A stretch of DNA of 64,000 nt, taken from Thermoplasmatota archaeon. Lineage in GTDB: Archaea > Thermoplasmatota > Poseidoniia > Poseidoniales > Thalassarchaeaceae. Made by a program: the position numbers and the translations under genes. The DNA is taken from the NCBI GenBank assembly GCA_036154155.1, contig JAYZLP010000012.1, positions 22,393 through 86,392 of the forward strand, read 5' to 3'. Below are positions 1-64,000 of this stretch, in pieces; positions within the stretch are counted from its first letter, which is position 1, and every line of letters starts with the position of its first letter. The notes under the pieces were generated by a model. It made no database searches. It worked only from the letters and a program-made list of their open reading frames with translations, and had not been told where the DNA came from.

Positions 1-1
1 C

Positions 2-1447
2 CCAGAGACAGTCTCTACAGATTTCGACACCAGCGATAGACTCTACTTCGACCCCCTGTCATTGGAATCAGTCTCAGAGATATTACTACGTGAGAAGGCC
101 CACGGAATCCTCCTCCAATTTGGTGGCCAGACAGCAATCAACCTCGCTTTGCCACTAGCTGACAGCCTTCCCCACTTGTCATCAATGGGGCTTGACCTAG
201 TTATTGAGGGAACTACCCCAGGAGCCGTGGATGAGGCAAGTGACCGTGAGAGATTCGAGGAATTCGCAGATAGAAACGGCCTAAGGATGCCTAGGGGGTC
301 CACCGCAATAGATCCCGAGGGAGTTAGAAGGGCGGTGGCCGAGATTGGCTACCCGGTACTGATTAGGCCGTCTTATGTCCTAGGTGGAAGGGGAATGGAG
401 ATACTTTCTGACAACAGTCAGTTGGATGCATACATGAATGAGGCATACTTGGCACCTGACAGGCCCTTACTTATTGACGAGTACCTAGGAAATGCCGTGG
501 AGCTGGATGTCGATGCCGTATGCGACGGAGAACAAGTATTGGTCGGCGCTATCATGGAGCACCTAGAGGAGGCTGGTATCCATTCTGGCGACTCCACTTG
601 TTTCATACCTCCACAGAACATTTCACAGAGTATCCTATCGGAGGTTGAGGAATGGACCAAGAGAATTGGAATTAGGCTAGGGATTAGGGGATGCTTCAAC
701 ATTCAATATGCAATTCGCGATGAAGTACTCTACGTGCTGGAGGTCAATCCAAGGGGGTCCAGAACATTCCCCTTTGTTGCAAAGGCCACAGGCGTCCCTC
801 TGGCCAGGATTGCAGCCAGGCTAGCATTGGGGGAGAAGCTCTCCGATCTAGAAATCCCCGAACCTCAGACGGAAGCAGTCTGCGTCAAGGCACCAGTTTT
901 CCCATTCATCAAACTAAGGGGGCTCGATCCGGCCCCGGGACCAGAGATGAAATCAACCGGCGAAGTCATGGGGTCCCACGTCAGACCAGCAGCAGCTTAT
1001 CTCAAAGCGAGACTTGCAACAGAGCTTCCCGTTCCGACTACCGGTGGCGTGTACATCACCGTGAAGGATGAGGACAAGCACGAAATGATAGAATTGGCCA
1101 GAAGACTTCACGATTTGGGATTCCGTTTGCATGCCACCAGAGGTACAGCGAGGGTTCTTCGCGAAGTAGGCGGAATAGAGGTTGAGACTTGCTATAGGAT
1201 AGCTGAGAGAATGTCCCCCGACGCTCTTGACCTGATGAGGAAGGGGATGATTCAGTTGGTAATTAACACCCCTCGTTCTACAGGGGGAGCTGTATTGGAC
1301 GGGAATATGATGAGAAGACTAGCTGTAGAGTTGAACATCCCCTTCGTCACCACTATGGCAGGAGCAAGGATGGAGGTAGAGGCGATTGCCGAGATGCAGA
1401 TCGGCACCCCAGAACCCAGGCTGCTGGAAATCGCCACTCTGAGCTAA
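2..1447 (+). CDS. carB: Carbamoyl-phosphate synthase large subunit, C-terminal part (5' end lies upstream of window)
   Basis: Frame is open from nt 2. Translation ...TDFDTSDRLYFDPLS...LLQFGGQTAINLALPL... matches the second ATP-grasp half plus the C-terminal MGS-like domain of CarB. Confidence 0.85.
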   Translation, partial: PETVSTDFDTSDRLYFDPLSLESVSEILLREKAHGILLQFGGQTAINLALPLADSLPHLSSMGLDLVIEGTTPGAVDEASDRERFEEFADRNGLRMPRGSTAIDPEGVRRAVAEIGYPVLIRPSYVLGGRGMEILSDNSQLDAYMNEAYLAPDRPLLIDEYLGNAVELDVDAVCDGEQVLVGAIMEHLEEAGIHSGDSTCFIPPQNISQSILSEVEEWTKRIGIRLGIRGCFNIQYAIRDEVLYVLEVNPRGSRTFPFVAKATGVPLARIAARLALGEKLSDLEIPEPQTEAVCVKAPVFPFIKLRGLDPAPGPEMKSTGEVMGSHVRPAAAYLKARLATELPVPTTGGVYITVKDEDKHEMIELARRLHDLGFRLHATRGTARVLREVGGIEVETCYRIAERMSPDALDLMRKGMIQLVINTPRSTGGAVLDGNMMRRLAVELNIPFVTTMAGARMEVEAIAEMQIGTPEPRLLEIATLS

Positions 1448-1449
1448 TC

Positions 1450-2208
1450 TTAATCGATGAAAACCCTCGATGAGATTTCCTCCAGGGATACCTCACAGAA
1501 TTCCCCCTCTCTAAGATTGTAATCAGATAACTCCATGCCACCCGTGGATTTTCGGTGTAGGCTAAGCACCACATTTCCCAAAGCCTCGAAGATCCTCCTG
1601 ACTTCCCTCTTCCTTCCCTCTTCGATGGTAAGTAAGGCACTATATTCACCTTCCAAGGAAATTTTCGCCTTCTTCGAAATATAATTCTCGCTCTTCTCAC
1701 CATCTGAAATTGAGATTCTGACGCCATTCCTGATCGACATGGCCTGTTCTTCGTCTATTGCCGACTGAGTTTCGACTCTGTACGTCTTGCCCACGCCTCC
1801 CTTTGGATCGGTGATTCTATGGGCAATTTTTCCGTCGGTTGTAACTAGAAGGAAGCCCGTGGTTCCCTCATCAAGCCTCCCTACAGTTACCAGTGAATGA
1901 AACGTCTTGGGATCGAGGGCGTCTCTGAAAATCTCGAAGACCGAAGTCTTGCCAAGCTCAGCCTCTTGTTCGTTAAGTCTTGAGCAGATTACGCCAGCCG
2001 GCTTATTGAGTAGGAAATATTTGTCCTCGCCGAGAAGTTCGATAAGCTCCCCATCGAACGAAACAACCCTCTTCTTCGGGTTGAAATCATATGCTATATC
2101 CTTGACAATTTTCCCATTTACGGTAACACGGCCACTCCATATCGCATTCTTCACATCGTTTTTTGACTTGAAGGCCCCAGACTTTGAAAGGAACTGGTGA
2201 AGCCTCAT
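1450..2208 (-). CDS. RNA pseudouridine synthase (RsuA/RluB family) with N-terminal S4 domain
   Basis: S4-like N-terminus (MRLHQFLSKSGAFKSKNDVKNAIWSGRVTVNG). Catalytic motif GRLDxxTTGFLLVTTDG is typical of the RsuA family. Confidence 0.75.
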   Translation of the reverse strand: MRLHQFLSKSGAFKSKNDVKNAIWSGRVTVNGKIVKDIAYDFNPKKRVVSFDGELIELLGEDKYFLLNKPAGVICSRLNEQEAELGKTSVFEIFRDALDPKTFHSLVTVGRLDEGTTGFLLVTTDGKIAHRITDPKGGVGKTYRVETQSAIDEEQAMSIRNGVRISISDGEKSENYISKKAKISLEGEYSALLTIEEGRKREVRRIFEALGNVVLSLHRKSTGGMELSDYNLREGEFCEVSLEEISSRVFID

Positions 2209-2230
2209 CTAATCCACGCCCATATTATTT

Positions 2231-2647
2231 TCAATCTATCCTGAATGTACACACCTCGGGCCTTGCGAAGAACCGATGCCTGTTTCTTGCAACTAAGTCG
2301 TAGGCCATGTCTCTAATTGGAAGTGGTACCAACCAAAGAATTGGGAACCAAATTTTCCAATGCCACTTAAGGTACAGTAGGCACCTAATAGCCGCAGAAG
2401 ATTTCACGAAAACTTCCTCCCCTCTGAAAAGATAGACAGTATCTGTCTCCCTTTTCCAAATCTCCATCCCTGAAATCAACTCTTCCCCCTCTTTGGAAGC
2501 TATTTCCCTGTATGCTATGTCTGCCTCCTTGTGTAATCTGGGATCCATGAAATTAGCCAGCCCGTGGCATAGGCCGCAGTCTCCATCCAATAGGAGGGCA
2601 TCTCGACCCTCTGAAATATGCAAGTTCAGACCTCCTCTGCCGACCAA
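2231..2647 (-). CDS. DCC1-like thiol-disulfide oxidoreductase family protein (DUF393)
   Basis: N-terminal LDGDCGLCHG matches the conserved DGxCxLC motif of the DUF393/YuxK family. Length is 138 aa. Confidence 0.55.
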   Translation of the reverse strand: MVGRGGLNLHISEGRDALLLDGDCGLCHGLANFMDPRLHKEADIAYREIASKEGEELISGMEIWKRETDTVYLFRGEEVFVKSSAAIRCLLYLKWHWKIWFPILWLVPLPIRDMAYDLVARNRHRFFARPEVCTFRID

Positions 2648-3351
2648 GTATGAACCAGAACTCCCTCTGACATGTGGACCAAATCAGGTTTCAGTAAATC
2701 CTCGATCCCTAAGTCATAAATCCCGGTCAGCGAGTTTGAATTAATCGAAGCCCGGCCTTCTCTGAACTTCCACGGGTCATGCTGTGTATGTGCGATGCAG
2801 AGCTTTCCCCTGTGGACCGTGTAGAGGCAATATCTCTCAAATAGAAATTCTTCGAGAGTGCCCTTTTCAGCCTCTCTAACTTCTCCAATTGCCTTGCATG
2901 TCCCCTGTATGCCAACTCCTCCATCCTTCCTCTCGCTATTCCAACTGTAGGTCCATCCATCGACGTCCAATCTGGCTTTGCAATATCTGTATGGCAACCC
3001 ATAAGCCCATGGGGCATAGTTGCAGGTTACTAGGCTCTGCGCGTCAAGCGTGATAAAAAGAACACCAGATCTACCTCCCTTTGTCACGTATGTCCTGATA
3101 TTGAATTCTGGGAAAGTAGAAATCCAGGGGACACTGAAAGTAAGCCTAGGTCTTACGTTCGTCATCATGAAGGGTATCGTACCAACATACGCTTTCCCCT
3201 CAAAGGTATCCAACTGGAGGCCTTCTGGGATGTAGGGGGCAAGCCTCTCAGGATCCACTTCCCAGTGGAGGAAACTTAGGTTCCTCCATTCCTGAATTAG
3301 TGCATGACTTCTGGGTGGCATTGGGAATGGAAGGTGATCAGTTCTCATCAA
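2626..3351 (-). CDS. Conserved hypothetical protein, DUF2071 (YqjF-like) family
   Basis: 241 aa with global resemblance (WEVDPERLAPYIPEGLQLDTFEGKAYVGTIPF...) to the DUF2071 family. Overlaps the downstream DCC-like gene by 22 nt on the same strand. Confidence 0.45.
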   Translation of the reverse strand: MMRTDHLPFPMPPRSHALIQEWRNLSFLHWEVDPERLAPYIPEGLQLDTFEGKAYVGTIPFMMTNVRPRLTFSVPWISTFPEFNIRTYVTKGGRSGVLFITLDAQSLVTCNYAPWAYGLPYRYCKARLDVDGWTYSWNSERKDGGVGIQGTCKAIGEVREAEKGTLEEFLFERYCLYTVHRGKLCIAHTQHDPWKFREGRASINSNSLTGIYDLGIEDLLKPDLVHMSEGVLVHTWSAEEV

Positions 3352-3360
3352 GACACCCCT

Positions 3361-4935
3361 TCAGATGCTAGAAACGACCCCAATTAGAGAATCTCTATCC
3401 ATCTCGGCCATCAGGGAACTGATTCTCGGGCCATAGTCCCTTCCAAGTATTACTAGATATAGCGATACGTACGCTTGCCTGTTACTAAGCCCCGAATCAG
3501 ATGCAGATGAACGGACTGTTTCACTGATCGCATCCTCGTCCCAGTTGCAAGACTCAAGCCTCCGGGCTAGTAATTCAAGGAAGGAACGAGATTCTTCGTC
3601 GATTTGGGACCGGGCTTCCTCTCCTACCTCGCTCTGGATGACGATCCTTGACCCTTCGGGAAAATGTTCCCCGCCTATCCAGCTCCTCATCTTCTCCAGC
3701 CTACTTCTCAATGAAGTACCCGGCTCACCTGAAAGATGCCCACTCCTCCTTAGTGAACTCCAGACACTGTCGTCGTCCGACTTTATCTGGGCTAGCATTG
3801 AGAGATGCCTGAATGATACGCCTCCAACTGAATCAGAAGGATCCGAGTCCCGAGAAACTTGGCTAAGCCTCATCGCACCCCTACGGGTCTCTAATGAGAT
3901 CCTCTTCCTCTTGCTCATTCCCTCTTCTTCATTGGGGGGATTTGAAACTAGACGTTCGTATTCATCGGCCGTAAGAAACATCATTGCCCCAGTGTCGAAC
4001 TCAATATGACGATTCATTTTGCTTCTAGCAATGACATATCGAAGAATTTCTGGAGGAACTATGGAAAGCGCTTCCATCGGGCCTATGGTCACCCCAGCAG
4101 AACTTGACATTGGCCCCATCCCTTTGAGCTGAATCCACTCATAGACCATCTTTTCAGGCGGGTTTCCGCCTAGAAGTTTGCAAATCGGTATTCCTGTGTC
4201 ATAGCTACCTCCAGCAGCGCCATGGTCCTTGCCTGCCGGCTCACAAGTTACGCCATGTATCGCCCATCTTGCTGCCCAATCTATCCTCCAGGGCATCTTC
4301 CCCTCAGCTAGCCTGATGTCTGATTTACCTTCGACCCCCTGCCCGTCTATCCAATGGACGAACGGTCTATCGTATCCCGTCACTTTGACTCCGTCCAGAC
4401 TACCGTTCGAACCGATTGGACTGTATGGGAACCAGTCCTCGGGAAGCTCCCTGCCAGAGACCGATTCTATGATTCCGTGAATCTCTTCCCTATTCGTTAT
4501 TGCAAGGTCAATCATTTCCGCAAATTCGCCGTTTTGGTAAGTCTCATGATTCATTATTACTTCAGGCTCGACCCCAATTTGCTTGAGTGCTTCAAGGAAA
4601 GGGCGAAGGAAGAATTCGGCATAACTGCCCCCTTCTGGATTGGGCTCACCATCATCTCCAGGGGCCGGGATATTCGCCAATGGAACGCCAATGTAGGATT
4701 CGTAGGAGGGGGAAAGGAAGTCATAGACTCTACGAAGGGGATCCATCGAGTCGACAATGAAAACATATCTAGATTCGAGACCAAAGTCCAGGCAGGCTCT
4801 ATGAATCATCTCTGCAGATAGAATCTCCCTGAGGTGTCCAATGTGAAATTCCCCTGAGGGGGTAATCCCGGATACCACTACCTGTGGGCCCTCTCGTTCG
4901 GAGAGCTTCCGTGCTGCAAAGTCCGCCCAGTGCAT
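3361..4935 (-). CDS. lysK: Lysyl-tRNA synthetase, class I (archaeal type)
   Basis: HIGH motif GITPSGEFHIGHLREIL near the N-terminus. Length 524 aa and overall similarity fit class I LysRS. Confidence 0.85.
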   Translation of the reverse strand: MHWADFAARKLSEREGPQVVVSGITPSGEFHIGHLREILSAEMIHRACLDFGLESRYVFIVDSMDPLRRVYDFLSPSYESYIGVPLANIPAPGDDGEPNPEGGSYAEFFLRPFLEALKQIGVEPEVIMNHETYQNGEFAEMIDLAITNREEIHGIIESVSGRELPEDWFPYSPIGSNGSLDGVKVTGYDRPFVHWIDGQGVEGKSDIRLAEGKMPWRIDWAARWAIHGVTCEPAGKDHGAAGGSYDTGIPICKLLGGNPPEKMVYEWIQLKGMGPMSSSAGVTIGPMEALSIVPPEILRYVIARSKMNRHIEFDTGAMMFLTADEYERLVSNPPNEEEGMSKRKRISLETRRGAMRLSQVSRDSDPSDSVGGVSFRHLSMLAQIKSDDDSVWSSLRRSGHLSGEPGTSLRSRLEKMRSWIGGEHFPEGSRIVIQSEVGEEARSQIDEESRSFLELLARRLESCNWDEDAISETVRSSASDSGLSNRQAYVSLYLVILGRDYGPRISSLMAEMDRDSLIGVVSSI

Positions 4936-4944
4936 CCCTCTTCC

Positions 4945-5526
4945 TCAGACGGTCACCACTCTGACAAGGCCTCTGAGAGGTACCCCTTCTATCTCATTCC
5001 TGTGCGACTTGTTAGCTAGGACCAAACAGAGCTTAACGTCAGCTCCTGCCGCCCTAAGGTTGTTCACAGTCTTGGTCATGGTTGTTCCCCCAGATAGGAC
5101 GTCGTCAACGACGACACATCGCTTGCCTTCAACATCCGCAAACACCTCTGAGATGTGCCCGCCTCCATCGTCACTGATGCTTCGGCTGATCGCGATATCT
5201 AGGTCTAATTGCCCCCCGACCGCTTGTGCGAAAGCGATACCGTTGATACTGATTCCAACTACGGTGTCAACATCTTCGCCTATCTCCTCCTCAATAATAT
5301 CGCAGAAAACGTATGATATGGCCTCAATTCTTCCAGCCTTAACGGCTATCGATCTCCATCCAACTCTGATGTCTTCGGGGCGATCGTCGGACCCGACCCC
5401 TCCTGAGGAGAGCCATTTGATTGTAGTCTGCGAAAGGGACATCTCATCCGCTATCTGTTGGGTGTTGAGCCCATCCGAGCGATATTGCTCGACTTTGGCT
5501 CGTAATTCGTCGACACTGCTCGTCAT
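4945..5526 (-). CDS. PyrE-like phosphoribosyltransferase-domain protein with N-terminal HTH (GfcR-type regulator family)
   Basis: PRTase fold motif VVVDDVLSGGTTM plus an N-terminal HTH-like segment (LNTQQIADEMSLSQTTIKWL). Start chosen at the internal M (MTSSVDEL); the ORF track extends to 5715. Confidence 0.65.
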   Translation of the reverse strand: MTSSVDELRAKVEQYRSDGLNTQQIADEMSLSQTTIKWLSSGGVGSDDRPEDIRVGWRSIAVKAGRIEAISYVFCDIIEEEIGEDVDTVVGISINGIAFAQAVGGQLDLDIAISRSISDDGGGHISEVFADVEGKRCVVVDDVLSGGTTMTKTVNNLRAAGADVKLCLVLANKSHRNEIEGVPLRGLVRVVTV

Positions 5527-5599
5527 CGCCCTTTCCCCCACTACGGTTGCTATGAACCTATTGAGAATAGAATATGGGAAAACGTTGGTTATATTGTAA

Positions 5600-6037
5600 T
5601 TAGAAACGACCGGTACTGCCGAATCCGCCCTCGCCTCTTTCGGTCTCACCGAGTCCACTTTCCTCAACTTCTCTGAACGTGATCTCCGGAATCGGAGAAA
5701 TGAGCAATTGAGCAATCCTCTCGCCTGCCCTAACCGTATAGGAGTCCCCTTCTCCGATCCATGTCATGAGTACGAATAGCTCCCCCCTGTAGTCCGCATC
5801 AATCGTGCCTATGCTATGGGGGAGAATCAATCCTTTTGACCCCAAAGATGAGCGTGCTCTGACTTGCCCCTCGAATCCAACCGGAATCGCCACCTTCAGG
5901 CCGGTCCGCAATTTCACACTCTTCCTGAAAGGCACAACCGAGTCTTCAAGGGCGTAAAGATCCCAGCCGGCAGCGTGTTCGCTACCCATGGTAGGAAGCC
6001 TCGCGCCTTCTTCGGTCCTAGCTACTTTGACCTCCAT
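5600..6037 (-). CDS. dut: dUTP diphosphatase (dUTPase)
   Basis: Motif GTIDADYRGEL and ...SEHAAGWDLYA... are typical of dUTPase. Start set at MEVKVAR; in-frame alternatives upstream reach 6139. Confidence 0.75.
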   Translation of the reverse strand: MEVKVARTEEGARLPTMGSEHAAGWDLYALEDSVVPFRKSVKLRTGLKVAIPVGFEGQVRARSSLGSKGLILPHSIGTIDADYRGELFVLMTWIGEGDSYTVRAGERIAQLLISPIPEITFREVEESGLGETERGEGGFGSTGRF

Positions 6038-6138
6038 TGCCCCACCCATGTCACTCCCAACAGGCATCCTCACTTTGACCTTGCCTGAGCGAGAGTCCCT
6101 CCGGTGAGGTGAAAAGGGACCCAAGCTTCGGCAATCCA

Positions 6139-6549
6139 ATGACGGGTTTCGACTACGAGGAGCTTCTGGACCGGGCGCGAGACAGAATACCCGAGGGACT
6201 CAGCCAGAGATCACGTTGGACAATGCCAGAACCAGAAATCATGATTGAGGGCAGCCAGACCATTCTTCGAAACTTCTCCGATGTCGTGGATGCCATGGAC
6301 AGGGACTCAAATCACGTCTACCAGTTTCTGCTGAATGAATTAGGAACTTCTGGCACTAGGGAGCAATCGCGAATCATGCTCAAGGGCCGGGTACCGCCAA
6401 AGAGGATAAAGGAGAAACTAGTCAGTTATGTCAAGACCTACATCATATGTAATCAGTGCAAAGCACCAGATACAAGGTTCATCAAAGAGGATCGAACAAC
6501 TCTGTTAAAGTGCCAAGCATGTGGTGCCACTAGGCCAGTCAGGCTCTAG
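6139..6549 (+). CDS. eif2b: Translation initiation factor aIF-2 beta subunit
   Basis: MTGFDYEELLDRARDRIPE N-terminus and C-terminal zinc ribbon CNQCKAPDTRFIKEDRTTLLKCQACG are typical of aIF2-beta. Start set at the internal M. Confidence 0.85.
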   Translation: MTGFDYEELLDRARDRIPEGLSQRSRWTMPEPEIMIEGSQTILRNFSDVVDAMDRDSNHVYQFLLNELGTSGTREQSRIMLKGRVPPKRIKEKLVSYVKTYIICNQCKAPDTRFIKEDRTTLLKCQACGATRPVRL

Positions 6550-7582
6550 AACTCGGGGAGAAGTCTAGGAGAATCTTTCCGCGATTCTTACGGTCATGCA
6601 TGTGCATTTGCGCCTTTGCAACATCTTCGAATCTCCAAACCGAGTCGATAATTGGATCGATCTGCCGCTTTAGCAACATTTCGGACAGTGTAGATAGATG
6701 CCCCTTGAAAATTGACTCGTCATCCAGGAGCCCCATGTGGACTCCGAAAACCGCCTTGTTGCTGCTCATCATCTTTAGTGGGTCGAAACTGGGAGTATTC
6801 CTCCACATTCTCAGAGCGGTAATGACAGATCGCTTGTCGCCCTTTACGGCATTAGACGCACCGAAGAAATACAACTTTCCACCTCTCCTCAGAGCCTTGT
6901 ATGATTTCATCAGATTGTTCCCCCCCACTGGGTCCAAAGCGTGGTGAACTCCCTTGCCGCCAGTCAATTCCTTGCAGACACTGACGAAGTCCTCTGAGCC
7001 ACTGTCAACAAATTTGACGCCCATTGATTCCACAAATTCCTTCTTTGGCTTGGAAGCGGTGCCTATCACCAATGAAGCCCCATAGGATTTGCAAATCTGC
7101 GCGACCGCCGTTCCAACCCCTCCTGCAGCGTGGTGGACCAGCACTGTGTCTCCTTCGGCAATTCGGCCTAGGTGTACAAGCATGTGGAAGGCAGTACCGT
7201 AAGTCACAGGGATTGCAGCCGCTTGATCGTAAGTCACCGAGTCTGGTAGTTTGATCACCCTGTTCGAATCAAGAACTACCTGCTCCGAGTAACCTCCAAA
7301 ACCAGTCATAGCGAGAACCCTGTCCCCACAAGACAGGGAGCTAACTTCACTACCTATTTCCAAGATCTCGCCTGAGGCCTCATAGCCCGGCGTGAACGGA
7401 GGGTCCGGATTTGATCCATATAGCCCCTGCCTCATCATTAGGTCAGCGAAGTTAATGCCAGCCCTATGCACCCTCACTCTAACTTGATTAGGCCCTGGAA
7501 CGGGTTCTGGACACTCAATTATCTCAATAGAGTCAACCCCCCCGGTTCTTGGATAGACAACCTTTCTCATATCTCTCACCAC
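6539..7582 (-). CDS. Zinc-binding dehydrogenase / NADPH:quinone oxidoreductase (MDR superfamily)
   Basis: GINFADLMMRQGLY and the AAGGVGTA nucleotide-binding motif match the Qor-like MDR family. Length 347 aa. Confidence 0.75.
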   Translation of the reverse strand: MVRDMRKVVYPRTGGVDSIEIIECPEPVPGPNQVRVRVHRAGINFADLMMRQGLYGSNPDPPFTPGYEASGEILEIGSEVSSLSCGDRVLAMTGFGGYSEQVVLDSNRVIKLPDSVTYDQAAAIPVTYGTAFHMLVHLGRIAEGDTVLVHHAAGGVGTAVAQICKSYGASLVIGTASKPKKEFVESMGVKFVDSGSEDFVSVCKELTGGKGVHHALDPVGGNNLMKSYKALRRGGKLYFFGASNAVKGDKRSVITALRMWRNTPSFDPLKMMSSNKAVFGVHMGLLDDESIFKGHLSTLSEMLLKRQIDPIIDSVWRFEDVAKAQMHMHDRKNRGKILLDFSPSSRA

Positions 7583-7604
7583 GACAAAATTTCTCCGTTT
7601 ATGA

Positions 7605-8171
7605 CTAAGGAAGGTAGGACCTTATTTCTTCAATGACCTTCTTGCTCTTTGAGGGTATTTCCTCTGGGTACCCTATTTTGATGAACCCAATTATTCTCTC
7701 TTCGCCCCTAGTGGCTCCTATTGTTGAATATGCGAGATCAGAACGAGTAATCGCTCCTGTGCTCCATTGGGAACCTATCCCATTCCCCCAGAGTGATAGG
7801 ATCATATTGTGTGTTGCACAGACGGTAGCAGCGTAGTCCTCCTCTTCCCTAAAACTGTCATCAGGGCTCAATGCCGTCGTAACGCAAATTAGTACTGGTG
7901 GAGACAAAATCTTACTGATCGCCCTATTTACTGCTTCAGTCGAATCCTCTCCTTCTTTGCACTTCTTTGCGGCTAGGCTCTCAATTTCAGGGATTAGCGC
8001 CTTCCGGGAATCCTCTCCCATAACGTAGAATTTCCATGGATGAGTATTCTTGTGACACGGTGCATTCCTCGCCGCCTCAAAACCCATCTCCAGGAATTCA
8101 GGATCGACTTCCTTACTGCTGTACCTGTATATGGTTCTCCTAGAGGTAATTGTGTCCTGGACATGGCTCAT
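7605..8171 (-). CDS. Nitroreductase family protein
   Basis: RRTIYRYSSKEVDPEFLEMGFEAARNAPCHKNTHPWKFYV matches the nitroreductase N-terminal FMN-binding signature. Confidence 0.7.
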   Translation of the reverse strand: MSHVQDTITSRRTIYRYSSKEVDPEFLEMGFEAARNAPCHKNTHPWKFYVMGEDSRKALIPEIESLAAKKCKEGEDSTEAVNRAISKILSPPVLICVTTALSPDDSFREEEDYAATVCATHNMILSLWGNGIGSQWSTGAITRSDLAYSTIGATRGEERIIGFIKIGYPEEIPSKSKKVIEEIRSYLP

Positions 8172-8176
8172 TCAAA

Positions 8177-8521
8177 TCACCGCTCGATTCTATCGAACTT
8201 TGCAGCCAGATAGAAATCGGACTCTGTTAGGCCATCAATCTTGTGAGTCCAAATCTTCGCCTTCACCATCCCCCAGCCGACTTCAAAGTCCGCATGGTGC
8301 CCTTCGTCCTCGCAAATCCCTCCGGCCAGATTTACGAATACCAGGGCAGAAGCAAAGTCAGGAAAGCCCCACTCTCTCTGAAGATGGTGGTTATCGATAA
8401 CCCGCCAGTCTTGGCTCAGTCCCGGCAAAAGTTCGGAAATCTGCCCCTCCGTGAGGGATGGCTGCCCACCCTCGCAGGCCAAGCACCTCTTGTCAGCAAG
8501 GTCTTCCATAGTCATCCCCAC
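8177..8521 (-). CDS. Pterin-4a-carbinolamine dehydratase (PCD/DCoH)
   Basis: 114 aa. EWGFPDFASALVFVNLAGGICEDEGHHADFEVGWGMVKAKIWTHKIDGLTESDFYLAAK matches the PCD family, including the HHP/HHA-type core. Confidence 0.8.
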   Translation of the reverse strand: MGMTMEDLADKRCLACEGGQPSLTEGQISELLPGLSQDWRVIDNHHLQREWGFPDFASALVFVNLAGGICEDEGHHADFEVGWGMVKAKIWTHKIDGLTESDFYLAAKFDRIER

Positions 8522-8964
8522 AGATTGTTGTCCCGTCTTCCATCAGCCATCTGTTCAGCTTTCTCCTGCATCATGGAACGACGACGCATATCTTCCTTCT
8601 CGAATTTCATCATCTCCTTGTCCTCAAGGTAAGGAAGCCTCATGTGTGCGAGTAGTCGAACTTCTACAATCACGTCTCTGGCTATTGACCTGAAGGAGCC
8701 ACTCTCATCCATAATTTCTACAGCATTCCTGGTTGTCCCTAGTAACATTCCTCTGACCCAGTTATCGGAGCCCTTGGGAAGGGCACGAGAATCAATCAAT
8801 ATCTCTAGGAGATCATCCTTCCTCAGGCCCGCCCTCCTTTCAGAAAGAGGGCCATGGAAAACATCCTGAAGTTCATCCAAAGAAGGCGAACCGTGGGCTT
8901 CGTGAATTTTTCGAGCCCAATCTGGCAGACTGCTCTCCATGTCTCCTCCCTCAATGTCTGGCAT
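8512..8964 (-). CDS. Hypothetical protein
   Basis: 150-aa ORF in a compact co-directional gene string. No motif recognised. Confidence 0.4.
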   Translation of the reverse strand: MPDIEGGDMESSLPDWARKIHEAHGSPSLDELQDVFHGPLSERRAGLRKDDLLEILIDSRALPKGSDNWVRGMLLGTTRNAVEIMDESGSFRSIARDVIVEVRLLAHMRLPYLEDKEMMKFEKEDMRRRSMMQEKAEQMADGRRDNNLWG

Positions 8965-9074
8965 GCCCCTCCGTAGGGTATGTCATAGAAAAGGGGTGTG
9001 TTTCGATTATCGAATAATAATGCGAACTGCTCACTTGAAGAGGGATGGTTACCGCGAAGCGGCCGAGGGGTTAC

Positions 9075-10112
9075 ATGGCATCGGTAGAGTGGCGCAGGAT
9101 TCCAACCGTCCTCAGGACCGATGAGATTCTGGATAAGGCGTTTAGACGCGCCAGCAAGCAACCCGACACTGTAGAGGATCCAGACAAGTACCATAGGGTC
9201 CGTAAGCAGATGAACAAGATGGTGCAGTCTGCAGCTTCCGTTATCGACTCAACGTTGATTGCATATGTGGAATTGTGGCCTAGCCTGAATGCCCTCTCGC
9301 CCTTTGATCAGGCATTAGTGGATGCGGCCGTAGGTAATGACGAATATAGGAGGAGTTTGGGGACAATTCAGTGGGCGGCCGAAAGAGTCAGATCCATTGC
9401 TGGAGATACCCAGAGGAAGATTCTGAGGCTACGGGACGTTGATGGATTCCATCAAGCCAGAAGGGCTGCTTATGGGAGATTCTCCTCAATTCTAGACCAG
9501 GTTTCCCCTGAGATAGAGTGGCTTGGAGCTGCGCGCGACACATTGAGGTCGCTCCCCTCGATCGATTCCATGGAGCCATGTATCGTGGTCGCCGGCTCTC
9601 CAAATGTCGGAAAATCAGCCCTAATAACGGCATTGTCCAGCGGCGAGCCTGAGGTCGCCGCGTACCCCTTTACGACTAAGCAGTTGCACTTGGGGCATTT
9701 CACACACAGGAGGAGAAAGTACCAGATGGTAGACACCCCGGGTCTTCTCGACCGTCCAATGTCAGAAAGAAACAGCATAGAGATGCAAGCCATTGCGGCC
9801 TTGGAGAATGTGGGAGATGTGCTCCTCTTCCTCATTGACCCTACGGACTCAGCAACAACGCCCATTGAGGAACAGGAACATCTCCTGCAAGAGGTCAGGG
9901 GACTTATTTCCGAGAGGCCAATTCTAGTTGTTCACAGCAAGTCAGACCTCTATCAGTCGCCACCGGAGGGGACCACTCTGATGGTTAGCGCCGAGAGCGG
10001 GGAAGGGGTCGAGGAACTACGCTCCATACTGGTGGAGATGATAGCAGCAGACGAGGTATTAGACCCACTAAATCTTCCAGAGAATTGGCCCAGAGAGGAT
10101 ACTCTGGAGTAA
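9075..10112 (+). CDS. Nog1-family GTPase (archaeal)
   Basis: G1 motif IVVAGSPNVGKSALI and G3 DTPGLLDRP. N-terminal region (IPTVLRTDEILDKAFRRASK) matches the NOG1 N-terminal domain. Start set at MASVEW. Confidence 0.8.
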   Translation: MASVEWRRIPTVLRTDEILDKAFRRASKQPDTVEDPDKYHRVRKQMNKMVQSAASVIDSTLIAYVELWPSLNALSPFDQALVDAAVGNDEYRRSLGTIQWAAERVRSIAGDTQRKILRLRDVDGFHQARRAAYGRFSSILDQVSPEIEWLGAARDTLRSLPSIDSMEPCIVVAGSPNVGKSALITALSSGEPEVAAYPFTTKQLHLGHFTHRRRKYQMVDTPGLLDRPMSERNSIEMQAIAALENVGDVLLFLIDPTDSATTPIEEQEHLLQEVRGLISERPILVVHSKSDLYQSPPEGTTLMVSAESGEGVEELRSILVEMIAADEVLDPLNLPENWPREDTLE

Positions 10113-10277
10113 CTACTCTACGTGCCAGTTGTGTCCGCATACGGTGCAATAGAGATTGAAACCGCCTATGGAAACAGGTAGCCCGCCCACGTCAATCTTG
10201 GATCCGCATCCCGGGCACTTCTCTGCGGCCATGCGTGTCCCACTATGATTCAGTTATTCAAGGAAACTGTGCATTAG

Positions 10278-10862
10278 TCAGGAGTCCCTGAACTTCTTCC
10301 ATAGGCTCTTGATTGGAAAAGCCATCTCACCTGCGCCCGCCAGTAACATGACGCCCACGCCTGCAAGGACAATTTCTACAAATGAGGAGAGGTGAACTTC
10401 AGTATTTATCGTGACAATCTGCTCATCGAGGGTGGACCCGTCCTTTCCAGCCGTAACAAAGCGATAATTGCCGGGCTTCAAAGTGAATTCGAAATCTCCG
10501 TCGTCCGAGTTCGGGCCTCCTGCTTCGTACTCGAAGTCCTCGGACGTGCACGAAGTTAAGCCATTGGAATCAGGAGGGCAATCTTCTGCATATTTCGCAT
10601 CAACAACCCCAATCCAACTTCTATCGGGTTCGTCCCACTGGATTTCAAGTTGGATGTCAAGGAGAAAGAATGACGCTGGAACATCGAGGTTTTCTGTTGT
10701 CATGCCGACTAGGCACCCAACTGAGTCGTCAGTGCAGGGAACTATTGGTACATCTGTCCTAGACTCATCTAAACCAACCCCAAGAAGGCTACCTAGGACC
10801 AATAACACGCACACTGAGCCAACGGCCCCGGGGAGAACAGATAGGATCCTTACCATGTTCAT
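10278..10862 (-). CDS. Hypothetical secreted / membrane-anchored protein
   Basis: N-terminal signal peptide (VLPGAVGSVCVLLVLGSLLGVGL) and a C-terminal hydrophobic anchor followed by a basic tail (KSLWKKFRDS). Confidence 0.5.
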   Translation of the reverse strand: MNMVRILSVLPGAVGSVCVLLVLGSLLGVGLDESRTDVPIVPCTDDSVGCLVGMTTENLDVPASFFLLDIQLEIQWDEPDRSWIGVVDAKYAEDCPPDSNGLTSCTSEDFEYEAGGPNSDDGDFEFTLKPGNYRFVTAGKDGSTLDEQIVTINTEVHLSSFVEIVLAGVGVMLLAGAGEMAFPIKSLWKKFRDS

Positions 10863-10881
10863 ATCATCACTCCGGAATAAA

Positions 10882-11217
10882 TCAAACGGCCCCTCCGGCC
10901 AACTGCAGCATCAGCAGAATGATTGCGATACCAGGGAAAAGGTACATCATTATCGTCAACCTCTTTCTAGAGCTCTCCCTTTTCTCATTCTTCTCTATAC
11001 ATGCAGACTCTGAGCAGACTGCTGGATCACTATCCATTGAAATTGGCGACCAGCAGACCACACAATGGCGATGCGGTTCTATAGCCATCGAGCTGTTTGC
11101 CCTCTTCCTTTTCTCATCTTGCCTACGCTTCGAGGCAGCATCCCTAGCTTCCTGCGCGGTCCTTCTGGCAGCCTTGGCTATCCTGTCTGTCCTGCTCAAG
11201 GATTCACGCCCCTTCAA
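10882..11217 (-). CDS. Small Zn-ribbon protein with C-terminal transmembrane anchor
   Basis: Basic N-terminus, Cys cluster HCVVCWSP...AVCSESAC and a C-terminal TM (LFPGIAIILLMLQLAGGAV). Overlaps pyrH by 14 nt on the same strand. Confidence 0.4.
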   Translation of the reverse strand: MKGRESLSRTDRIAKAARRTAQEARDAASKRRQDEKRKRANSSMAIEPHRHCVVCWSPISMDSDPAVCSESACIEKNEKRESSRKRLTIMMYLFPGIAIILLMLQLAGGAV

Positions 11218-11908
11218 CTAACGTCCCTTCAAAATCGTCGCCTATAATTGCAGCACGAATCAGCCCCACGTTTCTTCCATCAAGAATGTTCAGAGTCATA
11301 CCTGCATCTCTAGCCTCAGAGACTCCCACTGGATCGACAATCTGGGAGGCCCCTGCCCTAGAGTGCTCGGCGGGACCGACAATTTCCTGCAGCTGCCCGA
11401 GTGTGAGCAGGTCATGAGGCTCAGCATCAGGATTGGTTCGGGGATCATCGTCGTAGACCTTGGGGACATTTGTTGCTATTATGCACCTGTCGGCACCAGA
11501 AGCAACGGCAAAACGAATCGCTACTGCGTCAGTAGTGTGACCAGGGGTTGTCCCTCCCATGACAACTACGGGCCTCTCTTCAAGAAGCAATACAGCTTCA
11601 TCGACTCTGGAAGGAATGGTTCCAGAGACCGAAACACCGGCATCTGAAAGGGCCTCTCTTACAATGGTTGCATTCAGCCTAGTGGCGGCAATTCCAATCT
11701 TGTCCAGATGACCTTCATTGTCTATTAGTGGCCTAGCTAATTCAATACCCTCTCTGGCGGGAGCTCCTCCGCCGACCACAATCCCGATCCTGTCATCCAT
11801 TGAAACCCTGTCTCTGATCACAGATACTAGCCCTTCGAGCCAAGCGTGACGCTCCTCTATTTCGGGCCTAAGGAGGCTGCCTCCGATAGCTGCGATAACC
11901 GTCGCCAT
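11204..11908 (-). CDS. pyrH: UMP kinase (archaeal type)
   Basis: Amino-acid-kinase fold with IGIVVGGGAPAREGIE and IGIAATRLNATIV motifs, characteristic of archaeal uridylate kinase. Confidence 0.8.
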   Translation of the reverse strand: MATVIAAIGGSLLRPEIEERHAWLEGLVSVIRDRVSMDDRIGIVVGGGAPAREGIELARPLIDNEGHLDKIGIAATRLNATIVREALSDAGVSVSGTIPSRVDEAVLLLEERPVVVMGGTTPGHTTDAVAIRFAVASGADRCIIATNVPKVYDDDPRTNPDAEPHDLLTLGQLQEIVGPAEHSRAGASQIVDPVGVSEARDAGMTLNILDGRNVGLIRAAIIGDDFEGTLVEGA

Positions 11909-12005
11909 CGACTAATGGGCCGGGACGCCCCCTTTCAATGCCTATGCCCAACCATCGTCTAAGGGTTGAAATGCTGCCCCTCCGGCCTTCCGCAGGAGGG
12001 AAGGT

Positions 12006-13253
12006 ATGTCTGACGAGCTTGAGCTTCAGCAACGCAGACTCAGACTGAAGAAGGCGGTAGAAGACTTGTCCTCGATGAAGGGTATGGGCACCGAACTAGT
12101 TTCATTGGTCATTCCCCCTGATAAAATGATTAGCGACGTCCGCCATCAATTAGGAAACGAGGCCGGACAGGCCGCCAATATCAAATCCAAGTCGACCAGG
12201 AAGCACGTTTCCGACGCTATTGAATCTGCAATGGCTTCACTGAACAGGTACAAAACCCCCGGAGAAAGGGGATTGGCGTTGTTCGTTGGGTACGTTATAG
12301 TCGGCAACAACAAGACAAGGCTCGTAAATGTGGTAATCGATGATCCACCAGAGCCATTCGGCTCTTACAGATACAGGTGCGGTTCCACATTCGAGGTAAG
12401 CCAACTCGAAGAAATGCTGATCGATAGGACCGCTTACGGTTTGTTTGTAATAGATCGTTCAGAGTCAGCATATGGGCTTGCCAGTGGGAAGAGATTACAT
12501 TGCCAGGAGCACGTGACTTCCCTAGTACCCTCTAAACACGGGAGAGGGGGCCAGTCCGCTCAGAGATTCGAGAGGCTAATTGAGGAAGCGGCTGATAAAT
12601 TCTTCAAGAAGTCTGCTGAGAGAGCCAGCGCTTACTGGCTACCAATGATCGAGGATCTCAAAGGAATAATCATCGGAGGCCCTGGTGCAACAAAGGATTA
12701 TGTTGTCAAGAACGACTACTTTCATCATGAAATAAAGAAGCTCATCAGGGAGCCATTCTTCGATGTAGGGTACTCCAACGAGAGTGGCCTAAGGGAGCTT
12801 ATTCAGCGTGCTGGGGGGTTGATGGACCAGATTGAATTGGATACCGAGAGGAAGCTGGTCGACTCCTTCCTCAGGGAAGTTATGCAGGCCCATCCAAAGG
12901 CGACATACGGCGAGGTGATGATCAGAACGGCCTTGGAACAAGGAGCCGTCGACAGGCTACTCCTGTCCGAGAATATCACCAAGAGGAGGGTTTTCTGGTT
13001 TTGCAAGAATTGTGGGAATGAGTGGGAACAGACGCAAAAGAGCCGCTCCGAGGTTCCAGATTGTAACTCTTGTTCCGCCGAGGATGTCAGAGAGGATCAA
13101 GAAAGATCAATGGACTTGATTGACGAACTAACCCTTCTAGCGGGGCATACATCAGCATCAGTCACACTCGTCTCCATGGATACTGAGGAGGGAGCCACAC
13201 TGTACGATGCCTTCGGAGGAATAGCAGCTCTTCTACGGTATCCAATATCCTGA
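12006..13253 (+). CDS. prf1: Peptide chain release factor aRF1
   Basis: NIKS motif (AANIKSKSTRKHV) and GGQ motif (HGRGGQSAQRFERL). Length 415 aa. Confidence 0.9.
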   Translation: MSDELELQQRRLRLKKAVEDLSSMKGMGTELVSLVIPPDKMISDVRHQLGNEAGQAANIKSKSTRKHVSDAIESAMASLNRYKTPGERGLALFVGYVIVGNNKTRLVNVVIDDPPEPFGSYRYRCGSTFEVSQLEEMLIDRTAYGLFVIDRSESAYGLASGKRLHCQEHVTSLVPSKHGRGGQSAQRFERLIEEAADKFFKKSAERASAYWLPMIEDLKGIIIGGPGATKDYVVKNDYFHHEIKKLIREPFFDVGYSNESGLRELIQRAGGLMDQIELDTERKLVDSFLREVMQAHPKATYGEVMIRTALEQGAVDRLLLSENITKRRVFWFCKNCGNEWEQTQKSRSEVPDCNSCSAEDVREDQERSMDLIDELTLLAGHTSASVTLVSMDTEEGATLYDAFGGIAALLRYPIS

Positions 13254-13262
13254 GGTGATTGA

Positions 13263-15005
13263 ATGAGGCAACTAATCAGCGAGGTACTTCCCCTCATGGA
13301 ACCACATCTCCTTTCACTTGGCCTAGAGGAAGGAACTTGGGAGGGTTTAGTGGGCCCATCAACAGTTGGCGGTTCGTTGGCAGACGTCGCCATGCCCTGT
13401 CACTCACTATCTCCCGTGCTGAAGAAGAGCCCCGCTGATATAGCCGGTGAGATTTCTTCTGCAATTTCTCACAGTCTCATTGGAATTGCCGAGGTCTCTT
13501 CTCTGAATGGATTCGTGAATCTCTCAGCCACTGAGTCATGGCTATCAGCAAGGGTCGAGGTTTTGACGACGGATCCAAGGATGGGCGTATCGCTAGACGA
13601 GCCCAGGGTAATCGCCGTTGACTATTCGGCTCCAAATGTTGCCAAGGAAATGCATGTTGGCCACCTCAGGTCAACAGTAATTGGTGATGCAATAGTGAGG
13701 ATGTTGGAATTCAAGGGGCACACTGTCCACAGGGAAAATCACGTTGGTGACTGGGGGACTCCTTTTGGGATGTTAATTGAGCACCTTCTTGACATCGGAG
13801 AAGGCAATGTCGCCGGTGAAAAAGGGATTTCAGATTTCGATTTGTTCTATAAGGAGGCAAGGACGAAGTTCGATGAAGATTCGGAATTTGCAGAGAGGGC
13901 AAGGTCCAGGGTGGTAATGTTGCAAAGTGAGGAGGAAGAGACTCTCAGGCTTTGGCGAATTCTCGTGGATGTATCGACAAATTACTTCAATGATGTTTAC
14001 TCGATGTTAGGGGTCCTTCTTACTGATGACGACCTCATGGGGGAGTCCGCATATAGGCATTTATTGCCAAACGTCGTTGAACGATTGTCGGAAACTGGAA
14101 TGCTCCAGAATAGCGAAGGGGCAGACGTGGTCTTTCTCGGCGGGAAGTGGCTCAACCGTGATGGTGAACCATTCCCCGTGATGATCAGGAAGGCAGATGG
14201 AGGGTTCAATTACTCAACATCAGATCTCGCATGCATTATCGACAGAGTCGAGAGGATTGGTTGCGACGAACTTCTGTATGTTGTCGGGACTCCTCAGAAA
14301 CAACATTTCGAGATGGTTTTCGAGGTCGCCACAAAGGCCGGATTCATGGACCATTCTCACCGTGCCGTGCATGTGAACTTTGGTTCAGTGCTGGATTCTA
14401 GTGGCCAGATGCTGAAGAGTAGGAAGGGCCAGACTGTGAAGCTGGTGGATCTTCTCAGAGAGGCAGTATCGAGGGCAGAGTCATCAATTTCCGAGAAGAA
14501 TCCCGGTCTCAGTGGGGACGAGAGGGAGATTGCAGCTAGGATGATTGGCATTGGCGCTGTGAAATATTCCGACCTGTCTTCAGACAGAACCAAGGACTAT
14601 GTCTTCGATTGGGACAGGATGCTTTCATTCGAGGGCAATACTGCACCTTATCTCCAGTATGCCCACGCAAGAATCTGCAGCATATTCTCACGTTCTGGAA
14701 TTGGAAGGGAATCAGTCCAAGAGTCCCAGATTAACTTAGGAACTCCAGAGGAGGTGAATTTGGCGAAAACCTTGGTACTCTTCTCAGAGGCAGTTGATTA
14801 TTCAGCTGCCGGACTTTATCCCCACAGGCTTTGTACGCACCTGCACTCGATTGCTTCCTCATTCGCTTCGTTCTATGAGGTGTGCCTTGTATTGGATGAA
14901 GACGACGAAGTCAAATCAAGTAGGCTAGCGATGTGTGATTTAACCGCTAGGGCGTTGTCTCTGGGATTGGGCCTACTGGGGATAGATTGTCCTGAGAGAA
15001 TGTGA
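13263..15005 (+). CDS. argS: Arginyl-tRNA synthetase
   Basis: HIGH-region motif MHVGHLRSTVIGDAIVRML. Length 580 aa. The C-terminal anticodon-binding DALR-type region is present. Confidence 0.9.
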   Translation: MRQLISEVLPLMEPHLLSLGLEEGTWEGLVGPSTVGGSLADVAMPCHSLSPVLKKSPADIAGEISSAISHSLIGIAEVSSLNGFVNLSATESWLSARVEVLTTDPRMGVSLDEPRVIAVDYSAPNVAKEMHVGHLRSTVIGDAIVRMLEFKGHTVHRENHVGDWGTPFGMLIEHLLDIGEGNVAGEKGISDFDLFYKEARTKFDEDSEFAERARSRVVMLQSEEEETLRLWRILVDVSTNYFNDVYSMLGVLLTDDDLMGESAYRHLLPNVVERLSETGMLQNSEGADVVFLGGKWLNRDGEPFPVMIRKADGGFNYSTSDLACIIDRVERIGCDELLYVVGTPQKQHFEMVFEVATKAGFMDHSHRAVHVNFGSVLDSSGQMLKSRKGQTVKLVDLLREAVSRAESSISEKNPGLSGDEREIAARMIGIGAVKYSDLSSDRTKDYVFDWDRMLSFEGNTAPYLQYAHARICSIFSRSGIGRESVQESQINLGTPEEVNLAKTLVLFSEAVDYSAAGLYPHRLCTHLHSIASSFASFYEVCLVLDEDDEVKSSRLAMCDLTARALSLGLGLLGIDCPERM

Positions 15006-15008
15006 GTA

Positions 15009-16811
15009 CTAGGCCTCGCCATATGAGAGGTATCTCACTAACGATCCAAAAATTACCCCCGAAACAACCAAACTCTCCTCATTGAACCTGTCCATCCTAT
15101 CTAGGTATGTGTGATATTCCGTAGAACCGGAACCATAGCACACAATCGCATTCCCGTATTCCATGCCATCGTCGGGCTCGTTATCAATCTCGTAAACGAA
15201 TGGCGCATGATCCGAATTATATGGCATCCCGCTTGAATCAATGTCTCTGATGTTGATGGCATATTTTGATGAAAGTTCAGGAAACGACTCAGAGAAGGCC
15301 TTGGAAATCCCCCTCAATGACTCGACATCAGACTTACTGTTCCCGAACATGGTCAAACCGGTGTTCCTCTCAAGATCGACGTGATTCATGTCTAGGTTCA
15401 CATACAGCCTGAGGTTCTCTCCAAGCATAGTTCTGTACTTGTCCACCCACTCTTTGGATCCCCAGAGGCCTTCCTCCTCTCCTCCCCACGTGCAGAAATA
15501 TAGGGTATGCTCTGGCTCTCCAAGTTGAGACTCAAGTATCCCAAACTGTCGAGCAATCTCCTGCAGTGTGGCGACTCCTGAGGTATCGTCCACAGCACCA
15601 GGTCCATTGTAGACTGTGTCATGGTGAGCACCCATCACTATGGCCGATTCGGTCTTGCCTTGGATGACTCCACAAGGGACACGTATGGTCGCCACCCCTT
15701 GATTATCAACATCTGTCATCATACCCAACCTTCCGTCCCCATTTATCACCATGTCAACAATTGTTTCTCCGACACTCTTTGAGACCATGATGAACCCGAA
15801 ACTGTCTGGAATGAAATCGAATTGGCTTTTGTCTACCGATTTGAAGTATGGTACGCAATCGCCCATGACCAAATCATCACAGTTCTGTTTAGCGTTAATT
15901 GTAATCATACTGTATACGTCATTTTCTATGGCCCGCTGAAGTAATGCAGTATTCCCATCTGTCCCTTCTTCGAGCCACACCATTGCTATTTTGCTTGCTG
16001 CGGAACCCCAATCAGCCTCTGAACTCCCATTGCCCAAGTCGATGATTTCCATGTTCTCGACATGACTCACCGATGCCGAGCCGCTGTATCCTTGGATGAC
16101 GAATTCTTCTCTATGAGTGAAATATGTAACTTCCCTATTCACATCCGCTCCCGAACAGGGTGTGGGCCCGCCTATCAGCCCCCCAATATCCCCGGGCACG
16201 CAAATAGACAATATCGGCTCCTCGCCAATAACAAACATTGGAACTTCGAACTCATCCATTGTCGTAGGTATCCCCGCCGAAGTAAAGTTATTTTTTATTG
16301 ATTCAGCAGCATTCAGCTCTTCTACAGTGCCTGACATTCTCCCCTCCCATTCAGGATGGCCAAGATCAACAAGAGATTGTGCATATTCCCTGACTTGGCT
16401 CTGATCGAATTCAATAAGCCTGTATTCTGGCTCTCCCTGGATCCACTCAATAATATCGTCTCCGTAGAGGAGAGCCCCTCCGGCACCGCCAACCATCAAA
16501 ACCGCTGCAACCGCGAGAACCTGCACGGGCATCTCGCGAATTCTCCCTATTCTTTTACGCACATTTTCAGGCGAGTTGTAATAGAGAATCTTCCTCAATA
16601 TCCCCTCATTTTGCGTAGATTCAGCCTCGACGACTATTTCCGCATCAATGACTTCGCTTTCTAGCATCCTCTCCACGAGTTCTGATTTGTTACCAGAAAC
16701 TGGCAAACCCCTCGATTTCAGAGCTTCTTTGAGTTCTGAAACGGTAAGCTCCGACCAATCAGAATCATCTCCCATCGGGAAATTACGACCACTCTTGACT
16801 ATTGAACCCAT
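15009..16811 (-). CDS. Membrane-anchored M28-family zinc peptidase with N-terminal SAP/Rho_N-like motif
   Basis: N-terminal LTVSELKEALKSRGLPVSGNKSELVERML matches a SAP / Rho_N helix-extended-helix motif. One TM follows (VLAVAAVLMVGGAGGALLY). The C-terminal M28 aminopeptidase core (GAHHDTVYNGPGAVDDTSGVATLQEIARQF) carries the metal ligands. Confidence 0.7.
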   Translation of the reverse strand: MGSIVKSGRNFPMGDDSDWSELTVSELKEALKSRGLPVSGNKSELVERMLESEVIDAEIVVEAESTQNEGILRKILYYNSPENVRKRIGRIREMPVQVLAVAAVLMVGGAGGALLYGDDIIEWIQGEPEYRLIEFDQSQVREYAQSLVDLGHPEWEGRMSGTVEELNAAESIKNNFTSAGIPTTMDEFEVPMFVIGEEPILSICVPGDIGGLIGGPTPCSGADVNREVTYFTHREEFVIQGYSGSASVSHVENMEIIDLGNGSSEADWGSAASKIAMVWLEEGTDGNTALLQRAIENDVYSMITINAKQNCDDLVMGDCVPYFKSVDKSQFDFIPDSFGFIMVSKSVGETIVDMVINGDGRLGMMTDVDNQGVATIRVPCGVIQGKTESAIVMGAHHDTVYNGPGAVDDTSGVATLQEIARQFGILESQLGEPEHTLYFCTWGGEEEGLWGSKEWVDKYRTMLGENLRLYVNLDMNHVDLERNTGLTMFGNSKSDVESLRGISKAFSESFPELSSKYAINIRDIDSSGMPYNSDHAPFVYEIDNEPDDGMEYGNAIVCYGSGSTEYHTYLDRMDRFNEESLVVSGVIFGSLVRYLSYGEA

Positions 16812-16837
16812 TTGGAAAACGATTCCCTAGGTGACGT

Positions 16838-17416
16838 TTAATCCTGTGAAACTTCTTCGCCAGTCCACCTATTTCCCAACTCATGTTCCACATCTAGCTG
16901 GTCAAGTATCCTAGCAACAACAAAGTCCACTAATTCCTCGATTGTCGTTGGAGCGTGATAGAACCCGGGGTTTGCCGGAAGTATCACAACGCCCCATGAT
17001 GACATCCTTGCCATGGCCTCAAGATGAGGCGTGGACATCGGGGTCTCCCTCGGGACCAGGATCAGCTTCCTCCTCTCCTTAATTGCCACAAGGGCGCTCC
17101 TGGTGGCCAGGTTATCTGAGATTCCTGACGCTACCTTCCCTATTGTGGTTCCACTGGCGGGACAGAGGATGTATGCATCATACTTCGCCGATCCAGAAGC
17201 CGGTTTAGCAGCAAGGTTAGCATTACTATGCAAAGTAACTCCGTCGATTTCGGATAGCTCTTCTGGTTTCATCCCGCATTCAAGATCGAGATTAATGGCG
17301 CCAGCCCCTGTAACAATTAGATCTACATTCCACCCATAGTTGCTCAGTTGCTCTACTAGCCTCACTCCATACCTGGCCCCAGAGGCCCCAGTTATCGCCA
17401 CTACCGCCTCCGGCAT
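16838..17416 (-). CDS. ubiX: UbiX/Pad1-family flavin prenyltransferase-like flavoprotein
   Basis: VVAITGASGARYGVRLVEQL and LILVPRETPMSTPHLEAM match UbiX/PAD1 flavoproteins. Start set at MPEAVV; the ORF track extends to 17464. Confidence 0.7.
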   Translation of the reverse strand: MPEAVVAITGASGARYGVRLVEQLSNYGWNVDLIVTGAGAINLDLECGMKPEELSEIDGVTLHSNANLAAKPASGSAKYDAYILCPASGTTIGKVASGISDNLATRSALVAIKERRKLILVPRETPMSTPHLEAMARMSSWGVVILPANPGFYHAPTTIEELVDFVVARILDQLDVEHELGNRWTGEEVSQD

Positions 17417-17453
17417 GTATGGTGGGCCACGCCCAATGGACTTGAATGGTTTC

Positions 17454-18647
17454 CTACCTTCCAAGGATATCTTTCAATGCTTCTCCAAGGTAAATGTATT
17501 CATCTTCGTGATTGTAAAGTTGAGCAGAGATTCTGATGTATTTGGTGCCGTGATGCGTCCACGCCATCACGGGAACCTGTATCTTGAAATCGTCATACAG
17601 GGAATTGTGAATAGGATCCCCATCCATCCCTGGGGCGACAACCTCACCTTTCCATGGGAACTCAACAGCAGCTAGTGATGAAATCATAGATTCGGGAGTC
17701 GGAGGAGTCGTCCCTAAGGCCTCGCAGATAATATTCCTGCCTTTCAGGGCTAGCCTCCTGTTTCTTTCCATTATCTCTGGCCACCCTCCATCGACTAAAC
17801 CCTCCATGTATTTCAGTGCAAATGGGATACAAAGCCAAGCAGTCGGATCCTGTGTTCCCGGCCAATCGAATTCGAATCTGAACTTCTCCTGATCCGTACC
17901 TTCGCTAGAATAACCGTGACCAATATTTAGCGGTTTAATCAGGTGCTTCCTGTCTTCCCTAATGTGTAGGAACGCTGAACCCTTCGGCGTACAAATCCAT
18001 TTGTGACAGTTGCCAGTGATGTAGGCCGGCTGCAAGTCGGAGATGTCTATCTCAACAATGCCGGGACCGTGAGCCGCATCAAGAAGGACATCAACACCCC
18101 TTCCCTGAATTTTCTTAACCAATTTTTCGAATGGCATTCTCAGTCCCGTGGGGCTAGTCACCGTATCTATCATCACTAGGACAGTCCTATCGGTTATGGC
18201 ACCCATAACGAGATTGACAATCTCTTCTTCGCTTTCCACCCTGAATGGGATGTCAACAACCACTGTTTTGGCCCCTGATCTAGAGGTAACGTAGTCAACA
18301 GCGTTCCAACACGCTTGGTATGCATGATTTGGAACAATAATTTCGTCCCCCCTTTCCAGATCCAAGGATCTCAGAATCGTATTGACGCCGGCGGTGGCAT
18401 TTGTGACAAATGCCATCCCGTCGGGATCGGCATTCATGAATTCGGAGATTGCAATTATGGATTCCCACCAAAGGTCGCGGCTTACCCTCTCGACGAATAA
18501 TACAGGATCGTCCTCCATCAGTCTTCTGAGTCTATTTTGTTCCTCCAATACAGCAATCGGTGTCGCTCCGAATGAACCATGGTTCAGAAATACGGTTTCT
18601 TCATCGAGGCCCCAGTGGCTGGATAAGTCCCCCTTCTTAGGAATCAT
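17454..18647 (-). CDS. PLP-dependent class V aminotransferase (isopenicillin-N-epimerase / cysteine-desulfurase-like)
   Basis: FLNHGSFGATP N-terminal signature and fold-type I length. Start set at MIPKKGD, giving a 4-nt overlap with lipB. Confidence 0.65.
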   Translation of the reverse strand: MIPKKGDLSSHWGLDEETVFLNHGSFGATPIAVLEEQNRLRRLMEDDPVLFVERVSRDLWWESIIAISEFMNADPDGMAFVTNATAGVNTILRSLDLERGDEIIVPNHAYQACWNAVDYVTSRSGAKTVVVDIPFRVESEEEIVNLVMGAITDRTVLVMIDTVTSPTGLRMPFEKLVKKIQGRGVDVLLDAAHGPGIVEIDISDLQPAYITGNCHKWICTPKGSAFLHIREDRKHLIKPLNIGHGYSSEGTDQEKFRFEFDWPGTQDPTAWLCIPFALKYMEGLVDGGWPEIMERNRRLALKGRNIICEALGTTPPTPESMISSLAAVEFPWKGEVVAPGMDGDPIHNSLYDDFKIQVPVMAWTHHGTKYIRISAQLYNHEDEYIYLGEALKDILGR

Positions 18648-19324
18648 GCCAATACTTCCGGAGTCCAATTTTCAGGCTTCATTGGGGCCCTTTTCAGAAA
18701 TTCCTCGCAGGTTTCAAGCAAAGCCTCTTCGAACCGGAGAATGTCCAGGGGCTCTCCAGATTCATCATGCGTGTATCCAAGCTGGTGCAGACTTGTATGG
18801 GTCCCCCTTGTCATCCCACAACCTTCCAGATCCTCAACCCTGGAGCCGGGAGTATCGACATTAATCGACATGCCATGCCGACTAACCCAGTGCAAAAATG
18901 ACAGACCGATTGAACAGACTTTGTACCCATCTACCCAGGCTCCTTGCATTGACGGATCTTTGTAGGACTCAACACCGCATTCCCCCATAGCGGCAATGGA
19001 CCAGTCCTCCAGTATTCCGATGATTTTCCTGACGCTCTGCTCCCCTACTTCCCACTTAATGATGGGGTAAACCACCAACTGGCCGGGCCCATGCCAGGTT
19101 ATCCCCCCTCCTCTATCAGTCTCTGTTGTAGGGTAGCCATCAACTTCGACCCCATCCCTCCTGGCCTTTGGCCCTATGGTTACAACCTCGGGGTGCTCTA
19201 CAATGATGAGTGTATCCGGAATTTTATCCTCAATCCTTTCTTTCTGGAGCTCCTTCATGGCCTTTGAAACAAGGGAATGCTCGACCATCCCAGCTCTGAG
19301 GACCCTAATCTTCCTCATTGCCAA
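18644..19324 (-). CDS. lipB: Octanoyltransferase (lipoyl(octanoyl) transferase LipB)
   Basis: VEHPEVVTIG...RGGGITWHGPGQLVVYPI matches the LipB catalytic region. Confidence 0.8.
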   Translation of the reverse strand: MAMRKIRVLRAGMVEHSLVSKAMKELQKERIEDKIPDTLIIVEHPEVVTIGPKARRDGVEVDGYPTTETDRGGGITWHGPGQLVVYPIIKWEVGEQSVRKIIGILEDWSIAAMGECGVESYKDPSMQGAWVDGYKVCSIGLSFLHWVSRHGMSINVDTPGSRVEDLEGCGMTRGTHTSLHQLGYTHDESGEPLDILRFEEALLETCEEFLKRAPMKPENWTPEVLA

Positions 19325-19327
19325 ACC

Positions 19328-20764
19328 TCATGCCGAATGTATGGCGTGTCCAAGAGTCTTCAATACGCTCTCGTGGAAAGCCTCTGCCATTGTCGGGTGA
19401 GCGTGGACAGTTTCTGCAATGTCCTCCAATAGTGCGCCCATCTCCAAGGCCAGAACGAATTCCCCATGGAGCTCGGCCACATGACTGCCTACTGCCTGAA
19501 TTCCTAATATCACATGATCAGATTCTCTAGCCACAACTCTGACAAAACCCCCTGTCTTTTCCGCCTCGAGAGTTAGGGCTCTACCATTAGCAGCTAATGG
19601 GAACTTGCCGATAATTACGGACTCCCCCCTCTCTTCAGCCTCCTCTGGGAGGAGCCCAACAGAAACCACCTCTGGCTCGGTGAAGACGATAGCGGGAATT
19701 GAGATTTTGTCAAACTCCCTGTCAAGGCCGGAGATGATCTCCGCCACCATTTCGCCCTGTGCGCTAGCCTTGTGAGCCAGCATTGGCTCCCCAGAGACGT
19801 CCCCTATTGCATAAACTCCGGGAACATTAGTCCTACACTTCCTGTCTATCCTGATGAATCGCCCCGACGCATCCATCCTAACACCGGTCTTTTCTAGGCC
19901 CCAGTCACTCGTGTTCGGCTTCCTTCCAACCGTTACCAATATCTTGTCGACCTTCAGGGTGTGTTCCTCACCTTCCTTTTCGAACTTCAACTCGACCTTT
20001 TTCGAGGCTCCCTTGCCCTTAACTTCAGCCCCTCTGGCGAGGGACTTAGTATGAACGACAACCCCGTGCTTCTTTAGCCAAATTTCCAAGGGCCTCCTCA
20101 ATTCCTTGTCAAATATCCCAAGTATGCTATCCATGCCCTCCACGACAGTAACTTGAGAACCCAGTTTGGCCAGTGCGCAACCCAGCTCTAGGCCGATGTA
20201 TCCACCCCCGACAATGGCCACCTTTTTTGGCAGATTCTTGAGGTCCAGCGCCCCGGTTGAAGATAGAATGAATTCTTCATCACAAGGCATGAAAGGCAGG
20301 TCAATATGACTCGACCCAGTGGCTAGTATGACATTTTCAGCCTCAATTTCAATGGTGCCTTCTGAGGTTTCCACTGAGCACCTCTTGGGTGTTGTGAAAT
20401 TAGCCCAGCCCTTCAATAGTTCAACCCCCGCTCCCTTCAATAACGACTCAACACCTTTGTTTAGTCGCTCAACAATTCCATCCTTCCATGAAACCATGGC
20501 TGACATGTCCAGCATCGGCCCTTCAGTAACCGAGATGCCCATATGCCCTCCTTCCGATGCGTGCTGACTCAGGGACTCGAAACGCTCAGCAGCGTGAATC
20601 ATTGCCTTACTGGGGATACATCCTCTGATCAGACAAGTTCCTCCTGCCTTGTCTCCTTCAACAACTATCGTGTCCAGTCCCAGTTGACCAGATCTGATTC
20701 CAGCAACATAGCCACCTGGTCCAGCGCCGACGATGAGAACCTGACATTTTCTTAATTCAGCCAT
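19328..20764 (-). CDS. lpdA: Dihydrolipoamide dehydrogenase (E3)
   Basis: FAD motif VLIVGAGPGGYVAG and redox-active disulfide GGTCLIRGCIPSK. Length 478 aa. Confidence 0.9.
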   Translation of the reverse strand: MAELRKCQVLIVGAGPGGYVAGIRSGQLGLDTIVVEGDKAGGTCLIRGCIPSKAMIHAAERFESLSQHASEGGHMGISVTEGPMLDMSAMVSWKDGIVERLNKGVESLLKGAGVELLKGWANFTTPKRCSVETSEGTIEIEAENVILATGSSHIDLPFMPCDEEFILSSTGALDLKNLPKKVAIVGGGYIGLELGCALAKLGSQVTVVEGMDSILGIFDKELRRPLEIWLKKHGVVVHTKSLARGAEVKGKGASKKVELKFEKEGEEHTLKVDKILVTVGRKPNTSDWGLEKTGVRMDASGRFIRIDRKCRTNVPGVYAIGDVSGEPMLAHKASAQGEMVAEIISGLDREFDKISIPAIVFTEPEVVSVGLLPEEAEERGESVIIGKFPLAANGRALTLEAEKTGGFVRVVARESDHVILGIQAVGSHVAELHGEFVLALEMGALLEDIAETVHAHPTMAEAFHESVLKTLGHAIHSA

Positions 20765-20773
20765 GTTTAATCC

Positions 20774-22060
20774 TCACATGAAGATCAAGGCAGGATGCTC
20801 GAGCATCCTCTTTAGGTGCTGAATCAGCCTCGCGCCATCAGCCCCATCAACCACCCTGTGGTCGAACGAGCTTGACAAATTCATTATTCTCCGGACAACT
20901 ATCTGCCCACCTCTGGCCACCGGCATATCCCTTGCTTTGTGGACTCCTAGTATCGACATCTCGGGGTGGTTGATTATTGGAGTGGCACCAAGGCCACCCT
21001 CCCTTCCAAGACTCGTAATGGTGAATGTCGAACCCGTCAGGTCATCCAGACTTGCCGTGCCGTCTCTAGCTGCCCCTGAAACTCTGATTAGCTCACTGGC
21101 TGCATTCCATATGTCTAGGGACTCAACATGCTTAACGACAGGTACGTACAGTCCGCGATCGGTCTGAGTAGCAATTCCAAGATTGACCGCTGAATGCCTG
21201 TGCACAACTCCTGACTCGTCGTAGAAGTGGCCATTGCATTCCGGGTGTTCGGGCATAATCTTGGATAGTGCCAGCATGATGAATGGCAGATATGTCAGCT
21301 TCGGCTGTTCCGGGGTCCTGCTCGAATTCAGCATCTGACGTAACTCTTCAAGCTCAGTAACATCCACCTCCTCGAAATACGAGAAATGGGGAATGGAGAA
21401 GGCACTCTTAACCATCTGCTCTGAAATCTTCCTCCTAAGTCCCACGACCTTGACCTCGGTTACATCCGTTCTCTTAGTTGAATAGGCAGCTGGGGCAGCT
21501 CCCATCACCGCTCCTCCGCCAGCTAGGAATGCATCAATGTCAGCATGGCGAATCCTTCCAGCTGGGCCGCTACCATTGAGGCTAGACAACTCCACTCCCG
21601 ACTCCCGGGCCCTCCTACGCACCGCAGGACTAGCCAAAATAGCCCCGCCCTTCTTCTTGGTAGCAGCAGGGGCCTTGATCTCTGGAGCTGGAGGGGATAT
21701 CACCGGGGGTGCCGGCTCAGGGGCCCTTTCCACGGGCTCTGGTTCCGCAACGGGGACCTCCACTGGCTCCTCAGCCACCTCCTCCTCGACCTCCTCTGGC
21801 TTAACCTGGTTTCCCTCAGAATCGAATTCAACCAAGGTAGTTCCAACTGCTATCATATCCCCTACTTCACCACTCAGCGAGGAAACTATGCCATCAGTGG
21901 GGGACGGTATGGTCACTGTCGCTTTGTCCGTCATTACATCCACAAGAGGATCGTCCTCGGATACCTTGTCGCCCACGGAAACATGCCATGTTACAACTTC
22001 TCCCTCAACTACTCCCTCTCCAATATCTGGGAGCTTGAAATCGTAGTTTCCCATGCTCAT
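20774..22060 (-). CDS. Dihydrolipoamide acyltransferase (E2) of a 2-oxoacid dehydrogenase complex
   Basis: Lipoyl domain, Pro/Ala/Glu linker, E3-binding domain and catalytic SFDHRVVDGA motif. Start set at MSMGNYDFKLPDIGEG, whose ATG overlaps the E1-beta TGA (ATGA). Confidence 0.85.
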   Translation of the reverse strand: MSMGNYDFKLPDIGEGVVEGEVVTWHVSVGDKVSEDDPLVDVMTDKATVTIPSPTDGIVSSLSGEVGDMIAVGTTLVEFDSEGNQVKPEEVEEEVAEEPVEVPVAEPEPVERAPEPAPPVISPPAPEIKAPAATKKKGGAILASPAVRRRARESGVELSSLNGSGPAGRIRHADIDAFLAGGGAVMGAAPAAYSTKRTDVTEVKVVGLRRKISEQMVKSAFSIPHFSYFEEVDVTELEELRQMLNSSRTPEQPKLTYLPFIMLALSKIMPEHPECNGHFYDESGVVHRHSAVNLGIATQTDRGLYVPVVKHVESLDIWNAASELIRVSGAARDGTASLDDLTGSTFTITSLGREGGLGATPIINHPEMSILGVHKARDMPVARGGQIVVRRIMNLSSSFDHRVVDGADGARLIQHLKRMLEHPALIFM

Positions 22061-23067
22061 TCCTCCTGCGTCCTCGCGATCGCCGCGGCTATCCTGTCCG
22101 GTCCGGGCATGTAATCCCATTCAGTAGTATGGGGAAAAGGTGTGTCCCAACCCGTCACTCTTTCAATTGGCGACTCAAGGCTCCAGAAACATCTTTCTTG
22201 TATGGAAGCTGCCATTTCTGCCCCAAAACCGCTGGTTTTTGGAGCCTCGTGTACAATTACACAACGCCCAGTCTTCGTTATTGACTTCTCAATCGCTTCC
22301 CTGTCCCAAGGAACTAGGGTTTGAAGGTCTATTAGATCGCAGGAAATGCCACTATCTTTGATCGCCTGCTCGCAAACATGCACCATGGCGCCCCACGCAA
22401 TGACTGTGCAATCCTCGCCCTCAATCGCCAGACGCGCTTCCCCAAGTGGGACTGAATAGTGAGACTCAGGAACCTCGGCCTCCGGATGACCACTCCAGGT
22501 CGGAACATTGTGGGGATCCCCATAGAACGGCCCTCTGTAGCATCTCTTTGGCTCAAAGAAAATTACAGGGTCGTTGTCTTCAATTGCACTGATTAGGAGC
22601 CCCTTCGCGTTGTATGGTGTCGAGCAATAGACTACTTTGAGGCCCGGGGTGTGAGTGAATTGCGCTTCCGGGGACTGTGAGTGGTGATGTCCGCCCCTAA
22701 TTCCCCCTCCTGCTGGTGTCCTAATGGTGACTGGGCACCAGAACTCTCCCCCCGACCTGTGCCTGATCTTTGCCATCTCGTTTACAATCTGATCATAGGC
22801 AGGGAAGATGTAGTCTGCAAACTGAATTTCCACAACTGGTCGCAGTCCATTGATGCCCATCCCAAAGGCAGTAGCCGCAATCCCCCCCTCTGAGAGGGGA
22901 GAGTCGAAAACACGGTGCTTGCCGAACTTCTCCTGAAGGCCATCAGAAGTTCTGAATACCCCTCCGAAGTACCCTACGTCTTCCCCGAAAATGATTACAT
23001 CATCATCATTTGAAAGCATGGTGTCTAGGGCGCTGTTCACCGACTCAACCATATTCATGTTAGGCAT
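22057..23067 (-). CDS. 2-oxoacid dehydrogenase E1 component beta subunit
   Basis: Transketolase-like pyrimidine-binding and C-terminal domains (VIIFGEDVGYFGGVFRTSDGL...). Start at MPNMNM overlaps the E1-alpha stop (TAATG). Confidence 0.85.
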   Translation of the reverse strand: MPNMNMVESVNSALDTMLSNDDDVIIFGEDVGYFGGVFRTSDGLQEKFGKHRVFDSPLSEGGIAATAFGMGINGLRPVVEIQFADYIFPAYDQIVNEMAKIRHRSGGEFWCPVTIRTPAGGGIRGGHHHSQSPEAQFTHTPGLKVVYCSTPYNAKGLLISAIEDNDPVIFFEPKRCYRGPFYGDPHNVPTWSGHPEAEVPESHYSVPLGEARLAIEGEDCTVIAWGAMVHVCEQAIKDSGISCDLIDLQTLVPWDREAIEKSITKTGRCVIVHEAPKTSGFGAEMAASIQERCFWSLESPIERVTGWDTPFPHTTEWDYMPGPDRIAAAIARTQEE

Positions 23068-24308
23068 TATTCGTCCCTCCACTTCTTCATCTCGTCCCAT
23101 TGCTCTACTAGGTGCCATGGGGGACTCTCGTAGACTTCAGTGAAGATGGCGTCCGATGAGGGGTAAGGGCCATTTGCAAGATCGCCGAATTTTACTGCCT
23201 CTTTGTAAGCACTCATGACCTCCGAGTCTAGCCTCTCAGATAATTCCGCGTGATCTTCCTCAGACCATTCCTCGATACTAATTAGGTGGTCTTTCAACCT
23301 CTCAATTGGGTCTCCTCCCGGCCAATGCTCGTTTTCGTCCTGGGGCCTGTATCTGGATGGGTCGTCACTGCTGCTATGGGCCCCTGCTCGGTAGGTTAGA
23401 ACCTCTATGTGTGTAGCGCCCAGTCCCCTGGATGCCCTCTCTCTAGCCCACCTAGTTACTGAAAATAGTGCTAGGAAGTCATTCCCGTCAACCCTGATGC
23501 TTGGTATTCCGTAAGGTATGCCCCGGATGGCGAAATTTTGCAAACCGCTAGCGAAGTTACTGTGGGTCGAGATTGCCCATTGATTGTTTACAATGTTTAG
23601 AATTACGGGAGCTTTGAATATGCCAGCAAAATTCAGTGCGTAATGATAGTCGCCCTCTGCACTGGCCCCGTCCCCAATCCATGTAATTGTGACCTCATCA
23701 AGCTCCTTGTACCTAGAGGCCAGAGCAACACCTACTGCCTGGCTGAACTGAGTCCCGACGGGGCTTGAGACGGAGATGAACCTCCCTTCCTTGTAGGTGT
23801 AGTGGACCGGCATTTGCCGCCCCTTCACGTTATCCTTCTCGTTACCAATGCAATGGCAAATCATGCTTACCATGTCACGCCCCCTGACGAACTGAGCGCC
23901 GGGTTGCCGGTACGTAGGGAACAACCAATCCTGATTCTCCAGGGCCATTGTTTGTGCAATTGCCACTGCCTCCTCGCCAAAAGACCTCATGTAGAATGAA
24001 AGCTTGCCAGTACGCTGCATTTTCATCATCCTGTCGTCGAAAATACGTAGTCTCAGCATATGCTCAAGGCCCATTCTCAACTCTTCGGCAGAAAGCTCCG
24101 GATTCCACTTTCCTGAGGCACTGTTGTCGTCCCCCAGAACTCTGACTAGCCCCGTCGCATGACCCGAAGAATCCTCAGCCGAGCAATCGATCTCTAGCAT
24201 CTCGAGATCTTCCGGCTTCCAAGGCCAGTCTGCAAACTCCGCATCTTCTCCTGGCCTATGCGGCGCATCCGGGATATGTAGGGGGATGTCAGAATTGTCT
24301 TCGCCCAT
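23067..24308 (-). CDS. 2-oxoacid dehydrogenase E1 component alpha subunit (TPP-dependent)
   Basis: TPP-binding motif GDGASAEGDYHYALNFAG. Length 413 aa. Confidence 0.85.
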   Translation of the reverse strand: MGEDNSDIPLHIPDAPHRPGEDAEFADWPWKPEDLEMLEIDCSAEDSSGHATGLVRVLGDDNSASGKWNPELSAEELRMGLEHMLRLRIFDDRMMKMQRTGKLSFYMRSFGEEAVAIAQTMALENQDWLFPTYRQPGAQFVRGRDMVSMICHCIGNEKDNVKGRQMPVHYTYKEGRFISVSSPVGTQFSQAVGVALASRYKELDEVTITWIGDGASAEGDYHYALNFAGIFKAPVILNIVNNQWAISTHSNFASGLQNFAIRGIPYGIPSIRVDGNDFLALFSVTRWARERASRGLGATHIEVLTYRAGAHSSSDDPSRYRPQDENEHWPGGDPIERLKDHLISIEEWSEEDHAELSERLDSEVMSAYKEAVKFGDLANGPYPSSDAIFTEVYESPPWHLVEQWDEMKKWRDE

Positions 24309-24330
24309 GCTTCAATCACTCTCTCCTTGC

Positions 24331-25389
24331 TCATATTGTTTGGGTTTGGCCAATCTGATTTGTCTTCAGGTAGCTTACGGCTGAACCAGTCGACTCCCTT
24401 GTTACTACGGGTTCCCCACCTTTCGCCTCTTCCCAAAGCAGCCCCGCCCTGTAACTGGACCTAACTAGAGGTCCACTGGCAACAGCACTGAATCCCATTT
24501 CCCTAGCTTCCTTGTCCCATTTCGCGAATGTTGAGGGTTCGGGAAACCTGTCCACCTGGAGGTGTCTGTCGCCAGGCTGAAGGTACTGGCCTAGGGTAAT
24601 CATGTCCACTCCTGCAGAACGAAGCCTCATCATCGCTTCGGAAATCTCCTCGTCCGTTTCACCTAGGCCCACCATAATGCTGCTCTTTGTCAGGATGTCC
24701 GGCCTAATTCTCTTAGCCTCCATGAGGATGGAAATGGACTGTTCGAATGAAGCCCTGGGGTCTCTGACAACTGAGTCTAGCCTAGGCACACACTCAACGT
24801 TGTGCGCAAACACCTTCAGGGGCAGACCATCTAGTAGCATAGCAAGCGATTCTAAGTCCCCATCTAGGTCGGAAGAAAGCAATTCCAGCCCGACATCAGG
24901 AGACTTCTCATTAATGGCTTTGATACATTCAGCGTAATGATTCGCACCACCATCTGGCAGGTCATCCCTGTTCACAACAGTAATCACCGCGTGGCTCAAG
25001 CCCATTCTACTGACTGCATCCGCCAGAGAATCTGGCTCTGAAGGATCAAGTGGAGGGGGATTCTTAGCCGTGTCAATGGCACAGAACCTGCAACCACGAG
25101 TACAAATATCTCCAGCAATCATGAATGTCGCGGTGCCCCTGCCCCAACAGTCGTGAACATTAGGGCACCTAGCCTCTTCACAAACTGTATTCAGACCATT
25201 CTCAACTACCTGACTCTTTGTCTCATTGTACCTTACTTGGGAGGTGCCAACCGGGAGTGAAGTTTTGAACCACTTAGGCAGCCTCTTTCTCTCCCTAGAT
25301 CTCCTGGATTCTCTTTCTTCGGAGGGCACCGAGCCACATCCCATAGCACTATCCGCGGCATCCCTGACGAGTGGCAGGCGAGTGGCCAT
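24331..25389 (-). CDS. lipA: Lipoyl synthase
   Basis: Radical-SAM CTRGCRFCA motif plus the N-terminal auxiliary cluster motif CEEARCPNVHDCW. Confidence 0.9.
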   Translation of the reverse strand: MATRLPLVRDAADSAMGCGSVPSEERESRRSRERKRLPKWFKTSLPVGTSQVRYNETKSQVVENGLNTVCEEARCPNVHDCWGRGTATFMIAGDICTRGCRFCAIDTAKNPPPLDPSEPDSLADAVSRMGLSHAVITVVNRDDLPDGGANHYAECIKAINEKSPDVGLELLSSDLDGDLESLAMLLDGLPLKVFAHNVECVPRLDSVVRDPRASFEQSISILMEAKRIRPDILTKSSIMVGLGETDEEISEAMMRLRSAGVDMITLGQYLQPGDRHLQVDRFPEPSTFAKWDKEAREMGFSAVASGPLVRSSYRAGLLWEEAKGGEPVVTRESTGSAVSYLKTNQIGQTQTI

Positions 25390-25490
25390 CAGTTCCTTCG
25401 GATGGAGGTACGAAATTAACCATTCTCATGAGGGCCTCCTTGAGCCCGCCAAGAACAACCCGTAATAGGGGTGTGTTTCCTCGGGGCATC

Positions 25491-26252
25491 ATGTCTGGTG
25501 GCACCGTAGTTGTGACGGGCGGAGCAGCAAGGATAGGGAAGCATATCTCCTTGGCGCTGGCTAAGAGCGGTTTCTCAGTAGCAGTCCACTATTTTTCTTC
25601 CGAAAATGAAGCTAAGGAACTAGTATCGGAGATACAATCATCAGGTGGAAATGCCACTCACATACAGAGCGATTTGTCAAACCCCAAGTCAGCATCTGAG
25701 ATAATTTCCATTGCCGAGAATTCATTGGGCCCAGTCACCGGTCTAATCAACAATGCATCCATGTTTTCCCATGACGATATTACTACCATTTCGGAAGATT
25801 CATGGGCAGGTCACATGGAAGTCAATGCCCTCTCGCCAATATTGCTTATCGGGGAATTAGTTAGAAGATTGCCCGATGGAAATGGCGGCTCCATCGTTAA
25901 CATACTCGATCAGAAGGTCGCCCAGCCCAATCCAGATCATCTTTCGTATACTGCGTCAAGATTTGCGATGCTGGGAGTAACTGAGGCTTTAGCTAGGGGG
26001 TTGGCACCGAGAGTACGAGTCAACGCAGTGGCACCGGGTCACACGTTGCCTAGTTCTGAGCAGACCCAGGCGGGTTTCTCTAGGGCACAATCCGAGTCCC
26101 CGCTTGGATTTGGCCCCAGTCCGGATGACATAGCAGATGCCGTTGTATTCCTGATGAGCTCAAGGTCCATCACCGGCCAGACTATTTTCGTAGACTCGGG
26201 AGAGAGGTTTCTATCCCGAAAGAGAGACGTATTTTTCGAAACGGAGGGATAG
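25491..26252 (+). CDS. Short-chain dehydrogenase/reductase, pteridine reductase (FolM/PTR1)-like
   Basis: VVVTGGAARIGKHISLALAKSGFSVAVHY matches the FolM/PTR1 TGxxxRIG...V..HY signature. Start set at MSGGTVVV; the ORF track extends to 25371. Confidence 0.65.
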   Translation: MSGGTVVVTGGAARIGKHISLALAKSGFSVAVHYFSSENEAKELVSEIQSSGGNATHIQSDLSNPKSASEIISIAENSLGPVTGLINNASMFSHDDITTISEDSWAGHMEVNALSPILLIGELVRRLPDGNGGSIVNILDQKVAQPNPDHLSYTASRFAMLGVTEALARGLAPRVRVNAVAPGHTLPSSEQTQAGFSRAQSESPLGFGPSPDDIADAVVFLMSSRSITGQTIFVDSGERFLSRKRDVFFETEG

Positions 26253-26253
26253 G

Positions 26254-26658
26254 TTGAATTCACACACCGAGGCTCTCAGGGAGTTAGTAAGATCAGGGTC
26301 CAAAGAGTTCACCACTCTGTTTCTGGAGAACTCCGTCAGAGAGGTCGATATCGGGGTTCACGAGCATGAGATTGGAAACCCTCAGAAGATAAGTTTCGAT
26401 CTGTACGTAGTCATGGATGGCGCCTCCAAGCCGAAGGAAGACCAGATTGACATGGTTCTCGATTATGAGTTTCTTTCTTCTTCAATCGATAGAGTCGTTT
26501 CCAGAAGGAGGAGCGCCCTCATGGAGACGCTTGCATCCGAGCTGTTGAATGAGATAATGTCACCAGGAGAAATCGTCGCTGCCACAGTATCGCTGAAGAA
26601 GCTAGAAGTTGTCGGAATTGACGGCGAGTTAGGTTGCTCGATGACACGCATCAGGTGA
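26254..26658 (+). CDS. folB: Dihydroneopterin aldolase family protein (FolB/FolX-like)
   Basis: About 130 aa with the FolB pattern (LENSVREVDIGVHEHEIGNPQKISFDLYV...DYEFLSSSI...LASELLNEI). Lies immediately downstream of the FolM-like SDR. Confidence 0.6.
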   Translation: MNSHTEALRELVRSGSKEFTTLFLENSVREVDIGVHEHEIGNPQKISFDLYVVMDGASKPKEDQIDMVLDYEFLSSSIDRVVSRRRSALMETLASELLNEIMSPGEIVAATVSLKKLEVVGIDGELGCSMTRIR

Positions 26659-26659
26659 T

Positions 26660-26745
26660 TGGTGCAGAGGGCAGGATTCGAACCTGCGAAGCACTTTGCA
26701 CCGGAGCTTAAGTCCGGCCCCTTTGACCAACTCGGGTACCTCTGC
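26660..26745 (-). tRNA. tRNA-Leu(UAA): tRNA-Leu (anticodon UAA), class II with long variable arm, CCA encoded
   Basis: Reverse complement reads GCAGAGG-TA-CCC-GAGTTGGTCAAA-GGG-G-CCGGA-CTTAAGC-TCCGG-(long extra arm)-GCAGG-TTCGAAT-CCTGC-CCTCTGC-A-CCA. There is a 7-bp acceptor stem, anticodon loop CUUAAGC, a GGTTCGAATCC T-arm and discriminator A. Confidence 0.85.
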
Positions 26746-26862
26746 ACCCCCCGAGCACGGGTTCTACTCCTTGAATCGAGCGCTTTGGCAACCCTCAGAA
26801 CCGACATATCACGTGCCCTTAGGGCACGAACGCTTTAACGCCACTCCTGTGGGCGACAAGAC

Positions 26863-29796
26863 GTGTATGCGAGCAGCATAGCGAATAGCGCGTCCCGCCG
26901 TTTCAGGCTGGCTCTGGCACTTTCCCTGCTGATGTTGATGCCCTTTGGCATGCTTTCCAACCATCAATCAGAGCTTCCAGAAGAAGTCAGGATGGAAGCA
27001 GGCTCCGATGTCCAGTTGAACCTCTATACAATGTATTTCGCTTCCCAGAATTCTTCCGCAGGCGGCGATGGTTACATCACAACACAGGTTCCCGAGTCAG
27101 GTGGCCAAGAGTCGATGAGCGCCCTAGACAGCAGCATAGAGTTCCGAACTAGTCCGATGCTGTCGTCTTTAGATGTAGCCGGACGCCCCAATCATGGCTC
27201 CGGCTCCGGATCTTACTACCTGCCACTGGGGCTATTCATGAGGGCGACAGGCCCTGACACTTCCTCTGTGGAGTGGACAATTACACTCAAGTCATCAGGT
27301 AGCCAAGTCGGTTCGGTTTCTTGGAGCACTGATGCATGCAATCCAGGGCTAACTCAGAGCTGTAGTTTCGACCATGAGACATTTGAAATCGACTTAGGGA
27401 ACGACCAGAGATTCACCATAGACAAGGACGAGCGCCTCGAGCTAATCGTCGATGCCGATATGTCTGGTTGTGACAGTAGCGGAAGCCCATTCGGCTCTAG
27501 TTGCGAGGCCGAGGTGGCATGGAATGAGATAGACGGCGACGACAGATTCAGCACCCTGGAGATCGAGGCAAATGCAATATCCAACAGTCTCGTTCTCCTA
27601 CAGAGGGAGGGTGCAGAGCTCGCAGAGGGGCCAGAGTTGGAATGGTTTCCGAATGACATCCTGTCTGAGAGGGTTATGCAGTTCTCTTTCGATGTCAAGA
27701 GCAGTTTTGGCAGGTATGACGTAGACTCGGTAAGGCTATTGATGCGGGATCCCGACGGAATGTACCGGATAGACCACGTAATTGATGAGGACGACGAGGA
27801 AATAGAGGACACAAGCCAAGGCATCTTTGGAGAGTACCTCTGGTCATACCCTAGCGGCATCCCCTCTGGAGAATATTCCGTCGAACTCGAGGTTTCTGAC
27901 ATCCAAGGTAATAGCGTCATAATCGAGCACGAACCCGTGACAATGGAGCAGTGGGGAGTTGCATTGAACCACAGGTTGGATCGAACTACAGAATACATAG
28001 CCCCCGGCCAAACAACCCCGGTTCCACTGCAACTAGTTCACAGGGGAGACTCCACGAAGTCGATGGACGTGGAGTTAGAGGTCCTCACAAACTTCCCAAG
28101 CTCTTGGTTGCTAGAATTCGACTCACCAGGCGGATACACACTCAATGCTGGAGGCGATATTCTGAATCCAATACTCACTCTTACCGCACCCGAGGATCTT
28201 ACAGGTGCCCCAGGCTCCATAGACATCAGAGCCGTTGCAGAAGCAGAGGTCGACGGCGTACTTACCGTTGTTCACCAGGACACCCTTCAGATTGACTTGG
28301 AGAAGATTGACGTTTACCAACCTCCTCAAGTATCCATATGGTCAGAAGACCACGACATCCCAATAGCAAACTCTTCACGCCCCGATGACATTGACTCAAC
28401 CATTCCCAGGTATGTCGACTACGACCAATTCACTCCATTCCTTCTTGAGATTTTCAACACCGGTTTCGATGCTGACACATTCAGGATCGACGTACTACAA
28501 AGATCCAAGTCAATCATTCACGTGTACGATAATGACACTGGCCAGAGAATTCTGGAGGACGAAGGTGACGGCACTTTCCATACGGCTCTCTTGGATAGAC
28601 ACGACACTCAAACGCTGAGGCTGATGATCAAGCCCTCGGCTGACAGAGAAGACCCCGACATCGGCCCGGTCGAGATAGAGGTGGTGAGCTCAGGAAACGC
28701 CTCTCTTAGATCCACGGTACTATTCACTATCCAACGCACATTTGGAATAAGGGCCGAGGTTTCCTATGACTGCGATGGTTCACCACTTGGCCACATCAGG
28801 GTTTCTCTTTGCGACCCCGGACCAGGAAACGCGGAAGTCTCCCTAAGGGCAAAGATCACCAATACGATGACATCCGGGGAATCCGCCACATGGTGGAGGA
28901 TCCAGAATCCAGCTTCATTGGATGATAACACCGATAGAAACGCCGCCTACGGGCAGTGGCAATTCCGGATCGAGGACTCGTCGGGTAATGCCGTCCCCAG
29001 GGTCTCTCTTGCCCCCGGCGACGAAACCGAGGTATTCGTGACCATCACTCTGACAAATCAGGTAGAGTTTGGCAATCACACAGTTTACCTCAGAATAGTT
29101 GAAGATACCACTGATGACGATGCCAAGTACTTCGATCTGCCAATGGTGTTTGAGATTGATCCCGATGACCCCAACTTGGAAATCGTACAAGTAACGCCCA
29201 ATAGACTTCTAGTCCCGGGGGAGTCTTATCCTATCCAGATGAAGGTCAAGAACTTGGGCAATAGCCCCCTCACAGTTCTCTTGGAGGCTGAAGTTGACGG
29301 GACCGGTTGGTCCGTTGACATCGATGGCCCATCGGGATCGGTTCTGATAGTGCTTGGTGCATTCGAAGAAGTCACATTCGTATTGGACGTTAACGTACCC
29401 GACTCTGCAAACAATGGCGAGACCGTAGATGTCCTAGTTTCGGCAACCCCATTCGACACGCAGCAGAGCTGGCCCGATGATGCTACGGCAGAGAAGACCG
29501 TTGTGATGAGGGTAGGTATTTCGTCACTAATTGACAGACTTGTAAACGAGATTACACACCCCCGACTTTCAACCTACATCGTGGGAATAGTTGCAGCAAT
29601 GCTACTCATCGCAGGAATCCAAGGCGCTATGAACAGGAGAAGGTGGAAGGCGCATATGGCATATTTAGATGCAATTTCCAGTGATTCAGACGAGGATTTG
29701 GAAGATGAAGAAGACGATGATTTACCCGCTCCAGTTGTGTCGATAGAAGAGGAAGAGGACGATGTATACGAGGATGACGACATCGAACTGGTTTGA
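26863..29796 (+). CDS. Large (977 aa) secreted type-I membrane surface protein with CARDB-like domains and poly-acidic cytoplasmic tail
   Basis: Signal peptide (LALALSLLMLMPFGML), long Asp/Thr/Ser-rich ectodomain, single C-terminal TM (IVGIVAAMLLIAGIQGAM). Tail is DSDEDLEDEEDDD...EEEEDDVYEDDDIELV. Confidence 0.6.
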   Translation: MYASSIANSASRRFRLALALSLLMLMPFGMLSNHQSELPEEVRMEAGSDVQLNLYTMYFASQNSSAGGDGYITTQVPESGGQESMSALDSSIEFRTSPMLSSLDVAGRPNHGSGSGSYYLPLGLFMRATGPDTSSVEWTITLKSSGSQVGSVSWSTDACNPGLTQSCSFDHETFEIDLGNDQRFTIDKDERLELIVDADMSGCDSSGSPFGSSCEAEVAWNEIDGDDRFSTLEIEANAISNSLVLLQREGAELAEGPELEWFPNDILSERVMQFSFDVKSSFGRYDVDSVRLLMRDPDGMYRIDHVIDEDDEEIEDTSQGIFGEYLWSYPSGIPSGEYSVELEVSDIQGNSVIIEHEPVTMEQWGVALNHRLDRTTEYIAPGQTTPVPLQLVHRGDSTKSMDVELEVLTNFPSSWLLEFDSPGGYTLNAGGDILNPILTLTAPEDLTGAPGSIDIRAVAEAEVDGVLTVVHQDTLQIDLEKIDVYQPPQVSIWSEDHDIPIANSSRPDDIDSTIPRYVDYDQFTPFLLEIFNTGFDADTFRIDVLQRSKSIIHVYDNDTGQRILEDEGDGTFHTALLDRHDTQTLRLMIKPSADREDPDIGPVEIEVVSSGNASLRSTVLFTIQRTFGIRAEVSYDCDGSPLGHIRVSLCDPGPGNAEVSLRAKITNTMTSGESATWWRIQNPASLDDNTDRNAAYGQWQFRIEDSSGNAVPRVSLAPGDETEVFVTITLTNQVEFGNHTVYLRIVEDTTDDDAKYFDLPMVFEIDPDDPNLEIVQVTPNRLLVPGESYPIQMKVKNLGNSPLTVLLEAEVDGTGWSVDIDGPSGSVLIVLGAFEEVTFVLDVNVPDSANNGETVDVLVSATPFDTQQSWPDDATAEKTVVMRVGISSLIDRLVNEITHPRLSTYIVGIVAAMLLIAGIQGAMNRRRWKAHMAYLDAISSDSDEDLEDEEDDDLPAPVVSIEEEEDDVYEDDDIELV

Positions 29797-29869
29797 TTAG
29801 TAGCGAGTCATTGTCCGAACGACGCTCCATTCCTCTTAAGTGCCCTACTTTCCGCCCTAGTACAAGGGG

Positions 29870-32800
29870 TTGCGTAGCATGGACTCATTTAGTCAATCTA
29901 CAGGGTCGGACAAGGACGGCCTCAGGAAGGTCAGGTCGGCCATTATTTTCTCGGCCCTGATGCTCATTTCTTCGTACTCAGCATTGGAGTTCGCCGCTTG
30001 GGAGGCGTTGGCTTCAACCGATCAGGACGGCGATGGGCTATCTTACGGTCTCGAGTTCTACATCAATACCCAGCCTCAGGACTGGGACACGGACAATGAC
30101 GGTCTTCCTGACGGGTGGGAATGGCAGTACGGACTGAATCCACTCTCTGCTACAGGAGATAACGGATCCACGGGCGATCCAGACGGAGACTCACTTTCAA
30201 ACCTGAATGAGTTGATGTTCGGAATACCCGCGAACTGGGACGACCCAAACACTCCAAATGAGCTGGACAACGGCGTTTGGTGGAATGGCACGGTACCCGT
30301 AAGTAACTGGGACGAGGAAAGCGCCATGCAACTCATACAGGGACTGGGCTCCGACGGTGCTGATGAGGATCCGTGGGGAAACATTTGCTTCAACACATTT
30401 GATGATGACAAGGATGGTATGGTCGACAATTTCGACGGTGACGGTGACGGTGATGCGAACTGCACAAGTGATGACGATGACGGTGACGGCCTCATCGATG
30501 AGGATCCAAATGGTTGGGATACCGACGGTGACGGCATGCCTGATGGATGGGAAGTTGCAAATGGGCTAGACCCAACCTCACGTACCAACCAAGACGGAGC
30601 ATCGGGGGACCCCGATGGAGACGGGCTAGTGAACCTGAAGGAGTTCATTAACCCAGCTTGGGGGACCCGAAATGGAACTACTACCCCGCCCACACAGTAC
30701 TTCAGACCGGGTCCACTTGCCATGACTGCCACCGAATCGCCCTGCAATCCGGTACTGCAACTTGGACCAGGGGGGTGCCTGATATTCACAGCAGAGGTTG
30801 ATGGCATTACTTCTACGGATCCTCAGAATAACGACACTGATGGCGACGGACTCAATGACTCTCACGAAGCACTCGTTCTGCTAACCGACCCAACAGCCCC
30901 GGACACCGATGGTGACGGAATTAGTGACGGTGTGGAGGTAAATGGCCAGTATGGGGACCCTCCCCTGGCAAGCGACCCAAGGGACAACAATACTGACGAT
31001 GACCAGTTTGACGACGGAGAGGAGGACCTCAACGGGAACGGCATCGTGGATGAAAATGAGACAGATCCAACAAGGATCGAGGATTCTGGTGACTTCGATG
31101 ACGACGGCATACCTAACTGGGAAGAAAACATGACATGTACCCTCTGGAATGTTGCAGATACTGACGGCGGGGGTATTAGCGATGGCTCAGAGCTCGACCC
31201 GTCCCACGGAACAGACCCCTGCACTTCGCTTCAAACACTGAACCTGACAATAGTCGACTTCGATTCCACAAACATGATTCTCACGTTAAATGATACATCG
31301 GCACTCGATCAAACACCCGAGGATTGGAGGCAGAATGGTGAACCCATGGGGTACTACGTGTCATCAACAAATGGCAGCCTCACAGGATTCAGATTCACGT
31401 CCATCAATGGCGATTCATTGAGGGGCATAGACACGGACAAGCCACCTGATGCCACATCTGTGACATTTGTCAACTTCTCTTGGTGCTGGGATCAATCCCT
31501 AGGTTTCTCTAACGATCCAATTTGTGACGATGACTATTTCGACACTGATGGAGACGGGCTAGCCGATTGGGAGGAATCTACTGGGAGCTTTGGTTTCCTT
31601 TCCGATTGGAACATGTCAGACACCGATGGGGACGGGGTGAATGACCTAGATGAGATACTCAATCTAACTGACCCGAGCAATCCCTGTGATAACCTTCTGG
31701 ATTCAGATGGGGATGGTCTAAACAACTACTTTGAGAATACAACAGTTTGCTTGATTGCCTTCGGAGAATTGGGCGGAAATGGCACTACTGATACCTACTT
31801 CACACTGTGGAATGTAACTGACACTGACAACGGGGGAGTTACTGATTTCCAGGAGTATCTGGATGGGACGAACCCTCAGAACAATCCTAACGATGACCTA
31901 AATCCAGTGGATACCGATGGCGATGGGATACCGGACACCATTGAGAACTCTACGGGCACTGACTGGAGGGATCCGGATACTGATGGAGGGGGAGTTCCCG
32001 ATGGACAGGAGTGCACGTCCGAGTTTTGGGATATCAATTGTCTGAATGCCGATGGAAATCCGTGGGATCCGACGGATGATATAGACCCCAACATGATGTT
32101 CTTCGAGGCGATGAACACCTCGATGGGGGTGGATCCCAATATCACGCATTACTGGAGGTGGCATACCTATGACTTCTATACCGGGATTTCTTGGGGGGTC
32201 AACACTAGTCTCGTTGGGAATACGCAGATGTTCCCAGGCTTCTCGACCACACAGGGCGTTGCCGATCAGCAGTTCTGGGATGGTTCCGAGGTCCTTGGTT
32301 GGGAGATATCCCTTGAGTCGGGGGCGCTGATATTCCCTGGCGAGGAAATTATCGTACCCCATAACGCCGTAAATTACACTGGTTGGACCGATGCTAATGC
32401 TGGCCTTAACTTCTCGAACTTCACCAGGGATGCAATAGTGGACGGCGCAACCATAGACACGCTCTTCGTTACCGCCCCGCAAGTTCTGATCACCCAGGCG
32501 ATTAGGGAAAATACAACAGAGTTCTCCAATAGCAGCTATGCGACGGACCTCCCAAGCTCATATCTGGCAAAGGGCAATGCCGCCAGCTTCGTCAACTCAA
32601 TCACAATGACAGTAATCAATGAGTCAGGGGCGTTCTCCGCTTGGGACAGGGTATCCGCAATTCAGGACTTCATCATTAATGGCAACTCAACTACCTCTTT
32701 CTTGAGAAACCATAACGGGACCGAAGTCGGAGTCCTCGATGACGAGGATGACCTATCCTATTGGATTCTGAACAACTCGTTTGAGGGCGACTGTGACCAG

Positions 32801-35800
32801 TTCAGCACTCTTTTCGCCGTGATGCTAAGGTCCGCGGGAATCCCCGCCCGCAAGGTCACGGGTTTCTCTGGTGGGAAGTGGACAGGTACTTCTTTCGAGG
32901 TCTACGGCAAGGACTTCACAACTTGGGTAGAGGTGCACCTCCAGACAAACTCCAATCTAGGTAACGCGGATCTAGGATGGATACCCTTCGAGGCATGTCC
33001 ATCCCTGTCTACCGTCGAAGTAGTAGACGAGAGCTGGGGCCCAATCTGGTTCGACAGGGACCTTTCATCAGGCAATATTTCCCTGGATGGAATACTGAGG
33101 TTCACTGAAAACCAGACCTCTGTGGCGAATATTACCATTGACATGTACTTGGTAAAATCCAATCAGACGGAGAATGTCCCCGGTTCCGCTGCATTAGAGG
33201 AGCATTTCGTTGGTACAGCAATTACCGACGAGAATGGTTCCTTCAACATCACAGGGCAGCCCCAAGAGGTCATCAATCCAGGATATGGCGCTCTGGTTCT
33301 TCGAACTTATGAGGATGGATACGTCGGTTCACAGGGGATCACCTTCCCCTGGAGGATGAACATCACTGACGACGTAGCCATGTCCATTACCGAACCAGAG
33401 CCGGTGGATGAGCCAAAGATAGGGATCGGAGTGAACACTACGGTGACAGGCGAGATTTCACTCTCAAGTGAACCTTACAATGACATCACTCAACTGGATA
33501 GCCTACAGGTGGTTCTCAATTACACAACCACAGCCGATGGCCCGGTTAGCCTAATCTCCAGCGTCGGGGCTGGCGGCTATTACGAATTCTCCGTCCCAAT
33601 AGACGAATCTGAACAGGAGGGGCTGATAGCAGCAACCTTGAATTTCCTAGGCTGGCACGAGGAGGATCTCAACAATGCAACACCTCCCCTCTACCACTTA
33701 CGCCCCCAGTCTGTTGGATTCAACCTAAACCTAACACCGGCGCCTAACCTTACCGTAATTCTGGAGGGTCACGGGGCCAACAACACCATACTTGAGATCG
33801 ACCAGCCAATATACCTCAACGGAACTGTTCTGAGTAGGTCGGCCATCCCCGAGGCACTCAATGGCACTCTGACACTGCAGATGCGAAGATCCGCAGCCAA
33901 CGGGCCCTTTACAACCCTCAACTCGTGGTATCTTAACGACTCCGATTGGACGGGGGCCCTCGGGCAATTTGCAGTCAATTGGTCCTTCTCTGCATCAGAG
34001 GTACCCATTCCCGCTGGACTGGTAGAGATTCGTTACCAGTTCGAGGCGGACGGCCTCTTCGCGAAAGACGAGTCTGTGGTAATCGATGAGCACGGAGTAA
34101 AGAGCTACGTAAATTTCAGCTATATTCTGAATCCAGCTCCCGTGGGGTCAGACTCCGAGGTAGAAGTGACATTGTCAGACCATACTGGAAACTCCGTTGC
34201 GAGCTTCGTCGGGGACTACACATTGGACTTCAACGGCGAATTGGTATGGAATCAGTCAGATCCAGAGCTCCCGCGCGTGATGGTAACATGGAGGCCCACT
34301 ATAGACGTGGAGGCAGGGGACTACCCGTGGCAGCTGAATTATAGCGGGTCCACATGGCTTCTTCCAAACAGCGTGTTAGATACTGTCAGAGTCCAAGGCA
34401 GAGCCGACGTCTCATTTACCCTGGGCTCGGACTGGACCCCTAGAGGGCAATCATCATGGATTTCTGGTTTCGCCAGGGATATCAATCTGAACAGTACGAT
34501 TCTAGGAAATAACTCTTCCATCATCGTAAACATGGAGGTGCCATCCGACCAACCGCCTACTCCAGATGGCCTGGAAGCTCCACCTGTCACCTACAGGCTG
34601 GGGGAGCAGTGGATAGACAACACTACCGGCGAGTACAACATTACATTCCAGATGCCTAGCGGTGTAGGTGCCGGCGTCTACGACCTCAGGCTGATCCTTG
34701 ATTTCGAGAAGAACCCCCCCGCAGGTGGCGCATACTACCTTGTTTCCGGTGCAGTGGTGCTGCAAGCAGGCGTACAGACCGAGTACGTAGTGGAGGCAGA
34801 GCCATTGCAGTCCATCGTGATTGCAGGACAGACACTGGTAACGAATGCCACAGTCACCGATGTGGAGAGCAATGACAGGCTGCAGAACACCACCGTCGAC
34901 ATTTACTTCGATTGGGGAGGGCCACTGCAGCAGGTACTCAACTCCACAGTCACTGGTTCCGATGGCGTCGCAAGGTTCACTCCGACCATTCCTGCTGACG
35001 CCCCGCCCGGGTACTACGATGTCCGTCTACACGCACCGGATGACCTAACTGATAGTTTGACTACACCCAATGCAGGCAGGTGGATAGGGAATGAGAGCAC
35101 AGTGAACCTCACCGTGCAGGTCGCGAGTAGCATCAGAATTGACAATGCGCCATTGCCTGAAGTCACCGCCGGGCAATTTTTCCAACTGCAGGGGCAGGTC
35201 CTAGATGGGGTGGACCAGAATCGTTCAGTATCGGGCCCCATGACGCTGGAGGTCTTTTTCCTGAACGACCCCAGTGAAACCCTGGTCACAGGGCATGTCA
35301 CCGCAGCTAACGGATCGTTCTCTATAATGGTGCCAACTGATCCACTGGGGGATGGCGTGACTAACGGCCTCAAGACCGTCATAGTAAGCGTTGAAAACGG
35401 TAGTACCCCGTTCTACCTTACTGGTTCCGGGAATGAAACCATCCTGGTTCGAGGAGTCACCCAGTTCACTGAAAGGAACCCCCTACTCAATACAATAGTG
35501 GACAGGGGGACATCCATCACATTCGGAGCAAAGCTGGTAGAATCTAGCGATGGGGACAGGCAACTTTCCGACATGTCGGTTTCCGCATTATTCCACGAGA
35601 CGTGGCTAACCCCCGAACAACCGACAAATGGACAAGGCGTCGTCAACTTCACATTCTCAGTCCCTCATTCACATCCACTCGGTTTGATCCCGATAGTTCT
35701 GATGTTCAATGGCTCAAATGGTTCAGACACTCTCCATCCATCATCCACGGTTATCAACACAATCACAGTCAGGTCTCCAACCAACATTACGTTCGATCCA

Positions 35801-38800
35801 ATTACTTCCAACCCTGCTGCAGGGGAGTTCCTCGACATTAGTGGAACTTTGACTTCAAGTAATGGAAGTGGAATAGTTGACAGATCAGGAAATGCCCTGA
35901 ATCCGACTCTAAACTTCGCCATCGACGGGGACACCAATTCGTTCTCAGTCACTGGTGGCACCGTAGATGCCAATGGCACATGGTCGGCCAGAATCTTCCT
36001 GGACCTTTCTTTCCCACGTGGTACGCACAATATCACCGCCTCATATACGCCGTCCGTCAACTACTATGGCGCCAGTTCGGAGGACGGAATTTTTGACAGC
36101 AGAGGTTTCTCCATGCTATCCATAATTTCCCCAACTGATTTGGACCCCGATGAGAGAACTGTCAGAGGGGACAACATCACACTCAACATGTCATTGATTG
36201 ACAACTCCGGGCAGTTCGTCTCCGGAGCCCAGGTCGATGTTTCCATAGACGGGACGCCAGCATGGTCCGGCCTCACGAATGAGGATGGCATCGTCACTAC
36301 TGTAATCCCGACTGATTCCAACAGGGCTCCCGGACCGATGACAATCACCGCCACATTTGCAGGCTTCAATGGGACCACTGGCCTACTGGGTGATGAGACA
36401 TGGACAAGAGTGGTGATACTCGCCCCAACGGTTCTAGATGTGACTTCAATTACAGGCTCCGCAATCGCAGGCGAGTCAGTCACGTTCACTGGAACCCTGC
36501 TGGACGAGCATGGTGCACCCCTGATCGAGAATGGCGAAGAAAAGGGAGGTGTCGTCCACCTTTCCATAGATGGAATCGACGTAGGTCCTGTGTACACTTC
36601 AATTTCAAACTCCTCTACTGGGATTTGGAGCATTACTTACGATTTACCTCTTGATACAGACTATGGGGGCCACACTTTCACCGTCGACTTCCTCGGCGGT
36701 TTCACTTGGGTCGATCCCATGGGCCAGGGCGACTCCCTGAATCCAGAATACTATCTCCCCTCCACAATAACACAGGAATTCAACGCGACCCAGACATCCC
36801 AGGTTGTTCTTACGACCCCCCCAGGGGAAGTCGACAGGAACGAGCTGCTTCTCATAGAGGGAATGCTGACCGATGGCGCCGGAAGGGTACTTCCCGGACG
36901 AGATCTAGATGTCTATATGAACGACCAATTCCTAACATCCCTCTCTGTATCCGACAATGGTACGTTTAGCTTATTCTTCCCCGTACCTCCGGACATGCCT
37001 CTCGGACCAAGGAATGTTAGGATAGAATTTGGTGGAGAGGAGTTCGTAATCGCCTCTAACTCTAGCACTATTTTCACCGTTTTCGGTCCTGTCGAGGTGA
37101 GTGTTGAACAACCGGTTCCGGTCGCTGTTGGAGACGTACTACAACTCAGTGGTTCCGTCAAGGATAACCTTCCGAATGGGTGGCTTGGAAACCACTCGCT
37201 CCAGATCTTTATTGATGGGATCCTGATAGGCACTACTACTACTGATGAGGACGGGGCATGGTCCCATTCTTGGGTAGTATCCGAGTTCCTAGACGTGGGT
37301 CAGCACACACTCACGGTAATAGCCCCGGATCAGGGATATCACCGCGAAGGCTCCGTAGAGGCAAACCTGACAATAGCATACCACACCGGAATGACACTGC
37401 AAGTCGAGAACAATGTGGTGACAAGGGGCGGCGCATGGAACCTAAGTGGTAGGCTATTCGACGCCGACTCTGACGGCAATCCAGGTTTGGAGGGCAGGGT
37501 GCTTTCCTTCCTGCTAGATGGTGAAGAGGTTTCCACCATTACTACAAGCATAGATGGAACATTCAGCATTAGTCATGAACTGGGTTACCTGATTTCAAGG
37601 GGTTCACACGATGTATCATTGGCCTTCGCCGGCGAACAGCTGTACCTTTCAAACGTGATCAATGCGACTGTGTATGCCAGAGCCGACATTCAGATAGAGA
37701 TTCTATTCCTTGAGGATGAGGTCGTCAGAAGCGATGGAAATAGGCCGATTAGGGTTCTCGGCAGGATAATTGAAATCGGTGGGGAGGGCAACACCATGGA
37801 GGAGATGGACCTCTCGCTATACTGGGAGGATTCTCTAAGGCCGAATACGAAGATAACATGGGATGAGACAACAGGGCAGTTCCTGGTCGAGTCGAATGCA
37901 ATTTCAACAATGCCTCCTGGTGTGGCCAGCATGTCGATAGTTGTGGACCCCGACTCCTCAAGGTTCCTGAATGGGGGCGAGATTGATTTCGAGGTGATAA
38001 TCAAGGTTCCAGTGAACTTTGAGTTCCTCCCCGACTCTTTGTTCCTAGAAATAGGTCAAAGCTCCATGTCAGGAAAGGTGAATGTCACTGCCACGGACAG
38101 GGCCGAGGTCATAGAAGGAGTTTCGATTACCGCTAGGCTAGTCAACGAGACCAGTACACATTTCACTGTGGTAGGGGTCACCGATCAGAATGGCATCTTC
38201 ACATATCAGTTCGAGTCATTCCATGAGAACCATCCTCTATGGGACAGGGACTTCTGGGGGGACTTGTCGGTAGAGTTCAGTTCCGATTCCGACATTATCG
38301 ACCCCATTGACGCTGCTCGACTCTCACAGTTCGCCGTTGTCGATGTAGAATATCAGCCGGAGCAGGGGGCATCATTGGTGGGCCCTGCAATGACCGCACT
38401 AGCCATCCTTGTGATAATCGGACTAGCCGCGGCTGGCGTAATTGTGCTAAGGAGGAGGAAACAGGCTGCCATCGATGAGCTAGCAGGGGTGTTCAGCTAC
38501 ACAGCAGAGCTCTTGGCAGCAGGAGATGAGGTCAGGGAGGCTATATTCAACTGCTATGAGGGACTCTGTCAGATACTGATGAGCAGAGGTTTCCTGAGGA
38601 GAGATTTCGAGACAGTCAGGGAGTTCGAGCTAGCAATAAGAAACGCACTCCCAATAAGCGAGCAGGCATTGTTGTCTCTCGACAGAATTTTCGAGGAGGC
38701 CAGATACTCAAGCCACGTTCTCGGCGAGCCCCATAGGGAGAGTGCCCAGATGGCACTGAGCTCAGTTCTCCAAGAGATAGACCAGCTCGAGGAAGTCCCA

Positions 38801-38833
38801 TCTAGGGAGGCCTCAATAGTCCCTCAGGAATGA
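29870..38833 (+). CDS. Giant (2987 aa) surface protein: signal peptide, TSP3-like Ca-binding repeats, transglutaminase-like core, many Ig/CARDB-like domains, C-terminal TM plus DUF4129-like cytoplasmic domain
   Basis: Uninterrupted 8.96-kb ORF. Repeated DTDGDG(I/L)PDGxE motifs. Transglutaminase-like core GDCDQFSTLFAVMLRSAGIPARKVTGF...TWVEVHL...GWIPFE. C-terminal TM ALAILVIIGLAAAGVIVLRRRK. About 125-aa cytoplasmic tail. Confidence 0.75.
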   Translation: MRSMDSFSQSTGSDKDGLRKVRSAIIFSALMLISSYSALEFAAWEALASTDQDGDGLSYGLEFYINTQPQDWDTDNDGLPDGWEWQYGLNPLSATGDNGSTGDPDGDSLSNLNELMFGIPANWDDPNTPNELDNGVWWNGTVPVSNWDEESAMQLIQGLGSDGADEDPWGNICFNTFDDDKDGMVDNFDGDGDGDANCTSDDDDGDGLIDEDPNGWDTDGDGMPDGWEVANGLDPTSRTNQDGASGDPDGDGLVNLKEFINPAWGTRNGTTTPPTQYFRPGPLAMTATESPCNPVLQLGPGGCLIFTAEVDGITSTDPQNNDTDGDGLNDSHEALVLLTDPTAPDTDGDGISDGVEVNGQYGDPPLASDPRDNNTDDDQFDDGEEDLNGNGIVDENETDPTRIEDSGDFDDDGIPNWEENMTCTLWNVADTDGGGISDGSELDPSHGTDPCTSLQTLNLTIVDFDSTNMILTLNDTSALDQTPEDWRQNGEPMGYYVSSTNGSLTGFRFTSINGDSLRGIDTDKPPDATSVTFVNFSWCWDQSLGFSNDPICDDDYFDTDGDGLADWEESTGSFGFLSDWNMSDTDGDGVNDLDEILNLTDPSNPCDNLLDSDGDGLNNYFENTTVCLIAFGELGGNGTTDTYFTLWNVTDTDNGGVTDFQEYLDGTNPQNNPNDDLNPVDTDGDGIPDTIENSTGTDWRDPDTDGGGVPDGQECTSEFWDINCLNADGNPWDPTDDIDPNMMFFEAMNTSMGVDPNITHYWRWHTYDFYTGISWGVNTSLVGNTQMFPGFSTTQGVADQQFWDGSEVLGWEISLESGALIFPGEEIIVPHNAVNYTGWTDANAGLNFSNFTRDAIVDGATIDTLFVTAPQVLITQAIRENTTEFSNSSYATDLPSSYLAKGNAASFVNSITMTVINESGAFSAWDRVSAIQDFIINGNSTTSFLRNHNGTEVGVLDDEDDLSYWILNNSFEGDCDQFSTLFAVMLRSAGIPARKVTGFSGGKWTGTSFEVYGKDFTTWVEVHLQTNSNLGNADLGWIPFEACPSLSTVEVVDESWGPIWFDRDLSSGNISLDGILRFTENQTSVANITIDMYLVKSNQTENVPGSAALEEHFVGTAITDENGSFNITGQPQEVINPGYGALVLRTYEDGYVGSQGITFPWRMNITDDVAMSITEPEPVDEPKIGIGVNTTVTGEISLSSEPYNDITQLDSLQVVLNYTTTADGPVSLISSVGAGGYYEFSVPIDESEQEGLIAATLNFLGWHEEDLNNATPPLYHLRPQSVGFNLNLTPAPNLTVILEGHGANNTILEIDQPIYLNGTVLSRSAIPEALNGTLTLQMRRSAANGPFTTLNSWYLNDSDWTGALGQFAVNWSFSASEVPIPAGLVEIRYQFEADGLFAKDESVVIDEHGVKSYVNFSYILNPAPVGSDSEVEVTLSDHTGNSVASFVGDYTLDFNGELVWNQSDPELPRVMVTWRPTIDVEAGDYPWQLNYSGSTWLLPNSVLDTVRVQGRADVSFTLGSDWTPRGQSSWISGFARDINLNSTILGNNSSIIVNMEVPSDQPPTPDGLEAPPVTYRLGEQWIDNTTGEYNITFQMPSGVGAGVYDLRLILDFEKNPPAGGAYYLVSGAVVLQAGVQTEYVVEAEPLQSIVIAGQTLVTNATVTDVESNDRLQNTTVDIYFDWGGPLQQVLNSTVTGSDGVARFTPTIPADAPPGYYDVRLHAPDDLTDSLTTPNAGRWIGNESTVNLTVQVASSIRIDNAPLPEVTAGQFFQLQGQVLDGVDQNRSVSGPMTLEVFFLNDPSETLVTGHVTAANGSFSIMVPTDPLGDGVTNGLKTVIVSVENGSTPFYLTGSGNETILVRGVTQFTERNPLLNTIVDRGTSITFGAKLVESSDGDRQLSDMSVSALFHETWLTPEQPTNGQGVVNFTFSVPHSHPLGLIPIVLMFNGSNGSDTLHPSSTVINTITVRSPTNITFDPITSNPAAGEFLDISGTLTSSNGSGIVDRSGNALNPTLNFAIDGDTNSFSVTGGTVDANGTWSARIFLDLSFPRGTHNITASYTPSVNYYGASSEDGIFDSRGFSMLSIISPTDLDPDERTVRGDNITLNMSLIDNSGQFVSGAQVDVSIDGTPAWSGLTNEDGIVTTVIPTDSNRAPGPMTITATFAGFNGTTGLLGDETWTRVVILAPTVLDVTSITGSAIAGESVTFTGTLLDEHGAPLIENGEEKGGVVHLSIDGIDVGPVYTSISNSSTGIWSITYDLPLDTDYGGHTFTVDFLGGFTWVDPMGQGDSLNPEYYLPSTITQEFNATQTSQVVLTTPPGEVDRNELLLIEGMLTDGAGRVLPGRDLDVYMNDQFLTSLSVSDNGTFSLFFPVPPDMPLGPRNVRIEFGGEEFVIASNSSTIFTVFGPVEVSVEQPVPVAVGDVLQLSGSVKDNLPNGWLGNHSLQIFIDGILIGTTTTDEDGAWSHSWVVSEFLDVGQHTLTVIAPDQGYHREGSVEANLTIAYHTGMTLQVENNVVTRGGAWNLSGRLFDADSDGNPGLEGRVLSFLLDGEEVSTITTSIDGTFSISHELGYLISRGSHDVSLAFAGEQLYLSNVINATVYARADIQIEILFLEDEVVRSDGNRPIRVLGRIIEIGGEGNTMEEMDLSLYWEDSLRPNTKITWDETTGQFLVESNAISTMPPGVASMSIVVDPDSSRFLNGGEIDFEVIIKVPVNFEFLPDSLFLEIGQSSMSGKVNVTATDRAEVIEGVSITARLVNETSTHFTVVGVTDQNGIFTYQFESFHENHPLWDRDFWGDLSVEFSSDSDIIDPIDAARLSQFAVVDVEYQPEQGASLVGPAMTALAILVIIGLAAAGVIVLRRRKQAAIDELAGVFSYTAELLAAGDEVREAIFNCYEGLCQILMSRGFLRRDFETVREFELAIRNALPISEQALLSLDRIFEEARYSSHVLGEPHRESAQMALSSVLQEIDQLEEVPSREASIVPQE
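30020..32100 (+). repeat. Intragenic array of about 20 thrombospondin-type-3-like calcium-binding repeats (DxDxDGxxDxxE) in the giant gene
   Basis: Repeated gayacygayggngayggn-type codon strings encode DTDNDGLPDGWE, DPDGDSLSNLNE, DTDGDGMPDGWE, DTDGDGISDGVE and similar. Confidence 0.6.
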
Positions 38834-39303
38834 TCTTCCAGGGACAATCCCAAGGTGTGTCCGTTCCATGATGCATCCGAAATGAATGACCCAGTAGGAA
38901 GTCTGAAAGTCCTCAAAACTCCTCCAAAACCACTGGGCGCGATAATTCGAGCTATAGTGCCAGACTCGCCCTCCATGACTTCGAGGACGACCCCCCTTCT
39001 ATTCGCCGAAGGCATTGGAATCTCCATGTAGCTACCCTCTATTGAACCTCCTAGGTCAGCAACCATCTCGCCTATAGTTGTGACATCGCTGTTCGCCATC
39101 CTAGTCGACTCAGGAATGTCTCCAACCTGCCCCTTGAATTCCTCGTGGGACTTCGAGACCTCAGACATGTGCGGCAGGTCAGAGAGAAACTGCGCATGTG
39201 CTTCCGAGGCGGTAACATCGAGGCCCAAACCGACTCCTTGGAATTCATTTTCCGTAACAGCACCGCCGTCTGAGTCGGCAATTACAACCCTCCTCCACGT
39301 CAT
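38824..39303 (-). CDS. Hypothetical protein (about 160 aa) downstream of XPD helicase
   Basis: ORF-track entry 38824..39375 trimmed to the internal M (MTWRRVVIADSDGG) to avoid overlapping the helicase 3' end. No recognised motif. Confidence 0.35.
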   Translation of the reverse strand: MTWRRVVIADSDGGAVTENEFQGVGLGLDVTASEAHAQFLSDLPHMSEVSKSHEEFKGQVGDIPESTRMANSDVTTIGEMVADLGGSIEGSYMEIPMPSANRRGVVLEVMEGESGTIARIIAPSGFGGVLRTFRLPTGSFISDASWNGHTLGLSLEDHS

Positions 39304-39328
39304 GCTATCGTTGCCCCCAATGGCCCGA

Positions 39329-41350
39329 CTAAGATGAACCCATTGATTTAGGTATCCGGAAGAATCGCTCAACATGTTTGCCTGTTCTAGAGGGGCTAGA
39401 TGTCCTCAATGAGTCCATTGACCCGGGCATACAATCCCTGCTCCTTCCTTCCAGGAGCCTCTTCTCGAGAAGTACCACTATAGCCCTATCTTCTGCCTTT
39501 CTTATGGGTCTCCCGAGTGCCTGTAGGACGCTGTTTACGGCCGGCTGCAGACTTGCATACTTCCATGCCCTTGATCTCCCGAACCTGCTAGTGTAGTATC
39601 CAAACAGTGCCTCCTGCTTGGCACTGGGCGGGGGTAATGGGAGGCCAATGCAGACCACGGCATCAAGGATGTTGTCAGAGTAATCTATCCCTTCTGACAG
39701 TTTGCCGCTCAATACTCCGAAAATCACAGAATTCTTCCCCATCGACCTAAGTTCGTGTAGCCTATTGACCATTCCATCAACTGAGCGCTTGGACATGCCC
39801 CTTTCCTCCTTCAGGCGATGCCTCCCGAAGACGTACCCAGTCTCTGACGCAATCCTTTCCATCATGGAATAGCTGGGGGCGAAAATTGCAACGTTACCTG
39901 GAGTTTTTTCCAGAACGGAAGTTATGTGTTGGCTAATGGTCCCGAAACTCGACTCTCTCTCCGAGAACTTGCTCGTTACATCGCTGGCAATTAGTACATG
40001 TCTATTTTCAGGGGGAAATCCCGAATTGTACTCCTTGCCCCTATATCCTTCCTCGTGTATCCCTAGGATTTCGCAATACATAATTGGGGGAAATAGTGTT
40101 CCCGACATCAGAATTGAGCCAGCACACTCTTCGAAAATGGGGCCACCTACAACTCCTGGATCCAGTAAATGACTCGAAATCCGGGGCTCTTCCAATATGT
40201 TGTCGAACACTAATGCAAGGGCATCGCTATTTCTGTATTTGATGCAAACGTCCAGCATTTCCGCAAGTCTGATACAATCGTTCTGCTCTTCTTCTTCCAG
40301 TGAGTCGTCATCATCTATTTTCACCCTCATCAAGTTCCCAATCATTTCTCGGATAATCGAGATTTGATCGTTCGTCGAATCATCAAGCCCGACTATGGCG
40401 TTGCCTATGGCACCTAGGAACTCATTTGTCTCGATCCGTAGGTCATCCCAGTCAGACTCCTCGTTTTCCACGGTCTTGCTGTCGAACCATTTTCTCAGCA
40501 CAGTGTCATCTCTGAGGGCCTTAATCTGCTTCTCCAGCTTAACAGCGTCTCCGAAACCATATGCTTCACCGGTATCTAGCTGCAAGGCAACTTTCTCCAG
40601 GTTTCCCTTGTATTCCTGGACATCACTCAGCGCCCTTCTGAATACCTGATCAGTAATCCTTCTTTCCAATCCATTCCTGATTCGATCTGGTAGGTTATGG
40701 GCTTCATCAACTATCAATATAGACTCATTTAGATTAATCCCCATGGCCGGAAGTGAGCTTTCTCTGACTTCCTCGATGAAAATATGATTATAGTCACAAA
40801 CCAATACATCTGTATCTCTGGCAGCTGCCCTAGCGGCAGCCCATGAGCACACCCTTTCTTGCTTGCCATACTTTATTCCCCACTCGACATGCCGAGGCTC
40901 TGACAGGATAATGTCCTTCATCCTGTTTCTTTTTCTCTGCCTGCCCTCCTCCGTCGACTCCTTTTCACAGTTGCATTTACCGGTCGATTTGTCGATAACA
41001 TCACACATCCCCTCCCTTCCAATGATATCAACTAATTTGACTCTCGAAATTCCCGTTGGAAGCCTCGAGTTGATCATTTTGACGGTGTCAACAACGATCC
41101 TATGTTGCGATTGCCTACCTGTCATGAAAACAATCTTCGGCTTCAAACCCTCTTGGGACCTATCATTTGCAACATGCAATGCGGAAGCCAAGGACGCCGC
41201 AGTCTTGCCTATTCCTGTGGGCGCGGCAGCCAGCAGGGCTCCTCCTGATAGCAGGGAGTCTATTCCGTCCCTGATCATCTCGATTTGGGAGTCCCTCATC
41301 TTCTCATGAGCATGGTAAACTCCCAGATCCGGGGTATCGGAAGTGGTCAT
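39329..41350 (-). CDS. xpd: XPD/Rad3-family (DinG-like) 4Fe-4S DNA helicase
   Basis: Walker A AAPTGIGKTAASL and DEAH box VDEAHNLPD. Cys residues of the FeS-cluster insertion (GMCDV...GKCNC...RVCSW...LVCDY). Length 673 aa. Confidence 0.8.
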   Translation of the reverse strand: MTTSDTPDLGVYHAHEKMRDSQIEMIRDGIDSLLSGGALLAAAPTGIGKTAASLASALHVANDRSQEGLKPKIVFMTGRQSQHRIVVDTVKMINSRLPTGISRVKLVDIIGREGMCDVIDKSTGKCNCEKESTEEGRQRKRNRMKDIILSEPRHVEWGIKYGKQERVCSWAAARAAARDTDVLVCDYNHIFIEEVRESSLPAMGINLNESILIVDEAHNLPDRIRNGLERRITDQVFRRALSDVQEYKGNLEKVALQLDTGEAYGFGDAVKLEKQIKALRDDTVLRKWFDSKTVENEESDWDDLRIETNEFLGAIGNAIVGLDDSTNDQISIIREMIGNLMRVKIDDDDSLEEEEQNDCIRLAEMLDVCIKYRNSDALALVFDNILEEPRISSHLLDPGVVGGPIFEECAGSILMSGTLFPPIMYCEILGIHEEGYRGKEYNSGFPPENRHVLIASDVTSKFSERESSFGTISQHITSVLEKTPGNVAIFAPSYSMMERIASETGYVFGRHRLKEERGMSKRSVDGMVNRLHELRSMGKNSVIFGVLSGKLSEGIDYSDNILDAVVCIGLPLPPPSAKQEALFGYYTSRFGRSRAWKYASLQPAVNSVLQALGRPIRKAEDRAIVVLLEKRLLEGRSRDCMPGSMDSLRTSSPSRTGKHVERFFRIPKSMGSS

Positions 41351-41551
41351 GGAAAGGGCCCTGCCAGTAGAACGACCAAGAAGATTGGGTTCAGACTACG
41401 GAGAATGATACTATCTAGGCCTCGGCGCTCATCGTTGAACTAGCCTTTCTTGCTCGGTCCAAGAGACCCTCGAAATTTGGTGCGAGAGGGCGCATAGAGC
41501 GCCCCCCCGCGTTGGTTCTGTGCATCCCGTCCTCACACATTTTCCCTCGCC

Positions 41552-41902
41552 TCATATAGCGTTTGATTCGTCATCATACCTTGCACGGAGGGCATCCATT
41601 CGAGCAGCAAGGAGATCCTCAACCGTGGCATCCTCTATCGCGACTCTCCTGATATGCTCCCTGGCTGCCTGCCTAAGCACAACATCCGGGCTCTCTCCGT
41701 GTAATTTGCAGAAGTCGCCAATCCTAGCACTCAAATCAGGCCCTAGGTCTACTTGCACCCTTTCTCCAGAAACTTGATGCTCAGAGGAGAGATACTGCCT
41801 CACAGCATATCGGATTACATCGGATCTGTTCCTCATCCCGTCGAGGCCCACTAGCCTGTCCAATTCCAAGAGATGATCCTCTGGAATCCTGAGCGAGACC
41901 AT
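41552..41902 (-). CDS. Ribbon-helix-helix (CopG/NikR-like) transcriptional regulator
   Basis: MVSLRIPEDHLLELDRLVGLDGMRNRSDVIRYAVRQYL is a canonical RHH beta-alpha-alpha unit. A second helical region follows (DVVLRQAAREHIRR). Start set at MVSL; the ORF track extends to 41941. Confidence 0.65.
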   Translation of the reverse strand: MVSLRIPEDHLLELDRLVGLDGMRNRSDVIRYAVRQYLSSEHQVSGERVQVDLGPDLSARIGDFCKLHGESPDVVLRQAAREHIRRVAIEDATVEDLLAARMDALRARYDDESNAI

Positions 41903-41960
41903 TGGGCTGTGGCCGGCCAACTTGCTTCCTCCGAGCCGCACAGAGAGGCAAGGGGTCTTA

Positions 41961-42024
41961 ATTGTATCTCAATTGAAATGCATATGAAATACAATGAGCA
42001 TGACCTACCCTTCCATTGTACAAT
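41961..42024. promoter_or_regulatory. Palindromic operator-like sites (ATTGTA / TACAAT half-sites) in the divergent RHH / HD-hydrolase intergenic region
   Basis: ATTGTAT at 41961-41967 pairs with ATACAAT at 41989-41995, spacer 21 nt, with internal CAATTG, ATGCAT and CATATG palindromes. A perfect 10-bp palindrome ATTGTACAAT lies at 42015-42024. The surrounding region is AT-rich. Confidence 0.4.
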
Positions 42025-42092
42025 TTTTCTGAAATTGAAGATAGAGTGCCATTCAAGGGGAAGCATACTCTCGGAGGCTCGCAGGGAACGGT

Positions 42093-44889
<2,797 letters not shown>

Positions 44890-44893
44890 GGCA

Positions 44894-45661
44894 TTAATCG
44901 ACATCATTTTGCTCCACGACCTCATCTTCGTGGAGGGATGATAGGAACTTCTTGAGCCTCTCAGTCTGAGGGCTGTTGATGATAGAGGAAGGCCCCTCTT
45001 CTGCCACAACTCCCTGGTCCATGTAGATAATTCGATCAGCTACATCCCTGGCAAAGCCAATCTCGTGAGTCACTACGACCATTGTCATTCCTTCGTCAGC
45101 AAGTCCACGGATGGTCTCCAACACCGAACCTATGAGTTCTGGATCAAGGGCGCTGGTCGGCTCATCGAAAAGCAGAACCTCCGGCTTCATGGCAAGGGCT
45201 CTGGCAATAGCAACACGCTGCTTCTGCCCGCCGGAAAGGTTGCCCGGGTAAGCATCAATCCTGTCGAGCATATCGACTCTTTCCAGAACTGACATTGCTA
45301 CTTCCTCTGCTTCCATCTTGCCCATACCTTTGACATGTCTCAGGCCCAATGTAATATTGTCAAGGACCCTAAGGTGCGCAAATAGCTCGAATGACTGGAA
45401 AACCATCCCTATCCTGGATCGCAAGTCATTTACATCGGTGTGAGGGGTGTTAACCTGCTCCTCCTTCAAGAAAATCTTGCCGTCAGTAGGTTCTATCAGT
45501 CGATTTATGCACCTTAGGACAGTCGACTTACCACTTCCAGATGATCCAATTATGGCAACAGACTCCCCTTGTTTTACTTCAAATGATATGCCCTTGACAG
45601 CATGAACGCCACCCGCATAAATCATATGCAGATCTTCCACGTCTAGTACCTTTTCTGGCAT
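44894..45661 (-). CDS. ABC transporter ATP-binding protein (polar amino acid type)
   Basis: Walker A GSSGSGKST, signature LSGGQKQRVAIARAL, Walker B LLFDEPTSALD. Confidence 0.9.
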   Translation of the reverse strand: MPEKVLDVEDLHMIYAGGVHAVKGISFEVKQGESVAIIGSSGSGKSTVLRCINRLIEPTDGKIFLKEEQVNTPHTDVNDLRSRIGMVFQSFELFAHLRVLDNITLGLRHVKGMGKMEAEEVAMSVLERVDMLDRIDAYPGNLSGGQKQRVAIARALAMKPEVLLFDEPTSALDPELIGSVLETIRGLADEGMTMVVVTHEIGFARDVADRIIYMDQGVVAEEGPSSIINSPQTERLKKFLSSLHEDEVVEQNDVD

Positions 45662-47857
45662 TCATTCACCTCCCGTAATACCTAGTCCCGGGATCCTAGT
45701 TTTTTCCTCTAGCCATCTTAGAATTAGGGCAAGAGTCCATGTGACCACGAAGTAGGATATCAGAACCATCCCCCAAGCATATGCATACTGGAACGTACTC
45801 GCAACGATCAACTTGCCCTGCCTAGTAAGCTCTGCATACCCAATTATCATGGCAAGGGACGAGTTCAATACCAGATTCACCATCTCATTTCCCATCGGAG
45901 GGATGCAGATCCGAATCGCCTGAGGCATGATGACTCGTCGCATAGTTTGCAAATATGTTAGGCCAATGCTCCTTCCTGCTTCCATCTGGGCCGAAGGTAT
46001 TGCCTGAATCGCCCCTCTGATGGTTTCGCATTGGTAGGCACCAGAATTGAATCCTAGTGCGCATATGGCACTGATGAATGCTGAGTCGTAGAGTACTCCC
46101 CCTATCAGCGTCCCATAATTGTCTTCAGAATGGTCGTATGTGGCAATAATGTCCGTCAGGAAGTTATGATTATTTTCCAGATTATCGAAGCTAAAAATTT
46201 CCAGTCCGGGTTCCTGGATAAGGGCCCCTAGCCTAAGGCCGAAATGGATGAATAGGAACTGGACAATTAACGGAGTGTTACGGAAGAAGTCTGTGTAAAC
46301 GGTCGCTATTGCGTTCAACGGTCTGACCTTCCAAGGATTTAGGGCGAATGGTCCAACCCTTACTTTCGAGAAATTACCATCATTGCTCAGGAATAGTGTA
46401 CCTAGGAACAATAGCGCAATTCCCAGAAGTATTTTGGCGAAAGAAACAGGTGCGCCAACTGGAAGGAAAACATACTCAATTCCCTGCAGCCCTAGATCAC
46501 TAGCCCCTGGTATGGCCGAATAAAATAGGTACAGTCCGCCTGCTAGAAGTGGAATCCCAACTAATCTGACATACTTAGCTTCGTAACGTTCTACAACGTA
46601 CCTAAGTGATGTCGGGGATGTTTTGCACATTGCAAGGGTGACTCCCAGTAGGAATCCCAGGATAATTCCGAATGCGACTATTTTCAGTGTCGCGATGAAT
46701 CCTGATAGGAACATTGCCTTAGTCTCATCAACAAAGACTCCGAAGTTCCCATATTCCGGTACGACGAATCCTAATTGATCGTCTGCACCAGCATTCTCGG
46801 TCCACAGTATCTTGCCCCCGTCGCCAACTGCAACGCCATTGAATCCAGTCAGCATTACAATGTCGTTGAAGTCACTATTGTTTCCAAGTGGGTTAATCTG
46901 CTGAGAAACAATTGTTCCGCCATTGATGCTCATTGAGATGTAGCCGCCTTCACCGGTCATCAGAAACTTCGACGTTGTTACTACTTCAATCGAAGTCAGC
47001 ACGACGTCAAGTGTCTCCGGACCAAGGACATATTCGTTCGATCCAGCGGGATAGTGCCTCTCGAACTCTACTAGTGTCCAAATGTACCCTACATCAGTCC
47101 CCGTCACTACGTTACTCATCGAGATTAGAATACTCCCATCATTCGTAATTGCGTAAATCCTAGTGGGGCTGTAGAACTCCACCGAGACGATTTCAGCATC
47201 ACCCGCTCCTTCGGGCGCCTCACGATACTCCCAACTTCCCCCTCCATCATCGGAAAATAGGATGGTTCCATCCGAGCCAACCACAATTCCTAGATTCTCA
47301 TCGAGAAACGAAACACCCAGTAGATCACTTTCTATGGACAGGTTTGTTTCCGCCCACGTCCCCCCCTCAAGATTCCATATTGTTCCATGGGCTCCCACGG
47401 CAACGGCGGTTTCACTCCCGGTCAACGAGATTCCATTCACAATAGATCCTTCGGGAAGGGAGATGTCTGTCCAAAGATCTCCACCGCTCTTCCTAAGCAT
47501 CATAAGTCCATTTTCTCCCGAAACCAGCAAGGACCCAAAACCCGAGTCCGAGTTTAGAATGTCACTTGTCGTGGGAGAATCGTAGGCAGCCCATGTAATT
47601 CCATTGTCATCACTGTGTAGCATCGCACCCCCTGTTCCGAATGCCCAAATTACGCCTTCAATTTCAGTAGCAGTAAGGAGATCCTCAGAAGTCCCGCTTT
47701 CTACTACTTCCCAACTGCTCTTGAAATCAGAGGCCTGGCTTGGATTCACTGAAGTCAATAGGAGTATCACTATTGAAATGGAAATTATGTTGGCAGCGCC
47801 CCTCATTCTTGTTGAATCGGAGAGCCGAGAATCCTCTTCGAACATGGTGAGCCCCAT
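45662..47857 (-). CDS. Fusion protein: N-terminal extracellular Ycf48/BNR-like beta-propeller domain plus C-terminal polar-amino-acid ABC permease domain
   Basis: Signal peptide, then repeated SxDxGxTW BNR-type motifs (SDDNGITWAAY, SDDGGGSWEY) over about 370 aa. After that a multi-TM permease with EAA loop motif EAGRSIGLTYLQTMRRVIMPQAIRICIPPMGNE. The true start may be MRGAAN at 47809. Confidence 0.7.
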   Translation of the reverse strand: MGLTMFEEDSRLSDSTRMRGAANIISISIVILLLTSVNPSQASDFKSSWEVVESGTSEDLLTATEIEGVIWAFGTGGAMLHSDDNGITWAAYDSPTTSDILNSDSGFGSLLVSGENGLMMLRKSGGDLWTDISLPEGSIVNGISLTGSETAVAVGAHGTIWNLEGGTWAETNLSIESDLLGVSFLDENLGIVVGSDGTILFSDDGGGSWEYREAPEGAGDAEIVSVEFYSPTRIYAITNDGSILISMSNVVTGTDVGYIWTLVEFERHYPAGSNEYVLGPETLDVVLTSIEVVTTSKFLMTGEGGYISMSINGGTIVSQQINPLGNNSDFNDIVMLTGFNGVAVGDGGKILWTENAGADDQLGFVVPEYGNFGVFVDETKAMFLSGFIATLKIVAFGIILGFLLGVTLAMCKTSPTSLRYVVERYEAKYVRLVGIPLLAGGLYLFYSAIPGASDLGLQGIEYVFLPVGAPVSFAKILLGIALLFLGTLFLSNDGNFSKVRVGPFALNPWKVRPLNAIATVYTDFFRNTPLIVQFLFIHFGLRLGALIQEPGLEIFSFDNLENNHNFLTDIIATYDHSEDNYGTLIGGVLYDSAFISAICALGFNSGAYQCETIRGAIQAIPSAQMEAGRSIGLTYLQTMRRVIMPQAIRICIPPMGNEMVNLVLNSSLAMIIGYAELTRQGKLIVASTFQYAYAWGMVLISYFVVTWTLALILRWLEEKTRIPGLGITGGE

Positions 47858-47930
47858 TGTTTGGCATTCTTCCTTGGATATAGTCTAGGCGGACCGCCAA
47901 TTCTAAGTCAAATCGCCCCCTGATTACCCC

Positions 47931-48908
47931 ATGAGAGGGACTGCCGCCATCCCAATTGTCCTGATATTGCTCTCTTGTTCATGGCTACCCGCATCAGGCG
48001 AAGCGTCCTATTCCATTGGCACTATTTCGGGCGAAGACTCCTCTCGTTTCGTTGCCCAGAATTCAAATTTGCAAGAAATGGAGTTTGAGGATGTACAATT
48101 TGCTATCAGGTCCCTAAGGGACGGCGAGGTCGACTTCGTAATCGGCCCTCATCATTTACTGACAGACTCCGAAATGATTGCTCAGTGGAATACAATTACC
48201 GTGGGCGAGATGTTCGATATTTCGGATTATTTCATCGCCATGATTAGATCAGATAATTCTCAGGATTCGGGGAATGAGGAACTAAGATATGCAGTTAATT
48301 CCGCACTGGCAGACATTCACCAGAGGGGAACCGCCATTTCCACACACCAACTTTGGTTCTCAGACATGCCCCAGTTAGATTTCTATGACTTCGAGGAGTA
48401 TGAGGATGCCTGGCCAACTCCAACGGAAGGCGGAACGCTCCACAGGATATTGTTTGAAGACGGAGACATCGGTGTCTGCATGCTGAACCAAGACTCCTCC
48501 ATGACTAGGTTCGGCGCCAGCGGGGAATTGGTCGGATTTGAGGTTGACATGGCAGAGATGATAGCCAATAGTATAGCTAGCCACTATGAGGTGGAACTCA
48601 CTCTTTACAGCCACAACAGTGGGGTTTTCGAGAATGTCCTCAGCGACTTGACCGAATCCGATTTATGTGATATCGCCATGGCTTCGGTTACGCCGGACCA
48701 AGTTCCCGGAGGCTTCACCTCTTCTTCCCCCTACCACGTCGGAGGGACTGTTATTCTTTCATCCGCCGAATCCCCCGGGATCGACTCTGCCGCTGAATTA
48801 TTTGATTCGGATCAGCCCAAGGATGATGAATCCGATTTTGATTTGAGAATAGTTGCAATATTGCTTCTTTCAGTATTCATATTGAGGGAAGCGGCCAGAA
48901 AGGACTGA
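47931..48908 (+). CDS. ABC transporter substrate-binding protein (amino acid type) with C-terminal membrane anchor
   Basis: Signal peptide (IPIVLILLSCSWLPASG), SBP-like length, C-terminal hydrophobic anchor (IVAILLLSVFIL). Divergent from the permease-ATPase pair. Confidence 0.55.
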   Translation: MRGTAAIPIVLILLSCSWLPASGEASYSIGTISGEDSSRFVAQNSNLQEMEFEDVQFAIRSLRDGEVDFVIGPHHLLTDSEMIAQWNTITVGEMFDISDYFIAMIRSDNSQDSGNEELRYAVNSALADIHQRGTAISTHQLWFSDMPQLDFYDFEEYEDAWPTPTEGGTLHRILFEDGDIGVCMLNQDSSMTRFGASGELVGFEVDMAEMIANSIASHYEVELTLYSHNSGVFENVLSDLTESDLCDIAMASVTPDQVPGGFTSSSPYHVGGTVILSSAESPGIDSAAELFDSDQPKDDESDFDLRIVAILLLSVFILREAARKD

Positions 48909-48954
48909 CATCACGTCAGTAATGTTCATCGTCGTGCCCCTTCCGAAACGTGAC

Positions 48955-49866
48955 ATGGCGGAGATGATGTATCAAGGAAAGGTGAAGCAGGTATGGAGTA
49001 CCGATGACCCCGAAGTTATCGAGTTCAGATATACCGATCAGATTAGCGTATTCGATCAAATCATCCCAAGCTTGGTTCCAAGAAAGGGGGAGAGCCTCAA
49101 CAGGACCACGTGTCATTGGTTCAACCTTGTTGAACAAGAGGGGATATGTGAAACTCATCTGATAGAGATGAACGCCCCCGATAGGTGCCTTGCAAAGAAA
49201 TTCGAGGTCATCAAAGAGCCCGGCGCTATTCCGAGGGACATGGAGAACGTTTTCGTGCCCCTAGAAGTGATTTGCAGGCATTATCTTGCAGGATCAGGGT
49301 GGAGGAGGTACGAAAGGGGAGAGGTCGGCTCCGAAGAGTTCGGTTTCGAGCCCGGGCTTTCTCTGAAAATGGGTGTCAAGCTGCCCAGCCCTTACTTGGA
49401 GGTGTCAACTAAGTTTGAGAAATTCGACAGACTTCTCGACAGAGAGGAAGCTCTCCAGATCTCAAATTTAACTGAAGAGGAGTTCGACTCAATCCTCGAG
49501 TGCGTTCTGGCAATAGATGCAATAATCGAGAGAGAAGCCTCCGCCAGAGGTCTAATTCATGTTGATGGAAAGAAGGAGTTTGCATTGGGGGCTGGAAGGA
49601 AACCAGTTCTAGTGGACTCCTTTGGGACATTGGACGAGGATCGCTGGTGGGACGCTGAAACATATGAGGGAGGGGAGATAGTATCACTATCGAAGGAATT
49701 CGTTCGAGAGCACTACCTAGGCACTGGACACCATAGTGAACTCTACCAAGCTAGGGAGTCAGGTTTGCCAGAGCCTCCGATACCCCCTCTGCCCGAAGAC
49801 ATCATCTCAAGAACTGCAAATTTGTACTCCGAGATGTACGAGAGACTCACCGGGAAAACATTCTGA
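48955..49866 (+). CDS. purC: Phosphoribosylaminoimidazole-succinocarboxamide (SAICAR) synthase
   Basis: YQGKVKQVWSTDDPEVIEFRYTDQISVFDQ is the typical PurC N-terminus. Start set at MAEMMYQ. Confidence 0.8.
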   Translation: MAEMMYQGKVKQVWSTDDPEVIEFRYTDQISVFDQIIPSLVPRKGESLNRTTCHWFNLVEQEGICETHLIEMNAPDRCLAKKFEVIKEPGAIPRDMENVFVPLEVICRHYLAGSGWRRYERGEVGSEEFGFEPGLSLKMGVKLPSPYLEVSTKFEKFDRLLDREEALQISNLTEEEFDSILECVLAIDAIIEREASARGLIHVDGKKEFALGAGRKPVLVDSFGTLDEDRWWDAETYEGGEIVSLSKEFVREHYLGTGHHSELYQARESGLPEPPIPPLPEDIISRTANLYSEMYERLTGKTF

Positions 49867-50493
49867 TTATGAGTGCCTTCTCATTAGAATCCCACATCCC
49901 CTTTTTTCTGCTGATCTTAGTATTGACAGAAGGTGCCTAAATCCATAGTCGACCCCTCCATCAAGTGGCTCATCTCCCAACGTAGTCCATCTTCCAGAAC
50001 GTATCGAGGACCTCAACTCACTAACTTCCTGCGGGTCAATCCACCCAAGAAGGGACATTCCACCGAAACCATCCCGGAATCCCGGTTCTCCAAGATTCTC
50101 TTCAGATAGCCCGTCACAAAGCTTAGCAAGCAACTCGTGCAATACAGTCATGTCACCCCTTTGCCTAGTGAACGAGATAAGGTACGAAATCACATTGCCG
50201 TCTTCACTGGGAAATCTGCCGAGCTTCTCTCTAGTCGCCATCGAGTCAAGAGGCTCAGCCATGCCTCCCTTAGGCCCCCAGTCCCCGCTAGCTAGGTACA
50301 GCAATGTGGCGGGATCAAACGGGGCCTCTTGGCCCTGACGGAGGCCTTGGATGTCAACAGACAGTGGGCACATAGAAAGCAACTCCTGGTGATCTCCGCC
50401 CAGGGATGCTTGAATTGGGGGAACAAGATCGATCAAGTCCACAGTAATTGGGTCGAATGTGTAGAATGCAGGAGTCGGAGGCGCTCTAGACAT
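49867..50493 (-). CDS. Hypothetical protein
   Basis: ORF-track entry is 216 aa; no recognised motif. Start trimmed to MSRAPP. The 3' end is flush against purC and the 5' end abuts the giant gene stop. Confidence 0.35.
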   Translation of the reverse strand: MSRAPPTPAFYTFDPITVDLIDLVPPIQASLGGDHQELLSMCPLSVDIQGLRQGQEAPFDPATLLYLASGDWGPKGGMAEPLDSMATREKLGRFPSEDGNVISYLISFTRQRGDMTVLHELLAKLCDGLSEENLGEPGFRDGFGGMSLLGWIDPQEVSELRSSIRSGRWTTLGDEPLDGGVDYGFRHLLSILRSAEKRGCGILMRRHS

Positions 50494-50506
50494 TGAGAAA
50501 CCCCGA

Positions 50507-53500
50507 TTACCTTTCACCCATGAGTCTGTTTAGGCGGCTTTCGAATGAATCGTCCTGACCAATTTCCGAGGCAGAAGTCCCCTCAGAGGTCACCTTTTCC
50601 CTATCTTCATCAGCAGATTCAGGCAAAACCTCCTCTTCGACATCGGCTATTTTCTCCTTGAGAGCGGCCCTTTTCTCAAGGGCCTTCTTCTCTACCGCCA
50701 ACCTAGTTTTCTCCATCATCTCTCGGCCTTCTCTGTAATTGCTGACCATCCATGAAAGTGCAATCGAAGCACCGATGACCATGGCAGCCGCGGCAACTGC
50801 CGTACTCGAATCGCTAATTCCACTATCCAATTCTTCGCCACCCGAAAGAATCACGCTGGCCACGTTATCCGAAGGATCAGAATCCTGGTCCCACGGGAAG
50901 TCACAGCTTATCGTGGCGACCATCTCGGTTGAATCCTCAACATCCGGCCTATCTATCGATGGCTTAGGGGCTAGGGCATTTGCAGATGTCATATCCACTA
51001 TGTGGACGGAAGTGTATTGCCCCGCTTCGATTTTTATGCTGCATTGCGTCCCTGAAGGGAGCAGTTCGAAATTTTCCCTCCTTGTGGAAATTTCAATTTT
51101 CTGGCTAGCACCCTGTCCATCCAGTTCTAGCTGAACCAAACCGACGTTCCAATCCGTTCTCCGAACTTCGAAAATCTGGGACTGGGACGTCACTAGGATT
51201 CCCCTAGAGTCCAGCAATCTGATTGAAATCTCCCTGTTACCCGGAAGTGGAGCCCATTCTTCCGAGGTCAAGTTGACTATTGCAGTCGTATTCCCCCCTA
51301 CAGTTCCGGATTGAGAAATCATCATGTCCCCCATGTCGTCGACTAGAATTATCGTGTAATCGAAAGGCTCGGTTCCATTTCCTATCGAACAGCTTGCCGT
51401 AATTTCGCCTATGCTGCCATAAACCAAGCAACTAGCCCCCCTGGTGACTGGCTCCACCACTATTGACCTGTATTCCAGACTTCCTTGGTCGGAACCCGAT
51501 GAAACCGAAATAGTGCCACTTCCACTGGATGTCGCCGGCCATGCCCAACCGCCAAGGGTACTCCAAATCAATGACCCTGAAAATGAATCAGTAACAATAG
51601 ATCCGGAATCAGTTCCATGAATTCCCAAAAGCGCGCTATCGCCACTAGTGGACACAATGACAGGGGAACTCGCCCATGAAAAATCCCCCTTCTCGGTATC
51701 CAGATTTATTTCCCTCTGGTTTCCGGCTGTATCTTCCGCCAGAATTCGTATGGTCTTTACACTGCCATCCCAGTCTTCACTAGGAACCAACTCTAGTGGT
51801 ACGCCGGTTACCTCGCCAACACCCAGTACGACCTCGGCTCTTCCTGAGACGGACCAACCAAGTGGAAGACTTAGGACTTGTAATGAGATGGTGCTAGGTG
51901 CGTTACCAAGGTTTTCGAGCATGGCCAATGGGTGTCCTCCCAAATCACTCACTAACCAGTCCCCTTCTCCGGTAAGAGAGAACTCATGCGTGACTGCCAC
52001 CCTTAGTGGGAAAACTATCTCGGAGGCCGCACTAGAGTCGCCTTCCCTTAGGCGGAGGTGAAGCTCCACGGCCCTTCCATAGACCGCATTCTCTGGAGGG
52101 GTGATGTTGAGAATTAGTGGCGCAGTCTCCCCTGGTGAAAGGACGGGGAGCTCGTCGGGCTCATCTACGGACCACCCTGACTCCCCTGTAATGAACATGG
52201 AAGCATATGCTCTAGTGGGCGAGTTACCAGACTGCACAACTGTGAGCTCTATCTGCGAACCTAATGGGTCGACCTCAAGATTCGCCTGATCAGCTATCGC
52301 GTTCCATGATGGGACATGGCCTGCCTCGATAGTGAATGAGAACGTAGAAACCTCTTCTCCTTGGGAGGATGCGGTGACTACGACGGTCATGGATGATCCG
52401 CTCCATGATTCAGCATCGACAGCTGAAACTATGCTCATAGAAACAGTCTGGTTGACTGCGACATTTTGCGCCGAGTCCCCAGTGGCGCTCCATCCTGTAG
52501 CCGAGTCCCCGTCCACTAGGTCAAGCGAGGTCACCACATCAAGATCGATTCCATCTTCCAGATTGCCCACATTTTTTGCATCAACGTCCAAGGAGAACGA
52601 GACTCCCGGATCAATGACGAAAATACTGCCATTGGCCATAGGTACAGAATCGACACTAGCGCCGATATCCCACCTGTGGTCCTGCCTGGCCTCAAGGGCA
52701 ACGGCGTCGGAGGATGATACTCCTGGATCGCCTTGTGAAATTACGGTGAACTCAATCCACAATGGAACTCCTGCAGGCGTACTTTCAGGTAGAGTTACCG
52801 TTACTGGAATAGTTGTCAGGCTCCCCGAAGTAAGTCCGACTTCTCCTATTGAGAAATCCACAACTACTCCAGGGTCGCTGGAAATATTGGAGTCTATAAT
52901 CACCGAATAGCCAAGTGAGTATACGTCATCTCCGTTACCGGGATTCTCGAGTCTGAGGACGACAAGGGAGCCTTCCTCAACATCAACCACATGCGGCTGA
53001 TCTTGGGGCGAAATTACAGCCACATTCGCTCTGAAAATCTGCAATACCTCCAACGTTATGATTAGGTGGTGTTCCGAAGACTCCTGACTCGTGTCCGAGA
53101 AATAGTGGAATGCCGGAGAAGCATCCTCGGGGAGGTTAGCAATTAACGAACCCGAAGATGTTCCGCCAGAGGGTCCGGCCATAGTTATCATATCACCCGA
53201 AACTGAGATGTCACCAGTTCCGACCCAGGACCACCCTGGCATTGCCATCCCCATTTCAGAAAGTGACCATGTGATTGTCCCGCTTTCAGCCGGCATTTCA
53301 GAAATTATCGACCATTCGAGTCCATTCGCGGGAACACTTCTGATGTGATTTCCAGAAACAACGTTCGAAGAATGGAATGTCAATTGTATGGTCTGGCATG
53401 TCTCTTCTTCCGTGCCCGTGCCAACGCACATGGTTAGAGGCGTGCCAACGGAATCTCCCACTGGTGCGTCGGAAGGAACCGCTAGGGTTGCAACTAACGC

Positions 53501-56137
53501 CAACTCTTCTCCAGGAGCCAAAATTAACGCTGACCTTTCGACCCCCTCCATGTCGTATAGTCGTAGGTCATTGCCCCATGGCGTGCTGTCCCATGAGAGG
53601 AGAATCTGGTCTTCCTCGGCATTTCCTAGATTCTCGGCCATGAACCATGCCCCTGCATCTTGACCAGGTAGTCCGTAGCCGCTGCTCTGAGATGTTCCAT
53701 CGGGCCCTCTAAGTGAGAGTCCCCTTGTTCTATTCGCCTCTATTGGAAGATTCGCAGAAACAGAAACGTTCGAGTCTTCATCGAGGGTCAGGGTCAGTGA
53801 TAGGTATCCCGAGTCCGAACCCAGTGCTTCGGAAGGCGCAGTTATGGTAAGATCAGGGGACCACGTCTCATCCACTCCAATCTCGACATTGCTAATTCCT
53901 TCCTGCGTGGAGTCCGACCACGTCCAACCCTCAGGAAGTTCGGAGTCATCTACGCTGAGGGACCATGTCCCAGCGAGCCTCCCAGTAGATCTCACAGTCG
54001 GGCTAGCAGTAGTGCTACTGCCCGGAGATACCCTGATGGGCTCAGTCGGAATTTCGAAAGAAGCATTGTACGTCGGGACGATGGATACAATCTTGCTAGC
54101 AATGTCATTGTCCGTCCTAGTCTGAGTCAGGTTCCCGAAACTGTCTAGCTCCAATGTGAACTCATGGTCCCCAAGTGGCCCCGACCATTCAACACTGAAT
54201 GTTTCAAAGGATCCTGATCCCGTTGGCTCAACGGGTTCCAGAGATGTGAATGTCCTCCTCCCAATTTCCATTCCATCGGCATAGAGGACCGCATCAAATT
54301 CCGAATCTATGGGCCCTGTTCCAGAGTTCTCGATAAATGCAGACACCGTGACTTCCTCGCCCGGACTGGGGGCAGTTGGATCCAACTCTATCCCACCTCC
54401 ATCAAGGAGGGGCCTAACGTCGGACCTCTCTAGCGAGACAACGGTGCTACCGATGATGATGTCCAGAGTGCCGTCTCCATCGATGTCGGCCAACGCAGGT
54501 GAAGACCAAGTTCGGTGGTTCAGCTCTAACTCATTGGCCCATTCAGTGTTGATAGCAGACCCAGTTCCCTCCGCTCCATCGAACGCCCATAGGGATCTCC
54601 CATAGGCGACTAGGAGCTCAGGCTCCCCACTACCGTCAATATCCATCCAAACTGGGGGTGAGACAGCTATCTCGTCGTTTGGCGCCCCACTGCTCTGCTC
54701 GAGATCCCGGTGCCATGCCTCCTCGGGGCTAGAGCCATCGACATCATGACAACCTGTGACTCCGTGTCTAGCTGTTGCAGTTTGCCACCAAGTGACCCAA
54801 CAGACTCTCTCGATGGTCCCATCATCGTCTGTATCGATAACAATCGGCGGCGCGTCAGCGTATCCATTATCTGCCTCAAATGACCATATCTCAGCACCGG
54901 TGCTGATTTCTAGGCCTCTGAATTCAGCGCCATCAACAGCACCTGACCCGTCGGCATCTGTAGGTATGGTTACTACAATTTCAGGAGTCTCATCACTATC
55001 TAGATTGGCTACAACTGGGCCAGGGAGTCTGATGTGAGGCGCATCAGAGTCGCCATCTATGTTATTCAGGCTAAGGCCGTCCCATCCTGAATCCCCCGTC
55101 AACGAGTCAAGCCTCCAAACCCACATTCCGCCATTGCTGTACTCAGTGGTCGTCAATACAACATATCCAGTATTCTCATCCGTCTGTGCAAAGGCAGGGT
55201 CAGAAGGATGGCTCCCCTTGTCCAGTGTTTTTTCCCACAGCGTGGCGGGTGAGCCGCTAGAAGGCAGACTCAGTGCAACAATAACCGGATCCCCACTGTT
55301 CTCGTTTACCGCGGCAATTACCAACTCTGCATCTCCATCAAGGTCCAAGTCGGCAAGAAGTGGCTGGGCAGTTGGCTTGTGCCCCCCCAGCCATCCACTG
55401 ACATATGGCCCAACGTCACTACTCACCATCAAGTCGTCATCCTCCCAAGTCCAGATTGGCTGTTGCGAACTACCCGCTCCGGGGTTCCATCCGGTAACCG
55501 AGCAGAATAGTCTGGGCGACCAAGCATCGACATTCAGAGTCCCGCCTTGGTCATACACCGCTATCACCTCCGGCTTCCCATCGTCATCCAAGTCCACAAC
55601 TACAGGTGAGGCCTTGACTTTCTCTGTAACTCCGAGACTAACTTCCCATGCTAGATCAGAGTCCTCTCCCTCAATGATCCTCATGTAACTCTCACCTGAT
55701 GCAGAGTCAGTCTGTACAATTATGGTGTAAAGCGAGTCTCCTCCGCACCTCTCTTCCGAGGAAGGGTCAGTGGATAGGGACGAGGTGAAATCAGCAATAG
55801 GGGTGCCAAGAGAATCAGTACCTATTGGATCGGAACCAAAATCCCAGTTTATCACCGGGTCGACTATTGAAAGTAGGCCGGCCCCTGAATCCGAAGAATG
55901 CACATGGCCTGGAGGATTGGAAACCCTATCGGGAGTCCTACCCGGTTGTGGCCAGGCTTGGCCGCCGTCCGACCAGGGGTCAATTCCGGAACTCCTCATT
56001 TCATGGGAATCATCCAGGCTCCTCGAAACCCCTGTAGTGGCCAACATTGGCGATAGTGACATAGCTAGCATAATCGACACCGCAAAAGCTGCCCCAATTT
56101 TCATGGAAAGGAGTTTTTGCGTAGTAACAACTGTCAT
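50507..56137 (-). CDS. Giant (about 1876-1894 aa) surface protein with FG-GAP/integrin-alpha-like beta-propeller repeats, multiple CARDB/Ig-like domains, C-terminal TM and coiled-coil cytoplasmic tail
   Basis: Signal peptide (MKIGAAFAVSIMLAMSLSPMLA). FG-GAP-type Ca-binding loops (VVDLDDDGKPEVIA, LADLDLDGDAELVIA, VANLDSDETPEIVV, IDTDDDGTIERV, LADIDGDGTLDIIIG). TM AVAAAAMVIGASIALSWMV, then a 78-aa K/E-rich tail. The ORF track starts at a GTG at 56191; start set at the first plausible ATG. Confidence 0.7.
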   Translation of the reverse strand: MTVVTTQKLLSMKIGAAFAVSIMLAMSLSPMLATTGVSRSLDDSHEMRSSGIDPWSDGGQAWPQPGRTPDRVSNPPGHVHSSDSGAGLLSIVDPVINWDFGSDPIGTDSLGTPIADFTSSLSTDPSSEERCGGDSLYTIIVQTDSASGESYMRIIEGEDSDLAWEVSLGVTEKVKASPVVVDLDDDGKPEVIAVYDQGGTLNVDAWSPRLFCSVTGWNPGAGSSQQPIWTWEDDDLMVSSDVGPYVSGWLGGHKPTAQPLLADLDLDGDAELVIAAVNENSGDPVIVALSLPSSGSPATLWEKTLDKGSHPSDPAFAQTDENTGYVVLTTTEYSNGGMWVWRLDSLTGDSGWDGLSLNNIDGDSDAPHIRLPGPVVANLDSDETPEIVVTIPTDADGSGAVDGAEFRGLEISTGAEIWSFEADNGYADAPPIVIDTDDDGTIERVCWVTWWQTATARHGVTGCHDVDGSSPEEAWHRDLEQSSGAPNDEIAVSPPVWMDIDGSGEPELLVAYGRSLWAFDGAEGTGSAINTEWANELELNHRTWSSPALADIDGDGTLDIIIGSTVVSLERSDVRPLLDGGGIELDPTAPSPGEEVTVSAFIENSGTGPIDSEFDAVLYADGMEIGRRTFTSLEPVEPTGSGSFETFSVEWSGPLGDHEFTLELDSFGNLTQTRTDNDIASKIVSIVPTYNASFEIPTEPIRVSPGSSTTASPTVRSTGRLAGTWSLSVDDSELPEGWTWSDSTQEGISNVEIGVDETWSPDLTITAPSEALGSDSGYLSLTLTLDEDSNVSVSANLPIEANRTRGLSLRGPDGTSQSSGYGLPGQDAGAWFMAENLGNAEEDQILLSWDSTPWGNDLRLYDMEGVERSALILAPGEELALVATLAVPSDAPVGDSVGTPLTMCVGTGTEEETCQTIQLTFHSSNVVSGNHIRSVPANGLEWSIISEMPAESGTITWSLSEMGMAMPGWSWVGTGDISVSGDMITMAGPSGGTSSGSLIANLPEDASPAFHYFSDTSQESSEHHLIITLEVLQIFRANVAVISPQDQPHVVDVEEGSLVVLRLENPGNGDDVYSLGYSVIIDSNISSDPGVVVDFSIGEVGLTSGSLTTIPVTVTLPESTPAGVPLWIEFTVISQGDPGVSSSDAVALEARQDHRWDIGASVDSVPMANGSIFVIDPGVSFSLDVDAKNVGNLEDGIDLDVVTSLDLVDGDSATGWSATGDSAQNVAVNQTVSMSIVSAVDAESWSGSSMTVVVTASSQGEEVSTFSFTIEAGHVPSWNAIADQANLEVDPLGSQIELTVVQSGNSPTRAYASMFITGESGWSVDEPDELPVLSPGETAPLILNITPPENAVYGRAVELHLRLREGDSSAASEIVFPLRVAVTHEFSLTGEGDWLVSDLGGHPLAMLENLGNAPSTISLQVLSLPLGWSVSGRAEVVLGVGEVTGVPLELVPSEDWDGSVKTIRILAEDTAGNQREINLDTEKGDFSWASSPVIVSTSGDSALLGIHGTDSGSIVTDSFSGSLIWSTLGGWAWPATSSGSGTISVSSGSDQGSLEYRSIVVEPVTRGASCLVYGSIGEITASCSIGNGTEPFDYTIILVDDMGDMMISQSGTVGGNTTAIVNLTSEEWAPLPGNREISIRLLDSRGILVTSQSQIFEVRRTDWNVGLVQLELDGQGASQKIEISTRRENFELLPSGTQCSIKIEAGQYTSVHIVDMTSANALAPKPSIDRPDVEDSTEMVATISCDFPWDQDSDPSDNVASVILSGGEELDSGISDSSTAVAAAAMVIGASIALSWMVSNYREGREMMEKTRLAVEKKALEKRAALKEKIADVEEEVLPESADEDREKVTSEGTSASEIGQDDSFESRLNRLMGER

Positions 56138-56190
56138 CAGAGTCAAATTTGGTTTTCGTAACCCACTTGAACGTTCGCCCCATATTCTCA

Positions 56191-56209
56191 CTCAGACCTA
56201 CGGTCTGAG
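56191..56209. promoter_or_regulatory. 8-bp inverted repeat (CTCAGACC-TAC-GGTCTGAG) followed by ATATAT in the divergent region between the giant surface-protein gene and the rpoE operon
   Basis: Read directly: ctcagacc tac ggtctgag, then catatatc. Confidence 0.3.
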
Positions 56210-56315
56210 CATATATCGGGGTGCGCCAGCCATTTCTTCCCGTCCGTTGCGCTTATACAGGAGTGGCAGGTCGCCGGGTCGCACGGACTTCTCCTCCAGA
56301 GGCTTAGCCGATGAC

Positions 56316-56339
56316 GGACGGGAGGGAAACCCCCCGTCC
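56316..56339 (+). promoter_or_regulatory. GC-rich stem-loop (GGACGGGAGGG-AAA-CCCCCCGTCC) in the 5' leader of rpoE
   Basis: A 10-bp stem with one bulge and an AAA loop, 38 nt upstream of the rpoE ATG. Confidence 0.35.
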
Positions 56340-56376
56340 TGGCTGCTTGGAGCGGTCCGTCACTGAGGCAGAAAAA

Positions 56377-56925
56377 ATGTACAGCATAATTGAGCGAGAG
56401 GACACTATTCGCATCCCAGCCGAGTACATCAGAGAGGGTCACAGCTTAGAAGACCACATTGACAGTTTGGCAAATGACGCATTCGAAGGCAGATTTGATT
56501 CCGATGAGAATTACACGGTCCTCACCTTTGAGCATAAACCAGTGGGGAGGGGTAAGATAATCCACGGGGACGGCGCAATCTACCAGGCCGTGAAGTTCAA
56601 GGCACTTCTTTTCAACATGGAAAATAACGAGGTCGTAGATGGCTATGTTTCCGATGTTTCGGAGTACGGCGCATTCGTCAGGATAGGTCCCGTCGAAGCA
56701 CTCCTGCACAAATCACAGATTCTCGACGAGCCGATCCAAGTGAATATGGGGGTTAGGAGAATTGAAGGCTCCCAGACTGGCAAGCATATCGAGGAAGGTT
56801 CTCATGTACGATCTAGAGTTGTCTCAAAGGCAATTAATCAGAATGATCCTAGAGCTAGCAAGATTGGTCTGAACTGTAAGATGGATGGATTGGGCGCGGC
56901 AGATTGGCTGAAGGAGACCGACTAA
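56377..56925 (+). CDS. rpoE: DNA-directed RNA polymerase subunit E' (Rpb7 homologue)
   Basis: MYSIIEREDTIRIPAEY N-terminus and S1 domain (VDGYVSDVSEYGAFVRIGPVEALLHKSQI). Start set at the internal M. Confidence 0.85.
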   Translation: MYSIIEREDTIRIPAEYIREGHSLEDHIDSLANDAFEGRFDSDENYTVLTFEHKPVGRGKIIHGDGAIYQAVKFKALLFNMENNEVVDGYVSDVSEYGAFVRIGPVEALLHKSQILDEPIQVNMGVRRIEGSQTGKHIEEGSHVRSRVVSKAINQNDPRASKIGLNCKMDGLGAADWLKETD

Positions 56926-56926
56926 A

Positions 56927-57130
56927 ATGGCCAAGCAACCTTTCGCATGCGGAGATTGCAATGCAATATTGCCAGACGGGGAGGGCCAGTGTCACTACTG
57001 CCCGAACTCCCCTGTTACGACAGATTGGCAGGGTTTTGTGGTAATCCTCAATCCAGAGAGGTCCGAGGTAGCAAAGAGGCTCAACATCACCCGGCCAGGG
57101 AATTATGCGTTGAAGGTTAACATCAGGTAG
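56927..57130 (+). CDS. spt4: Transcription elongation factor Spt4 (RNA polymerase subunit E-double-prime)
   Basis: ACGDCNAILPDGEGQCHYCPNS zinc ribbon. 67 aa, immediately after rpoE. Confidence 0.85.
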   Translation: MAKQPFACGDCNAILPDGEGQCHYCPNSPVTTDWQGFVVILNPERSEVAKRLNITRPGNYALKVNIR

Positions 57131-57138
57131 GTGTAATT

Positions 57139-57498
57139 ATGCAAGTAATCGAAAGGAAGGACAATCCGCTGCTAGACAGGGTCGAGATTAGGTTTGTTTG
57201 GGATCATCCAAACTCCTCAACTCCAAAATTAGAGGAAATGGTATCCGCAGCAACAAAGATTGAGCCCGGAGCAAATTCAGAATTGGTTTTTGTCAAGGAC
57301 GTAAGCACCAGGTATGGTATGCCCAGGACTACTGGGCTAGCGTTAATCTACGCCTCAGAAGAGGCTGCTTCCATCGAACCCTCCTACATCGTAGGGAGGC
57401 ACAACAAATTCAGAGGGGAAGACGAGGCAAGTGATGAACCGGCAGAGCCAGAAGAAACCCAATCAACTGATGATCAAGAAGAGGGAGGCGATGAATAA
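57139..57498 (+). CDS. rps24e: Ribosomal protein S24e
   Basis: MQVIERKDNPLLDRVEIRFVWDHPNSSTP matches the S24e N-terminus. Acidic C-terminal tail. Confidence 0.85.
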   Translation: MQVIERKDNPLLDRVEIRFVWDHPNSSTPKLEEMVSAATKIEPGANSELVFVKDVSTRYGMPRTTGLALIYASEEAASIEPSYIVGRHNKFRGEDEASDEPAEPEETQSTDDQEEGGDE

Positions 57499-57665
57499 TG
57501 CCACAGGGTTCACCCAATGGGAACGCCAAGCACTCCAAGTATTCAATTGACGGAGATAAACTAGTCAGAGGTGAATCATGCCCGAACTGTGGCCCAGGGG
57601 TATTTCTAGCAGTACACAGCGACAGGAAGTCTTGCGGCAAGTGCGGTCACTCTGTGAAGGCGTGA
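57498..57665 (+). CDS. rps27ae: Ribosomal protein S27ae (zinc-ribbon), 55 aa, absent from ORF track because under 60 aa
   Basis: Hand translation gives MPQGSPNGNAKHSKYSIDGDKLVRGESCPNCGPGVFLAVHSDRKSCGKCGHSVKA. The CPNCG...CGKCG Zn ribbon is present. The ATG overlaps the S24e TAA (TAATG). Confidence 0.8.
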   Translation: MPQGSPNGNAKHSKYSIDGDKLVRGESCPNCGPGVFLAVHSDRKSCGKCGHSVKA

Positions 57666-58555
57666 CCCCTCCATCGACCGCTATTTGTTAGGACCCTGTC
57701 CCCGATAATCGATACTCCGATATCTTCCCTTTCCAGAATTCGTGGAGAACCGTCTTCCATAATCCCATCATGCCTCCACCCAGTCCATTTCCAATTGCCA
57801 TCGCCCGCATTTACACAGTCCATCATCGGACCTGGCAAATTGATAATCCACGGCTCGGATCCAATCTCCTTCATCATCGCGGCATAACGGCCACTCATCA
57901 TCACCATCCATCCAATATTTTCATCGAATCTCACTCCGATCACTCTCTCGGGCAATTTGAGAACTTCTGTCCTCAGGACGGCCCCTTTGTCCTCGGAAAC
58001 TAGTGAAAACCCTCCAGATTCCGACCAAATGGCAATCCCGTCAGGAGTATGGACCATGTCGATAATCGAGTCAACGTTGCTGAAATCTTGTAGCTCTGGC
58101 CACTGGGGGTAGGGGGATCTCCAGATTTCATTCGCACCTCCATCTACCCTGTAAATCCCCGTATTCAGGACTCCGAAGGTTATCTCCTCCCCATTGCTCG
58201 TCAGCCCCATCGGCTCCCCTTCTATGTCTCTGGTCCAGAGGCAAGAGTCTGGTAGGACATCAGAGGCCGAACTACCCATTGTCCTGAGAAAATCACGCCC
58301 TCTTCCGAAGCCCAATTCGCCATCGAGAGGGATAGCTCCCATGCATGCCTTCTTGAATCCCCTGTCGACCCATGCACCGATCCACTTTCCCGAACAAATA
58401 GTTCCATAGGTCGGCTGAGAAGGAAACGGGACTGAAAAATTCCCGACCGTACGGCCTTCTGAGTCAACCTTCATGATCTCCCCCATGGAACCAACTATCA
58501 CCGAGAGCGAGTCGCCTTTGTCGACCCTGACAGGGTTGAACCCCAGCCCTTGCAT
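57647..58555 (-). CDS. Hypothetical beta-propeller-like protein
   Basis: 302-aa ORF with W/G-rich repeat character (IYRVDGGANEIWRS, GIAIWSESGGFS). No signal peptide. Convergent 19-nt overlap with rps27ae. Confidence 0.4.
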   Translation of the reverse strand: MQGLGFNPVRVDKGDSLSVIVGSMGEIMKVDSEGRTVGNFSVPFPSQPTYGTICSGKWIGAWVDRGFKKACMGAIPLDGELGFGRGRDFLRTMGSSASDVLPDSCLWTRDIEGEPMGLTSNGEEITFGVLNTGIYRVDGGANEIWRSPYPQWPELQDFSNVDSIIDMVHTPDGIAIWSESGGFSLVSEDKGAVLRTEVLKLPERVIGVRFDENIGWMVMMSGRYAAMMKEIGSEPWIINLPGPMMDCVNAGDGNWKWTGWRHDGIMEDGSPRILEREDIGVSIIGDRVLTNSGRWRGHAFTE

Positions 58556-58627
58556 GCTATCTCGTCCTAATCATCCCGCTTCAAGGTGTGGCTGAAAGCA
58601 TTGAAGTATGGCCCGCCTTGCCAAATC

Positions 58628-59569
58628 ATGGCCTCACTCATCCTCAGCTCCACCCTCGACGAGGCCTCGATTAATCTTGCTCGAGCGTTAGTAGAATCTT
58701 CAGACTGGCAAAACGTCGAGGATTTTGATCACGGAAGAGTTCGCCGTCATTCTGAGAGGCCAGTTACGATCCTAGAGATTGACGAGTTGCATATTCATGC
58801 AGATGAAATCGATAGGGTCCACATGGACGAGACTGGCGATTCTATCGACGAAGTCCTAGTCCTATCTAGGCACGTTTCGTCAACAAATACGCCCGCAATA
58901 ACACTTCACGCAATTGGCCTTCCAGGTATCACCCCAACTGGGGAGAAAGGGGTTGCGGGAGGTGTTAATGGGCACGTTGTTCCTCCTTCGCCGAGGTTTT
59001 CTTCGTTGTACAGGAAGATGCTAGAGGTGGCAAGAAAAAACGGCCTTGAGGAGGATTTTGATCTTACAATGGAGACTACGCACCATGGTCCGAGGCTCGA
59101 GACCCCTTCCCTGTACATTGAGATAGGCTCTACTGAGACAGAGTGGAATAGAAAAGACGCAGCAATGGTTTGGTCGACCGTAATCTGTGATGTTCTCGGA
59201 CTTAATGGGGCCGAACCACAGGGAGAATGGGCCGGCAGTGGCTCAGTCATGGTGGGTTTCGGTGGGGGCCACTACGCGCCGCGGCACAAGTCCGTGGTCG
59301 AATCTGGAGACTTTTGGCTGGGGCACGTCTTGGCAAACTACTCTCTCAGATTCGAAAAGTCGGAAGTAGAATCGGAGATTCCTGGTGGAAACTGGAAGGA
59401 ATCAGCTTCCTCTGCCATAGAGGCGACACGAGCCGCATTCCCCGGGGGTGAAATATTCGCCCACCTCGACAGGAAGTCTTTCAGGGGCTGGGAAAGAACG
59501 CTTCTAGTTAATTTCCTCGAGGAAAATGGAGTCCCCGTTCTGAGAGGAAGGGATTTGCCTCAAGAGTAA
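58628..59569 (+). CDS. dtdA: D-aminoacyl-tRNA deacylase, archaeal type (DTD2)
   Basis: METTHHGPRLETPSLYIEIGSTETEWNRKDAA and VGFGGGHYAPRH match conserved DtdA blocks. Start set at MASLIL. Confidence 0.7.
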   Translation: MASLILSSTLDEASINLARALVESSDWQNVEDFDHGRVRRHSERPVTILEIDELHIHADEIDRVHMDETGDSIDEVLVLSRHVSSTNTPAITLHAIGLPGITPTGEKGVAGGVNGHVVPPSPRFSSLYRKMLEVARKNGLEEDFDLTMETTHHGPRLETPSLYIEIGSTETEWNRKDAAMVWSTVICDVLGLNGAEPQGEWAGSGSVMVGFGGGHYAPRHKSVVESGDFWLGHVLANYSLRFEKSEVESEIPGGNWKESASSAIEATRAAFPGGEIFAHLDRKSFRGWERTLLVNFLEENGVPVLRGRDLPQE

Positions 59570-59602
59570 TCGTGAAGTCTCTCCTGCCTCCTCGGAGGTA
59601 AG

Positions 59603-60556
59603 ATGGCACTGTTCGGGCGTCTCATCGTGGCATCAATGCCATTGGCCCCGAAGTTCATCGTAAAGCGTGTGGCCATGCGATATGTGGCAGGATCAGAAAT
59701 GTCTGACGCAATCGCAACGATGAGAAAACTATCAGCGGAGGGCGCCTGCTTCACAGTCGACGTCTTGGGGGAAGAAATCAGTTCCATGGAGGAAGCGAGC
59801 TACTTCCTAGAAGAATATTCCAGACTATTGGACGCAATCGAAGAACACGGATTGAACGCAAATATTTCCATTAAACCAACAGCTTTCGGATTACTAGTAA
59901 ACAGGGACTCTGCTTATTCGAACATAGAGTCAATTACCAGGAAAGCGCAGAAGCTGGACTCATTTGTAAGGTTGGACATGGAGGACAGCAGGGTCACCCA
60001 GGAAACGATTGATGTAATGCTGGCCATGCACTCCAAGGGCCTTACAAACATTGGAGTAGTCTTGCAGGGAAGGCTACATAGGACCGAATCAGACATTGAC
60101 TCAATTTGCTCTTCCCTAGGCGACAAAACCGACTTCAGAATATGTAAAGGAATATACCTGGAGCCTGGTGATATAGCCCATACCAATTACTCTGACATTG
60201 TTGAAGCCACCAATCGAGCTGTCACATCCATGTTGGATCGAGGCGCGTATACCGCAATCGCTTCACACGATTTTCCAGTAATAGAACACGCCTTGGCCGA
60301 ATTAAGAAATAGGGGCATGGACAATCCAGACTCTACGGGATTAGAGAAAAAGGGTCCGGGGTACGAATTCCAATTTCTCTTGGGGGTCAGGGGCGATGTA
60401 AGGAGGGACCTTGCTTCAAAGGGCCACCTCACGAGAGTCTACGTTCCCTACGGGACTAGGTGGTATGAGTATGGACTCAGGAGGCTCAGAGAGAACCCGG
60501 AAGTGGCTAGCCACGTAGTGAAAGCCCTGTTAATGCCATGGACAAATCGCAGGTAA
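59603..60556 (+). CDS. Proline dehydrogenase family protein
   Basis: LAPKFIVKRVAMRYVAGSEMSDAIATMRKL...ISIKPTAFG matches monofunctional PRODH of about 300 aa. Confidence 0.7.
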   Translation: MALFGRLIVASMPLAPKFIVKRVAMRYVAGSEMSDAIATMRKLSAEGACFTVDVLGEEISSMEEASYFLEEYSRLLDAIEEHGLNANISIKPTAFGLLVNRDSAYSNIESITRKAQKLDSFVRLDMEDSRVTQETIDVMLAMHSKGLTNIGVVLQGRLHRTESDIDSICSSLGDKTDFRICKGIYLEPGDIAHTNYSDIVEATNRAVTSMLDRGAYTAIASHDFPVIEHALAELRNRGMDNPDSTGLEKKGPGYEFQFLLGVRGDVRRDLASKGHLTRVYVPYGTRWYEYGLRRLRENPEVASHVVKALLMPWTNRR

Positions 60557-60559
60557 TCA

Positions 60560-61156
60560 CTATATCGAGTGTAGGTACATTCTCCTAACTTCTGCAGCAA
60601 CTCTCTTGCCTCTCAGGGTTCTCCCAGCACCTGTATGAATCGCCCTGATCCTCCACTTTTTACCATCCAGGACCATCACCGTCCCACACGAGAAAACTTT
60701 CTCCGGATCGCATTCAATACTCGAGGGTGTGCTGACTTCTCCATCAGTTAGAGTTAGTCTAACCACACACGCGTCCTTGCGTATTGCCCACATCGATGTT
60801 ATCTTGTCCGCTTCCGAAGAATTGACTGGCATCTTGTCCCCGATTTCTATTCTTGTGACCTGCCAATGGGCATCGTCAAACTGGAAAAGGTCACCCTTTG
60901 AAATCTCCTCATCTGCATCGGACTCAATCAACGCCGAAAAGCTGTCCGCCCCATCAGAAAGAGTTGCCCTCACTGAAGTTGAAGATGGAGGTCTGAGGCT
61001 AATCCTATGGACATTAGAACAGGAAACACACCTCACAAGCAGGTCCTCTCCAGCCCCCTTTACCGTTCTGCTCAGAACCTCATGCTCGGTCAGATCCGAA
61101 CACCCCGGACACTGTGCAACGTCGGCCACTTGGTCATCTCCCACAGCTTCCTCCAT
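60560..61156 (-). CDS. Hypothetical Zn-ribbon protein
   Basis: N-terminal CPGCSDL...VRCVSCSNVH four-Cys ribbon. Length 198 aa. Confidence 0.4.
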   Translation of the reverse strand: MEEAVGDDQVADVAQCPGCSDLTEHEVLSRTVKGAGEDLLVRCVSCSNVHRISLRPPSSTSVRATLSDGADSFSALIESDADEEISKGDLFQFDDAHWQVTRIEIGDKMPVNSSEADKITSMWAIRKDACVVRLTLTDGEVSTPSSIECDPEKVFSCGTVMVLDGKKWRIRAIHTGAGRTLRGKRVAAEVRRMYLHSI

Positions 61157-61231
61157 GGCCCTGCGGTCAGCATGCCTCTCTTGAAGCCACCGAGCAGTCT
61201 ATTTTCAATAGTGGCAACCCTTCCGCAATAC

Positions 61232-62026
61232 ATGGCAGGAGGCTCCAGTGGCTTCGGCCTCCCGCAAATGTCTGAAAGGGAAATGTTGGAGAAACTACTC
61301 TCTGAGGATATTGAGAGGGGTGATTCGGAACCGCTGATCGCTTCATCGATAGGCGAGCAGATGTTGCTGATGGGCCTTAGGACAATGCCAAGGTCAATGA
61401 GGGCCAGAATTCGTGATATTTCTTCAAGAGTGCCAGTTGGAGACGTTGTTCTTGTTGGGGGTGGCATCGGACACCTTTCGGCATGGCTCCTTGACATGTG
61501 GTGCGGCGACCCATCCGTGGACACCCCGGACGAAGGTAGCAAACCAGACTCATTCATCATTGTCGAGGAAGGTGCAAGGTTTGGAGTCATCATCGATCGC
61601 CTGATTAGGAGGTACGAAGCAGAAGGCTGGGCCAGAGTTGTTGGAAATAAGTGGTCAGAGGTAGTGGCCGAGGCAAGGACATGGTCAGCTGCTTCAGCTT
61701 CCCTCCCCGAGTCAGCAAGGCCCTCATCAATTCCTACCGGACTCAATCTGGTAATCATTGATCTTCCGGATTCGGAAAGGCCCAGTGCCGCCAAATCTGC
61801 ATTCGAAATTCTTGCCCCAGGGGGAATACTGATCGTTCCCGAGCCCGAGGTCCCAACCGGAGATGTTGGAGAGCCCTCTCCCGGGGAGGAGCCAACTGAG
61901 GCACAGAGAAAGGTGGCCGCCTTCAACGAATGGATAGATTTCGCCAAGTCAGTTAGCGTGAATCACTCACTCGCTTTCGTTGAGCTTACCGGCGGGACTA
62001 TCGCCGTGGTTCGACGAGCTGCTTGA
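61232..62026 (+). CDS. SAM-dependent methyltransferase (class I, O-methyltransferase-like)
   Basis: Motif I VLVGGGIGHLSAWLL and post-I acidic residue; ILAPGGILIV later. Start uncertain (61232 or 61268); the ORF-track N-terminal extension overlaps the upstream gene. Confidence 0.55.
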   Translation: MAGGSSGFGLPQMSEREMLEKLLSEDIERGDSEPLIASSIGEQMLLMGLRTMPRSMRARIRDISSRVPVGDVVLVGGGIGHLSAWLLDMWCGDPSVDTPDEGSKPDSFIIVEEGARFGVIIDRLIRRYEAEGWARVVGNKWSEVVAEARTWSAASASLPESARPSSIPTGLNLVIIDLPDSERPSAAKSAFEILAPGGILIVPEPEVPTGDVGEPSPGEEPTEAQRKVAAFNEWIDFAKSVSVNHSLAFVELTGGTIAVVRRAA

Positions 62027-63273
62027 ACCTCCCTAAACATAGCCTCCCCCTTTGCTACAGAGCCATCCATCCGAACGGCCTCCATTTCGTCCGCACCACT
62101 CGAGTTCCCGAAAGAATCGATTAACGAATCCATGTCGAGTAGCCCGTATCCATAGTGGGAATCATGATCGCTCTGCCCCTCCTTCATTTGTGAGCTCTCC
62201 ATGATGACGCTTTTCACTTCCTCAATTGCACCCATTCCTCCCTGCTCGCCCCCCCTCTGCAACTCAGGATGTGCTTGCAGCAGTATAGCGATTGAACCTG
62301 AAACCCAAGCAGTAGCTGCGGATGTCCCGCTTGACCACCCCCACCAAGCACCATTTCCAACCCCGCTCGCCATCAGGACTGGGACCTCATGCCCAGGCGC
62401 CACCAATTCCGGCTTCTTGTCAGGGTCTTGTCGTGGAAGTATGGGGTTCGGCCAAAGCCTCCCGTCATTATCGCCCTCGGAACTACCTGACCAGATTGCA
62501 CCGGTCCTAGTAATTCCGCCAACGCAGATCACGTCCTCCACAGAACCTGGAGACTCCACGTCCCCATCATCGTCATTACCATCGTTCCCCGCTGCCGCTA
62601 CAACAAACACGCCTTCCTGGATGGCGTCCTCGACAGACTGCTCGAGAGCATCGGTGGTGAATAGGCCCGAGCCAATCCCTTGGTCTCCTCCTAGGCTTAG
62701 AGAAATTACCTCTGCACCCCCATCAACACACCAATCAACCGCATCGGCAATAACCGAGTCAGTCCCAGAGCCATCCGAACCTATCGCCTTCGCAACCATC
62801 AGCGAAACTCCGGGAGAAACTCCTGTCAAACCACCCTCTGCCACGATGATTCCAGCCATCGCAGTACCATGCCCTTCGTCATCGTATGGACTCTCAATAC
62901 CGGAAACAAAGTCATTCCATGAGGTCAAATTCACCCCTCGCAGGTCCGGATGACTAACGTCAATTCCGGTATCCACAACGCACAACTCTACCCCACTTCC
63001 ATCAAATTCCGAAATCTCATCCAACCCTGTCATTTGCCGGTATTGATCCTCCCATGTAAGGAGTGACGAAGGGGGCCCTCCAAGCTGGACATCCTCAATC
63101 TGAGCCCAGGCCCATAGCCCGATAATTAGGATGCTGAGAAAAATGACCAATCCCGAAACTACGCCTATTACCCACGGCAAAGCATCCCGAAATGCATCAG
63201 CGCCGTCTCGCTCAACAATTTCACTAGCTTGCTCTGATGGAGTGTGACTAACCAACCCATTCTCTTGATCCAT
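61963..63273 (-). CDS. Subtilisin-like serine protease (S8) with N-terminal membrane anchor
   Basis: Catalytic triad motifs VVDTGIDVSHPDL (Asp), HGTAMAGIIVAEGG (His), GTSAATAWVSGSIAILL (Ser). N-terminal TM (VIGVVSGLVIFLSILIIGLWAWA). Confidence 0.8.
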   Translation of the reverse strand: MDQENGLVSHTPSEQASEIVERDGADAFRDALPWVIGVVSGLVIFLSILIIGLWAWAQIEDVQLGGPPSSLLTWEDQYRQMTGLDEISEFDGSGVELCVVDTGIDVSHPDLRGVNLTSWNDFVSGIESPYDDEGHGTAMAGIIVAEGGLTGVSPGVSLMVAKAIGSDGSGTDSVIADAVDWCVDGGAEVISLSLGGDQGIGSGLFTTDALEQSVEDAIQEGVFVVAAAGNDGNDDDGDVESPGSVEDVICVGGITRTGAIWSGSSEGDNDGRLWPNPILPRQDPDKKPELVAPGHEVPVLMASGVGNGAWWGWSSGTSAATAWVSGSIAILLQAHPELQRGGEQGGMGAIEEVKSVIMESSQMKEGQSDHDSHYGYGLLDMDSLIDSFGNSSGADEMEAVRMDGSVAKGEAMFREVQAARRTTAIVPPVSSTKASE

Positions 63274-63292
63274 GTTGCCATCCTCTTGGTTT

Positions 63293-63997
63293 TCACCAAG
63301 CCTCAGCCTTTGAGAAATGACTGACTACGGTGGTGTTCGAGCTGCATGATGGACAGACGACTCTCGAAGGTAAAATTGCTGCGCACTTAACACAAGCATC
63401 CCCTGACTTCCCTTGGCCCTTGCAATCGGAATTTGAGCAACGCACCTCAATCTTCCCAGAGGGTCTCTTTGTCACGGGAGTCTCGCCACCGCATACCGGG
63501 CAACTTCCCTGTATGCTTCGAGCCACAGAGCTCTTGCTCTCACCTGCGACCTCTCTGGCTCTGGACGACCAAATTTGATGGTCCCCTCCCCCTAGCATGA
63601 AGTGGGGGTACCAAAGTACGTGAAGCAGGAAGAAGTAGGAAACAACTCCGGATATGACAAACAGAGTTGTTGGCCCAATTATTCCATAATCGTAGTCGAA
63701 TGGGGGTCTGTCCGCTATCGCATGGGAGCCCGACCAGGAAACAACGTTGATGAGAATGGCCCATACTGCCAGACTGGAACTCCACGCATGTAGTCTGTGA
63801 TCGTCCCAGGCTTTCTCCACTACTCTTGGATCAGGGTGTGCGTGCCTCTCTTCGACGTGTACGTCCCTGGTCTCGACCACTGCCCTATGAACGACAAACC
63901 AACAAACGAAGAGCAGTATGAGATTCGCAAAAACCACCCCTCCCCAGTCCGTAATCTCTGACCCAAAGGGGAAATCAGGGGACTTCGCATGTGACAA
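63293..63997 (-). CDS. Hypothetical polytopic membrane protein with C-terminal double Zn-ribbon
   Basis: Several hydrophobic segments. C-terminal CPVCGG...RCSNSDCKG...CVKCAA...CPSC. The first M is 3 nt from the window end, so the true N-terminus may lie outside the window. Confidence 0.4.
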   Translation of the reverse strand: MSHAKSPDFPFGSEITDWGGVVFANLILLFVCWFVVHRAVVETRDVHVEERHAHPDPRVVEKAWDDHRLHAWSSSLAVWAILINVVSWSGSHAIADRPPFDYDYGIIGPTTLFVISGVVSYFFLLHVLWYPHFMLGGGDHQIWSSRAREVAGESKSSVARSIQGSCPVCGGETPVTKRPSGKIEVRCSNSDCKGQGKSGDACVKCAAILPSRVVCPSCSSNTTVVSHFSKAEAW

Positions 63998-64000
63998 TAT

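Follow-up and report, generated by a model that had tools for sequence, protein, structure and literature searches.

What 2-oxoacid would the dehydrogenase complex encoded at this locus consume, and do the two lipoylation genes that bracket it belong to it? The window (the whole 64-kb stretch of DNA that was analysed) carries on its minus strand, at 25389-18644, six intact genes in the order lipA, E1alpha, E1beta, E2, E3, lipB. They would provide a lipoate-dependent 2-oxoacid dehydrogenase complex together with both enzymes that make its cofactor in place. The preferred reading, held with considerable confidence, is a chromosomal Marine Group II operon for a branched-chain-type complex with its own cofactor-building enzymes; the gene content, intact motifs, conservation and E1 subtype behind it are established by the evidence below.

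Gene content and junctions

A sequence-only reading had described a complete E1alpha, E1beta, E2 and E3 operon preceded by lipA and followed by lipB, and family models, coordinates and archaeal neighbours all agree (Table 1). Family-model matching found no frameshift in any of the six ORFs. Profile models cover the proteins over essentially their whole length; only the LipB match falls short, stopping at position 163 of 187 in TIGR00214. The full set of catalytic motifs is found across the six proteins. E1alpha has the ThDP motif GDG-X26-NN at residue 212. E2 is composed of one lipoyl domain, a PSBD and a catalytic domain; the lipoyl-lysine motif on which the sequence-only reading had made itself depend is present (Lys46 within TDKA), as is the catalytic DHRVVDG at residue 400 (428-aa numbering). 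E3 contains two GxGxxG motifs, CLIRGC (residue 44) and HAHPTMAE (residue 454). LipA, which is identical to an NCBI protein named lipoyl synthase (MEC7743928.1), carries CX4CX5C (residue 70), CX3CX2C (residue 96) and RSSY (residue 310). In LipB the RGG loop, HGPGQ, Lys133 and Cys167 are invariant (13 homologues), and Lys133 and Cys167 align with the lysine and the PCG cysteine of Thermus thermophilus LipB (2QHT).

Table 1. Coordinates of the operon, its downstream neighbours and associated motifs within the window
Feature	Coordinates	Strand	Length	Family-model match or position
TATA-like box GGTTAAT	25415..25421	-		25 nt upstream of lipA ATG; putative archaeal promoter
lipA, lipoyl synthase	24331..25389	-	352 aa	TIGR00510, 382 bits (cut-off 310)
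E1alpha, ThDP-dependent decarboxylase alpha, BCKDH type	23067..24308	-	413 aa	PF00676, 3.8e-91
E1beta	22057..23067	-	336 aa	PF02779 and PF02780
E2, dihydrolipoyl acyltransferase	20774..22054	-	426 aa	PF00364 (lipoyl), PF02817 (PSBD), PF00198 (catalytic)
E3 (lpdA), dihydrolipoyl dehydrogenase	19328..20764	-	478 aa	TIGR01350, 486.5 bits (cut-off 408.8)
lipB, octanoyltransferase	18644..19318	-	224 aa	TIGR00214, 103.8 bits (cut-off 83.55)
AT5, class-V-fold PLP enzyme	17454..18647	-	397 aa	PF00266, 73.7 bits
Spacer motif AACCATT(C/G)AA(G/T)	17441..17451	-		23-24 nt before UbiX ATG
UbiX-family flavin prenyltransferase	16838..17416	-		TIGR00421, 176.8 bits (cut-off 108.9)

The E1alpha stop and E1beta start do share TAATG at 23069-23065 as proposed; this ATG (MPNMN...) lies 8 nt downstream of GGAGG and is homologous to the starts of relatives, in which M-x-x-M-N is conserved. 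The ATGA proposed to overlap E1beta with E2 is real as letters at 22060-22057, and a start at ATG 22060 would yield a 428-aa E2, but the E2 start is most likely the second ATG at 22054, leaving a 2-nt gap instead of an overlap, because it is homologous to the M-[GS]-x-x-x-F-K starts of relatives and NCBI calls the 426-aa form. Most relatives start E2 0-2 nt past the E1beta stop, and ATG 22054 (MGNYDFK) sits 7 nt after AGGAGG at 22067-22062. The range of 3-22 nt given for the other gaps stands for lipA-E1alpha (22 nt) and E2-E3 (9 nt), whereas 3 nt for E3-lipB requires extension of the lipB ORF to TTG 19324; relatives and public gene calls (224 aa) use ATG 19318, which is therefore most likely the start, with a gap of 9 nt. 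The lipA start, M-x-x-RLP, is kept in relatives.

One junction was absent from the sequence-only reading: the lipB TGA overlaps the ATG of a seventh gene, AT5, as ATGA at 18647-18644. The same 4-nt overlap occurs in L007 and in all seven other MGIIb (Thalassarchaeaceae) loci in which the junction was read, and gene calls give an overlap of 4 nt in L088 and L089 and of 11 nt in L087. AT5 belongs to the Egt2 / C-DES / 'isopenicillin-N epimerase' subgroup and is C-S-lyase-like: its best solved relatives are the Egt2 C-S lyase (143 bits) and the cystine lyase C-DES (55 bits), with SufS at only about 33 bits, and its PLP lysine (Lys216), Asp190 and His193 are invariant.

Substrate class of the complex

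The view that substrate specificity cannot be read from the sequence proved too cautious, as the E1 scores make it partly readable. Over 400 aa, E1alpha shares 47.8% identity with the 2-oxoisovalerate dehydrogenase alpha subunit of Pseudomonas putida (BkdA1; 405 bits), including an N-terminal LH(I/V)P..RPG motif, against 189 bits for Geobacillus pyruvate dehydrogenase (PDH); E1beta scores 450 bits with P. putida BCKDH beta, 296 with Geobacillus PDH beta and 187 with human PDH beta. Solved E1 structures rank in the order P. putida BkdA1/A2, human and Thermus BCKDH, Geobacillus PDH, human PDH. By these comparisons E1alpha and E1beta clearly belong to the 2-oxoisovalerate (branched-chain) dehydrogenase type, and given such an E1 the main substrates would most likely be the 2-oxoacids derived from valine, leucine and isoleucine, with some activity on pyruvate possible, as in the Thermoplasma complex. 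The ThDP-dependent E1alpha2beta2 would decarboxylate the 2-oxoacid and then reductively acylate the lipoyl arm, E2 would pass the acyl group to CoA, and E3 would re-oxidise dihydrolipoamide with NAD+.

It is unlikely, by comparison, that the complex is mainly a PDH feeding the TCA cycle from glycolysis or alanine catabolism, with the lip genes in the same cofactor role, even though several observations point that way. The characterised Thermoplasma complex is reported to take pyruvate as well as branched-chain 2-oxoacids. No separate PDH, pyruvate:ferredoxin oxidoreductase or other pyruvate-oxidising enzyme is seen within the 64-kb window. The Marine Group II literature applies automated KEGG-style labels pdhA and pdhC. 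E2 as a whole protein best matches Geobacillus PDH E2 (299 bits), and its catalytic domain scores 178 bits with PDH E2 and 126 with bovine BCKDH E2 in a comparison set that holds no proteobacterial BCKDH E2 structure. The top-scoring NCBIfam models are likewise PDH models, but every PDH equivalog model falls below its curated cut-off for all three proteins: E1alpha at 335 and 203 bits (cut-offs 411 and 394), E1beta at 262 and 243 (321 and 454) and E2 at 322 (722). BCKDH structures outscore those of PDH about 1.5- to 2-fold for both E1 subunits, and orthologues carry the BCKDH-specific N-terminal domain of E1alpha (PF12573, cut-off 25; 58.9 bits in L012 and 38.4 in L090), the N-terminus of the window protein alone giving no PF12573 match. 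Database names also stand against the PDH assignment: the nearest 50%-cluster representative is named 3-methyl-2-oxobutanoate dehydrogenase alpha, the 90%-cluster members of E1alpha are named '3-methyl-2-oxobutanoate dehydrogenase subunit alpha', and NCBI and JGI name the 90%-cluster members of E1alpha and E2 as BCKDH.

Transcription and cofactor assembly

Conserved TATA-like boxes are found at two sites only, before lipA and before UbiX, and none of the spacers of the cluster contains an oligo-T tract. The first box lies within GA(A/G)AAyGGTTAAT(g/t)TCG, whose spacing to the lipA ATG is constant among the window, L001 and L007-L011/L013; L004 has the variant GATTAAC. With GGTTAAT as a putative promoter, transcription would probably start at this box, about 25 nt 5′ of the lipA ATG, to give a leaderless mRNA that probably extends at least through AT5; the cluster is predicted to be co-transcribed, and junctions that either overlap or leave only 2-22 nt favour translational coupling. 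The spacer motif upstream of UbiX keeps a fixed distance in all aligned MGIIb loci and may be an internal promoter, in which case the lipA-AT5 unit would have its 3′ end here. UbiX always follows AT5 in MGIIb loci, is absent downstream in MGIII-type loci, and is probably a syntenic neighbour in a separate transcription unit. The earlier description of LipB and LipA as physically fused into the operon is accurate insofar as the genes are co-operonic, but there is no protein fusion.

Were lipA and lipB instead separately transcribed genes for general lipoylation, for example also of GcvH, they would be mere neighbours of the dehydrogenase. LipB and LipA are about 20 kb apart in the MGIIa-L1 genome, so linkage is not obligatory within the order. 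Such independence is nevertheless improbable: across the loci the genes overlap or are spaced by 0-22 nt, no spacer has an oligo-T tract, and no conserved TATA-like box lies between those before lipA and before UbiX. Furthermore, every one of the 18 Poseidoniia loci examined (L001-L013, L087-L091) keeps the lipA-E1alpha-E1beta-E2-E3-lipB order even as LipB identity falls to 47%, and L090 and L091 have 4-nt overlaps at both lipA/E1alpha and E3/lipB. No GcvH, ACP or AcpS gene lies within the window.

In the operon-borne pathway, LipB would move an octanoyl group onto Lys46 in the one lipoyl domain of E2 and LipA, a radical-SAM enzyme whose auxiliary 4Fe-4S cluster is sacrificed, would insert two sulfurs to form lipoyl-E2. 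Archaea generally lack ACP, and this lineage is expected to lack it too. For this reason, and because no LplA, LipM or LipS is listed for the four MGIIb-O3 genomes examined in the supplementary table of Tanabe 2023, the octanoyl donor is probably octanoyl-CoA. That table lists both LipA and LipB for three of the four, and for the fourth LipA with one weak generic Lpl/Lip/BPL-family match. Octanoyl-CoA is feasible in this role: E. coli LipB accepts C8-CoA (Km, 12 uM), and MGII genomes encode fatty-acid degradation genes. The sequence-only reading had also held that archaeal complexes of this kind usually pair with LplA; this is true of Thermoplasma, but the Halobacteriales are assigned LipM, an octanoyltransferase, and LipM/LipB is slightly commoner among archaea (53 species) than LplA (50 species) (Borziak 2014).

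Host, origin and distribution

The window comes from a Marine Group II archaeon (Ca. Thalassarchaeaceae): its proteins are 96-100% identical to those of the MAG UBA438, the closest named relatives are Ca. Thalassarchaeaceae and Thermoplasmatota, LipB homologues bear one or the other of these names, and the flanks encode the archaeal housekeeping proteins eRF1, class-I LysRS, NOG1 and XPD. All operon components are bacterial-looking in type and one identical E1beta entry in NCBI is labelled 'Acidimicrobiaceae bacterium', but mis-assembly or mis-binning of bacterial DNA is highly improbable given that the cluster lies between eRF1, ArgRS, NOG1 and SAP-M28 peptidase genes on many independent contigs of up to 343 kb from different samples, that window GC content is uniform and that the nearest bacterial LipB is at most 37% identical. 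Ancient acquisition from bacteria is likely, whereas contamination is unlikely.

The bkdA1-bkdA2-bkdB-lpdV operon of P. putida (E1b structures 1QS0/2BP7), whose E1alpha-E1beta-E2-E3 order is that of the window, resembles it in the heterotetrameric E1alpha/E1beta type, in the full-length E1alpha similarity including the N-terminal extension and in an E2 with a single lipoyl domain. The window differs in its archaeal host, in having lipA and lipB built into the operon, and in the PLP C-S-lyase-like gene that overlaps lipB downstream. The T. acidophilum complex shares a four-gene Thermoplasmatota operon and the same domain architecture, but relies on ATP-dependent salvage by a two-subunit LplA-N/LplA-C encoded elsewhere, whereas the window has LipB and LipA only, inside the operon; the E2 catalytic domain of the window scores 122 bits with 3RQC, and the window proteins resemble bacterial BCKDH far more than they do Thermoplasma E2. 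Outside the archaea, Gemmatimonadales bacteria (L023, L048) have the identical six-gene order, lip genes adjoin E2/E3 in many loci of Actinomycetota, Myxococcota and Desulfobacterota, and actinobacterial neighbourhoods run E3-E2...lipB-lipA. These bacterial clusters lack AT5, their LipB is 32-35% identical to that of the window, and their E1 and E2, at only about 28-37% identity, represent a different lineage that is probably PDH-type.

The Tanabe 2023 supplementary table has LipA and LipB entries for Poseidoniales. In the one MGIIb-O3 genome where both genes share a contig, it marks a 'LipAB' cluster of the same four-gene spacing. The archaeal LipB/LipA pair catalogued in Borziak 2014 and Tanabe 2023 is the same as here with no material difference; the texts do not discuss the intervening dehydrogenase genes or the coupled PLP enzyme. 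NCBI and JGI already list all the proteins under matching names. The operon is thus ordinary and already catalogued, another instance of the known LipA/LipB pair, and the lipA/lipB-bracketed arrangement, conserved in Poseidoniia, found in some bacteria and tabulated before, is usual for the lineage. Transcripts labelled pdhA and pdhC have been detected, at differential abundance, in an MGIIb genus. MGIIb have branched-chain amino-acid transporters that are highly transcribed, and substrates derived from valine, leucine and isoleucine would fit the peptide and amino-acid heterotrophy of Marine Group II.

Gene content and extent of the operon

The six minus-strand open reading frames that the sequence-only reading had named lipA, E1alpha, E1beta, E2, E3 and lipB, a complete 2-oxoacid dehydrogenase complex (OADHC) bracketed by two lipoylation genes, were confirmed as such and in that order by Pfam and NCBIfam matches. 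LipA (TIGR00510, 382.3 bits; NCBIfam cut-off 310.25) has the radical-SAM motif CX3CX2C as CTRGCRFC at residue 96, and the ligands of its auxiliary cluster in an N-terminal CX4CX5C motif, CEEARCPNVHDC, at residue 70 and a C-terminal RSSY at residue 310. E1alpha (PF00676, 3.8e-91) has a thiamine diphosphate motif GDG-X26-NN at residue 212, and the separate E1beta subunit consists of the transketolase Pyr and C domains (PF02779 and PF02780). E2 comprises a single lipoyl domain (PF00364), a peripheral-subunit-binding domain (PF02817) and an acyltransferase domain (PF00198), with TDKA at residue 44 (lipoyl Lys46) and DHRVVDG at residue 400. E3, the dihydrolipoyl dehydrogenase (TIGR01350, 486.5 bits; cut-off 408.8), has its redox-active CxxxxC motif as CLIRGC and its His-Glu dyad in HAHPTMAE. 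LipB, of 224 aa, passes TIGR00214 (103.8 bits; cut-off 83.55) and falls under the cut-offs of four further LipB models; PF21948 is its sole Pfam domain, with no LplB/LplA-C accessory domain. Its RGG loop (R69-G70-G71), HGPGQ motif, Lys133 and Cys167 are invariant in 13 sequences, and the last two align with the catalytic lysine and the PCG cysteine of Thermus thermophilus LipB (2QHT). Since all diagnostic motifs are present and there are no frameshifts, neither defect named as fatal to the sequence-only reading (a frameshift, or an E2 lacking the lipoyl lysine motif) occurs in this locus; its observation and core interpretation are right.

The junctions were read straight from the sequence and compared with nine related loci. 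The E1alpha/E1beta overlap TAATG at 23069-23065 is real: E1beta starts at its ATG (MPNMN...), a start that is conserved, and GGAGG stands 8 nt upstream of it. The ATGA at 22060-22057, taken to be an E1beta/E2 overlap, does exist in the sequence, but the homologous E2 start is ATG 22054 (MGNYDFK), 7 nt after AGGAGG; E2 begins 0-2 nt past the E1beta stop in most relatives, with M-[GS]-x-x-x-F-K, and the public calls differ (426 aa at NCBI, 428 aa at JGI). Likewise, the proposed 3-nt gap between E3 and lipB needs TTG 19324, whereas relatives and public calls use ATG 19318, which leaves 9 nt. The remaining gaps are 22 nt (lipA-E1alpha) and 9 nt (E2-E3). Tight packing is found in all relatives, while the set of overlapping junctions varies: lipA/E1alpha overlap by 4 nt in the Poseidoniia locus L004, and both lipA/E1alpha and E3/lipB do so in L090 and L091.

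The operon is longer than had been reported, as the lipB TGA overlaps the ATG of a seventh gene, AT5 (ATGA, 18647-18644). A flavin prenyltransferase gene (UbiX) and then a peptidase gene follow AT5 on the same strand. The unit has the marks of a translationally coupled operon, namely one strand, overlapping or very short spacers, and an order kept in 18 loci. Evidence for a single transcript is indirect: boxes resembling TATA elements precede lipA and UbiX, and no oligo-T terminator tract was found in any spacer between the genes, the two T5 runs both lying within coding sequence. The divergent short-chain dehydrogenase (SDR) gene is preceded, at about 25 nt, by a third box, GGTAA(A/T)A. Together, the boxes suggest archaeal TATA-like promoters giving leaderless mRNAs, a reading under which the unit from lipA to AT5 would be separate from UbiX. 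The motifs upstream of lipA and UbiX may be such promoters, a site for a shared regulator, or a coincidence. AACCATTC is the reverse complement of GAATGGTT inside the lipA box.

Features of the operon region and of the rest of the window, with coordinates
Feature	Coordinates	Strand	Remarks
Operon lipA-E1alpha-E1beta-E2-E3-lipB	25389-18644	-	
AT5, class-V-fold PLP enzyme of 397 aa, resembling Egt2/C-DES C-S lyases	17454-18647	-	ATG overlaps lipB stop
UbiX, flavin prenyltransferase	16838-17416	-	
N-terminal SAP DNA-binding motif fused to M28 peptidase	15009-16811	-	Conserved after UbiX in every MGIIb locus; odd domain combination
Pteridine-reductase-like SDR and FolB dihydroneopterin aldolase	25371-26658	+	Divergent from lipA; syntenic in all MGIIb loci
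GGTTAAT box	25415-25421	-	Conserved; 25 nt before lipA ATG
AACCATT(C/G)AA(G/T)	17441-17451	-	Conserved; 23-24 nt before UbiX ATG
tRNA-Leu(TAA)	26660-26745	-	Sole RNA gene in the window (ARAGORN, Rfam)
Very large ORF, 977 aa	26863-29796	+	
Very large ORF, 2987 aa	29870-38833	+	
Very large ORF, 1894 aa	50507-56191	-	
Glutamate dehydrogenase, bacterial NADP-specific	43525-44889	+	NF006929, 734 bits (cut-off 536)

The SDR (NF006597, 287 bits) has its conserved start at ATG 25491 (MSGGTVVV); the GTG at 25371, which would make the gene overlap lipA, is an artefact of the ORF finder. The 977-aa protein has no Pfam match and is acidic, with an N-terminus like a signal peptide and a C-terminal membrane anchor.

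Substrate class of the complex

The substrate specificity of the complex was previously considered unreadable from sequence, but it can be read at the level of the E1 subtype. When compared with solved structures, E1alpha ranks the branched-chain 2-oxoacid (2-oxoisovalerate) dehydrogenase (BCKDH) alpha subunit of Pseudomonas putida first (405 bits), followed by human BCKDH (239), the Thermus enzyme (208), Geobacillus pyruvate dehydrogenase (PDH; 189) and human PDH (116), and E1beta gives the same order of targets (450, 351, 336, 296 and 187 bits). E1alpha is 47.8% identical to the P. putida 2-oxoisovalerate dehydrogenase alpha subunit over its full length, including the N-terminal LH(I/V)P..RPG segment, the alignment with the P. 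putida N-terminus running from residue 7. PF12573, the E1alpha N-terminal domain of 2-oxoisovalerate dehydrogenases (OxoDH_E1alpha_N), was found in the orthologous E1alpha proteins of the Poseidoniia loci L012 (58.9 bits) and L090 (38.4 bits; cut-off 25), and was not matched by the 100 N-terminal residues of the window's E1alpha searched against Pfam at E<=10; what speaks for the domain is these orthologues and the pairwise P. putida alignment. When 1.84 billion representatives were searched exhaustively, the best match of E1alpha was one that NCBI names a 3-methyl-2-oxobutanoate dehydrogenase alpha subunit (48% identity, 374 bits); in the 90% clusters to which the window's proteins belong, the names BCKDH E1alpha and "branched-chain alpha-keto acid dehydrogenase subunit E2" are borne by members. 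The PDH models of NCBIfam are all under their cut-offs, for E1alpha (TIGR03181, 335 against 411; TIGR03182, 203 against 394), E1beta (NF006667, 262 against 321; NF008854, 243 against 454) and E2 (NF008814, 322 against 722; TIGR01348, 291 against 552). By this structure ranking, these names and these cut-offs, the E1 is of the BCKDH type.

The main substrates of the complex are therefore probably branched-chain 2-oxoacids. Three points count against this reading: E2 is closer to the E2 of Geobacillus PDH than to that of bovine BCKDH, papers on Marine Group II (MGII) label the genes pdhA and pdhC, and archaeal complexes can be promiscuous. Pyruvate is a rather unlikely main substrate. A 2-oxoglutarate dehydrogenase complex was rejected, as E1 consists of separate alpha and beta subunits rather than being a single large E1o (SucA), and the SucB models give 236-253 bits against cut-offs of 379-449.

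An ELFV-family dehydrogenase encoded elsewhere in the window was considered as a leucine or valine dehydrogenase that might feed the complex, but it is the NADP-specific glutamate dehydrogenase listed in the table and so lends no support to a branched-chain feed. The archaeal GdhA model (cut-off 750) gives it just 214 bits, and this archaeon probably has in it one more gene of bacterial type.

The assignment of E1 to the BCKDH type corrects a habit in the MGII literature of writing "pyruvate dehydrogenase". It also points to catabolism of valine, leucine and isoleucine, in keeping with the fact that transporters for branched-chain amino acids are highly expressed in MGIIb, the Thalassarchaeaceae.

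Conservation in Poseidoniia and counterparts in bacteria

The flanks of the window carry archaeal housekeeping genes (eRF1, class-I LysRS, ArgRS, NOG1 and XPD). Its exact proteins are deposited at NCBI under the consecutive accessions MEC7743928 to MEC7743922 and are 96-100% identical to those of the MAG "Euryarchaeota archaeon UBA438", and homologues of LipB are named Ca. Thalassarchaeaceae, Thermoplasmatota or Euryarchaeota. The layout FolB-SDR, divergent from lipA-E1alpha-E1beta-E2-E3-lipB-AT5-UbiX-SAP/M28, recurs unchanged in 15 MGIIb-type loci, in which LipB identity falls as low as 62%. The six-gene core is kept, without AT5 and UbiX, in three MGIII-type loci (L012, L090 and L091); L012, the sole MGIII-type locus compared in this respect, has a LipB 47% identical to that of the window. 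In an MGIIa-L1 genome, about 20 kb separate LipB from LipA.

Two database entries stand apart. MBD26144.1 of NCBI, which shares a 90% cluster with the E1beta of the window (P0573), is labelled "Acidimicrobiaceae bacterium" and probably derives from a contig of MGII that was wrongly binned with a bacterial MAG. P0260, a 1017-nt ENA contig, has a 297-aa call in which a LipB domain (93% identical to that of L012) is joined to acyl-CoA dehydrogenase C-terminal domains; this may be a true fusion or, the contig being short, an artefact of gene calling.

Exactly the Poseidoniia order lipA-E1alpha-E1beta-E2-E3-lipB is also found in two loci of Gemmatimonadales (L023 and L048), whose component proteins are about 28-41% identical to those of the window; the shared order either arose by convergence or is of great age. 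lipA and/or lipB adjoin E1, E2 or E3 genes in the bacterial loci L023, L048, L016, L019, L056 and L044, variants of the bracketed order occur in Myxococcota, Desulfobacterota and Planctomycetota, and E3-E2...lipB-lipA neighbourhoods are common in Actinomycetota. Therefore, the linkage of lip genes with OADHC genes is not unique to Poseidoniia. The myxococcal locus L044 was considered as a donor-like operon, given identities of 52% (LipA), 45% (E2) and 47% (E3), but it has E1 genes that are in a different arrangement or incomplete (lipA - E1beta-like - E2 - short E1alpha-like - E3 - tmk - lipB), so that it is not a clean counterpart.

The locus is thus of an already known kind, because all of its genes have been deposited and correctly named, LipA and LipB of Poseidoniales are listed in the supplementary table of a GTDB survey (Tanabe et al. 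2023), and the arrangement is the norm of the lineage and occurs in bacteria too. Its significance is modest, and what is added consists of the BCKDH-type E1, the question of the octanoyl donor in an archaeon expected to lack acyl carrier protein (ACP), and the coupling of AT5 to lipB across MGIIb.

Lipoylation route and the PLP enzyme coupled to lipB

LipB was found to be the rarest of the archaeal lipoylation systems, in 9 species and always together with LipA and E2, and Halobacteriales were assigned LipM rather than LplA (Borziak et al. 2014). In the entries of the Tanabe et al. (2023) table for four MGIIb-O3 genomes, LplA, LipM and LipS are listed for none, LipA and LipB for three, and LipA with a weak, generic match to the Lpl/Lip/BPL family for the fourth; one of these genomes is flagged "LipAB", its LipA and LipB being five gene numbers apart, the spacing seen in the window.

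No ACP gene is present in the 64-kb window, and a literature search for ACP or Fab genes, pyruvate:ferredoxin oxidoreductase and discussion of the operon in MGII gave nothing specific. The most economical hypothesis is that octanoyl-CoA would be the donor for LipB, since LipB of Escherichia coli uses octanoyl-CoA efficiently (Km 12 uM) and MGII genomes encode enzymes of fatty-acid degradation. Tanabe et al. (2023) raised the question of which octanoyl donor serves LipB in archaea without ACP, and the operon is a compact and highly conserved test case for it.

The 4-nt overlap of lipB and AT5 is found in the window, in the Poseidoniia locus L007 and in each of the seven further MGIIb loci in which the junction was read, as ATGA or, in L010, GTGA; the called genes overlap by 4 nt in L088 and L089 and by 11 nt in L087. 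AT5 was not found in the MGIII-type loci or in any bacterial lipB neighbourhood sampled. Databases name it "aminotransferase class V-fold PLP-dependent enzyme" or "isopenicillin-N epimerase", and its best solved relatives are the hercynylcysteine-sulfoxide C-S lyase Egt2 (143 bits) and the cysteine/cystine lyase C-DES of Synechocystis (55 bits); the PLP lysine K216, D190 and H193 are invariant. AT5 is not a canonical cysteine desulfurase of the SufS/IscS/NifS kind, scoring 63.7 bits against the SufS subfamily model (cut-off 475), far under the cut-offs of all other desulfurase models, and about 33 bits against SufS in the PDB, compared with the 143 bits for Egt2.

A highly speculative and, on balance, improbable reading is that the operon of Thalassarchaeaceae is a self-sufficient module by which an ACP-free archaeon makes and uses lipoate, with AT5 supplying the sulfur for LipA. 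LipB would take octanoate from octanoyl-CoA, AT5 would free sulfur, as persulfide or sulfide, from cysteine or cystine, and with this sulfur LipA would regain the auxiliary 4Fe-4S cluster that is destroyed in each of its turnovers. If so, lipoyl synthase would have in AT5 a partner dedicated to sulfur supply, of a kind not previously described. The conserved coupling of AT5 to lipB offers a concrete experimental lead.

Follow-up and report, generated by a model that had tools for sequence, protein, structure and literature searches.

Giant type I membrane proteins at two conserved loci of Poseidoniales (marine group II) archaea

Three large genes and their common topology

We find that the window, i.e., the whole 64-kb stretch of DNA analysed here, holds three large open reading frames, A (26863-29796), B (29870-38833) and C (50507-56137), as an earlier note on this DNA had reported, and that together they span 17,529 nt, or 27% of its length. 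The flanking landmarks named in that note were both located: a tRNA-Leu(UAA) gene (26660..26745, minus strand), which marks the left end of the A-B locus and is not a functional part of it, and a gene for an Rpb7-type rpoE' (56311-56925). In the hydropathy analysis, each of A, B and C shows a hydrophobic segment at its N-terminus and a single strong transmembrane (TM) helix towards its C-terminus, in agreement with the proposed plan of a signal-type start, huge ectodomain, single TM helix and tail; the other hydropathy peaks hold charged residues and sit in beta-rich regions. Each TM helix is followed by basic residues and then by a tail of 54 (A), 127 (B) or 78 (C) aa. Tails of this length are too long for a PGF-CTERM signal, which consists of PGF, a TM helix and a short basic stretch, and the reported absence of that signal is confirmed by the lack of an NCBIfam match and of a PGF before the TM helix in all three proteins.

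The product of gene A (26863..29796, plus strand) is a type I membrane protein of 977 aa. Its ectodomain is all-beta, with an Ig domain of NEW3/CARDB type close to the membrane (aa 775-867, nt 29185-29463); hydropathy places the TM helix at aa 905-923 (nt 29575-29631), and the tail that follows (aa 924-977, nt 29632-29793) is poly-acidic, as had been described, with 23 Asp or Glu among its 54 residues. The tail motifs NRRRW..H.AYL, D(I/L)P.P(V/I) and DDD(I/L)EL(V) are conserved. An AF2 model of A had a pLDDT of 43 and was unusable for a fold search, the family profile found no match in the PDB, and sequon enrichment is nil (z about 0). A possible twin-arginine signal (SRRFRL) was rejected, the RR pair being absent from the orthologue consensus.

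Gene B and its kinship to TgpA

Gene B (29879..38833, plus strand) encodes a protein of ~2,984 aa. Its reading frame opens at a TTG at 29870 (2,987-aa ORF), and a start at the ATG at 29879 agrees with the N-termini of the orthologues, which are 2,937-3,017 aa long across identities from 91% down to 41%, plus one 2,660-aa match. Its layout, from the outside in, is a TSP3 region of ~670 aa, a transglutaminase fold, an Ig-like stalk of ~1,800 aa, the TM helix and a DUF4129 domain. The calcium-binding TSP3_bac repeat region (aa ~51-720, nt 30020..32029, plus strand) is recognised by Pfam in three stretches (E = 1.3e-9) and by partial NCBIfam CglD/MtsD matches; it holds 15 DxDxDG motifs within aa 51-701, with a 16th at aa 2531, its Asp and Gly positions are invariant, and the tandem DxDxDGxxDxxE pattern of TSP3 repeats is present. 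Column identity over aa 51-450 reaches 0.74-0.87, and this region and the cytoplasmic tail are the most conserved parts of B. The stalk (aa ~1060-2830, nt 33047..38359, plus strand) is built of diverged Ig-like domains (Big_3_5, MG2, Big_7 and CarboxypepD_reg), probably 18-20 in number judging by its length. An RGD at aa 2099 was considered as a conserved motif and discarded, as it is not conserved.

The TM helix of B (aa 2842-2860, nt 38393-38449, from hydropathy) is followed by an RRRK stretch and the 127-aa cytoplasmic tail, which the earlier note had rightly called DUF4129-like; helix and domain together occupy aa 2842-2987 (nt 38393..38833, plus strand). In the window protein the Pfam DUF4129 match (E = 3e-5, 24.4 bits) lies just under the 24.8-bit cut-off, while the PF13559 match is precomputed for many B orthologues and related outgroup proteins score 30-47 bits. 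The core is near-invariant, reading FSYTAELLAAGDE.REAIF.CYE.LC..LM.RGFLRRDFETVREFE.AIR.ALPISE..L..LDRIFEEARYSSH, and column identity in the tail is 0.83 vs a protein mean of 0.61. A profile search reveals the same TM-DUF4129 module at the end of other proteins of 1,000-2,650 aa.

The transglutaminase-like core (aa 963-1045, nt 32756..33004, plus strand) matches Pfam Transglut_core (PF01841) with E = 6.6e-13 and 49.3 bits against a 23-bit cut-off, its best PDB sequence match is TgpA (6G49), and its position after the N-terminal hydrophobic segment and before the C-terminal TM helix puts it outside the cytoplasm. Judged by these matches, B belongs to the TgpA-type family of membrane transglutaminase-like proteins, as a giant derived form. 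No TgpA_N domain was found in B by Pfam, and B has a single N-terminal hydrophobic segment in place of the polytopic DUF3488/TgpA_N domain; a TgpA_N fragment is detectable in the outgroup proteins P0382 and P0442, and relatives of 1,700-2,600 aa keep such a fragment before the core, a TgpA-like trait. Outgroup proteins combine TSP3, the TgpA_N fragment, Transglut_core, an Ig array and DUF4129. TgpA-type proteins are associated with a MoxR/DUF58 gene neighbourhood; such an operon context was rejected for B, as neither the 64-kb window nor the flanks of the orthologous loci were found to contain an AAA_3/MoxR or DUF58 gene.

TgpA itself (PA2873 of Pseudomonas aeruginosa), given as 668 aa in a TMHMM legend and 688 aa in the text of the same paper, has a five-helix DUF3488 N-terminal membrane domain and an intact Cys-His-Asp triad, and its periplasmic domain has measured transglutaminase activity and is needed for viability (PMC3507681). 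B resembles TgpA in having a transglutaminase-like core outside the membrane, then a TM helix and a cytoplasmic C-terminal DUF4129 domain, and differs from it in its length of ~2,984 aa, in the ~670-aa TSP3 region before the core and the ~1,800-aa Ig stalk after it, in the loss of the catalytic His and in its sequon enrichment.

The residues of the core bear on whether B might be active as an enzyme outside the cell, acting as TgpA does as a transglutaminase or as a papain-like cysteine peptidase or amidase. In that role it would trim or cross-link the proteins or glycans of the envelope; A would be its substrate or cofactor, and the stalk would serve to position the catalytic domain. Cys975 is invariant in both B alignments (41 and 22 sequences), outgroups P0382 and P0422 keep Cys and His (P0382 also Asp), the adjacency of A and B is near-universal, and TgpA offers the precedent of an active and essential domain. 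However, B keeps only the Cys of the canonical Cys-His pair: the His position, two residues before invariant Trp1019, is T, S, G, A, D or N in every member examined, and the Asp position varies among E, Q, D and N. Conservation of the core is also no more than average (0.60-0.67) and lower than in the TSP3 region and the tail; a second invariant cysteine, Cys1043, stands beside the Asp position and suggests a structural disulfide. If the domain were purely non-catalytic, the invariance of Cys975 would be surprising, except as part of a disulfide, putatively with Cys1043. We consider an active enzyme improbable; the transglutaminase fold of B is most likely a non-catalytic binding or scaffold module.

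With sequon enrichment taken as a proxy for glycosylation, B stands out from A and C: it has 85 N-glycosylation sequons vs 32 expected (z = 11, about 2.6-fold), sampled orthologues have 74-99 (z = 7-15), and 51 of the 85 occupy conserved positions. They are dense along most of the stalk and thinner in the last 500 aa. B is thus a candidate giant N-glycoprotein.

Gene C and its downstream neighbour

Gene C (50507..56137, minus strand; ORF opening at 56191) encodes a type I membrane protein that is 1,876 aa long from its ATG. The head (aa ~90-590, nt 54368-55870) is an FG-GAP beta-propeller, with eight blades in the model, and sits on a stalk of CARDB/NEW3 Ig-like domains (aa ~600-1770, nt 50828-54340); then come a TM helix placed by hydropathy (aa 1780-1798 from the ATG, 1798-1816 in ORF numbering, nt 50744-50800) and a K/E-rich tail of 78 aa (nt 50510-50743) that is helical in character, with conserved juxtamembrane N.RE and terminal D.FE.RL.RL motifs. 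Its last residues, DDSFESRLNRL, may resemble a MIM1-type amphipathic helix. dN/dS across the propeller is 0-0.03 vs 0.085 overall, and there is no sequon enrichment (z about 0). Immediately downstream on the same strand, the 208-aa ORF (49867..50493) encodes a soluble protein that has no match in Pfam, NCBIfam or the PDB; it directly follows C in all six C loci, is 48-82% identical across those genomes and has a dN/dS of 0.046. We infer that it is a candidate cytoplasmic partner of C.

The propeller invites comparison with FG-GAP/VCBS propeller proteins, namely integrin alpha subunits, bacterial integrin-type propellers and V. cholerae Bap1/RbmC. Integrin alpha subunits have a seven-bladed FG-GAP propeller, thigh and calf legs and a GFFKR-type motif, whereas C is modelled with eight blades and has CARDB/NEW3 legs, a juxtamembrane WMVSNYREGRE, one TM helix and the 78-aa tail. 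No vWA/betaI-domain gene that could supply an integrin beta-subunit partner was found near C.

Conserved synteny and candidate roles in the cell envelope

The region comprises two core loci of the Poseidoniales (marine group II, MGII) archaea, each inherited vertically and independent of the other. In the first, tRNA-Leu(UAA), A, B and an XPD helicase gene stand in fixed order; in the second, the order is rpoE'-spt4-S24e, then C with the 208-aa ORF, then purC. At least 120 full-length orthologues of near-constant length were found for each of families A, B and C, and at least 574 B-encoding stretches in species-representative genomes; the best 80 of these come from 80 different assemblies, with one copy per genome among the 80 loci fetched. 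Of 57 testable loci, 54 have A immediately before B and three have it farther upstream; XPD follows B in 64 of 64, the tRNA-Leu gene holds the same position in 32 of 32 orthologous A-B loci, and all six C loci have C and its ~208-aa neighbour flanked by rpoE' and purC. All loci with a named family belong to Thalassarchaeaceae (MGIIb) and none to Poseidoniaceae (MGIIa). The tails, too, are kept in orthologues.

The A-B block adjoins the C block only where B identity is at least ~58% (30 of 50 loci); the linkage is lost in 19 of the 50 and in locus L089, and B and C share a contig in two further genomes (L007/L038 and L008/L009). The description of a cluster of three genes was therefore overstated, since A-B and C are separate conserved loci juxtaposed in one subclade only. 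Nor do A, B and C form one system as had been suggested, for the blocks are independent and homology is limited to generic CARDB/NEW3 Ig modules: paralogy was rejected, as BLASTP finds a short CARDB/NEW3 similarity between A and C and nothing between A and B. These findings favour the view that no function is shared, and that three unrelated large exported proteins of generic type I topology were brought within 30 kb by the gene order of one subclade, as do the restriction of sequon enrichment to B and the presence of a fourth, different giant gene (DUF7151) just outside the window in related genomes. We nevertheless regard this as very unlikely, because A and B are a near-universal pair, because A, B and C are alike in being giant, extremely constrained and constant in length and in keeping a conserved tail, which is an uncommon combination, and because type I topology is not the default here: the S8 and M28 peptidases in the window have N-terminal anchors.

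A genomic island or horizontal transfer was rejected on the basis of synteny, the fixed tRNA, the tetranucleotide profile and the GC and GC3 of A, B and C, which match those of neighbouring genes, and, as reported earlier, no integrase or transposase domain occurs in any ORF scanned across the whole window. The genes sit in conserved synteny rather than strain-variable islands, and the fixed gene order, neighbour-like composition and dN/dS of 0.009-0.085 are unlike those of a strain-variable adhesin island or mobile cargo. Of the two outcomes by which the earlier note would be refuted, unconserved tails and a place in strain-variable islands, neither was observed. Its proposal of lineage-specific type I surface proteins outside any mobile island is supported, the lineage being Poseidoniales. 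A, B and C have dN/dS values of 0.009, 0.028 and 0.085, with neighbouring housekeeping genes at 0.006-0.17 (comparisons with more distant relatives being unusable, as dS is saturated), and no 150-codon window of B exceeds about 0.08, nor is there a hypervariable segment. No internal repeats were detected, whether tandem in DNA or by BLASTP in protein. Strong purifying selection and almost constant length are common to A, B, C and the 208-aa gene.

We give roughly even odds (about 0.5) to the reading, drawn from domain content and the pattern of conservation, that A, B and C are structural parts of the MGII cell envelope and are made constitutively. They would contribute to a membrane-anchored, calcium-stabilised and partly glycosylated surface coat, with the cytoplasmic tails (the DUF4129 domain of B, the acidic motifs of A and the terminal amphipathic motif of C) tethering or positioning it through putative partners, of which the 208-aa protein would be the obvious candidate for C. 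A conserved function as receptor or enzyme would also fit the strong purifying selection. We consider it doubtful, though less so than catalysis by B, that the proteins instead serve adhesion or interaction with other cells or particles, through an apparatus coupled in both directions ('inside-out') in the manner of integrins. The C propeller and the B TSP3 region would then bind ligands outside the cell, and the tails would pass on or receive signals in the cytoplasm. TSP3, FG-GAP and Ig arrays are adhesin-like domains, and conservation of the tails speaks for some interaction in the cytoplasm. However, neither a signalling domain nor a known partner was found, and the very low dN/dS, the lack of a hypervariable segment, the near-invariant length and the single copy per genome in the 80 fetched loci fit a structural envelope better than typical adhesins. 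Ligand binding by the TSP3 and propeller heads would be compatible with a structural coat without being its main point.

Two known classes of surface protein help to place this structural reading. Giant bacterial repeat adhesins (RTX/Bap/LapA/SiiE-type) run to thousands of residues, with Ig-like domains, calcium-binding motifs and a ligand-binding distal region, and usually consist of near-identical tandem repeats, vary in length and between strains and are often island-borne; A, B and C, in contrast, have no detectable internal repeats, nearly fixed length, dN/dS ≤ 0.09 and fixed core synteny. Archaeal S-layer glycoproteins, e.g., that of Haloferax volcanii, have a signal peptide, Ig arrays, N-glycosylation and a C-terminal membrane anchor and are encoded by constitutive, vertically inherited genes. 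Hydropathy gives all three proteins an exported, membrane-anchored topology, and sequons, as a proxy for glycosylation, are enriched in B alone. High abundance and self-assembly into a 2-D lattice are features of S-layers. B differs in being several times larger, in carrying a long, conserved cytoplasmic domain instead of a PGF-CTERM/archaeosortase lipid anchor and in its TSP3 and transglutaminase-fold modules. A bolder reading, which we hold to be unlikely, is that B with its fixed partner A would be the principal envelope glycoprotein, an S-layer equivalent. B would then be a calcium-stiffened, TgpA-derived pseudo-enzyme whose near-invariant DUF4129 domain couples the coat to cytoplasmic machinery for assembly, shape or division, and the same coat would have a second anchor, headed by a propeller, in C with the 208-aa protein.

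MGII archaea are uncultured and among the most abundant archaea of surface oceans, and to our knowledge their cell envelope has never been characterised. A few order-typical, extremely constrained giant surface proteins are concrete candidates for its components, and A, B and C are candidate targets for metaproteomics, for antibody or cryo-ET labelling and for studies of virus-host contact. B adds a giant, His-less, heavily sequon-enriched form of the essential, poorly understood TgpA/DUF4129 family. Our literature search found no paper on these families in MGII, only a generic remark on 'thrombospondin genes', and the default view in earlier MGII genomics that such genes are simply adhesins is corrected here. 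If the ordinary structural reading is right, these would be large but conventional envelope proteins of mostly taxon-specific meaning. Should B prove to be the principal glycoprotein, DUF4129 and the TgpA family would gain their first assigned role, and the main surface antigen or virus-contact layer of the ocean's most abundant planktonic archaea would be identified.

Minor features of the window were also noted. Its small ORFs have no match in Pfam, NCBIfam or the PDB. A 183-aa ORF after B was considered as a partner of B and rejected: it is co-directional with XPD and overlaps the XPD start, and so belongs with XPD. The tetranucleotide profile dips at 28-36 kb, coinciding with the D/N/T-rich N-terminal half of B.

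Two core loci of giant type I proteins

We find giant type I surface proteins, their cytoplasmic tails conserved, encoded at two core loci that have been inherited vertically. The three genes, A (26863-29796, + strand, 977 aa), B (29870-38833, + strand, a 2,987-aa ORF in which the ATG at 29879 aligns with the orthologue N-termini) and C (50507-56137, − strand, 1,876 aa counted from the ATG), together occupy 17.5 kb, or 27%, of the window. The topology that the earlier note had read from the sequence is borne out by hydropathy: each protein has a hydrophobic segment at its N-terminus and, towards the C-terminus, just one strong transmembrane (TM) segment. Basic residues (positive-inside) follow the TM segment, and then a tail (54, 127 and 78 residues in A, B and C, respectively), which is poly-acidic in A, a Pfam DUF4129 match in B and K/E-rich in C. 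The note was also right that tRNA-Leu(UAA) (26660-26745) and an Rpb7-type rpoE' gene (56311-56925) are neighbours, that PGF-CTERM signals are absent from A, B and C (zero NCBIfam model matches) and that no integrase or transposase is present among the sizeable ORFs of the window, the remainder of which are housekeeping or family-less. Elsewhere in the window the type I layout is found in one small 194-aa protein only, and the S8 and M28 peptidases carry N-terminal anchors; the type I arrangement of the giants cannot simply be put down to a default of the lineage.

Listings of at least 120 orthologues per protein give near-constant lengths of 2,937-3,017 aa for B (91% down to 41% identity, plus one 2,660-aa match), 1,833-1,911 aa for C (97-51%) and 925-986 aa for A among the matches listed, all at least 70% identical. 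Where a source is named, it is Thalassarchaeaceae, Thermoplasmatota or MGII. Scanning species-representative genomes with the B alignment gives at least 574 B-encoding stretches, the best 80 of which lie in 80 different assemblies, essentially all Poseidoniales; matches at the species level in such number make it likely that the families extend beyond Thalassarchaeaceae.

Gene order is fixed rather than that of a strain-variable island, the distinction that the earlier note had wanted drawn. Among these best-matching loci, 54 of the 57 that could be tested have an A-like gene immediately upstream of B, and the remaining 3 have it slightly further off; the XPD helicase gene is downstream of B in 64/64, and tRNA-Leu(UAA) keeps its position in 32/32, in the order 2-oxoacid dehydrogenase, LipA, SDR, FolB, tRNA, A, B, small ORF, XPD, RHH; this wider order is maintained even where identity is as low as 41%, in a contig of 1.06 Mb. 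C is always flanked by rpoE'-spt4-S24e and by a ~208-aa ORF, then purC. The two blocks are linked via GDH-ABC-permease only where B is at least ~58% identical (30/50 loci), the order is interrupted after GDH in 19/50, and at one orthologous locus, L089, the C block is complete yet detached from the XPD/B block; A-B and C are therefore two independent core loci, and the single "cluster of three" of the earlier note does not stand.

Selection was measured against the nearest relative (locus L010, UBA438), for which dS is 0.08-0.25 and unsaturated. The dN/dS values of 0.009 for A and 0.028 for B (at most ~0.08 in every 150-codon window of B) compare with 0.006 for HD, 0.011 for GDH, 0.033 for E1α, 0.051 for XPD, 0.066 for LipA and 0.092 for SDR. 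Against locus L091, C gives 0.085 overall, with 0-0.03 across its propeller, and the 208-aa partner ORF 0.046. At greater distances dS is saturated, and by dN alone A and B again rank with the slowest genes. When genomes are compared in pairs, the giants diverge at about the rate of XPD, SDR or DTD. The compositional comparison suggested by the earlier note finds GC and GC3 of all three genes to be those of their neighbours, the sole tetranucleotide dip (r = 0.74-0.75 at 28-36 kb) overlying the D/N/T-rich N-terminal half of B. No tandem repeats are found in the DNA and no internal protein repeats in the giants. Low dN/dS, freedom from repeats and neighbour-like composition mark the giants as constrained core genes rather than variable adhesins.

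B, a TgpA-type giant rich in sequons and lacking the canonical His

Pfam and NCBIfam models find TSP3 repeats, a transglutaminase core (E 6.6e-13), Big_3_5 and other Ig-like domains and DUF4129 in B, which runs from a signal/anchor segment through the TSP3 region, a TgpA-like transglutaminase fold and the Ig-like domains to the TM segment and DUF4129. The TSP3-type calcium-binding region spans ~670 residues with 15 DxDxDG motifs whose underlying Asp/Gly positions do not vary (residues 51-450 have a column identity of 0.74-0.87), and the Ig-like stretch comprises ~1,800 residues of diverged domains. The top PDB sequence match of the transglutaminase fold is P. aeruginosa TgpA, 6G49. Cys975 and a second Cys, 1043, are invariant in the core, whereas the canonical His position, which precedes the likewise invariant Trp1019 by two residues, holds T/S/G/A/D/N family-wide and the Asp position is variable. 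TgpA itself (668 aa by the TMHMM legend, 688 in the paper's text) is polytopic, catalytically active and required for viability (PMC3507681). The retained fold and Cys975 would suit an active cross-linking or trimming enzyme, but with His lost throughout the family we consider this role for B unlikely. The B core might instead be a pseudo-enzyme, with Cys975 and Cys1043 perhaps joined in a disulfide.

Searching a profile of the B tail against 1.84 billion representative proteins returns 26 clusters at E ≤ 1e-30, among them the B-type proteins of full length and shorter sequences that are probably fragments. Next comes a tier of 1,000-2,650-aa proteins with the same TM+DUF4129 C-terminus, one of them annotated Thermoplasmata; among ten tested, 5 have the transglutaminase core, 2 of these 5 have TSP3 repeats too, and in 2 a TgpA_N fragment precedes the core. 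Outgroup proteins P0382 and P0422, relatives of B by this C-terminus, retain the canonical Cys…H-A-W-x-E motif. These relatives and their domain content make B one giant variant, without the His, of a wider and so far undescribed TgpA-derived class of 'TSP3 / TgpA-like / Ig array / TM / DUF4129' proteins.

Sequons set B apart from A and C. B contains 85 N-X-S/T sequons where its residue composition alone would predict 32 (z = 11), whereas A and C, like control proteins, give z ~0. B orthologues throughout the family share the enrichment (74-99 sequons, z = 7-15), and 51 of the 85 keep their position in half or more of the sequences in an alignment of 41, which independently supports an extracellular B ectodomain, predicted to be heavily N-glycosylated. 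Archaeal S-layer glycoproteins have extracellular, heavily N-glycosylated ectodomains, and the sequon-dense predicted ectodomain of B resembles them in this respect.

Tails, kinship and a place in the cell envelope

Kinship among the three is minimal. Pfam and NCBIfam find FG-GAP repeats, CARDB and NEW3 in C, and in A a weak NEW3/Ig match near the membrane and nothing else; A and C have only short CARDB/NEW3-type Ig modules in common, A and B have no detectable similarity, and by these comparisons the three are not paralogues. The A model (pLDDT 43) is confident for the membrane-proximal Ig domain only, the remainder being predicted all-beta, and the A family profile has no match in the PDB. 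The A N-terminus (window 26867-26920) reads SRRFRLALAL, which looks twin-arginine-like, but the RR pair is not kept in the orthologue consensus GxxRLAL, and it is probably an ordinary Sec-type signal.

The tails are kept in orthologues of all three, the point on which the earlier note had staked its proposal of an adhesion system with inside-out coupling. The B tail, with a long near-invariant DUF4129 core, is among the most conserved parts of B alongside the N-terminal TSP3 region (column identity 0.83 at residues 2901-2950 vs 0.61 for the whole protein). A keeps a juxtamembrane NRRRW..H.AYL, D(I/L)P.P(V/I) and a near-terminal DDD(I/L)EL(V) even at 32-50% identity, and in C a variable acidic linker separates two kept motifs, N.RE beside the membrane and D.FE.RL.RL at the terminus. 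Such conservation argues for specific cytoplasmic interactions with putative partners.

In C, a CARDB/NEW3 stalk bears an FG-GAP propeller and leads to the TM segment and tail, a layout like that of integrin alpha. The seven-bladed fold of integrin alpha does not appear to be matched in C, judging by blade count and fold comparisons on a predicted model, and C has no counterpart of its leg domains, its GFFKR motif or its beta partner. Bacterial propellers of the integrin type, as described in 2011, had neither TM nor legs (PMC3192720). A literature search finds no description of families A, B or C, and nothing beyond a remark that 'thrombospondin genes', read as adhesion genes, are widespread in Poseidoniales (PMC6461757). 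Integrin-like adhesion or signalling is a rival reading, which we regard as possible but doubtful. Our preferred reading, to which we assign a probability of about one half, is that A, B and C belong constitutively to the MGII cell envelope, where they would be tethered or organised from the cell interior through their tails. Separate loci and absent paralogy could also belong to proteins without any functional relation, which seems very improbable to us beside the layout and tail conservation found in all three.

Neighbouring genes

A 183-aa ORF (38824-39375, −) overlaps the B stop codon and the XPD start, has tblastn matches in 70/80 orthologous loci, diverges fast (25-47% identity) and has zero Pfam, NCBIfam or PDB matches; being co-directional with XPD, it belongs with XPD rather than with B. 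Small insertions collect at the tRNA/A-B locus in a few genomes, with A-B itself unmoved: a He_PIG/YHYH 807-aa gene beside tRNA-Leu (L001, 4416-6839), a 250-aa ORF beside tRNA-Leu and a 307-aa ORF between A and B (L004, 4875-5627 and 8946-9869), and about 2 kb of extra sequence (L076, ~4.8-10 kb). Locus L023 (PBAZ01000027.1), titled 'Chloroflexota bacterium isolate SP4360', has a full-length B orthologue at 64% identity; the bacterial MAG has probably picked up an MGII contig through mis-binning.

Immediately beyond the right edge of the window, related genomes have a fourth giant gene (2,296-2,402 aa, Pfam DUF7151; L007:1-796, L008:1-1236, L089:1-527). It comes after the gene for the S8 peptidase (61963-63273 in the window) and a 385-405-aa gene of unassigned family whose 3' part is window 63293-63997; giant genes are therefore unusually frequent in this part of the chromosome. 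A 302-aa family-less conserved protein (57647-58555, −) lies between the S24e and D-aminoacyl-tRNA deacylase genes, in the same position at 6/6 C loci. The 194-aa type I protein (10278-10862, −) is conserved and without family assignment. The SAP domain is normally a DNA- or chromatin-binding motif, and the M28 family peptidase (15009-16811, −) has one at its N-terminus followed by one TM segment, an odd combination. An ABC-transporter permease (BPD_transp_1; 45662-47857, −) is fused to an N-terminal PSII_BNR/Ycf48-like beta-propeller after a signal-like segment, an unusual permease architecture kept in L007, L008, L089, L090 and L091.

Follow-up and report, generated by a model that had tools for sequence, protein, structure and literature searches.

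The archaeal gene described here encodes a conserved giant protein of the Poseidoniales (marine group II archaea, MGII) that is under strong purifying selection, and its transglutaminase-like (TGase) core and DUF4129 domain are related to those of the bacterial DUF3488-TGase-DUF4129 (TgpA) family. The core retains its fold and the nucleophile cysteine, and lacks the catalytic histidine in every ortholog. We give slightly better than an even chance to the interpretation that this is an envelope protein from a branch of giant proteins within the TgpA/YebA-like lineage, in which a non-catalytic core belongs to a Ca-dependent, DUF4129-coupled tether. Full-text literature searches returned no paper that describes the protein, in agreement with the sequence-only reading that drew attention to it.

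The ORF runs without interruption from 29870 to 38833 on the forward strand of the 64-kb stretch of DNA that was analyzed (the window), and all features given below lie on that strand. It has 2987 codons when counted mechanically from a TTG at 29870. The likelier start is the ATG at 29879, since the ortholog N-termini read MGSF.. and MSSF.., and the coding sequence (29879..38833) then specifies 2,984 aa plus the stop codon. Pfam, regular expressions and hydropathy recovered the whole domain order claimed in the sequence-only reading, which is a signal peptide or anchor, TSP3 repeats, TGase-like core, Ig-like stalk, one transmembrane (TM) helix and a cytoplasmic DUF4129 domain. Residues 1-45 (29879..30013), kept in the orthologs, form a predicted signal peptide or uncleaved membrane anchor, in which a basic n-region (RKVR) is followed by the hydrophobic sequence AIIFSALMLISSYSAL and then by ALA/ST; hydropathy places the hydrophobic stretch at about aa 21-40. 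Next comes an acidic region of Ca-binding TSP3 repeats (aa 46-725; 30014..32053), with seven stretches matching Pfam TSP3_bac (E = 9.6e-12) and 14 strict motifs of the form Dx[DN]x[DGN]Gxx[DNS]xxE between aa 70 and 711. It has a net charge of -144, 12 invariant cysteines arranged as six close pairs and a mean identity to the orthologs of 74%.

A pre-core region (aa 726-900; 32054..32578) bears the invariant motif YWRWHTYD, which includes H762, and weakly resembles the part of bacterial TgpA ahead of the core, in a colinear hhalign match of 51% probability (E = 1.5e-4); the AlphaFold model has low confidence in this region, with pLDDT below 50 around H762. The papain-fold core (aa 901-1045; 32579..33013) is followed by a stalk of about 1,750 aa (aa 1046-2830; 33014..38368) made of divergent Ig-like beta-sandwich domains, at least 12 of which are mutually similar units in a profile self-comparison. 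Pfam matches in the stalk are to Big_3_5 (five stretches; 72.7 bits), Big_1, CarboxypepD_reg, MG2, Big_7, Big_13 and GEVED, the strongest being Big_3_5 at aa 1978-2068 (35810-36082). The stalk had been called Ig/CARDB-like, and while the Ig-like/Big part of that description stands, CARDB had no Pfam match in the protein. A single TM helix (aa 2835-2857; 38381..38449), with a Kyte-Doolittle maximum of 2.81 and a long helix in the AlphaFold model, holds the protein in the membrane, and the RRRK right after it fits the positive-inside rule. On the cytoplasmic side is a small, very highly conserved four-helix bundle (aa 2865-2965; 38471..38773; model pLDDT 79) with invariant C2892-x4-C2897 and H2946. 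Its Pfam match to DUF4129 (aa 2892-2960) scored 24.4 bits, just under the cut-off of 24.8; nearly all of 120 homologs listed carry PF13559, and profile-profile comparison (hhalign) aligned the domain with the C-terminus of bacterial TgpA at 94.5% probability. The protein is exported, given its N-terminal signal or anchor, its 85 N-X-S/T glycosylation sequons (32 +/- 5.7 in shuffled sequences; 76-96 in every ortholog) and the paired, invariant cysteines of its ectodomain. Across 60 sequences none of the protein's 16 cysteines varies, and they lie in close pairs.

Might the 9-kb ORF be an assembly chimera that fuses separate genes across repeats? Most database homologs of the protein are short fragments, and in two long-read assemblies the gene is broken into 4-6 called genes. 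The split copies still span about 8.95 kb, however, and neighboring genes in both assemblies are broken up as well, so the splits are attributed to frameshift errors. There are 59 complete orthologs from independent assemblies, colinear and nearly all equal in length, direct DNA repeats of 25 nt or more are absent from the ORF, and comparison of all 2,984 codons with a same-length relative that is 95.3% identical gives a dN/dS of 0.028. The ORF is thus a real gene and not an assembly artefact, and we reject the chimera, the chance of which is vanishingly small. At least 218 genomes of species representatives, nearly all of them carrying a Poseidoniales/MGII label, encode a relative, and the orthologs align colinearly at 55-69% identity over their full length. 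DUF4129 is the most conserved domain, with a mean identity of 82%, compared with 25% for the TM helix.

The core matches Pfam Transglut_core at aa 960-1039 (49.3 bits; cut-off 23). Its closest solved match, both by sequence (phmmer) and by fold (Foldseek, E = 8e-8), is Pseudomonas aeruginosa TgpA (6g49), and hhalign aligned it with bacterial TgpA at 99.6% probability, colinear with the DUF4129 match. TgpA (PA2873) is a protein of 668-688 aa with 5-6 TM helices and DUF3488 as its N-terminal part, and it has a Cys-His-Asp triad in a periplasmic domain that is active as a transglutaminase in vitro (PMC3507681). Both proteins place the extra-membrane core ahead of a TM helix and a cytoplasmic DUF4129 domain. 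The archaeal protein differs at the N-terminus, which has a single hydrophobic segment, in the 680 aa of TSP3 repeats that precede its core, and in the long run of Ig-like domains that separates the core from the TM helix. It also differs in the triad, which is intact in TgpA, whereas the archaeal core has lost the His and gained a second Cys.

The nucleophile-position Cys, C972 (32792-32794), is invariant in all orthologs and in deep relatives. In the alignment the bacterial DAH[AS]W corresponds to the archaeal DF[TS]xW, and T1014 (32918-32920) stands in place of the catalytic His; this position is Thr in 47 of 60 sequences, Ser in the other 13 and His in none, and the equivalent residue in deeper orthologs is Asn, Asp, Ala or Leu. 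E1038 (32990-32992) occupies the Asp position. Since most cores of giant TgpA-like proteins from Chloroflexota (discussed below) keep Cys-His-Glu/Asp, Glu is an ordinary third residue of the triad in this branch, and the loss concerns the His alone. Two residues past the acidic triad position is an extra invariant Cys, C1040 (32996-32998), which replaces the Thr of DPT/EPT in the His-less clade only. The placement in the structural model, with C972 at a helix N-terminus and T1014 opening a strand, is that of papain-fold enzymes. The invariance of C972, W1016, E1018 and E1038 would also suit a retained non-canonical activity.

The function of the core had been left open among cross-linking, proteolysis and an inactive scaffold; the loss of the His from all orthologs leans toward the last of these, and we infer from the residue pattern that the core is a non-catalytic pseudo-enzyme, possibly locked by a disulfide. 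The conservation pattern, which represents a single evolutionary event, suggests a probable structural disulfide between C972 and C1040. One alternative is that the core is still an enzyme, in which C972 is assisted by a non-canonical base (H762, or E1018/E1038) and which cross-links, deamidates or cleaves envelope or substrate proteins at a distance from the membrane. The in vitro activity of TgpA, the invariance of C972, and that of W1016, E1018, E1038 and H762 in the 60 sequences, are consistent with such an enzyme, as is the core itself, which has 0 non-synonymous and 25 synonymous changes relative to the 95.3%-identical protein. We nevertheless think it unlikely, as the canonical position varies among Thr, Ser, Asn, Asp, Ala and Leu and is never His, H1020 is Gln in 10 of the 60 sequences and Gln or Lys in some members, E1038 becomes Asn or Asp in deeper members, H762 lies in a region that the model does not place, and the second invariant Cys arises precisely in the His-less clade.

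Other catalytically inactive transglutaminase-like (TGL) domains include those of erythrocyte band 4.2 and Rad4/XPC, and TGL domains of the ciliary CC2D2A/MKS6 type similarly combine a retained papain/TGase fold with a broken triad. These proteins are eukaryotic, cytoplasmic or nuclear, and have usually lost the Cys, whereas the archaeal domain is extracellular, with the Cys kept and the His lost. For inactive TGL domains, a role as modules that bind peptides has been predicted (Zhang and Aravind 2012, PMC3495828).

The sequence-only reading described the bacterial TgpA-type proteins as small, a view that did not survive a profile search, which found TgpA-like proteins of 1,300-3,870 aa with 2-5 TGase cores. 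These also carry Big_3_5/CarboxypepD_reg/MG2 domains, a TM helix and DUF4129, and the organism names attached to them are of Chloroflexota only. Some are of comparable size to the archaeal protein (2,000-3,700 aa) and run in the same order from TGase core through a Big_3_5/CarboxypepD_reg/MG2-type series to the TM helix and DUF4129, so the fusion is not confined to archaea. Identity to the archaeal protein is 30-38% in the core, 23-25% in the stalk (over up to 660 aa) and 31-32% in DUF4129. The Chloroflexota giants differ in having five N-terminal TM helices, tandem cores and HEAT repeats, in the absence of a TSP3 region and in their mostly intact triads. They are apparently undescribed so far; their annotation is merely 'HEAT repeat domain-containing protein'.

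A further difference lies in the gene neighborhood. Typical TgpA genes have a MoxR-DUF58 pair beside them (Zhang and Aravind 2012, PMC3495828), and a strict linkage of YebA/TgpA-like genes with MoxR and vWA is reported for both bacteria and archaea (PMC3495828; PMC6803598). At the one Chloroflexota locus that was looked at (giant P0158, locus L083), MoxR and DUF58 lie 2.6 kb downstream. Neither is near the archaeal gene, as had been claimed for the window: ORFs longer than 150 aa that were scanned there had no match to AAA_3/MoxR, DUF58 or VWA, and tblastn with one MoxR and one DUF58 protein found nothing. MoxR and DUF58 were also absent from the 85 other loci fetched, 84 of them related (1.59 Mb in all with the window), and from the 7-10 kb around the giant gene at any related locus, including those of the deep orthologs L084 and L085. 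It is conceivable that the protein is a functional TgpA equivalent that still cooperates with a MoxR ATPase and a DUF58/vWA protein whose genes lie elsewhere, with DUF4129 as the docking site through which the ATPase remodels or regulates the giant ectodomain from inside. The high conservation of DUF4129, its homology to the TgpA C-terminus, the reported linkage and the P0158 locus would fit such an arrangement, but the lack of either gene at the archaeal loci makes it quite unlikely. In the Bifidobacterium PFNA cluster (pkb2-fn3-MoxR-duf58-tgm; PMC6803598), a surface adhesion protein with Ig-like (FN3) domains likewise accompanies a TgpA-type membrane transglutaminase. That operon, which also includes MoxR and DUF58, encodes the FN3 protein and Tgm separately, whereas the archaeal gene fuses its Ig-like domains to the TGase module and has no ATPase genes at its locus.

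Directly upstream on the same strand (26863..29796) is a gene for a type I membrane protein of 977 aa, which has beta-sandwich domains and a cytoplasmic tail that is acidic; the gap to the giant gene is 73 bp if counted to the TTG and 82 bp if counted to the ATG. It precedes the giant gene in about 70 related loci and at the distant ortholog locus L084, and at L085 another gene lies between the two. This arrangement suggests the 977-aa protein as a possible partner of the giant protein.

Acidic, Ca-binding TSP3 repeats also occur in Myxococcus CglD and MtsD and in the 'thrombospondin genes' of Poseidoniales, which have been interpreted as adhesion factors in MGII (Rinke 2019, PMC6461757). Orthology to CglD or MtsD was rejected, as partial NCBIfam matches were far under cut-off (81 versus 400 and 52 versus 800) and the resemblance is confined to the repeats. 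Because the TGase-like domain lacks the catalytic His, the giant glycoprotein is more likely a Ca-binding tether or adhesin than an enzyme. The earlier label 'adhesin-like' is not established, as typical adhesins are variable and this gene is single-locus, length-invariant, under purifying selection and conserved across the order. A fixed length together with strong purifying selection is unusual for an adhesin. Alternatively, the protein might belong to the structural core of the MGII envelope and not be an adhesin, perhaps as an S-layer-associated pillar or spacer that, by its fixed length, determines how far an outer layer stands from the membrane. Consistent with a pillar are its wide occurrence and full-length colinearity, a mature length of 2,933-2,948 aa in 54 of 60 sequences, the low dN/dS, the heavy sequon load and a location in a rigidly syntenic region of the core genome. 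However, NCBIfam revealed no S-layer, PGF-CTERM or archaeosortase signature, and S-layer proteins are not typically 3,000 aa long with a domain in the cytoplasm, which leaves a pillar very unlikely.

In the tether interpretation that we prefer, the ectodomain would be a long Ig-like stalk bearing a distal head, which would comprise about 680 aa of Ca-loaded TSP3 repeats and the TgpA-like module. If the N-terminus instead remains in the membrane, the head would not be distal and the ectodomain would form a loop. Within a lineage whose layout is a transglutaminase-like domain, a TM helix and a cytoplasmic DUF4129 domain, the core would have given up canonical thiol catalysis (cross-linking, deamidation or proteolysis), with C972 and C1040 in the putative disulfide, and would serve as a binding or structural module. 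DUF4129 may couple the state or position of the giant protein to a conserved cytoplasmic partner, which would be encoded away from the giant gene, unlike the MoxR-DUF58 pair of typical TgpA genes. The protein may thereby act in Poseidoniales as a Ca-dependent tether that attaches cells to particles or to one another, or the envelope to the membrane.

The giant protein retains a transglutaminase fold without the catalytic His, and the gene that encodes it is intact. The sequence-only reading described a single uninterrupted ORF, and we confirmed it at 29870-38833 on the forward strand, with 2987 codons counted from a TTG. An ATG at 29879 agrees with the N-termini of the orthologues (MDSF.., MGSF.., MSSF..), which makes a length of 2,984 aa most likely; residues are numbered here from that ATG. 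The window is archaeal DNA by its gene content, which includes genes for eRF1, class I LysRS, NOG1, an Rpb7-like subunit, XPD and an archaeal-type D-aminoacyl-tRNA deacylase. As a reference for selection we used a contig of the MAG 'Euryarchaeota archaeon UBA438', which has 95.3% nucleotide identity to the window and thus represents a close relative, not the same genome. The giant gene has the same length in both and a dN/dS of 0.028 (47.5 non-synonymous and 448.5 synonymous differences), and neither the transglutaminase core nor the C-terminal domain has a single non-synonymous change. The dN/dS value indicates that the gene is functional and under strong purifying selection.

When each GTDB species was scanned through one genome, at least 218 stretches proved to encode a relative. 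The 80 loci that were kept are nearly all labelled as Poseidoniales, Thalassarchaeaceae, MGII or a broader archaeal name, and 59 of them hold a complete ORF, which measures 2,982-3,017 aa from stop to stop in nearly every case. The orthologues are colinear with the window protein and share 55-69% identity with it over the full length. Measured from the mature N-terminus, 54 of 60 sequences are 2,933-2,948 aa long, while two are longer by about 105 residues, approximately the size of one Ig unit.

One explanation for so long a gene is that the assembly joined separate genes. In two long-read assemblies the giant gene does appear as several called genes, which together span about 8.95 kb. Neighboring genes such as XPD are likewise broken up in these assemblies, which, together with the preserved span, is what frameshift errors look like when left uncorrected. 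Given this pattern, the 59 complete and colinear ORFs of the same length, the low dN/dS and the lack of any direct DNA repeat of at least 25 nt within the ORF, an assembly chimera was ruled out. Recent expansion of repeats was ruled out as well, since DNA repeats are absent and the Ig units are only weakly alike (best hhalign E 1e-7).

The domain order proposed by the sequence-only reading, namely a signal peptide, about 700 aa of TSP3 repeats, a transglutaminase core, a long series of Ig/CARDB-like repeats, one TM helix and a cytoplasmic DUF4129-like domain, was recovered with the exception of CARDB. Residues 1-45 have a basic stretch, a hydrophobic segment and an ALA-ST junction that are kept in the orthologues, and form either a signal peptide or an uncleaved anchor. 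The TSP3 Ca-binding region (aa 46-725) carries a net charge of -144 and has a mean orthologue identity of 74%. The bacterial TSP3 repeat (Pfam PF18884; motif DxDxDGxxDxxE) scored 45 bits against a cut-off of 25 over seven stretches, and a regular expression found 14 strict motifs spanning aa 70-711. The region also contains 12 invariant Cys residues arranged as six close pairs. Sub-threshold NCBIfam matches to CglD and MtsD were driven by TSP3, and the protein was rejected as an equivalog of either. The segment that follows (aa 726-900) includes an invariant YWRWHTYD and has a weak, colinear match to the pre-core part of bacterial TgpA (hhalign 51%, E 1.5e-4).

Several lines of evidence identify the transglutaminase-like core at aa 901-1045. 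Pfam Transglut_core (PF01841) scored 49.3 bits over aa 960-1039 (gathering score 23), and the best PDB sequence match is 6g49, the periplasmic domain of Pseudomonas aeruginosa TgpA. An AlphaFold model of the core (pLDDT 70-90) was used in a Foldseek search, in which 6g49/6g4h came out on top (E 8e-8), followed by 3isr and 9crn; a putative cysteine protease from Cytophaga also ranks after 6g49/6g4h. The model predicts a papain-like fold in which the Cys opens a helix: the helix begins at model residue 253, corresponding to C972. The core aligns with profiles of bacterial TgpA-type proteins at an hhalign probability of 99.6% (E 6e-24), and its non-archaeal sequence matches carry PF11992, PF01841 and PF13559.

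Beyond the core is a putative stalk of beta-sandwich domains (aa 1046-2830) that matches the Ig-like family Big_3_5 (PF16640) at 72.7-73.7 bits in five stretches, against a cut-off of 35.5, whereas CARDB (PF07705) has no match in the giant protein at E values up to 1. Big_1, CarboxypepD_reg, MG2, Big_7, Big_13 and GEVED match the stalk below their cut-offs, and comparison of the profile with itself resolves at least 12 units that are distantly related to one another. The ectodomain has 85 N-X-S/T sequons compared with 32 ± 5.7 in shuffled sequences, and each orthologue has 76-96, a load that fits a heavily N-glycosylated archaeal surface protein. Neither PGF-CTERM nor another curated S-layer signature was found in NCBIfam searches with the whole protein or its C-terminus.

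The only strong TM helix (aa 2835-2857) is followed by RRRK and then by the DUF4129 domain (aa 2865-2965). On the giant protein alone, PF13559 scored 24.4 bits, just below its gathering score of 24.8. Of the 120 homologues listed for the C-terminus, nearly all nevertheless carry the family, and the C-terminus aligns with those of bacterial TgpA proteins at an hhalign probability of 94.5%; on this combination of score, homologue and profile evidence we accept the segment as a probable DUF4129 member. DUF4129 has the highest mean orthologue identity of all the domains (82%); the stalk reaches 57% and the TM helix 25%. The structure prediction that had been suggested for the C-terminus yielded a TM helix leading into a four-helix bundle (pLDDT 79), but offered no clue to function, as Foldseek gave no significant neighbor in the PDB (best E 0.054, a HEPN protein). 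Matches of the model to HEPN, FAT- and PsbQ-like bundles were dismissed as non-specific for a generic four-helix bundle. Within the domain, C2892-x4-C2897 (38552-38569) and H2946 (38714-38716) are invariant in 60 orthologues and are not conserved in bacterial TgpA C-termini, and they may form a metal or redox site.

The sequence-only reading took the bacterial members of this family to be small, a view that has to be revised. An exhaustive profile search returned 15,964 proteins with E ≤ 1e-3, of which 546 reached E ≤ 1e-10, and the best matches beyond the orthologues were not the bacterial TgpA proteins of 650-760 aa but proteins of 1,300-3,870 aa, most of them without a source name and labelled as Chloroflexota where labels exist. 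These giant relatives have five N-terminal TM helices, two to five tandem transglutaminase cores, HEAT repeats, a late TM helix and often DUF4129, and they also carry Big_3_5, Big_1, CarboxypepD_reg or MG2 domains. NCBI names two of them 'HEAT repeat domain-containing protein', from Chloroflexi/Chloroflexota. A class of giants of 2,000-3,700 aa includes the proteins P0158, P0165, P0167, P0179, P0181 and P0185, which are labelled as Chloroflexota where the source names them, and in some transglutaminase cores of the Chloroflexota-labelled giants the Cys is replaced by Ser, Ala or Gly. In BLASTP comparisons the archaeal giant and the Chloroflexota giants share 30-38% identity in the core, 23-25% in the stalk over up to 660 aa and 31-32% in DUF4129. 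Since core, stalk and DUF4129 are common to both, the layout is either older than the archaeal lineage or was exchanged with it. An apparent bacterial copy on PBAZ01000027.1 ('Chloroflexota bacterium isolate SP4360') was set aside because it has the full Poseidoniales synteny (E1, LipA, SDR, FolB, 977-aa gene, giant gene, 183-aa ORF, XPD) and is probably a misbinned archaeal contig.

Is the transglutaminase site of the archaeal protein still catalytic? Animal transglutaminases have the motifs H-x-W-x-E and D-P-T-P. The bacterial TgpA-type motif DAH[AS]W.E....GW.PFDPTP corresponds to DFTTWVEVH...GWIPFEACP in the archaeal protein, which places the nucleophilic Cys at C972, the catalytic His at T1014, the Asp at E1038 and the Thr of DPT at C1040. 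C972, E1038 and C1040 are invariant in the 60 orthologues, whereas position 1014 is T in 47 and S in 13, and is never H. The next position, 1015, is R, T, S or W, and H1020 is replaced by Q in 10 of the 60. The Cys-His-Asp (or Glu) triad is therefore broken at T1014, with the Cys and E1038 retained. In deeper-branching proteins of the clade (P0143-P0151; complete ones measure 2,700-3,088 aa) the pattern is C-[S/T/N/D/A/L]-[E/D/N]-x-C, in which His never occurs at the site and the second Cys always does. The nearest outgroup, the Chloroflexota giants, has C-H-E or C-H-D followed by P-T in most cores, so a Glu at the third position is normal for this branch, and the feature specific to the archaeal clade is that His has been lost and a Cys gained at +2. 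C972 and C1040 are the only Cys residues between aa 722 and 2891, and the remaining ectodomain Cys residues are in invariant close pairs, from which we infer a C972-C1040 disulfide. A structural disulfide may thus fill the former active site, with canonical catalysis probably lost.

The giant gene resides in a rigidly syntenic piece of the core genome across the order, with genes for 2-oxoacid dehydrogenase E1, lipoyl synthase, an SDR protein and FolB, a tRNA-Leu (anticodon TAA; 26660-26745, reverse strand), a 977-aa gene, the giant gene, a small conserved ORF, and genes for XPD helicase and an HD protein. The 977-aa gene (26863-29796, forward strand) encodes a type I membrane protein whose beta-sandwich domains weakly match NPCBM_assoc, Ig_VWA7 and choice-of-anchor T; it also has a signal peptide, a C-terminal TM helix and, on the cytoplasmic side, a strongly acidic tail. 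In about 70 loci this gene directly precedes the giant gene, as it does in a distant orthologue locus (L084) where other neighbors are different, an arrangement suggestive of a partnership between the two proteins. In another distant locus (GCA_964342465.1) a gene for a 483-aa PIN/Zc3h12a-type RNase (8318-9769) separates a 1,021-aa upstream gene from the giant gene. Because all of the nearby genes are syntenic, the upstream position of the 977-aa gene is no proof of a functional link. The small ORF (183 aa; 38824-39375, reverse strand) is convergent with the giant gene, and the two overlap by 10 nt at the stop codon of the giant gene. The small ORF has about 30% identity across 71 related loci, is always upstream of the XPD helicase gene, and has no match in Pfam or NCBIfam.

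Three further multidomain proteins are encoded in the window. One is a second giant surface protein (1,894 aa; 50507-56191, reverse strand) with FG-GAP repeats, CARDB and NPCBM_assoc domains. A 731-aa protein (45662-47857, reverse strand) fuses a BNR/Ycf48-like (PSII_BNR) propeller to an ABC-transporter permease domain (BPD_transp_1), and its gene adjoins an ABC ATPase gene, an unusual combination. A 600-aa protein (15009-16811, reverse strand) has an N-terminal SAP domain and an M28 peptidase domain.

The proposed absence of MoxR and DUF58 genes from the window was borne out by Pfam, which found none among the scanned window ORFs longer than 150 aa, and by tblastn. The tblastn queries were the MoxR and DUF58 proteins encoded 2.6 kb downstream of the gene for P0158 (2,801 aa; gene at 8001-16406 of a 2.35-Mb contig, ERZ21830300), and in 1.59 Mb comprising the window and 86 loci they had no match outside their own locus; the other 85 loci, of which 84 are related, carried neither gene.

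The giant protein descends from, and probably works like, the TgpA/YebA-like family. Like members of that family, it has a TgpA-type core and a C-terminal TM helix followed by DUF4129. Unlike them, it has no match to PF11992 (DUF3488) and a single N-terminal hydrophobic segment, lacks an intact triad, and has no MoxR and DUF58/vWA neighbors in the loci searched. With two family features present and three of those tested absent, it is a divergent variant rather than a regular member. It differs from the Chloroflexota giants in its TSP3 head, its single core without His, and its lack of a multi-TM N-terminus and of adjacent ATPase genes. TgpA itself is a transglutaminase that is active in vitro (PMC3507681). 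Database fragments are auto-annotated as 'transglutaminase domain-containing' or 'DUF4129 domain-containing' proteins. Full-text literature searches found no description of the giant protein, its degenerate site or its giant Chloroflexota relatives, nor a relevant paper tying Marine Group II to transglutaminase or MoxR, or DUF4129 to transglutaminase. This agrees with the sequence-only reading, which called the function of such a module in an archaeal surface giant undescribed, and the large-protein branch of the TgpA family likewise appears undescribed.

What might such a protein do? Its features mark it as exported, ready for glycosylation, and anchored at the C-terminus with DUF4129 in the cytoplasm. 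In the most likely reading, the extended Ig-like stalk would present the Ca-loaded TSP3 region and a non-catalytic TgpA-like module, this module would bind a ligand or another envelope component, and inside the cell DUF4129 would link the tether to some conserved partner. A role as peptide binders has been put forward for inactive TGL domains (PMC3495828). MGII genomes hold proteins with Ca-dependent adhesion domains (PMC4511931), and MGII 'thrombospondin' genes have been interpreted as adhesion genes (PMC6461757, PMC8821943). The near-constant length and very low dN/dS fit better with a structural role in the envelope than with a variable adhesin, and the structural role is retained here as a rival to the tether.

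A bolder and rather unlikely version of the structural role is that the protein is not an adhesin at all but a core organizer of the envelope in the most abundant planktonic archaea of the ocean, as a fixed-length Ig pillar with a disulfide-locked ex-transglutaminase as its binding head and a DUF4129 wired to the cytoplasm without, or in place of, MoxR-DUF58. The mature length of the pillar would then be held constant within ± 15 aa, as in 54 of the 60 sequences, and the highly conserved DUF4129 would have taken over from, or would work without, the MoxR-DUF58 machinery. If true, this would be the first example of the enigmatic TgpA/MoxR/DUF58 module being repurposed as a transmembrane tether with a purely structural role.

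In the surface ocean, marine group II archaea rank among the most abundant microbes; they are uncultured, and to our knowledge nothing is known about their cell envelope. The giant gene takes up about 9 kb of a small genome, and the conservation of its sequence and length in at least 218 species representatives, together with very strong purifying selection, argues for a central role at the cell surface. The TgpA-MoxR-DUF58 module is unexplained and is essential in P. aeruginosa. The giant protein offers a natural experiment on this module, in which the transglutaminase and DUF4129 domains have been kept although the catalytic His is gone and no ATPase genes are adjacent.

Follow-up and report, generated by a model that had tools for sequence, protein, structure and literature searches.

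Transglutaminase-like envelope proteins of the TgpA family are the closest described systems to the protein examined here, and the topology and in vitro activity of TgpA have been described (PMC3507681). TgpA itself (Pseudomonas aeruginosa PA2873) is 668-688 aa long. Its membrane domain, TgpA_N (DUF3488), has five helices and is followed by an extracytoplasmic transglutaminase-like core with an intact Cys-His-Asp triad; behind the core come a final transmembrane (TM) helix, a cluster of basic residues and DUF4129 at the C-terminus. The NCBI product name of the family is 'DUF3488 and DUF4129 domain-containing transglutaminase family protein'. TgpA is co-transcribed with PA2875 and PA2874, and the equivalent neighbours of the TgpA-type homologue of Cupriavidus metallidurans (TgpA_N, Transglut_core and DUF4129, the last at 47.9 bits) are MoxR and DUF58-like. 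In bacteria and haloarchaea, genes for DUF4129 proteins adjoin those for a cytoplasmic MoxR AAA+ ATPase and/or DUF58, and MoxR/DUF58 would, by analogy, be the obvious class of partners for the domain. DUF4129 is widespread and its function unexplained; our literature search found the domain rarely mentioned, with no paper on DUF4129 in archaea.

The giant gene and its relatives

Marine Group II are the most abundant planktonic archaea of surface ocean waters and are uncultured. We analysed a window of 64,000 nucleotides (64 kb) from a Poseidoniales (Marine Group II) MAG, which encodes a protein of 2987 residues, referred to here as the giant protein, with the following features:

29870..38833, forward strand: giant gene ORF (2987 codons), start TTG at 29870, first ATG at 29879
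29939..30001, forward strand: N-terminal hydrophobic segment (aa 24-44), preceded by K/R residues
32756..32995, forward strand: Transglut_core (PF01841; aa 963-1042), 49.3 bits with Pfam
38396..38449, forward strand: single C-terminal TM helix ALAILVIIGLAAAGVIVL (aa 2843-2860), predicted from hydropathy
38450..38461, forward strand: basic stop-transfer cluster RRRK (aa 2861-2864), on the cytoplasmic side according to the positive-inside rule
38462..38830, forward strand: predicted cytoplasmic tail of 123 aa (aa 2865-2987), net charge -13, followed by the stop codon TGA at 38831-38833

From the N-terminus, the hydrophobic segment is followed by TSP3 repeats, the transglutaminase-like core, numerous Ig-like domains (approximately 1800 aa between the core and the TM helix), the TM helix and the DUF4129 tail. 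The N-terminal segment is a putative signal peptide or signal anchor, which would export about 2800 residues, so that most of the protein would be extracellular. The exported part, with its TSP3 calcium-binding-type repeats, transglutaminase-like core and many Ig-like domains, is probably heavily N-glycosylated; the ectodomain holds 85 N-x-S/T sequons versus 33 +/- 5.5 in shuffles. Orthologues are present in about 50 Poseidoniales species, where they form 53 stop-to-stop ORFs of 2979-3105 aa in conserved synteny. A protein of nearly 3000 residues that keeps its length and synteny across these species probably belongs to the core of the envelope or of the particle/cell adhesion machinery.

The transglutaminase-like core, which the preliminary description of this locus had missed, finds the TgpA periplasmic domain (6g49) as its best sequence match in the PDB, and its presence in the same polypeptide indicates that the tail is part of an inherited TgpA-like module and not an unexpected addition. 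Cys975 is invariant in 53 of 53 orthologues, position 1018 of the catalytic His is occupied by T, S, W or R, and position 1041 of the catalytic Asp by E (49 orthologues) or Q (four). The catalytic His and Asp are therefore degenerate and, in contrast to TgpA, the giant protein has no intact Cys-His-Asp triad. It further differs from TgpA in its much larger size, in its TSP3 repeats and Ig-like domains, and at the N terminus, where a single hydrophobic segment is found and TgpA_N (PF11992) gives no match at E <= 1. Whereas the Cupriavidus gene has MoxR and DUF58-like neighbours, neither MoxR (AAA_3) nor DUF58 was found among the ORFs scanned over the 64-kb window. A literature search returned no paper tying Marine Group II to transglutaminase.

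Relatives of other kinds share parts of this architecture. Halobacterium zhouii WP_232688761.1 (922 aa) combines Transglut_core (97.7 bits), Ig-like Fn3_arc and a C-terminal DUF4129 (37.8 bits), which shows that the order core/Ig/DUF4129 already exists in Archaea, although this protein is one third the size of the giant protein, lacks TSP3 and has DUF7269 and DUF58 genes as neighbours of its own gene. The closest annotated relatives of the tail in a plasmid collection, Streptomyces WP_331744552.1 and Mycobacterium marinum WP_244602506.1 (tblastn E 5e-5; hhalign 97%), likewise end in a DUF4129 domain that immediately follows their last TM helix, but they are multi-pass proteins of 325-353 aa without a large ectodomain or transglutaminase core, and their genes sit in MoxR and DUF58 operons. 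Among 31 sampled metagenomic proteins (611-3012 aa), large Ig-repeat surface proteins like the giant protein, DUF4129 was confirmed in 29; these distant relatives, drawn from a search with a profile of the tail, contain Big_3_5 (16), CarboxypepD_reg (14), Big_1 (13), Transglut_core (seven) and TSP3_bac (six), and most of them, unlike the giant protein, have no detectable transglutaminase core.

DUF4129 identity and topology of the tail

A C-terminal TM helix followed by a tail had been placed at 38395-38833 in the preliminary description. The peptide is indeed in frame in the ORF 29870-38833, and the coordinates are right except for the start, as 38395 lies one base before the codon. Of all 19-mers in the giant protein, that of the helix ALAILVIIGLAAAGVIVL has the highest Kyte-Doolittle value (2.81), and no unrelated segment exceeds 1.70.

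The tail had also been called DUF4129-like, after a domain found at the C-termini of bacterial membrane transglutaminase-like proteins. Such an occurrence is exemplified by the Cupriavidus protein and by the NCBI product name given above, and the likeness itself is borne out by a Pfam match:

38552..38758, forward strand: DUF4129 (PF13559), aa 2895-2963

On the isolated 168-aa C-terminus PF13559 scores 31.2 bits (E 2.3e-7), above the gathering cutoff of 24.8. In the full-length protein the score is 24.4 bits, marginally under that cutoff, and the profile is short (69 positions), both of which would be expected if the resemblance to a helical profile with little information were fortuitous. We regard such a coincidence as barely conceivable, since it is refuted by the alignment of the tail with the Streptomyces DUF4129 protein (hhalign probability 97%, E 1.1e-10, 107 columns), a reference that itself scores 53 bits on PF13559, and by the PF13559 matches in the sampled distant relatives; the isolated tail moreover passes the cutoff, its profile finds 2622 cluster representatives at E <= 0.001, and the CY, ETxxE and ARYS.H...HR motifs are common to both sides of the hhalign alignment. 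In addition, tblastn with the tail matches annotated DUF4129 genes, and a precomputed PF13559 match is recorded for the majority of the 120 tail homologues listed, two of them (from Thalassarchaeaceae and Poseidoniaceae MAGs) being named 'DUF4129 domain-containing protein' by NCBI. The DUF4129 match lies at the C-terminal end in every long relative listed. Short (<300 aa) tail homologues were considered as stand-alone genes and rejected, as they are fragments: L001 and L002 stem from frameshifted long-read assemblies, and in L083 the ORF is intact with 2844 aa, although gene calling had picked out no more than 183 aa of it.

The motifs common to the family are CY in the first domain helix, E-T/S-x-x-E and (F/Y)..ARY(S/G). 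In the giant tail NCYEGL, FETVREFE and FEEARYSSH align with ACYATM, SDSPQDLLE and FREARYSTH of the Streptomyces protein, and they also agree with the consensus of the 31 distant relatives, RRR...SET.REFE...EEARYS.H. The tail is a DUF4129 domain, C-terminal and directly behind the last TM helix and its basic cluster, the same layout as in the Streptomyces, M. marinum and Cupriavidus members. The assignment is routine, automated annotation already labelling such tails DUF4129, and the giant protein is an ordinary new addition to a known, uncharacterised family.

The earlier suggestion that the tail lies inside the cell agrees with our analysis, in which its orientation is based on the positive-inside rule, the distribution of sequons and analogy. 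The tail contains no N-x-S/T sequon, versus 85 in the ectodomain, the basic cluster after the TM helix is present in all orthologues shown (RRRK, RRKR, RNRK, RRRR or QRRR), and bacterial members have the same order of TM helix, basic cluster and DUF4129, all of which fits a cytoplasmic location. The tail is also helical, as had been described: an AF2 model (pLDDT 79) shows a bundle made of the TM-continuous helix and four further helices, with one unbroken helix over aa 2837-2883 in which the TM helix runs into the first cytoplasmic helix. A single helix would thus cross the membrane and lead, on the cytoplasmic face, straight to four further short helices packed as a compact bundle. Structural searches returned generic helical-bundle matches and no specific structural relative, and are therefore silent on function. 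A PDB sequence search with the tail gave spurious matches only (4-chlorobenzoate CoA ligase, E 0.02), driven by the TM helix and low complexity.

Among other identities considered for the C-terminus, a PGF-CTERM/archaeosortase signal, already dismissed in the preliminary description, was rejected: the last 250 aa lack a PGF motif, the TM helix is succeeded by 123 folded residues, and the PGF-CTERM models in Pfam or NCBIfam do not match the giant protein. PEP-CTERM was likewise rejected as a weak match (10.6 bits, E 0.65). A divergent HEPN-like four-helix domain, with an RNA- or nucleotide-related activity, is very improbable; the fold resemblance is weak, and R-Y-S-S-H, the candidate for Rx4-6H, is disfavoured by its wrong spacing and unconserved His.

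Conservation of the tail

Comparison with the tails of homologues had been proposed as a check in the preliminary description, and the tail proved to be the best-conserved part of the giant protein. Mean identity among distant orthologues is 62.9% for the whole protein, 79% for the tail and 85.5% for the DUF4129 core, compared with 27% for the TM helix and 32% for the outer juxtamembrane segment, which together are the least conserved parts. Identity in the DUF4129 core is 80%, 95% and 41.5% at the first, second and third codon positions, the third being saturated. Judged from these alignments, the tail is under strong purifying selection at the protein level, stronger than the rest of the protein and far stronger than the TM helix. 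In total, 29 tail residues are invariant, many of them charged and clustered, and two conserved motifs stand out:

38588..38641, forward strand: GFLRRDFETVREFE.AIR (aa 2907-2924), with LRR.FETVREFE, A and R invariant
38678..38716, forward strand: LDRIFEEARYSSH (aa 2937-2949), equivalent to the family-wide (F/Y)..ARY(S/G)

The first motif extends over a loop into the beginning of the third helix and is equivalent to the family-wide E-T-x-x-E. The pattern of conservation shows where intracellular selection acts, namely on a bundle with a conserved charged motif.

This pattern bears on the simplest view of the tail, that of a passive anchor, a folded cytoplasmic 'plug' that keeps the protein in a type-I orientation and retained in the membrane and binds nothing. 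The giant protein is single-pass with a basic stop-transfer cluster, its tail holds no enzymatic or signalling domain, and the structural matches are generic, all as a plug would have it. However, a plug needs neither some 29 invariant residues, many charged and clustered in one loop-helix, nor 85% identity while the TM helix drifts to 27%. Furthermore, the domain recurs beside MoxR and/or DUF58 genes in unrelated lineages, which implies a specific DUF4129 function, and we consider a purely passive role unlikely.

Transmembrane communication and cytoskeletal anchoring, the roles suggested in the preliminary description, gained no support from our tests. The same figures weigh on transmembrane signalling, in which binding of a ligand by the ectodomain, or tension, would be passed via the helix to the DUF4129 bundle and relayed in the cytoplasm. 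The tail is conserved and cytoplasmic, and the continuity of the TM and first cytoplasmic helices in the AF2 model makes a rigid connection possible. The poor conservation of the TM helix and outer juxtamembrane segment, on the other hand, speaks against precise conformational signals passing along the helix. Neither the tail nor the conserved neighbours were found to contain a kinase, cyclase, HAMP or DNA-binding output, and our literature search found no DUF4129 protein documented as a signal transducer. Signalling of this kind seems to us quite improbable.

A proposed docking function and the upstream gene

With a DUF4129 domain that directly follows the TM helix and is under strong purifying selection, the last 145 residues in our opinion likely provide a transglutaminase-like (TgpA-type) envelope protein with its membrane anchor and its cytoplasmic DUF4129 domain, the bundle acting as a docking module. 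The tail is best read as a conserved module for docking inside the cell. The bundle would then be an intracellular docking or assembly platform, whose invariant charged loop-helix surface (LRRDFETVREFE.AIR together with EEARYS) may bind a cytoplasmic or membrane partner and thereby link the giant ectodomain with the inside of the cell.

A candidate for such a partner is encoded immediately upstream:

26863..29796, forward strand: partner gene (977 aa), on the same strand as the giant gene and separated from it by 73 nt
29767..29793, forward strand: near-invariant C-terminal peptide YEDDDIELV-COOH of the partner

The product, a type-I membrane protein, begins with an N-terminal signal, and its ectodomain gives CARDB / NPCBM_assoc-like Ig matches that are weak and do not reach the Pfam cutoffs; the C-terminal TM helix (nt 29575-29631) leads to a cytoplasmic tail of acidic character. 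Its gene adjoins the giant gene in 57 of the 57 loci that hold enough upstream sequence and is the only constant neighbour of the giant gene in Poseidoniales. YEDDDIELV may be a docking motif and is a candidate ligand of the giant tail. The tail and a candidate ligand next door thus offer a defined, small target for studying DUF4129 function.

It is tempting to extend the docking module to a Poseidoniales-wide envelope complex of the giant and 977-aa proteins, in which the core would be a binding pseudo-enzyme and the DUF4129 bundle would capture the acidic C-terminal Y-D/E-D-D/E-D/E-I-E-L-V-COOH of the neighbour under the membrane. We regard this extension as unlikely. Both tails are net acidic, which speaks against tail-to-tail docking. 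If the extension is true, DUF4129 would for the first time have a concrete molecular function, which would suggest that bacterial DUF4129 docks MoxR/DUF58 components likewise. The peptide itself, Y-[DE]-D-[DE]-[DE]-I-E-L-V, is near-invariant in about 55 partner orthologues, and the acidic linker that precedes it is variable.

DUF4129 identity of the C-terminal tail

The C-terminal end of the giant surface protein comprises a transmembrane (TM) helix and a short tail, encoded as follows.

29870-38833, + strand: giant ORF, 2987 codons, TTG start, first ATG at 29879
38396-38449, + strand: C-terminal TM helix ALAILVIIGLAAAGVIVL, aa 2843-2860, from hydropathy

The helix is the top hydrophobic 19-residue stretch of the giant (Kyte-Doolittle mean 2.81 versus 1.70 for the next unrelated segment) and is followed by RRRK, 123 residues and a TGA stop codon (38831-38833). 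The peptide quoted in a preliminary description of this region matches the ORF translation exactly; that description started 1 base early and gave the tail 125 aa instead of 123, but was otherwise accurate. It also likened the tail to DUF4129 and proposed an HMM search, which bears the likeness out: by profile comparison, the tail is a DUF4129 domain. PF13559 matches aa 2895-2963 over its entire 69-position profile. Given just the last 168 residues, it scores 31.2 bits (E 2.3e-7), which clears the cutoff of 24.8 bits; given the full-length giant, it reaches 24.4 bits, below that cutoff. A tblastn search of annotated plasmids with the 123-aa tail returned a Streptomyces 'DUF4129 domain-containing protein' gene (E 5e-5) and, weakly, a DUF4129-annotated gene of Mycobacterium marinum (E about 1), which score 53 and 43 bits with PF13559. 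Using hhalign, the Marine Group II tail profile aligned to the Streptomyces protein with 97% probability (E 1.1e-10), the two having in common the motifs CY, E-T/S-x-x-E, F.EARYS.H and HR..A..AL.

An HMM search of the whole library with the tail profile gave 2622 cluster representatives at E <= 0.001, with the match at the C-terminal end in all long proteins among those listed. PF13559 was passed by 29 of 31 sampled distant relatives, whose other domains include Big_3_5 (16/31), Transglut_core (7/31) and TSP3_bac (6/31). One such relative (P0154, 1193 aa) also matches DUF4381 weakly (22.5 bits, aa 975-1107), in a stretch overlapping its DUF4129 match. DUF4381 proteins likewise combine a TM segment with a helical tail and are associated with MoxR/Bat operons, and the two families may therefore be related.

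The DUF4129 call is correct but routine, having already been made by public annotation; at NCBI, fragments of the tail found in Thalassarchaeaceae and Poseidoniaceae MAGs bear the name 'DUF4129 domain-containing protein'. The giant belongs to a known kind without characterised function, to which we add a conservation contrast, a degenerate triad and a conserved partner peptide. Our literature search found no paper on DUF4129 in archaea or on transglutaminase-like proteins in Marine Group II, and a Poseidoniales survey goes no further than noting that 'thrombospondin' genes are widespread and are candidates for adhesion (PMC6461757).

Topology, conservation and a candidate docking role

At the giant N-terminus, a hydrophobic stretch of 21 residues (aa 24-44) comes after K/R residues, and a basic cluster directly follows the C-terminal TM helix in all orthologues shown. 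The ectodomain contains 85 N-x-S/T sequons versus 33 +/- 5.5 in composition-matched shuffles, whereas the tail contains none and is quite unlike the ectodomain in composition (E 14.6%, R 8.1%, N 1.6%). Bacterial DUF4129 members have the same order of TM helix, basic cluster and DUF4129. From these features combined we infer, as the clear reading, that the tail is cytoplasmic. Lysine makes up just 0.7% of the ectodomain (window 30002-38395), which together with the sequon excess suggests that the ectodomain is N-glycosylated very heavily; the 977-aa protein encoded upstream contains no more than 5 sequons.

Comparison of tails among orthologues, also proposed in the preliminary description, revealed strong conservation of the tail against an overall mean identity of 62.9%.

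Mean identity to the window protein by region (47 orthologues with <70% overall identity to it)
Outer juxtamembrane segment (aa 2801-2842): 31.9%
TM helix: 27.2%
Whole tail: 79.2%
DUF4129 core: 85.5%, the highest of any region
TSP3 repeat block: 81.1%

Across 74 orthologues, the DUF4129 core is 80% identical at first, 95% at second and 41.5% at third codon positions, a contrast indicating that constraint acts on the protein, not the DNA. Alignment of 32 tails gave 29 invariant residues, clustered in GFLRRDFETVREFE.AIR (aa 2907-2924) and LD..FE.ARY (aa 2937-2946). Purifying selection acts more strongly on the DUF4129 domain than on either the anchor helix or the ectodomain.

The giant is a transglutaminase-like ectoprotein that ends in a DUF4129 domain placed immediately inside the membrane. 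The preliminary description assigned the tail to signalling or cytoskeletal anchoring, a reading to which none of our measurements lends support; the poor conservation of the TM and juxtamembrane region and the lack of an output domain argue against signalling. We favour a role in docking or assembly over one as a plug or conformational relay, because the bundle would be small, present a conserved charged surface and hang on a freely drifting TM helix. The usual DUF4129 partners are plausibly the MoxR/DUF58 cytoplasmic chaperone-like system, since DUF4129 genes adjoin DUF58 in actinobacteria, a betaproteobacterium and a haloarchaeon, with MoxR also present in the three bacterial cases.

The constant neighbour of the giant gene, at 26863-29796 (+ strand) and 73 nt upstream, encodes the 977-aa type-I membrane protein, which ends YEDDDIELV-COOH (window 29767-29793). 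The pattern Y-[DE]-D-[DE]-[DE]-I-E-L-V is near-invariant in about 55 orthologues, while the acidic linker ahead of it varies. This peptide resembles a short linear motif used in docking and is a candidate ligand that the Arg-rich face of the bundle may bind. A juxtamembrane NRR(R/K)W..H.A motif is also conserved in the partner protein.

The transglutaminase-like core and comparison with TgpA

The giant itself contains a Transglut_core domain (aa 963-1042, 49 bits, Pfam), a link to the tail missed by the preliminary description. Among solved structures, that of the Pseudomonas aeruginosa TgpA periplasmic domain (6g49) comes closest to this region; TgpA has transglutaminase activity in vitro, and its periplasmic domain is predicted to span aa 180-544 between six TM helices (PMC3507681). 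As the core sits in the same protein as the TM helix and DUF4129 tail, the giant has the TgpA-family order, with a transglutaminase-like core outside, a last TM helix, a basic cluster and DUF4129 inside.

The occurrence of DUF4129 at the C-termini of bacterial transglutaminase-like membrane proteins, as previously described, is seen in the Cupriavidus metallidurans CH34 homologue, which has TgpA_N (38-359), Transglut_core (397-502) and DUF4129 (607-668, 47.9 bits), the last preceded by '...LLALLPLWLRRRH'. Its gene comes after those for a MoxR ATPase and a DUF58-like protein, the latter assigned from a weak PF01882 match below cutoff. In Ralstonia records the product is called 'DUF3488 and DUF4129 domain-containing transglutaminase family protein'. 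An archaeal precedent for the core, Ig-like and C-terminal DUF4129 architecture is a 922-aa Halobacterium zhouii protein with Transglut_core, Ig-like Fn3_arc and DUF4129 (37.8 bits), whose gene adjoins DUF7269 and DUF58 genes.

Because of four differences, the giant is best not classed as a TgpA orthologue. It has no TgpA_N domain. It keeps the catalytic Cys (Cys975, invariant), but in 53/53 Poseidoniales sequences (the window protein and 52 orthologues; window 32786-32995, aa 973-1042) T/S/W/R stands in for the catalytic His and E/Q for the Asp. The core is therefore probably not a canonical transglutaminase or protease, and its residues point to a probable pseudo-enzyme or non-canonical Cys-only site. 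In addition, the giant has ~400 aa of TSP3 repeats ahead of the core and ~1800 aa of Ig-like domains from the core to the TM helix, and no MoxR or DUF58 gene was found in the 64-kb window. It is a DUF4129-tailed transglutaminase-like surface protein, a type also present, unnamed, in metagenomes.

Orthologues, gene calls and neighbourhood

The tail is 100% identical to one on contig DAQP01000043.1 ('Euryarchaeota archaeon UBA438'), and the best 80 of 517 confirmed tail-motif stretches from GTDB species representatives are all from Poseidoniales (Marine Group II) MAGs. The stop-to-stop giant ORF measures 2979-3105 aa in the 53 loci with enough sequence; 52 of these (leaving out L003, the window's own contig) were aligned with the window protein and are 57-96% identical to it. 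Wherever the locus is long enough, gene order is kept: the 977-aa membrane protein, the giant, a convergent 183-aa gene and XPD helicase. Public gene calls split the giant ORF or call its last 183 aa only (loci L083, L001, L002), although in L083 (2018-10552) the ORF is intact at 2844 aa. The many 'DUF4129' proteins of <300 aa in the protein collection are such fragments, their abundance probably also reflecting the search's length filter, and databases consequently under-represent the full-length giant and over-represent short 'DUF4129 proteins'. Two records, locus L032 (PBAZ01000027.1, labelled Chloroflexota), with the Poseidoniales giant tail and synteny, and protein P0105 (labelled Pelagibacteraceae), with the giant-protein tail, probably come from contigs mis-binned in public MAGs.

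The 183-aa ORF (38824-39375, - strand) is the sole other ORF touching the interval, overlapping the last 10 nt of the giant and also the start of the XPD helicase gene (39329-41350, - strand). It has no match in Pfam or NCBIfam; its conservation in 77 related loci (25-45% identity) identifies it as a real gene with no assigned function, and it is probably transcribed together with XPD. The window also encodes a second giant surface protein (50510-56191, - strand; 1894 aa), with FG-GAP and weaker CARDB/NPCBM_assoc-type matches; it has a TM helix at its C-terminal end and a cytoplasmic tail that is charged, looks coiled and gave no DUF4129 match. Some 120 nt upstream, the partner gene is preceded by a tRNA-Leu gene (anticodon TAA; 26660-26745, - strand), which stands between the surface-protein gene pair and a 2-oxoacid dehydrogenase and lipoate gene cluster.
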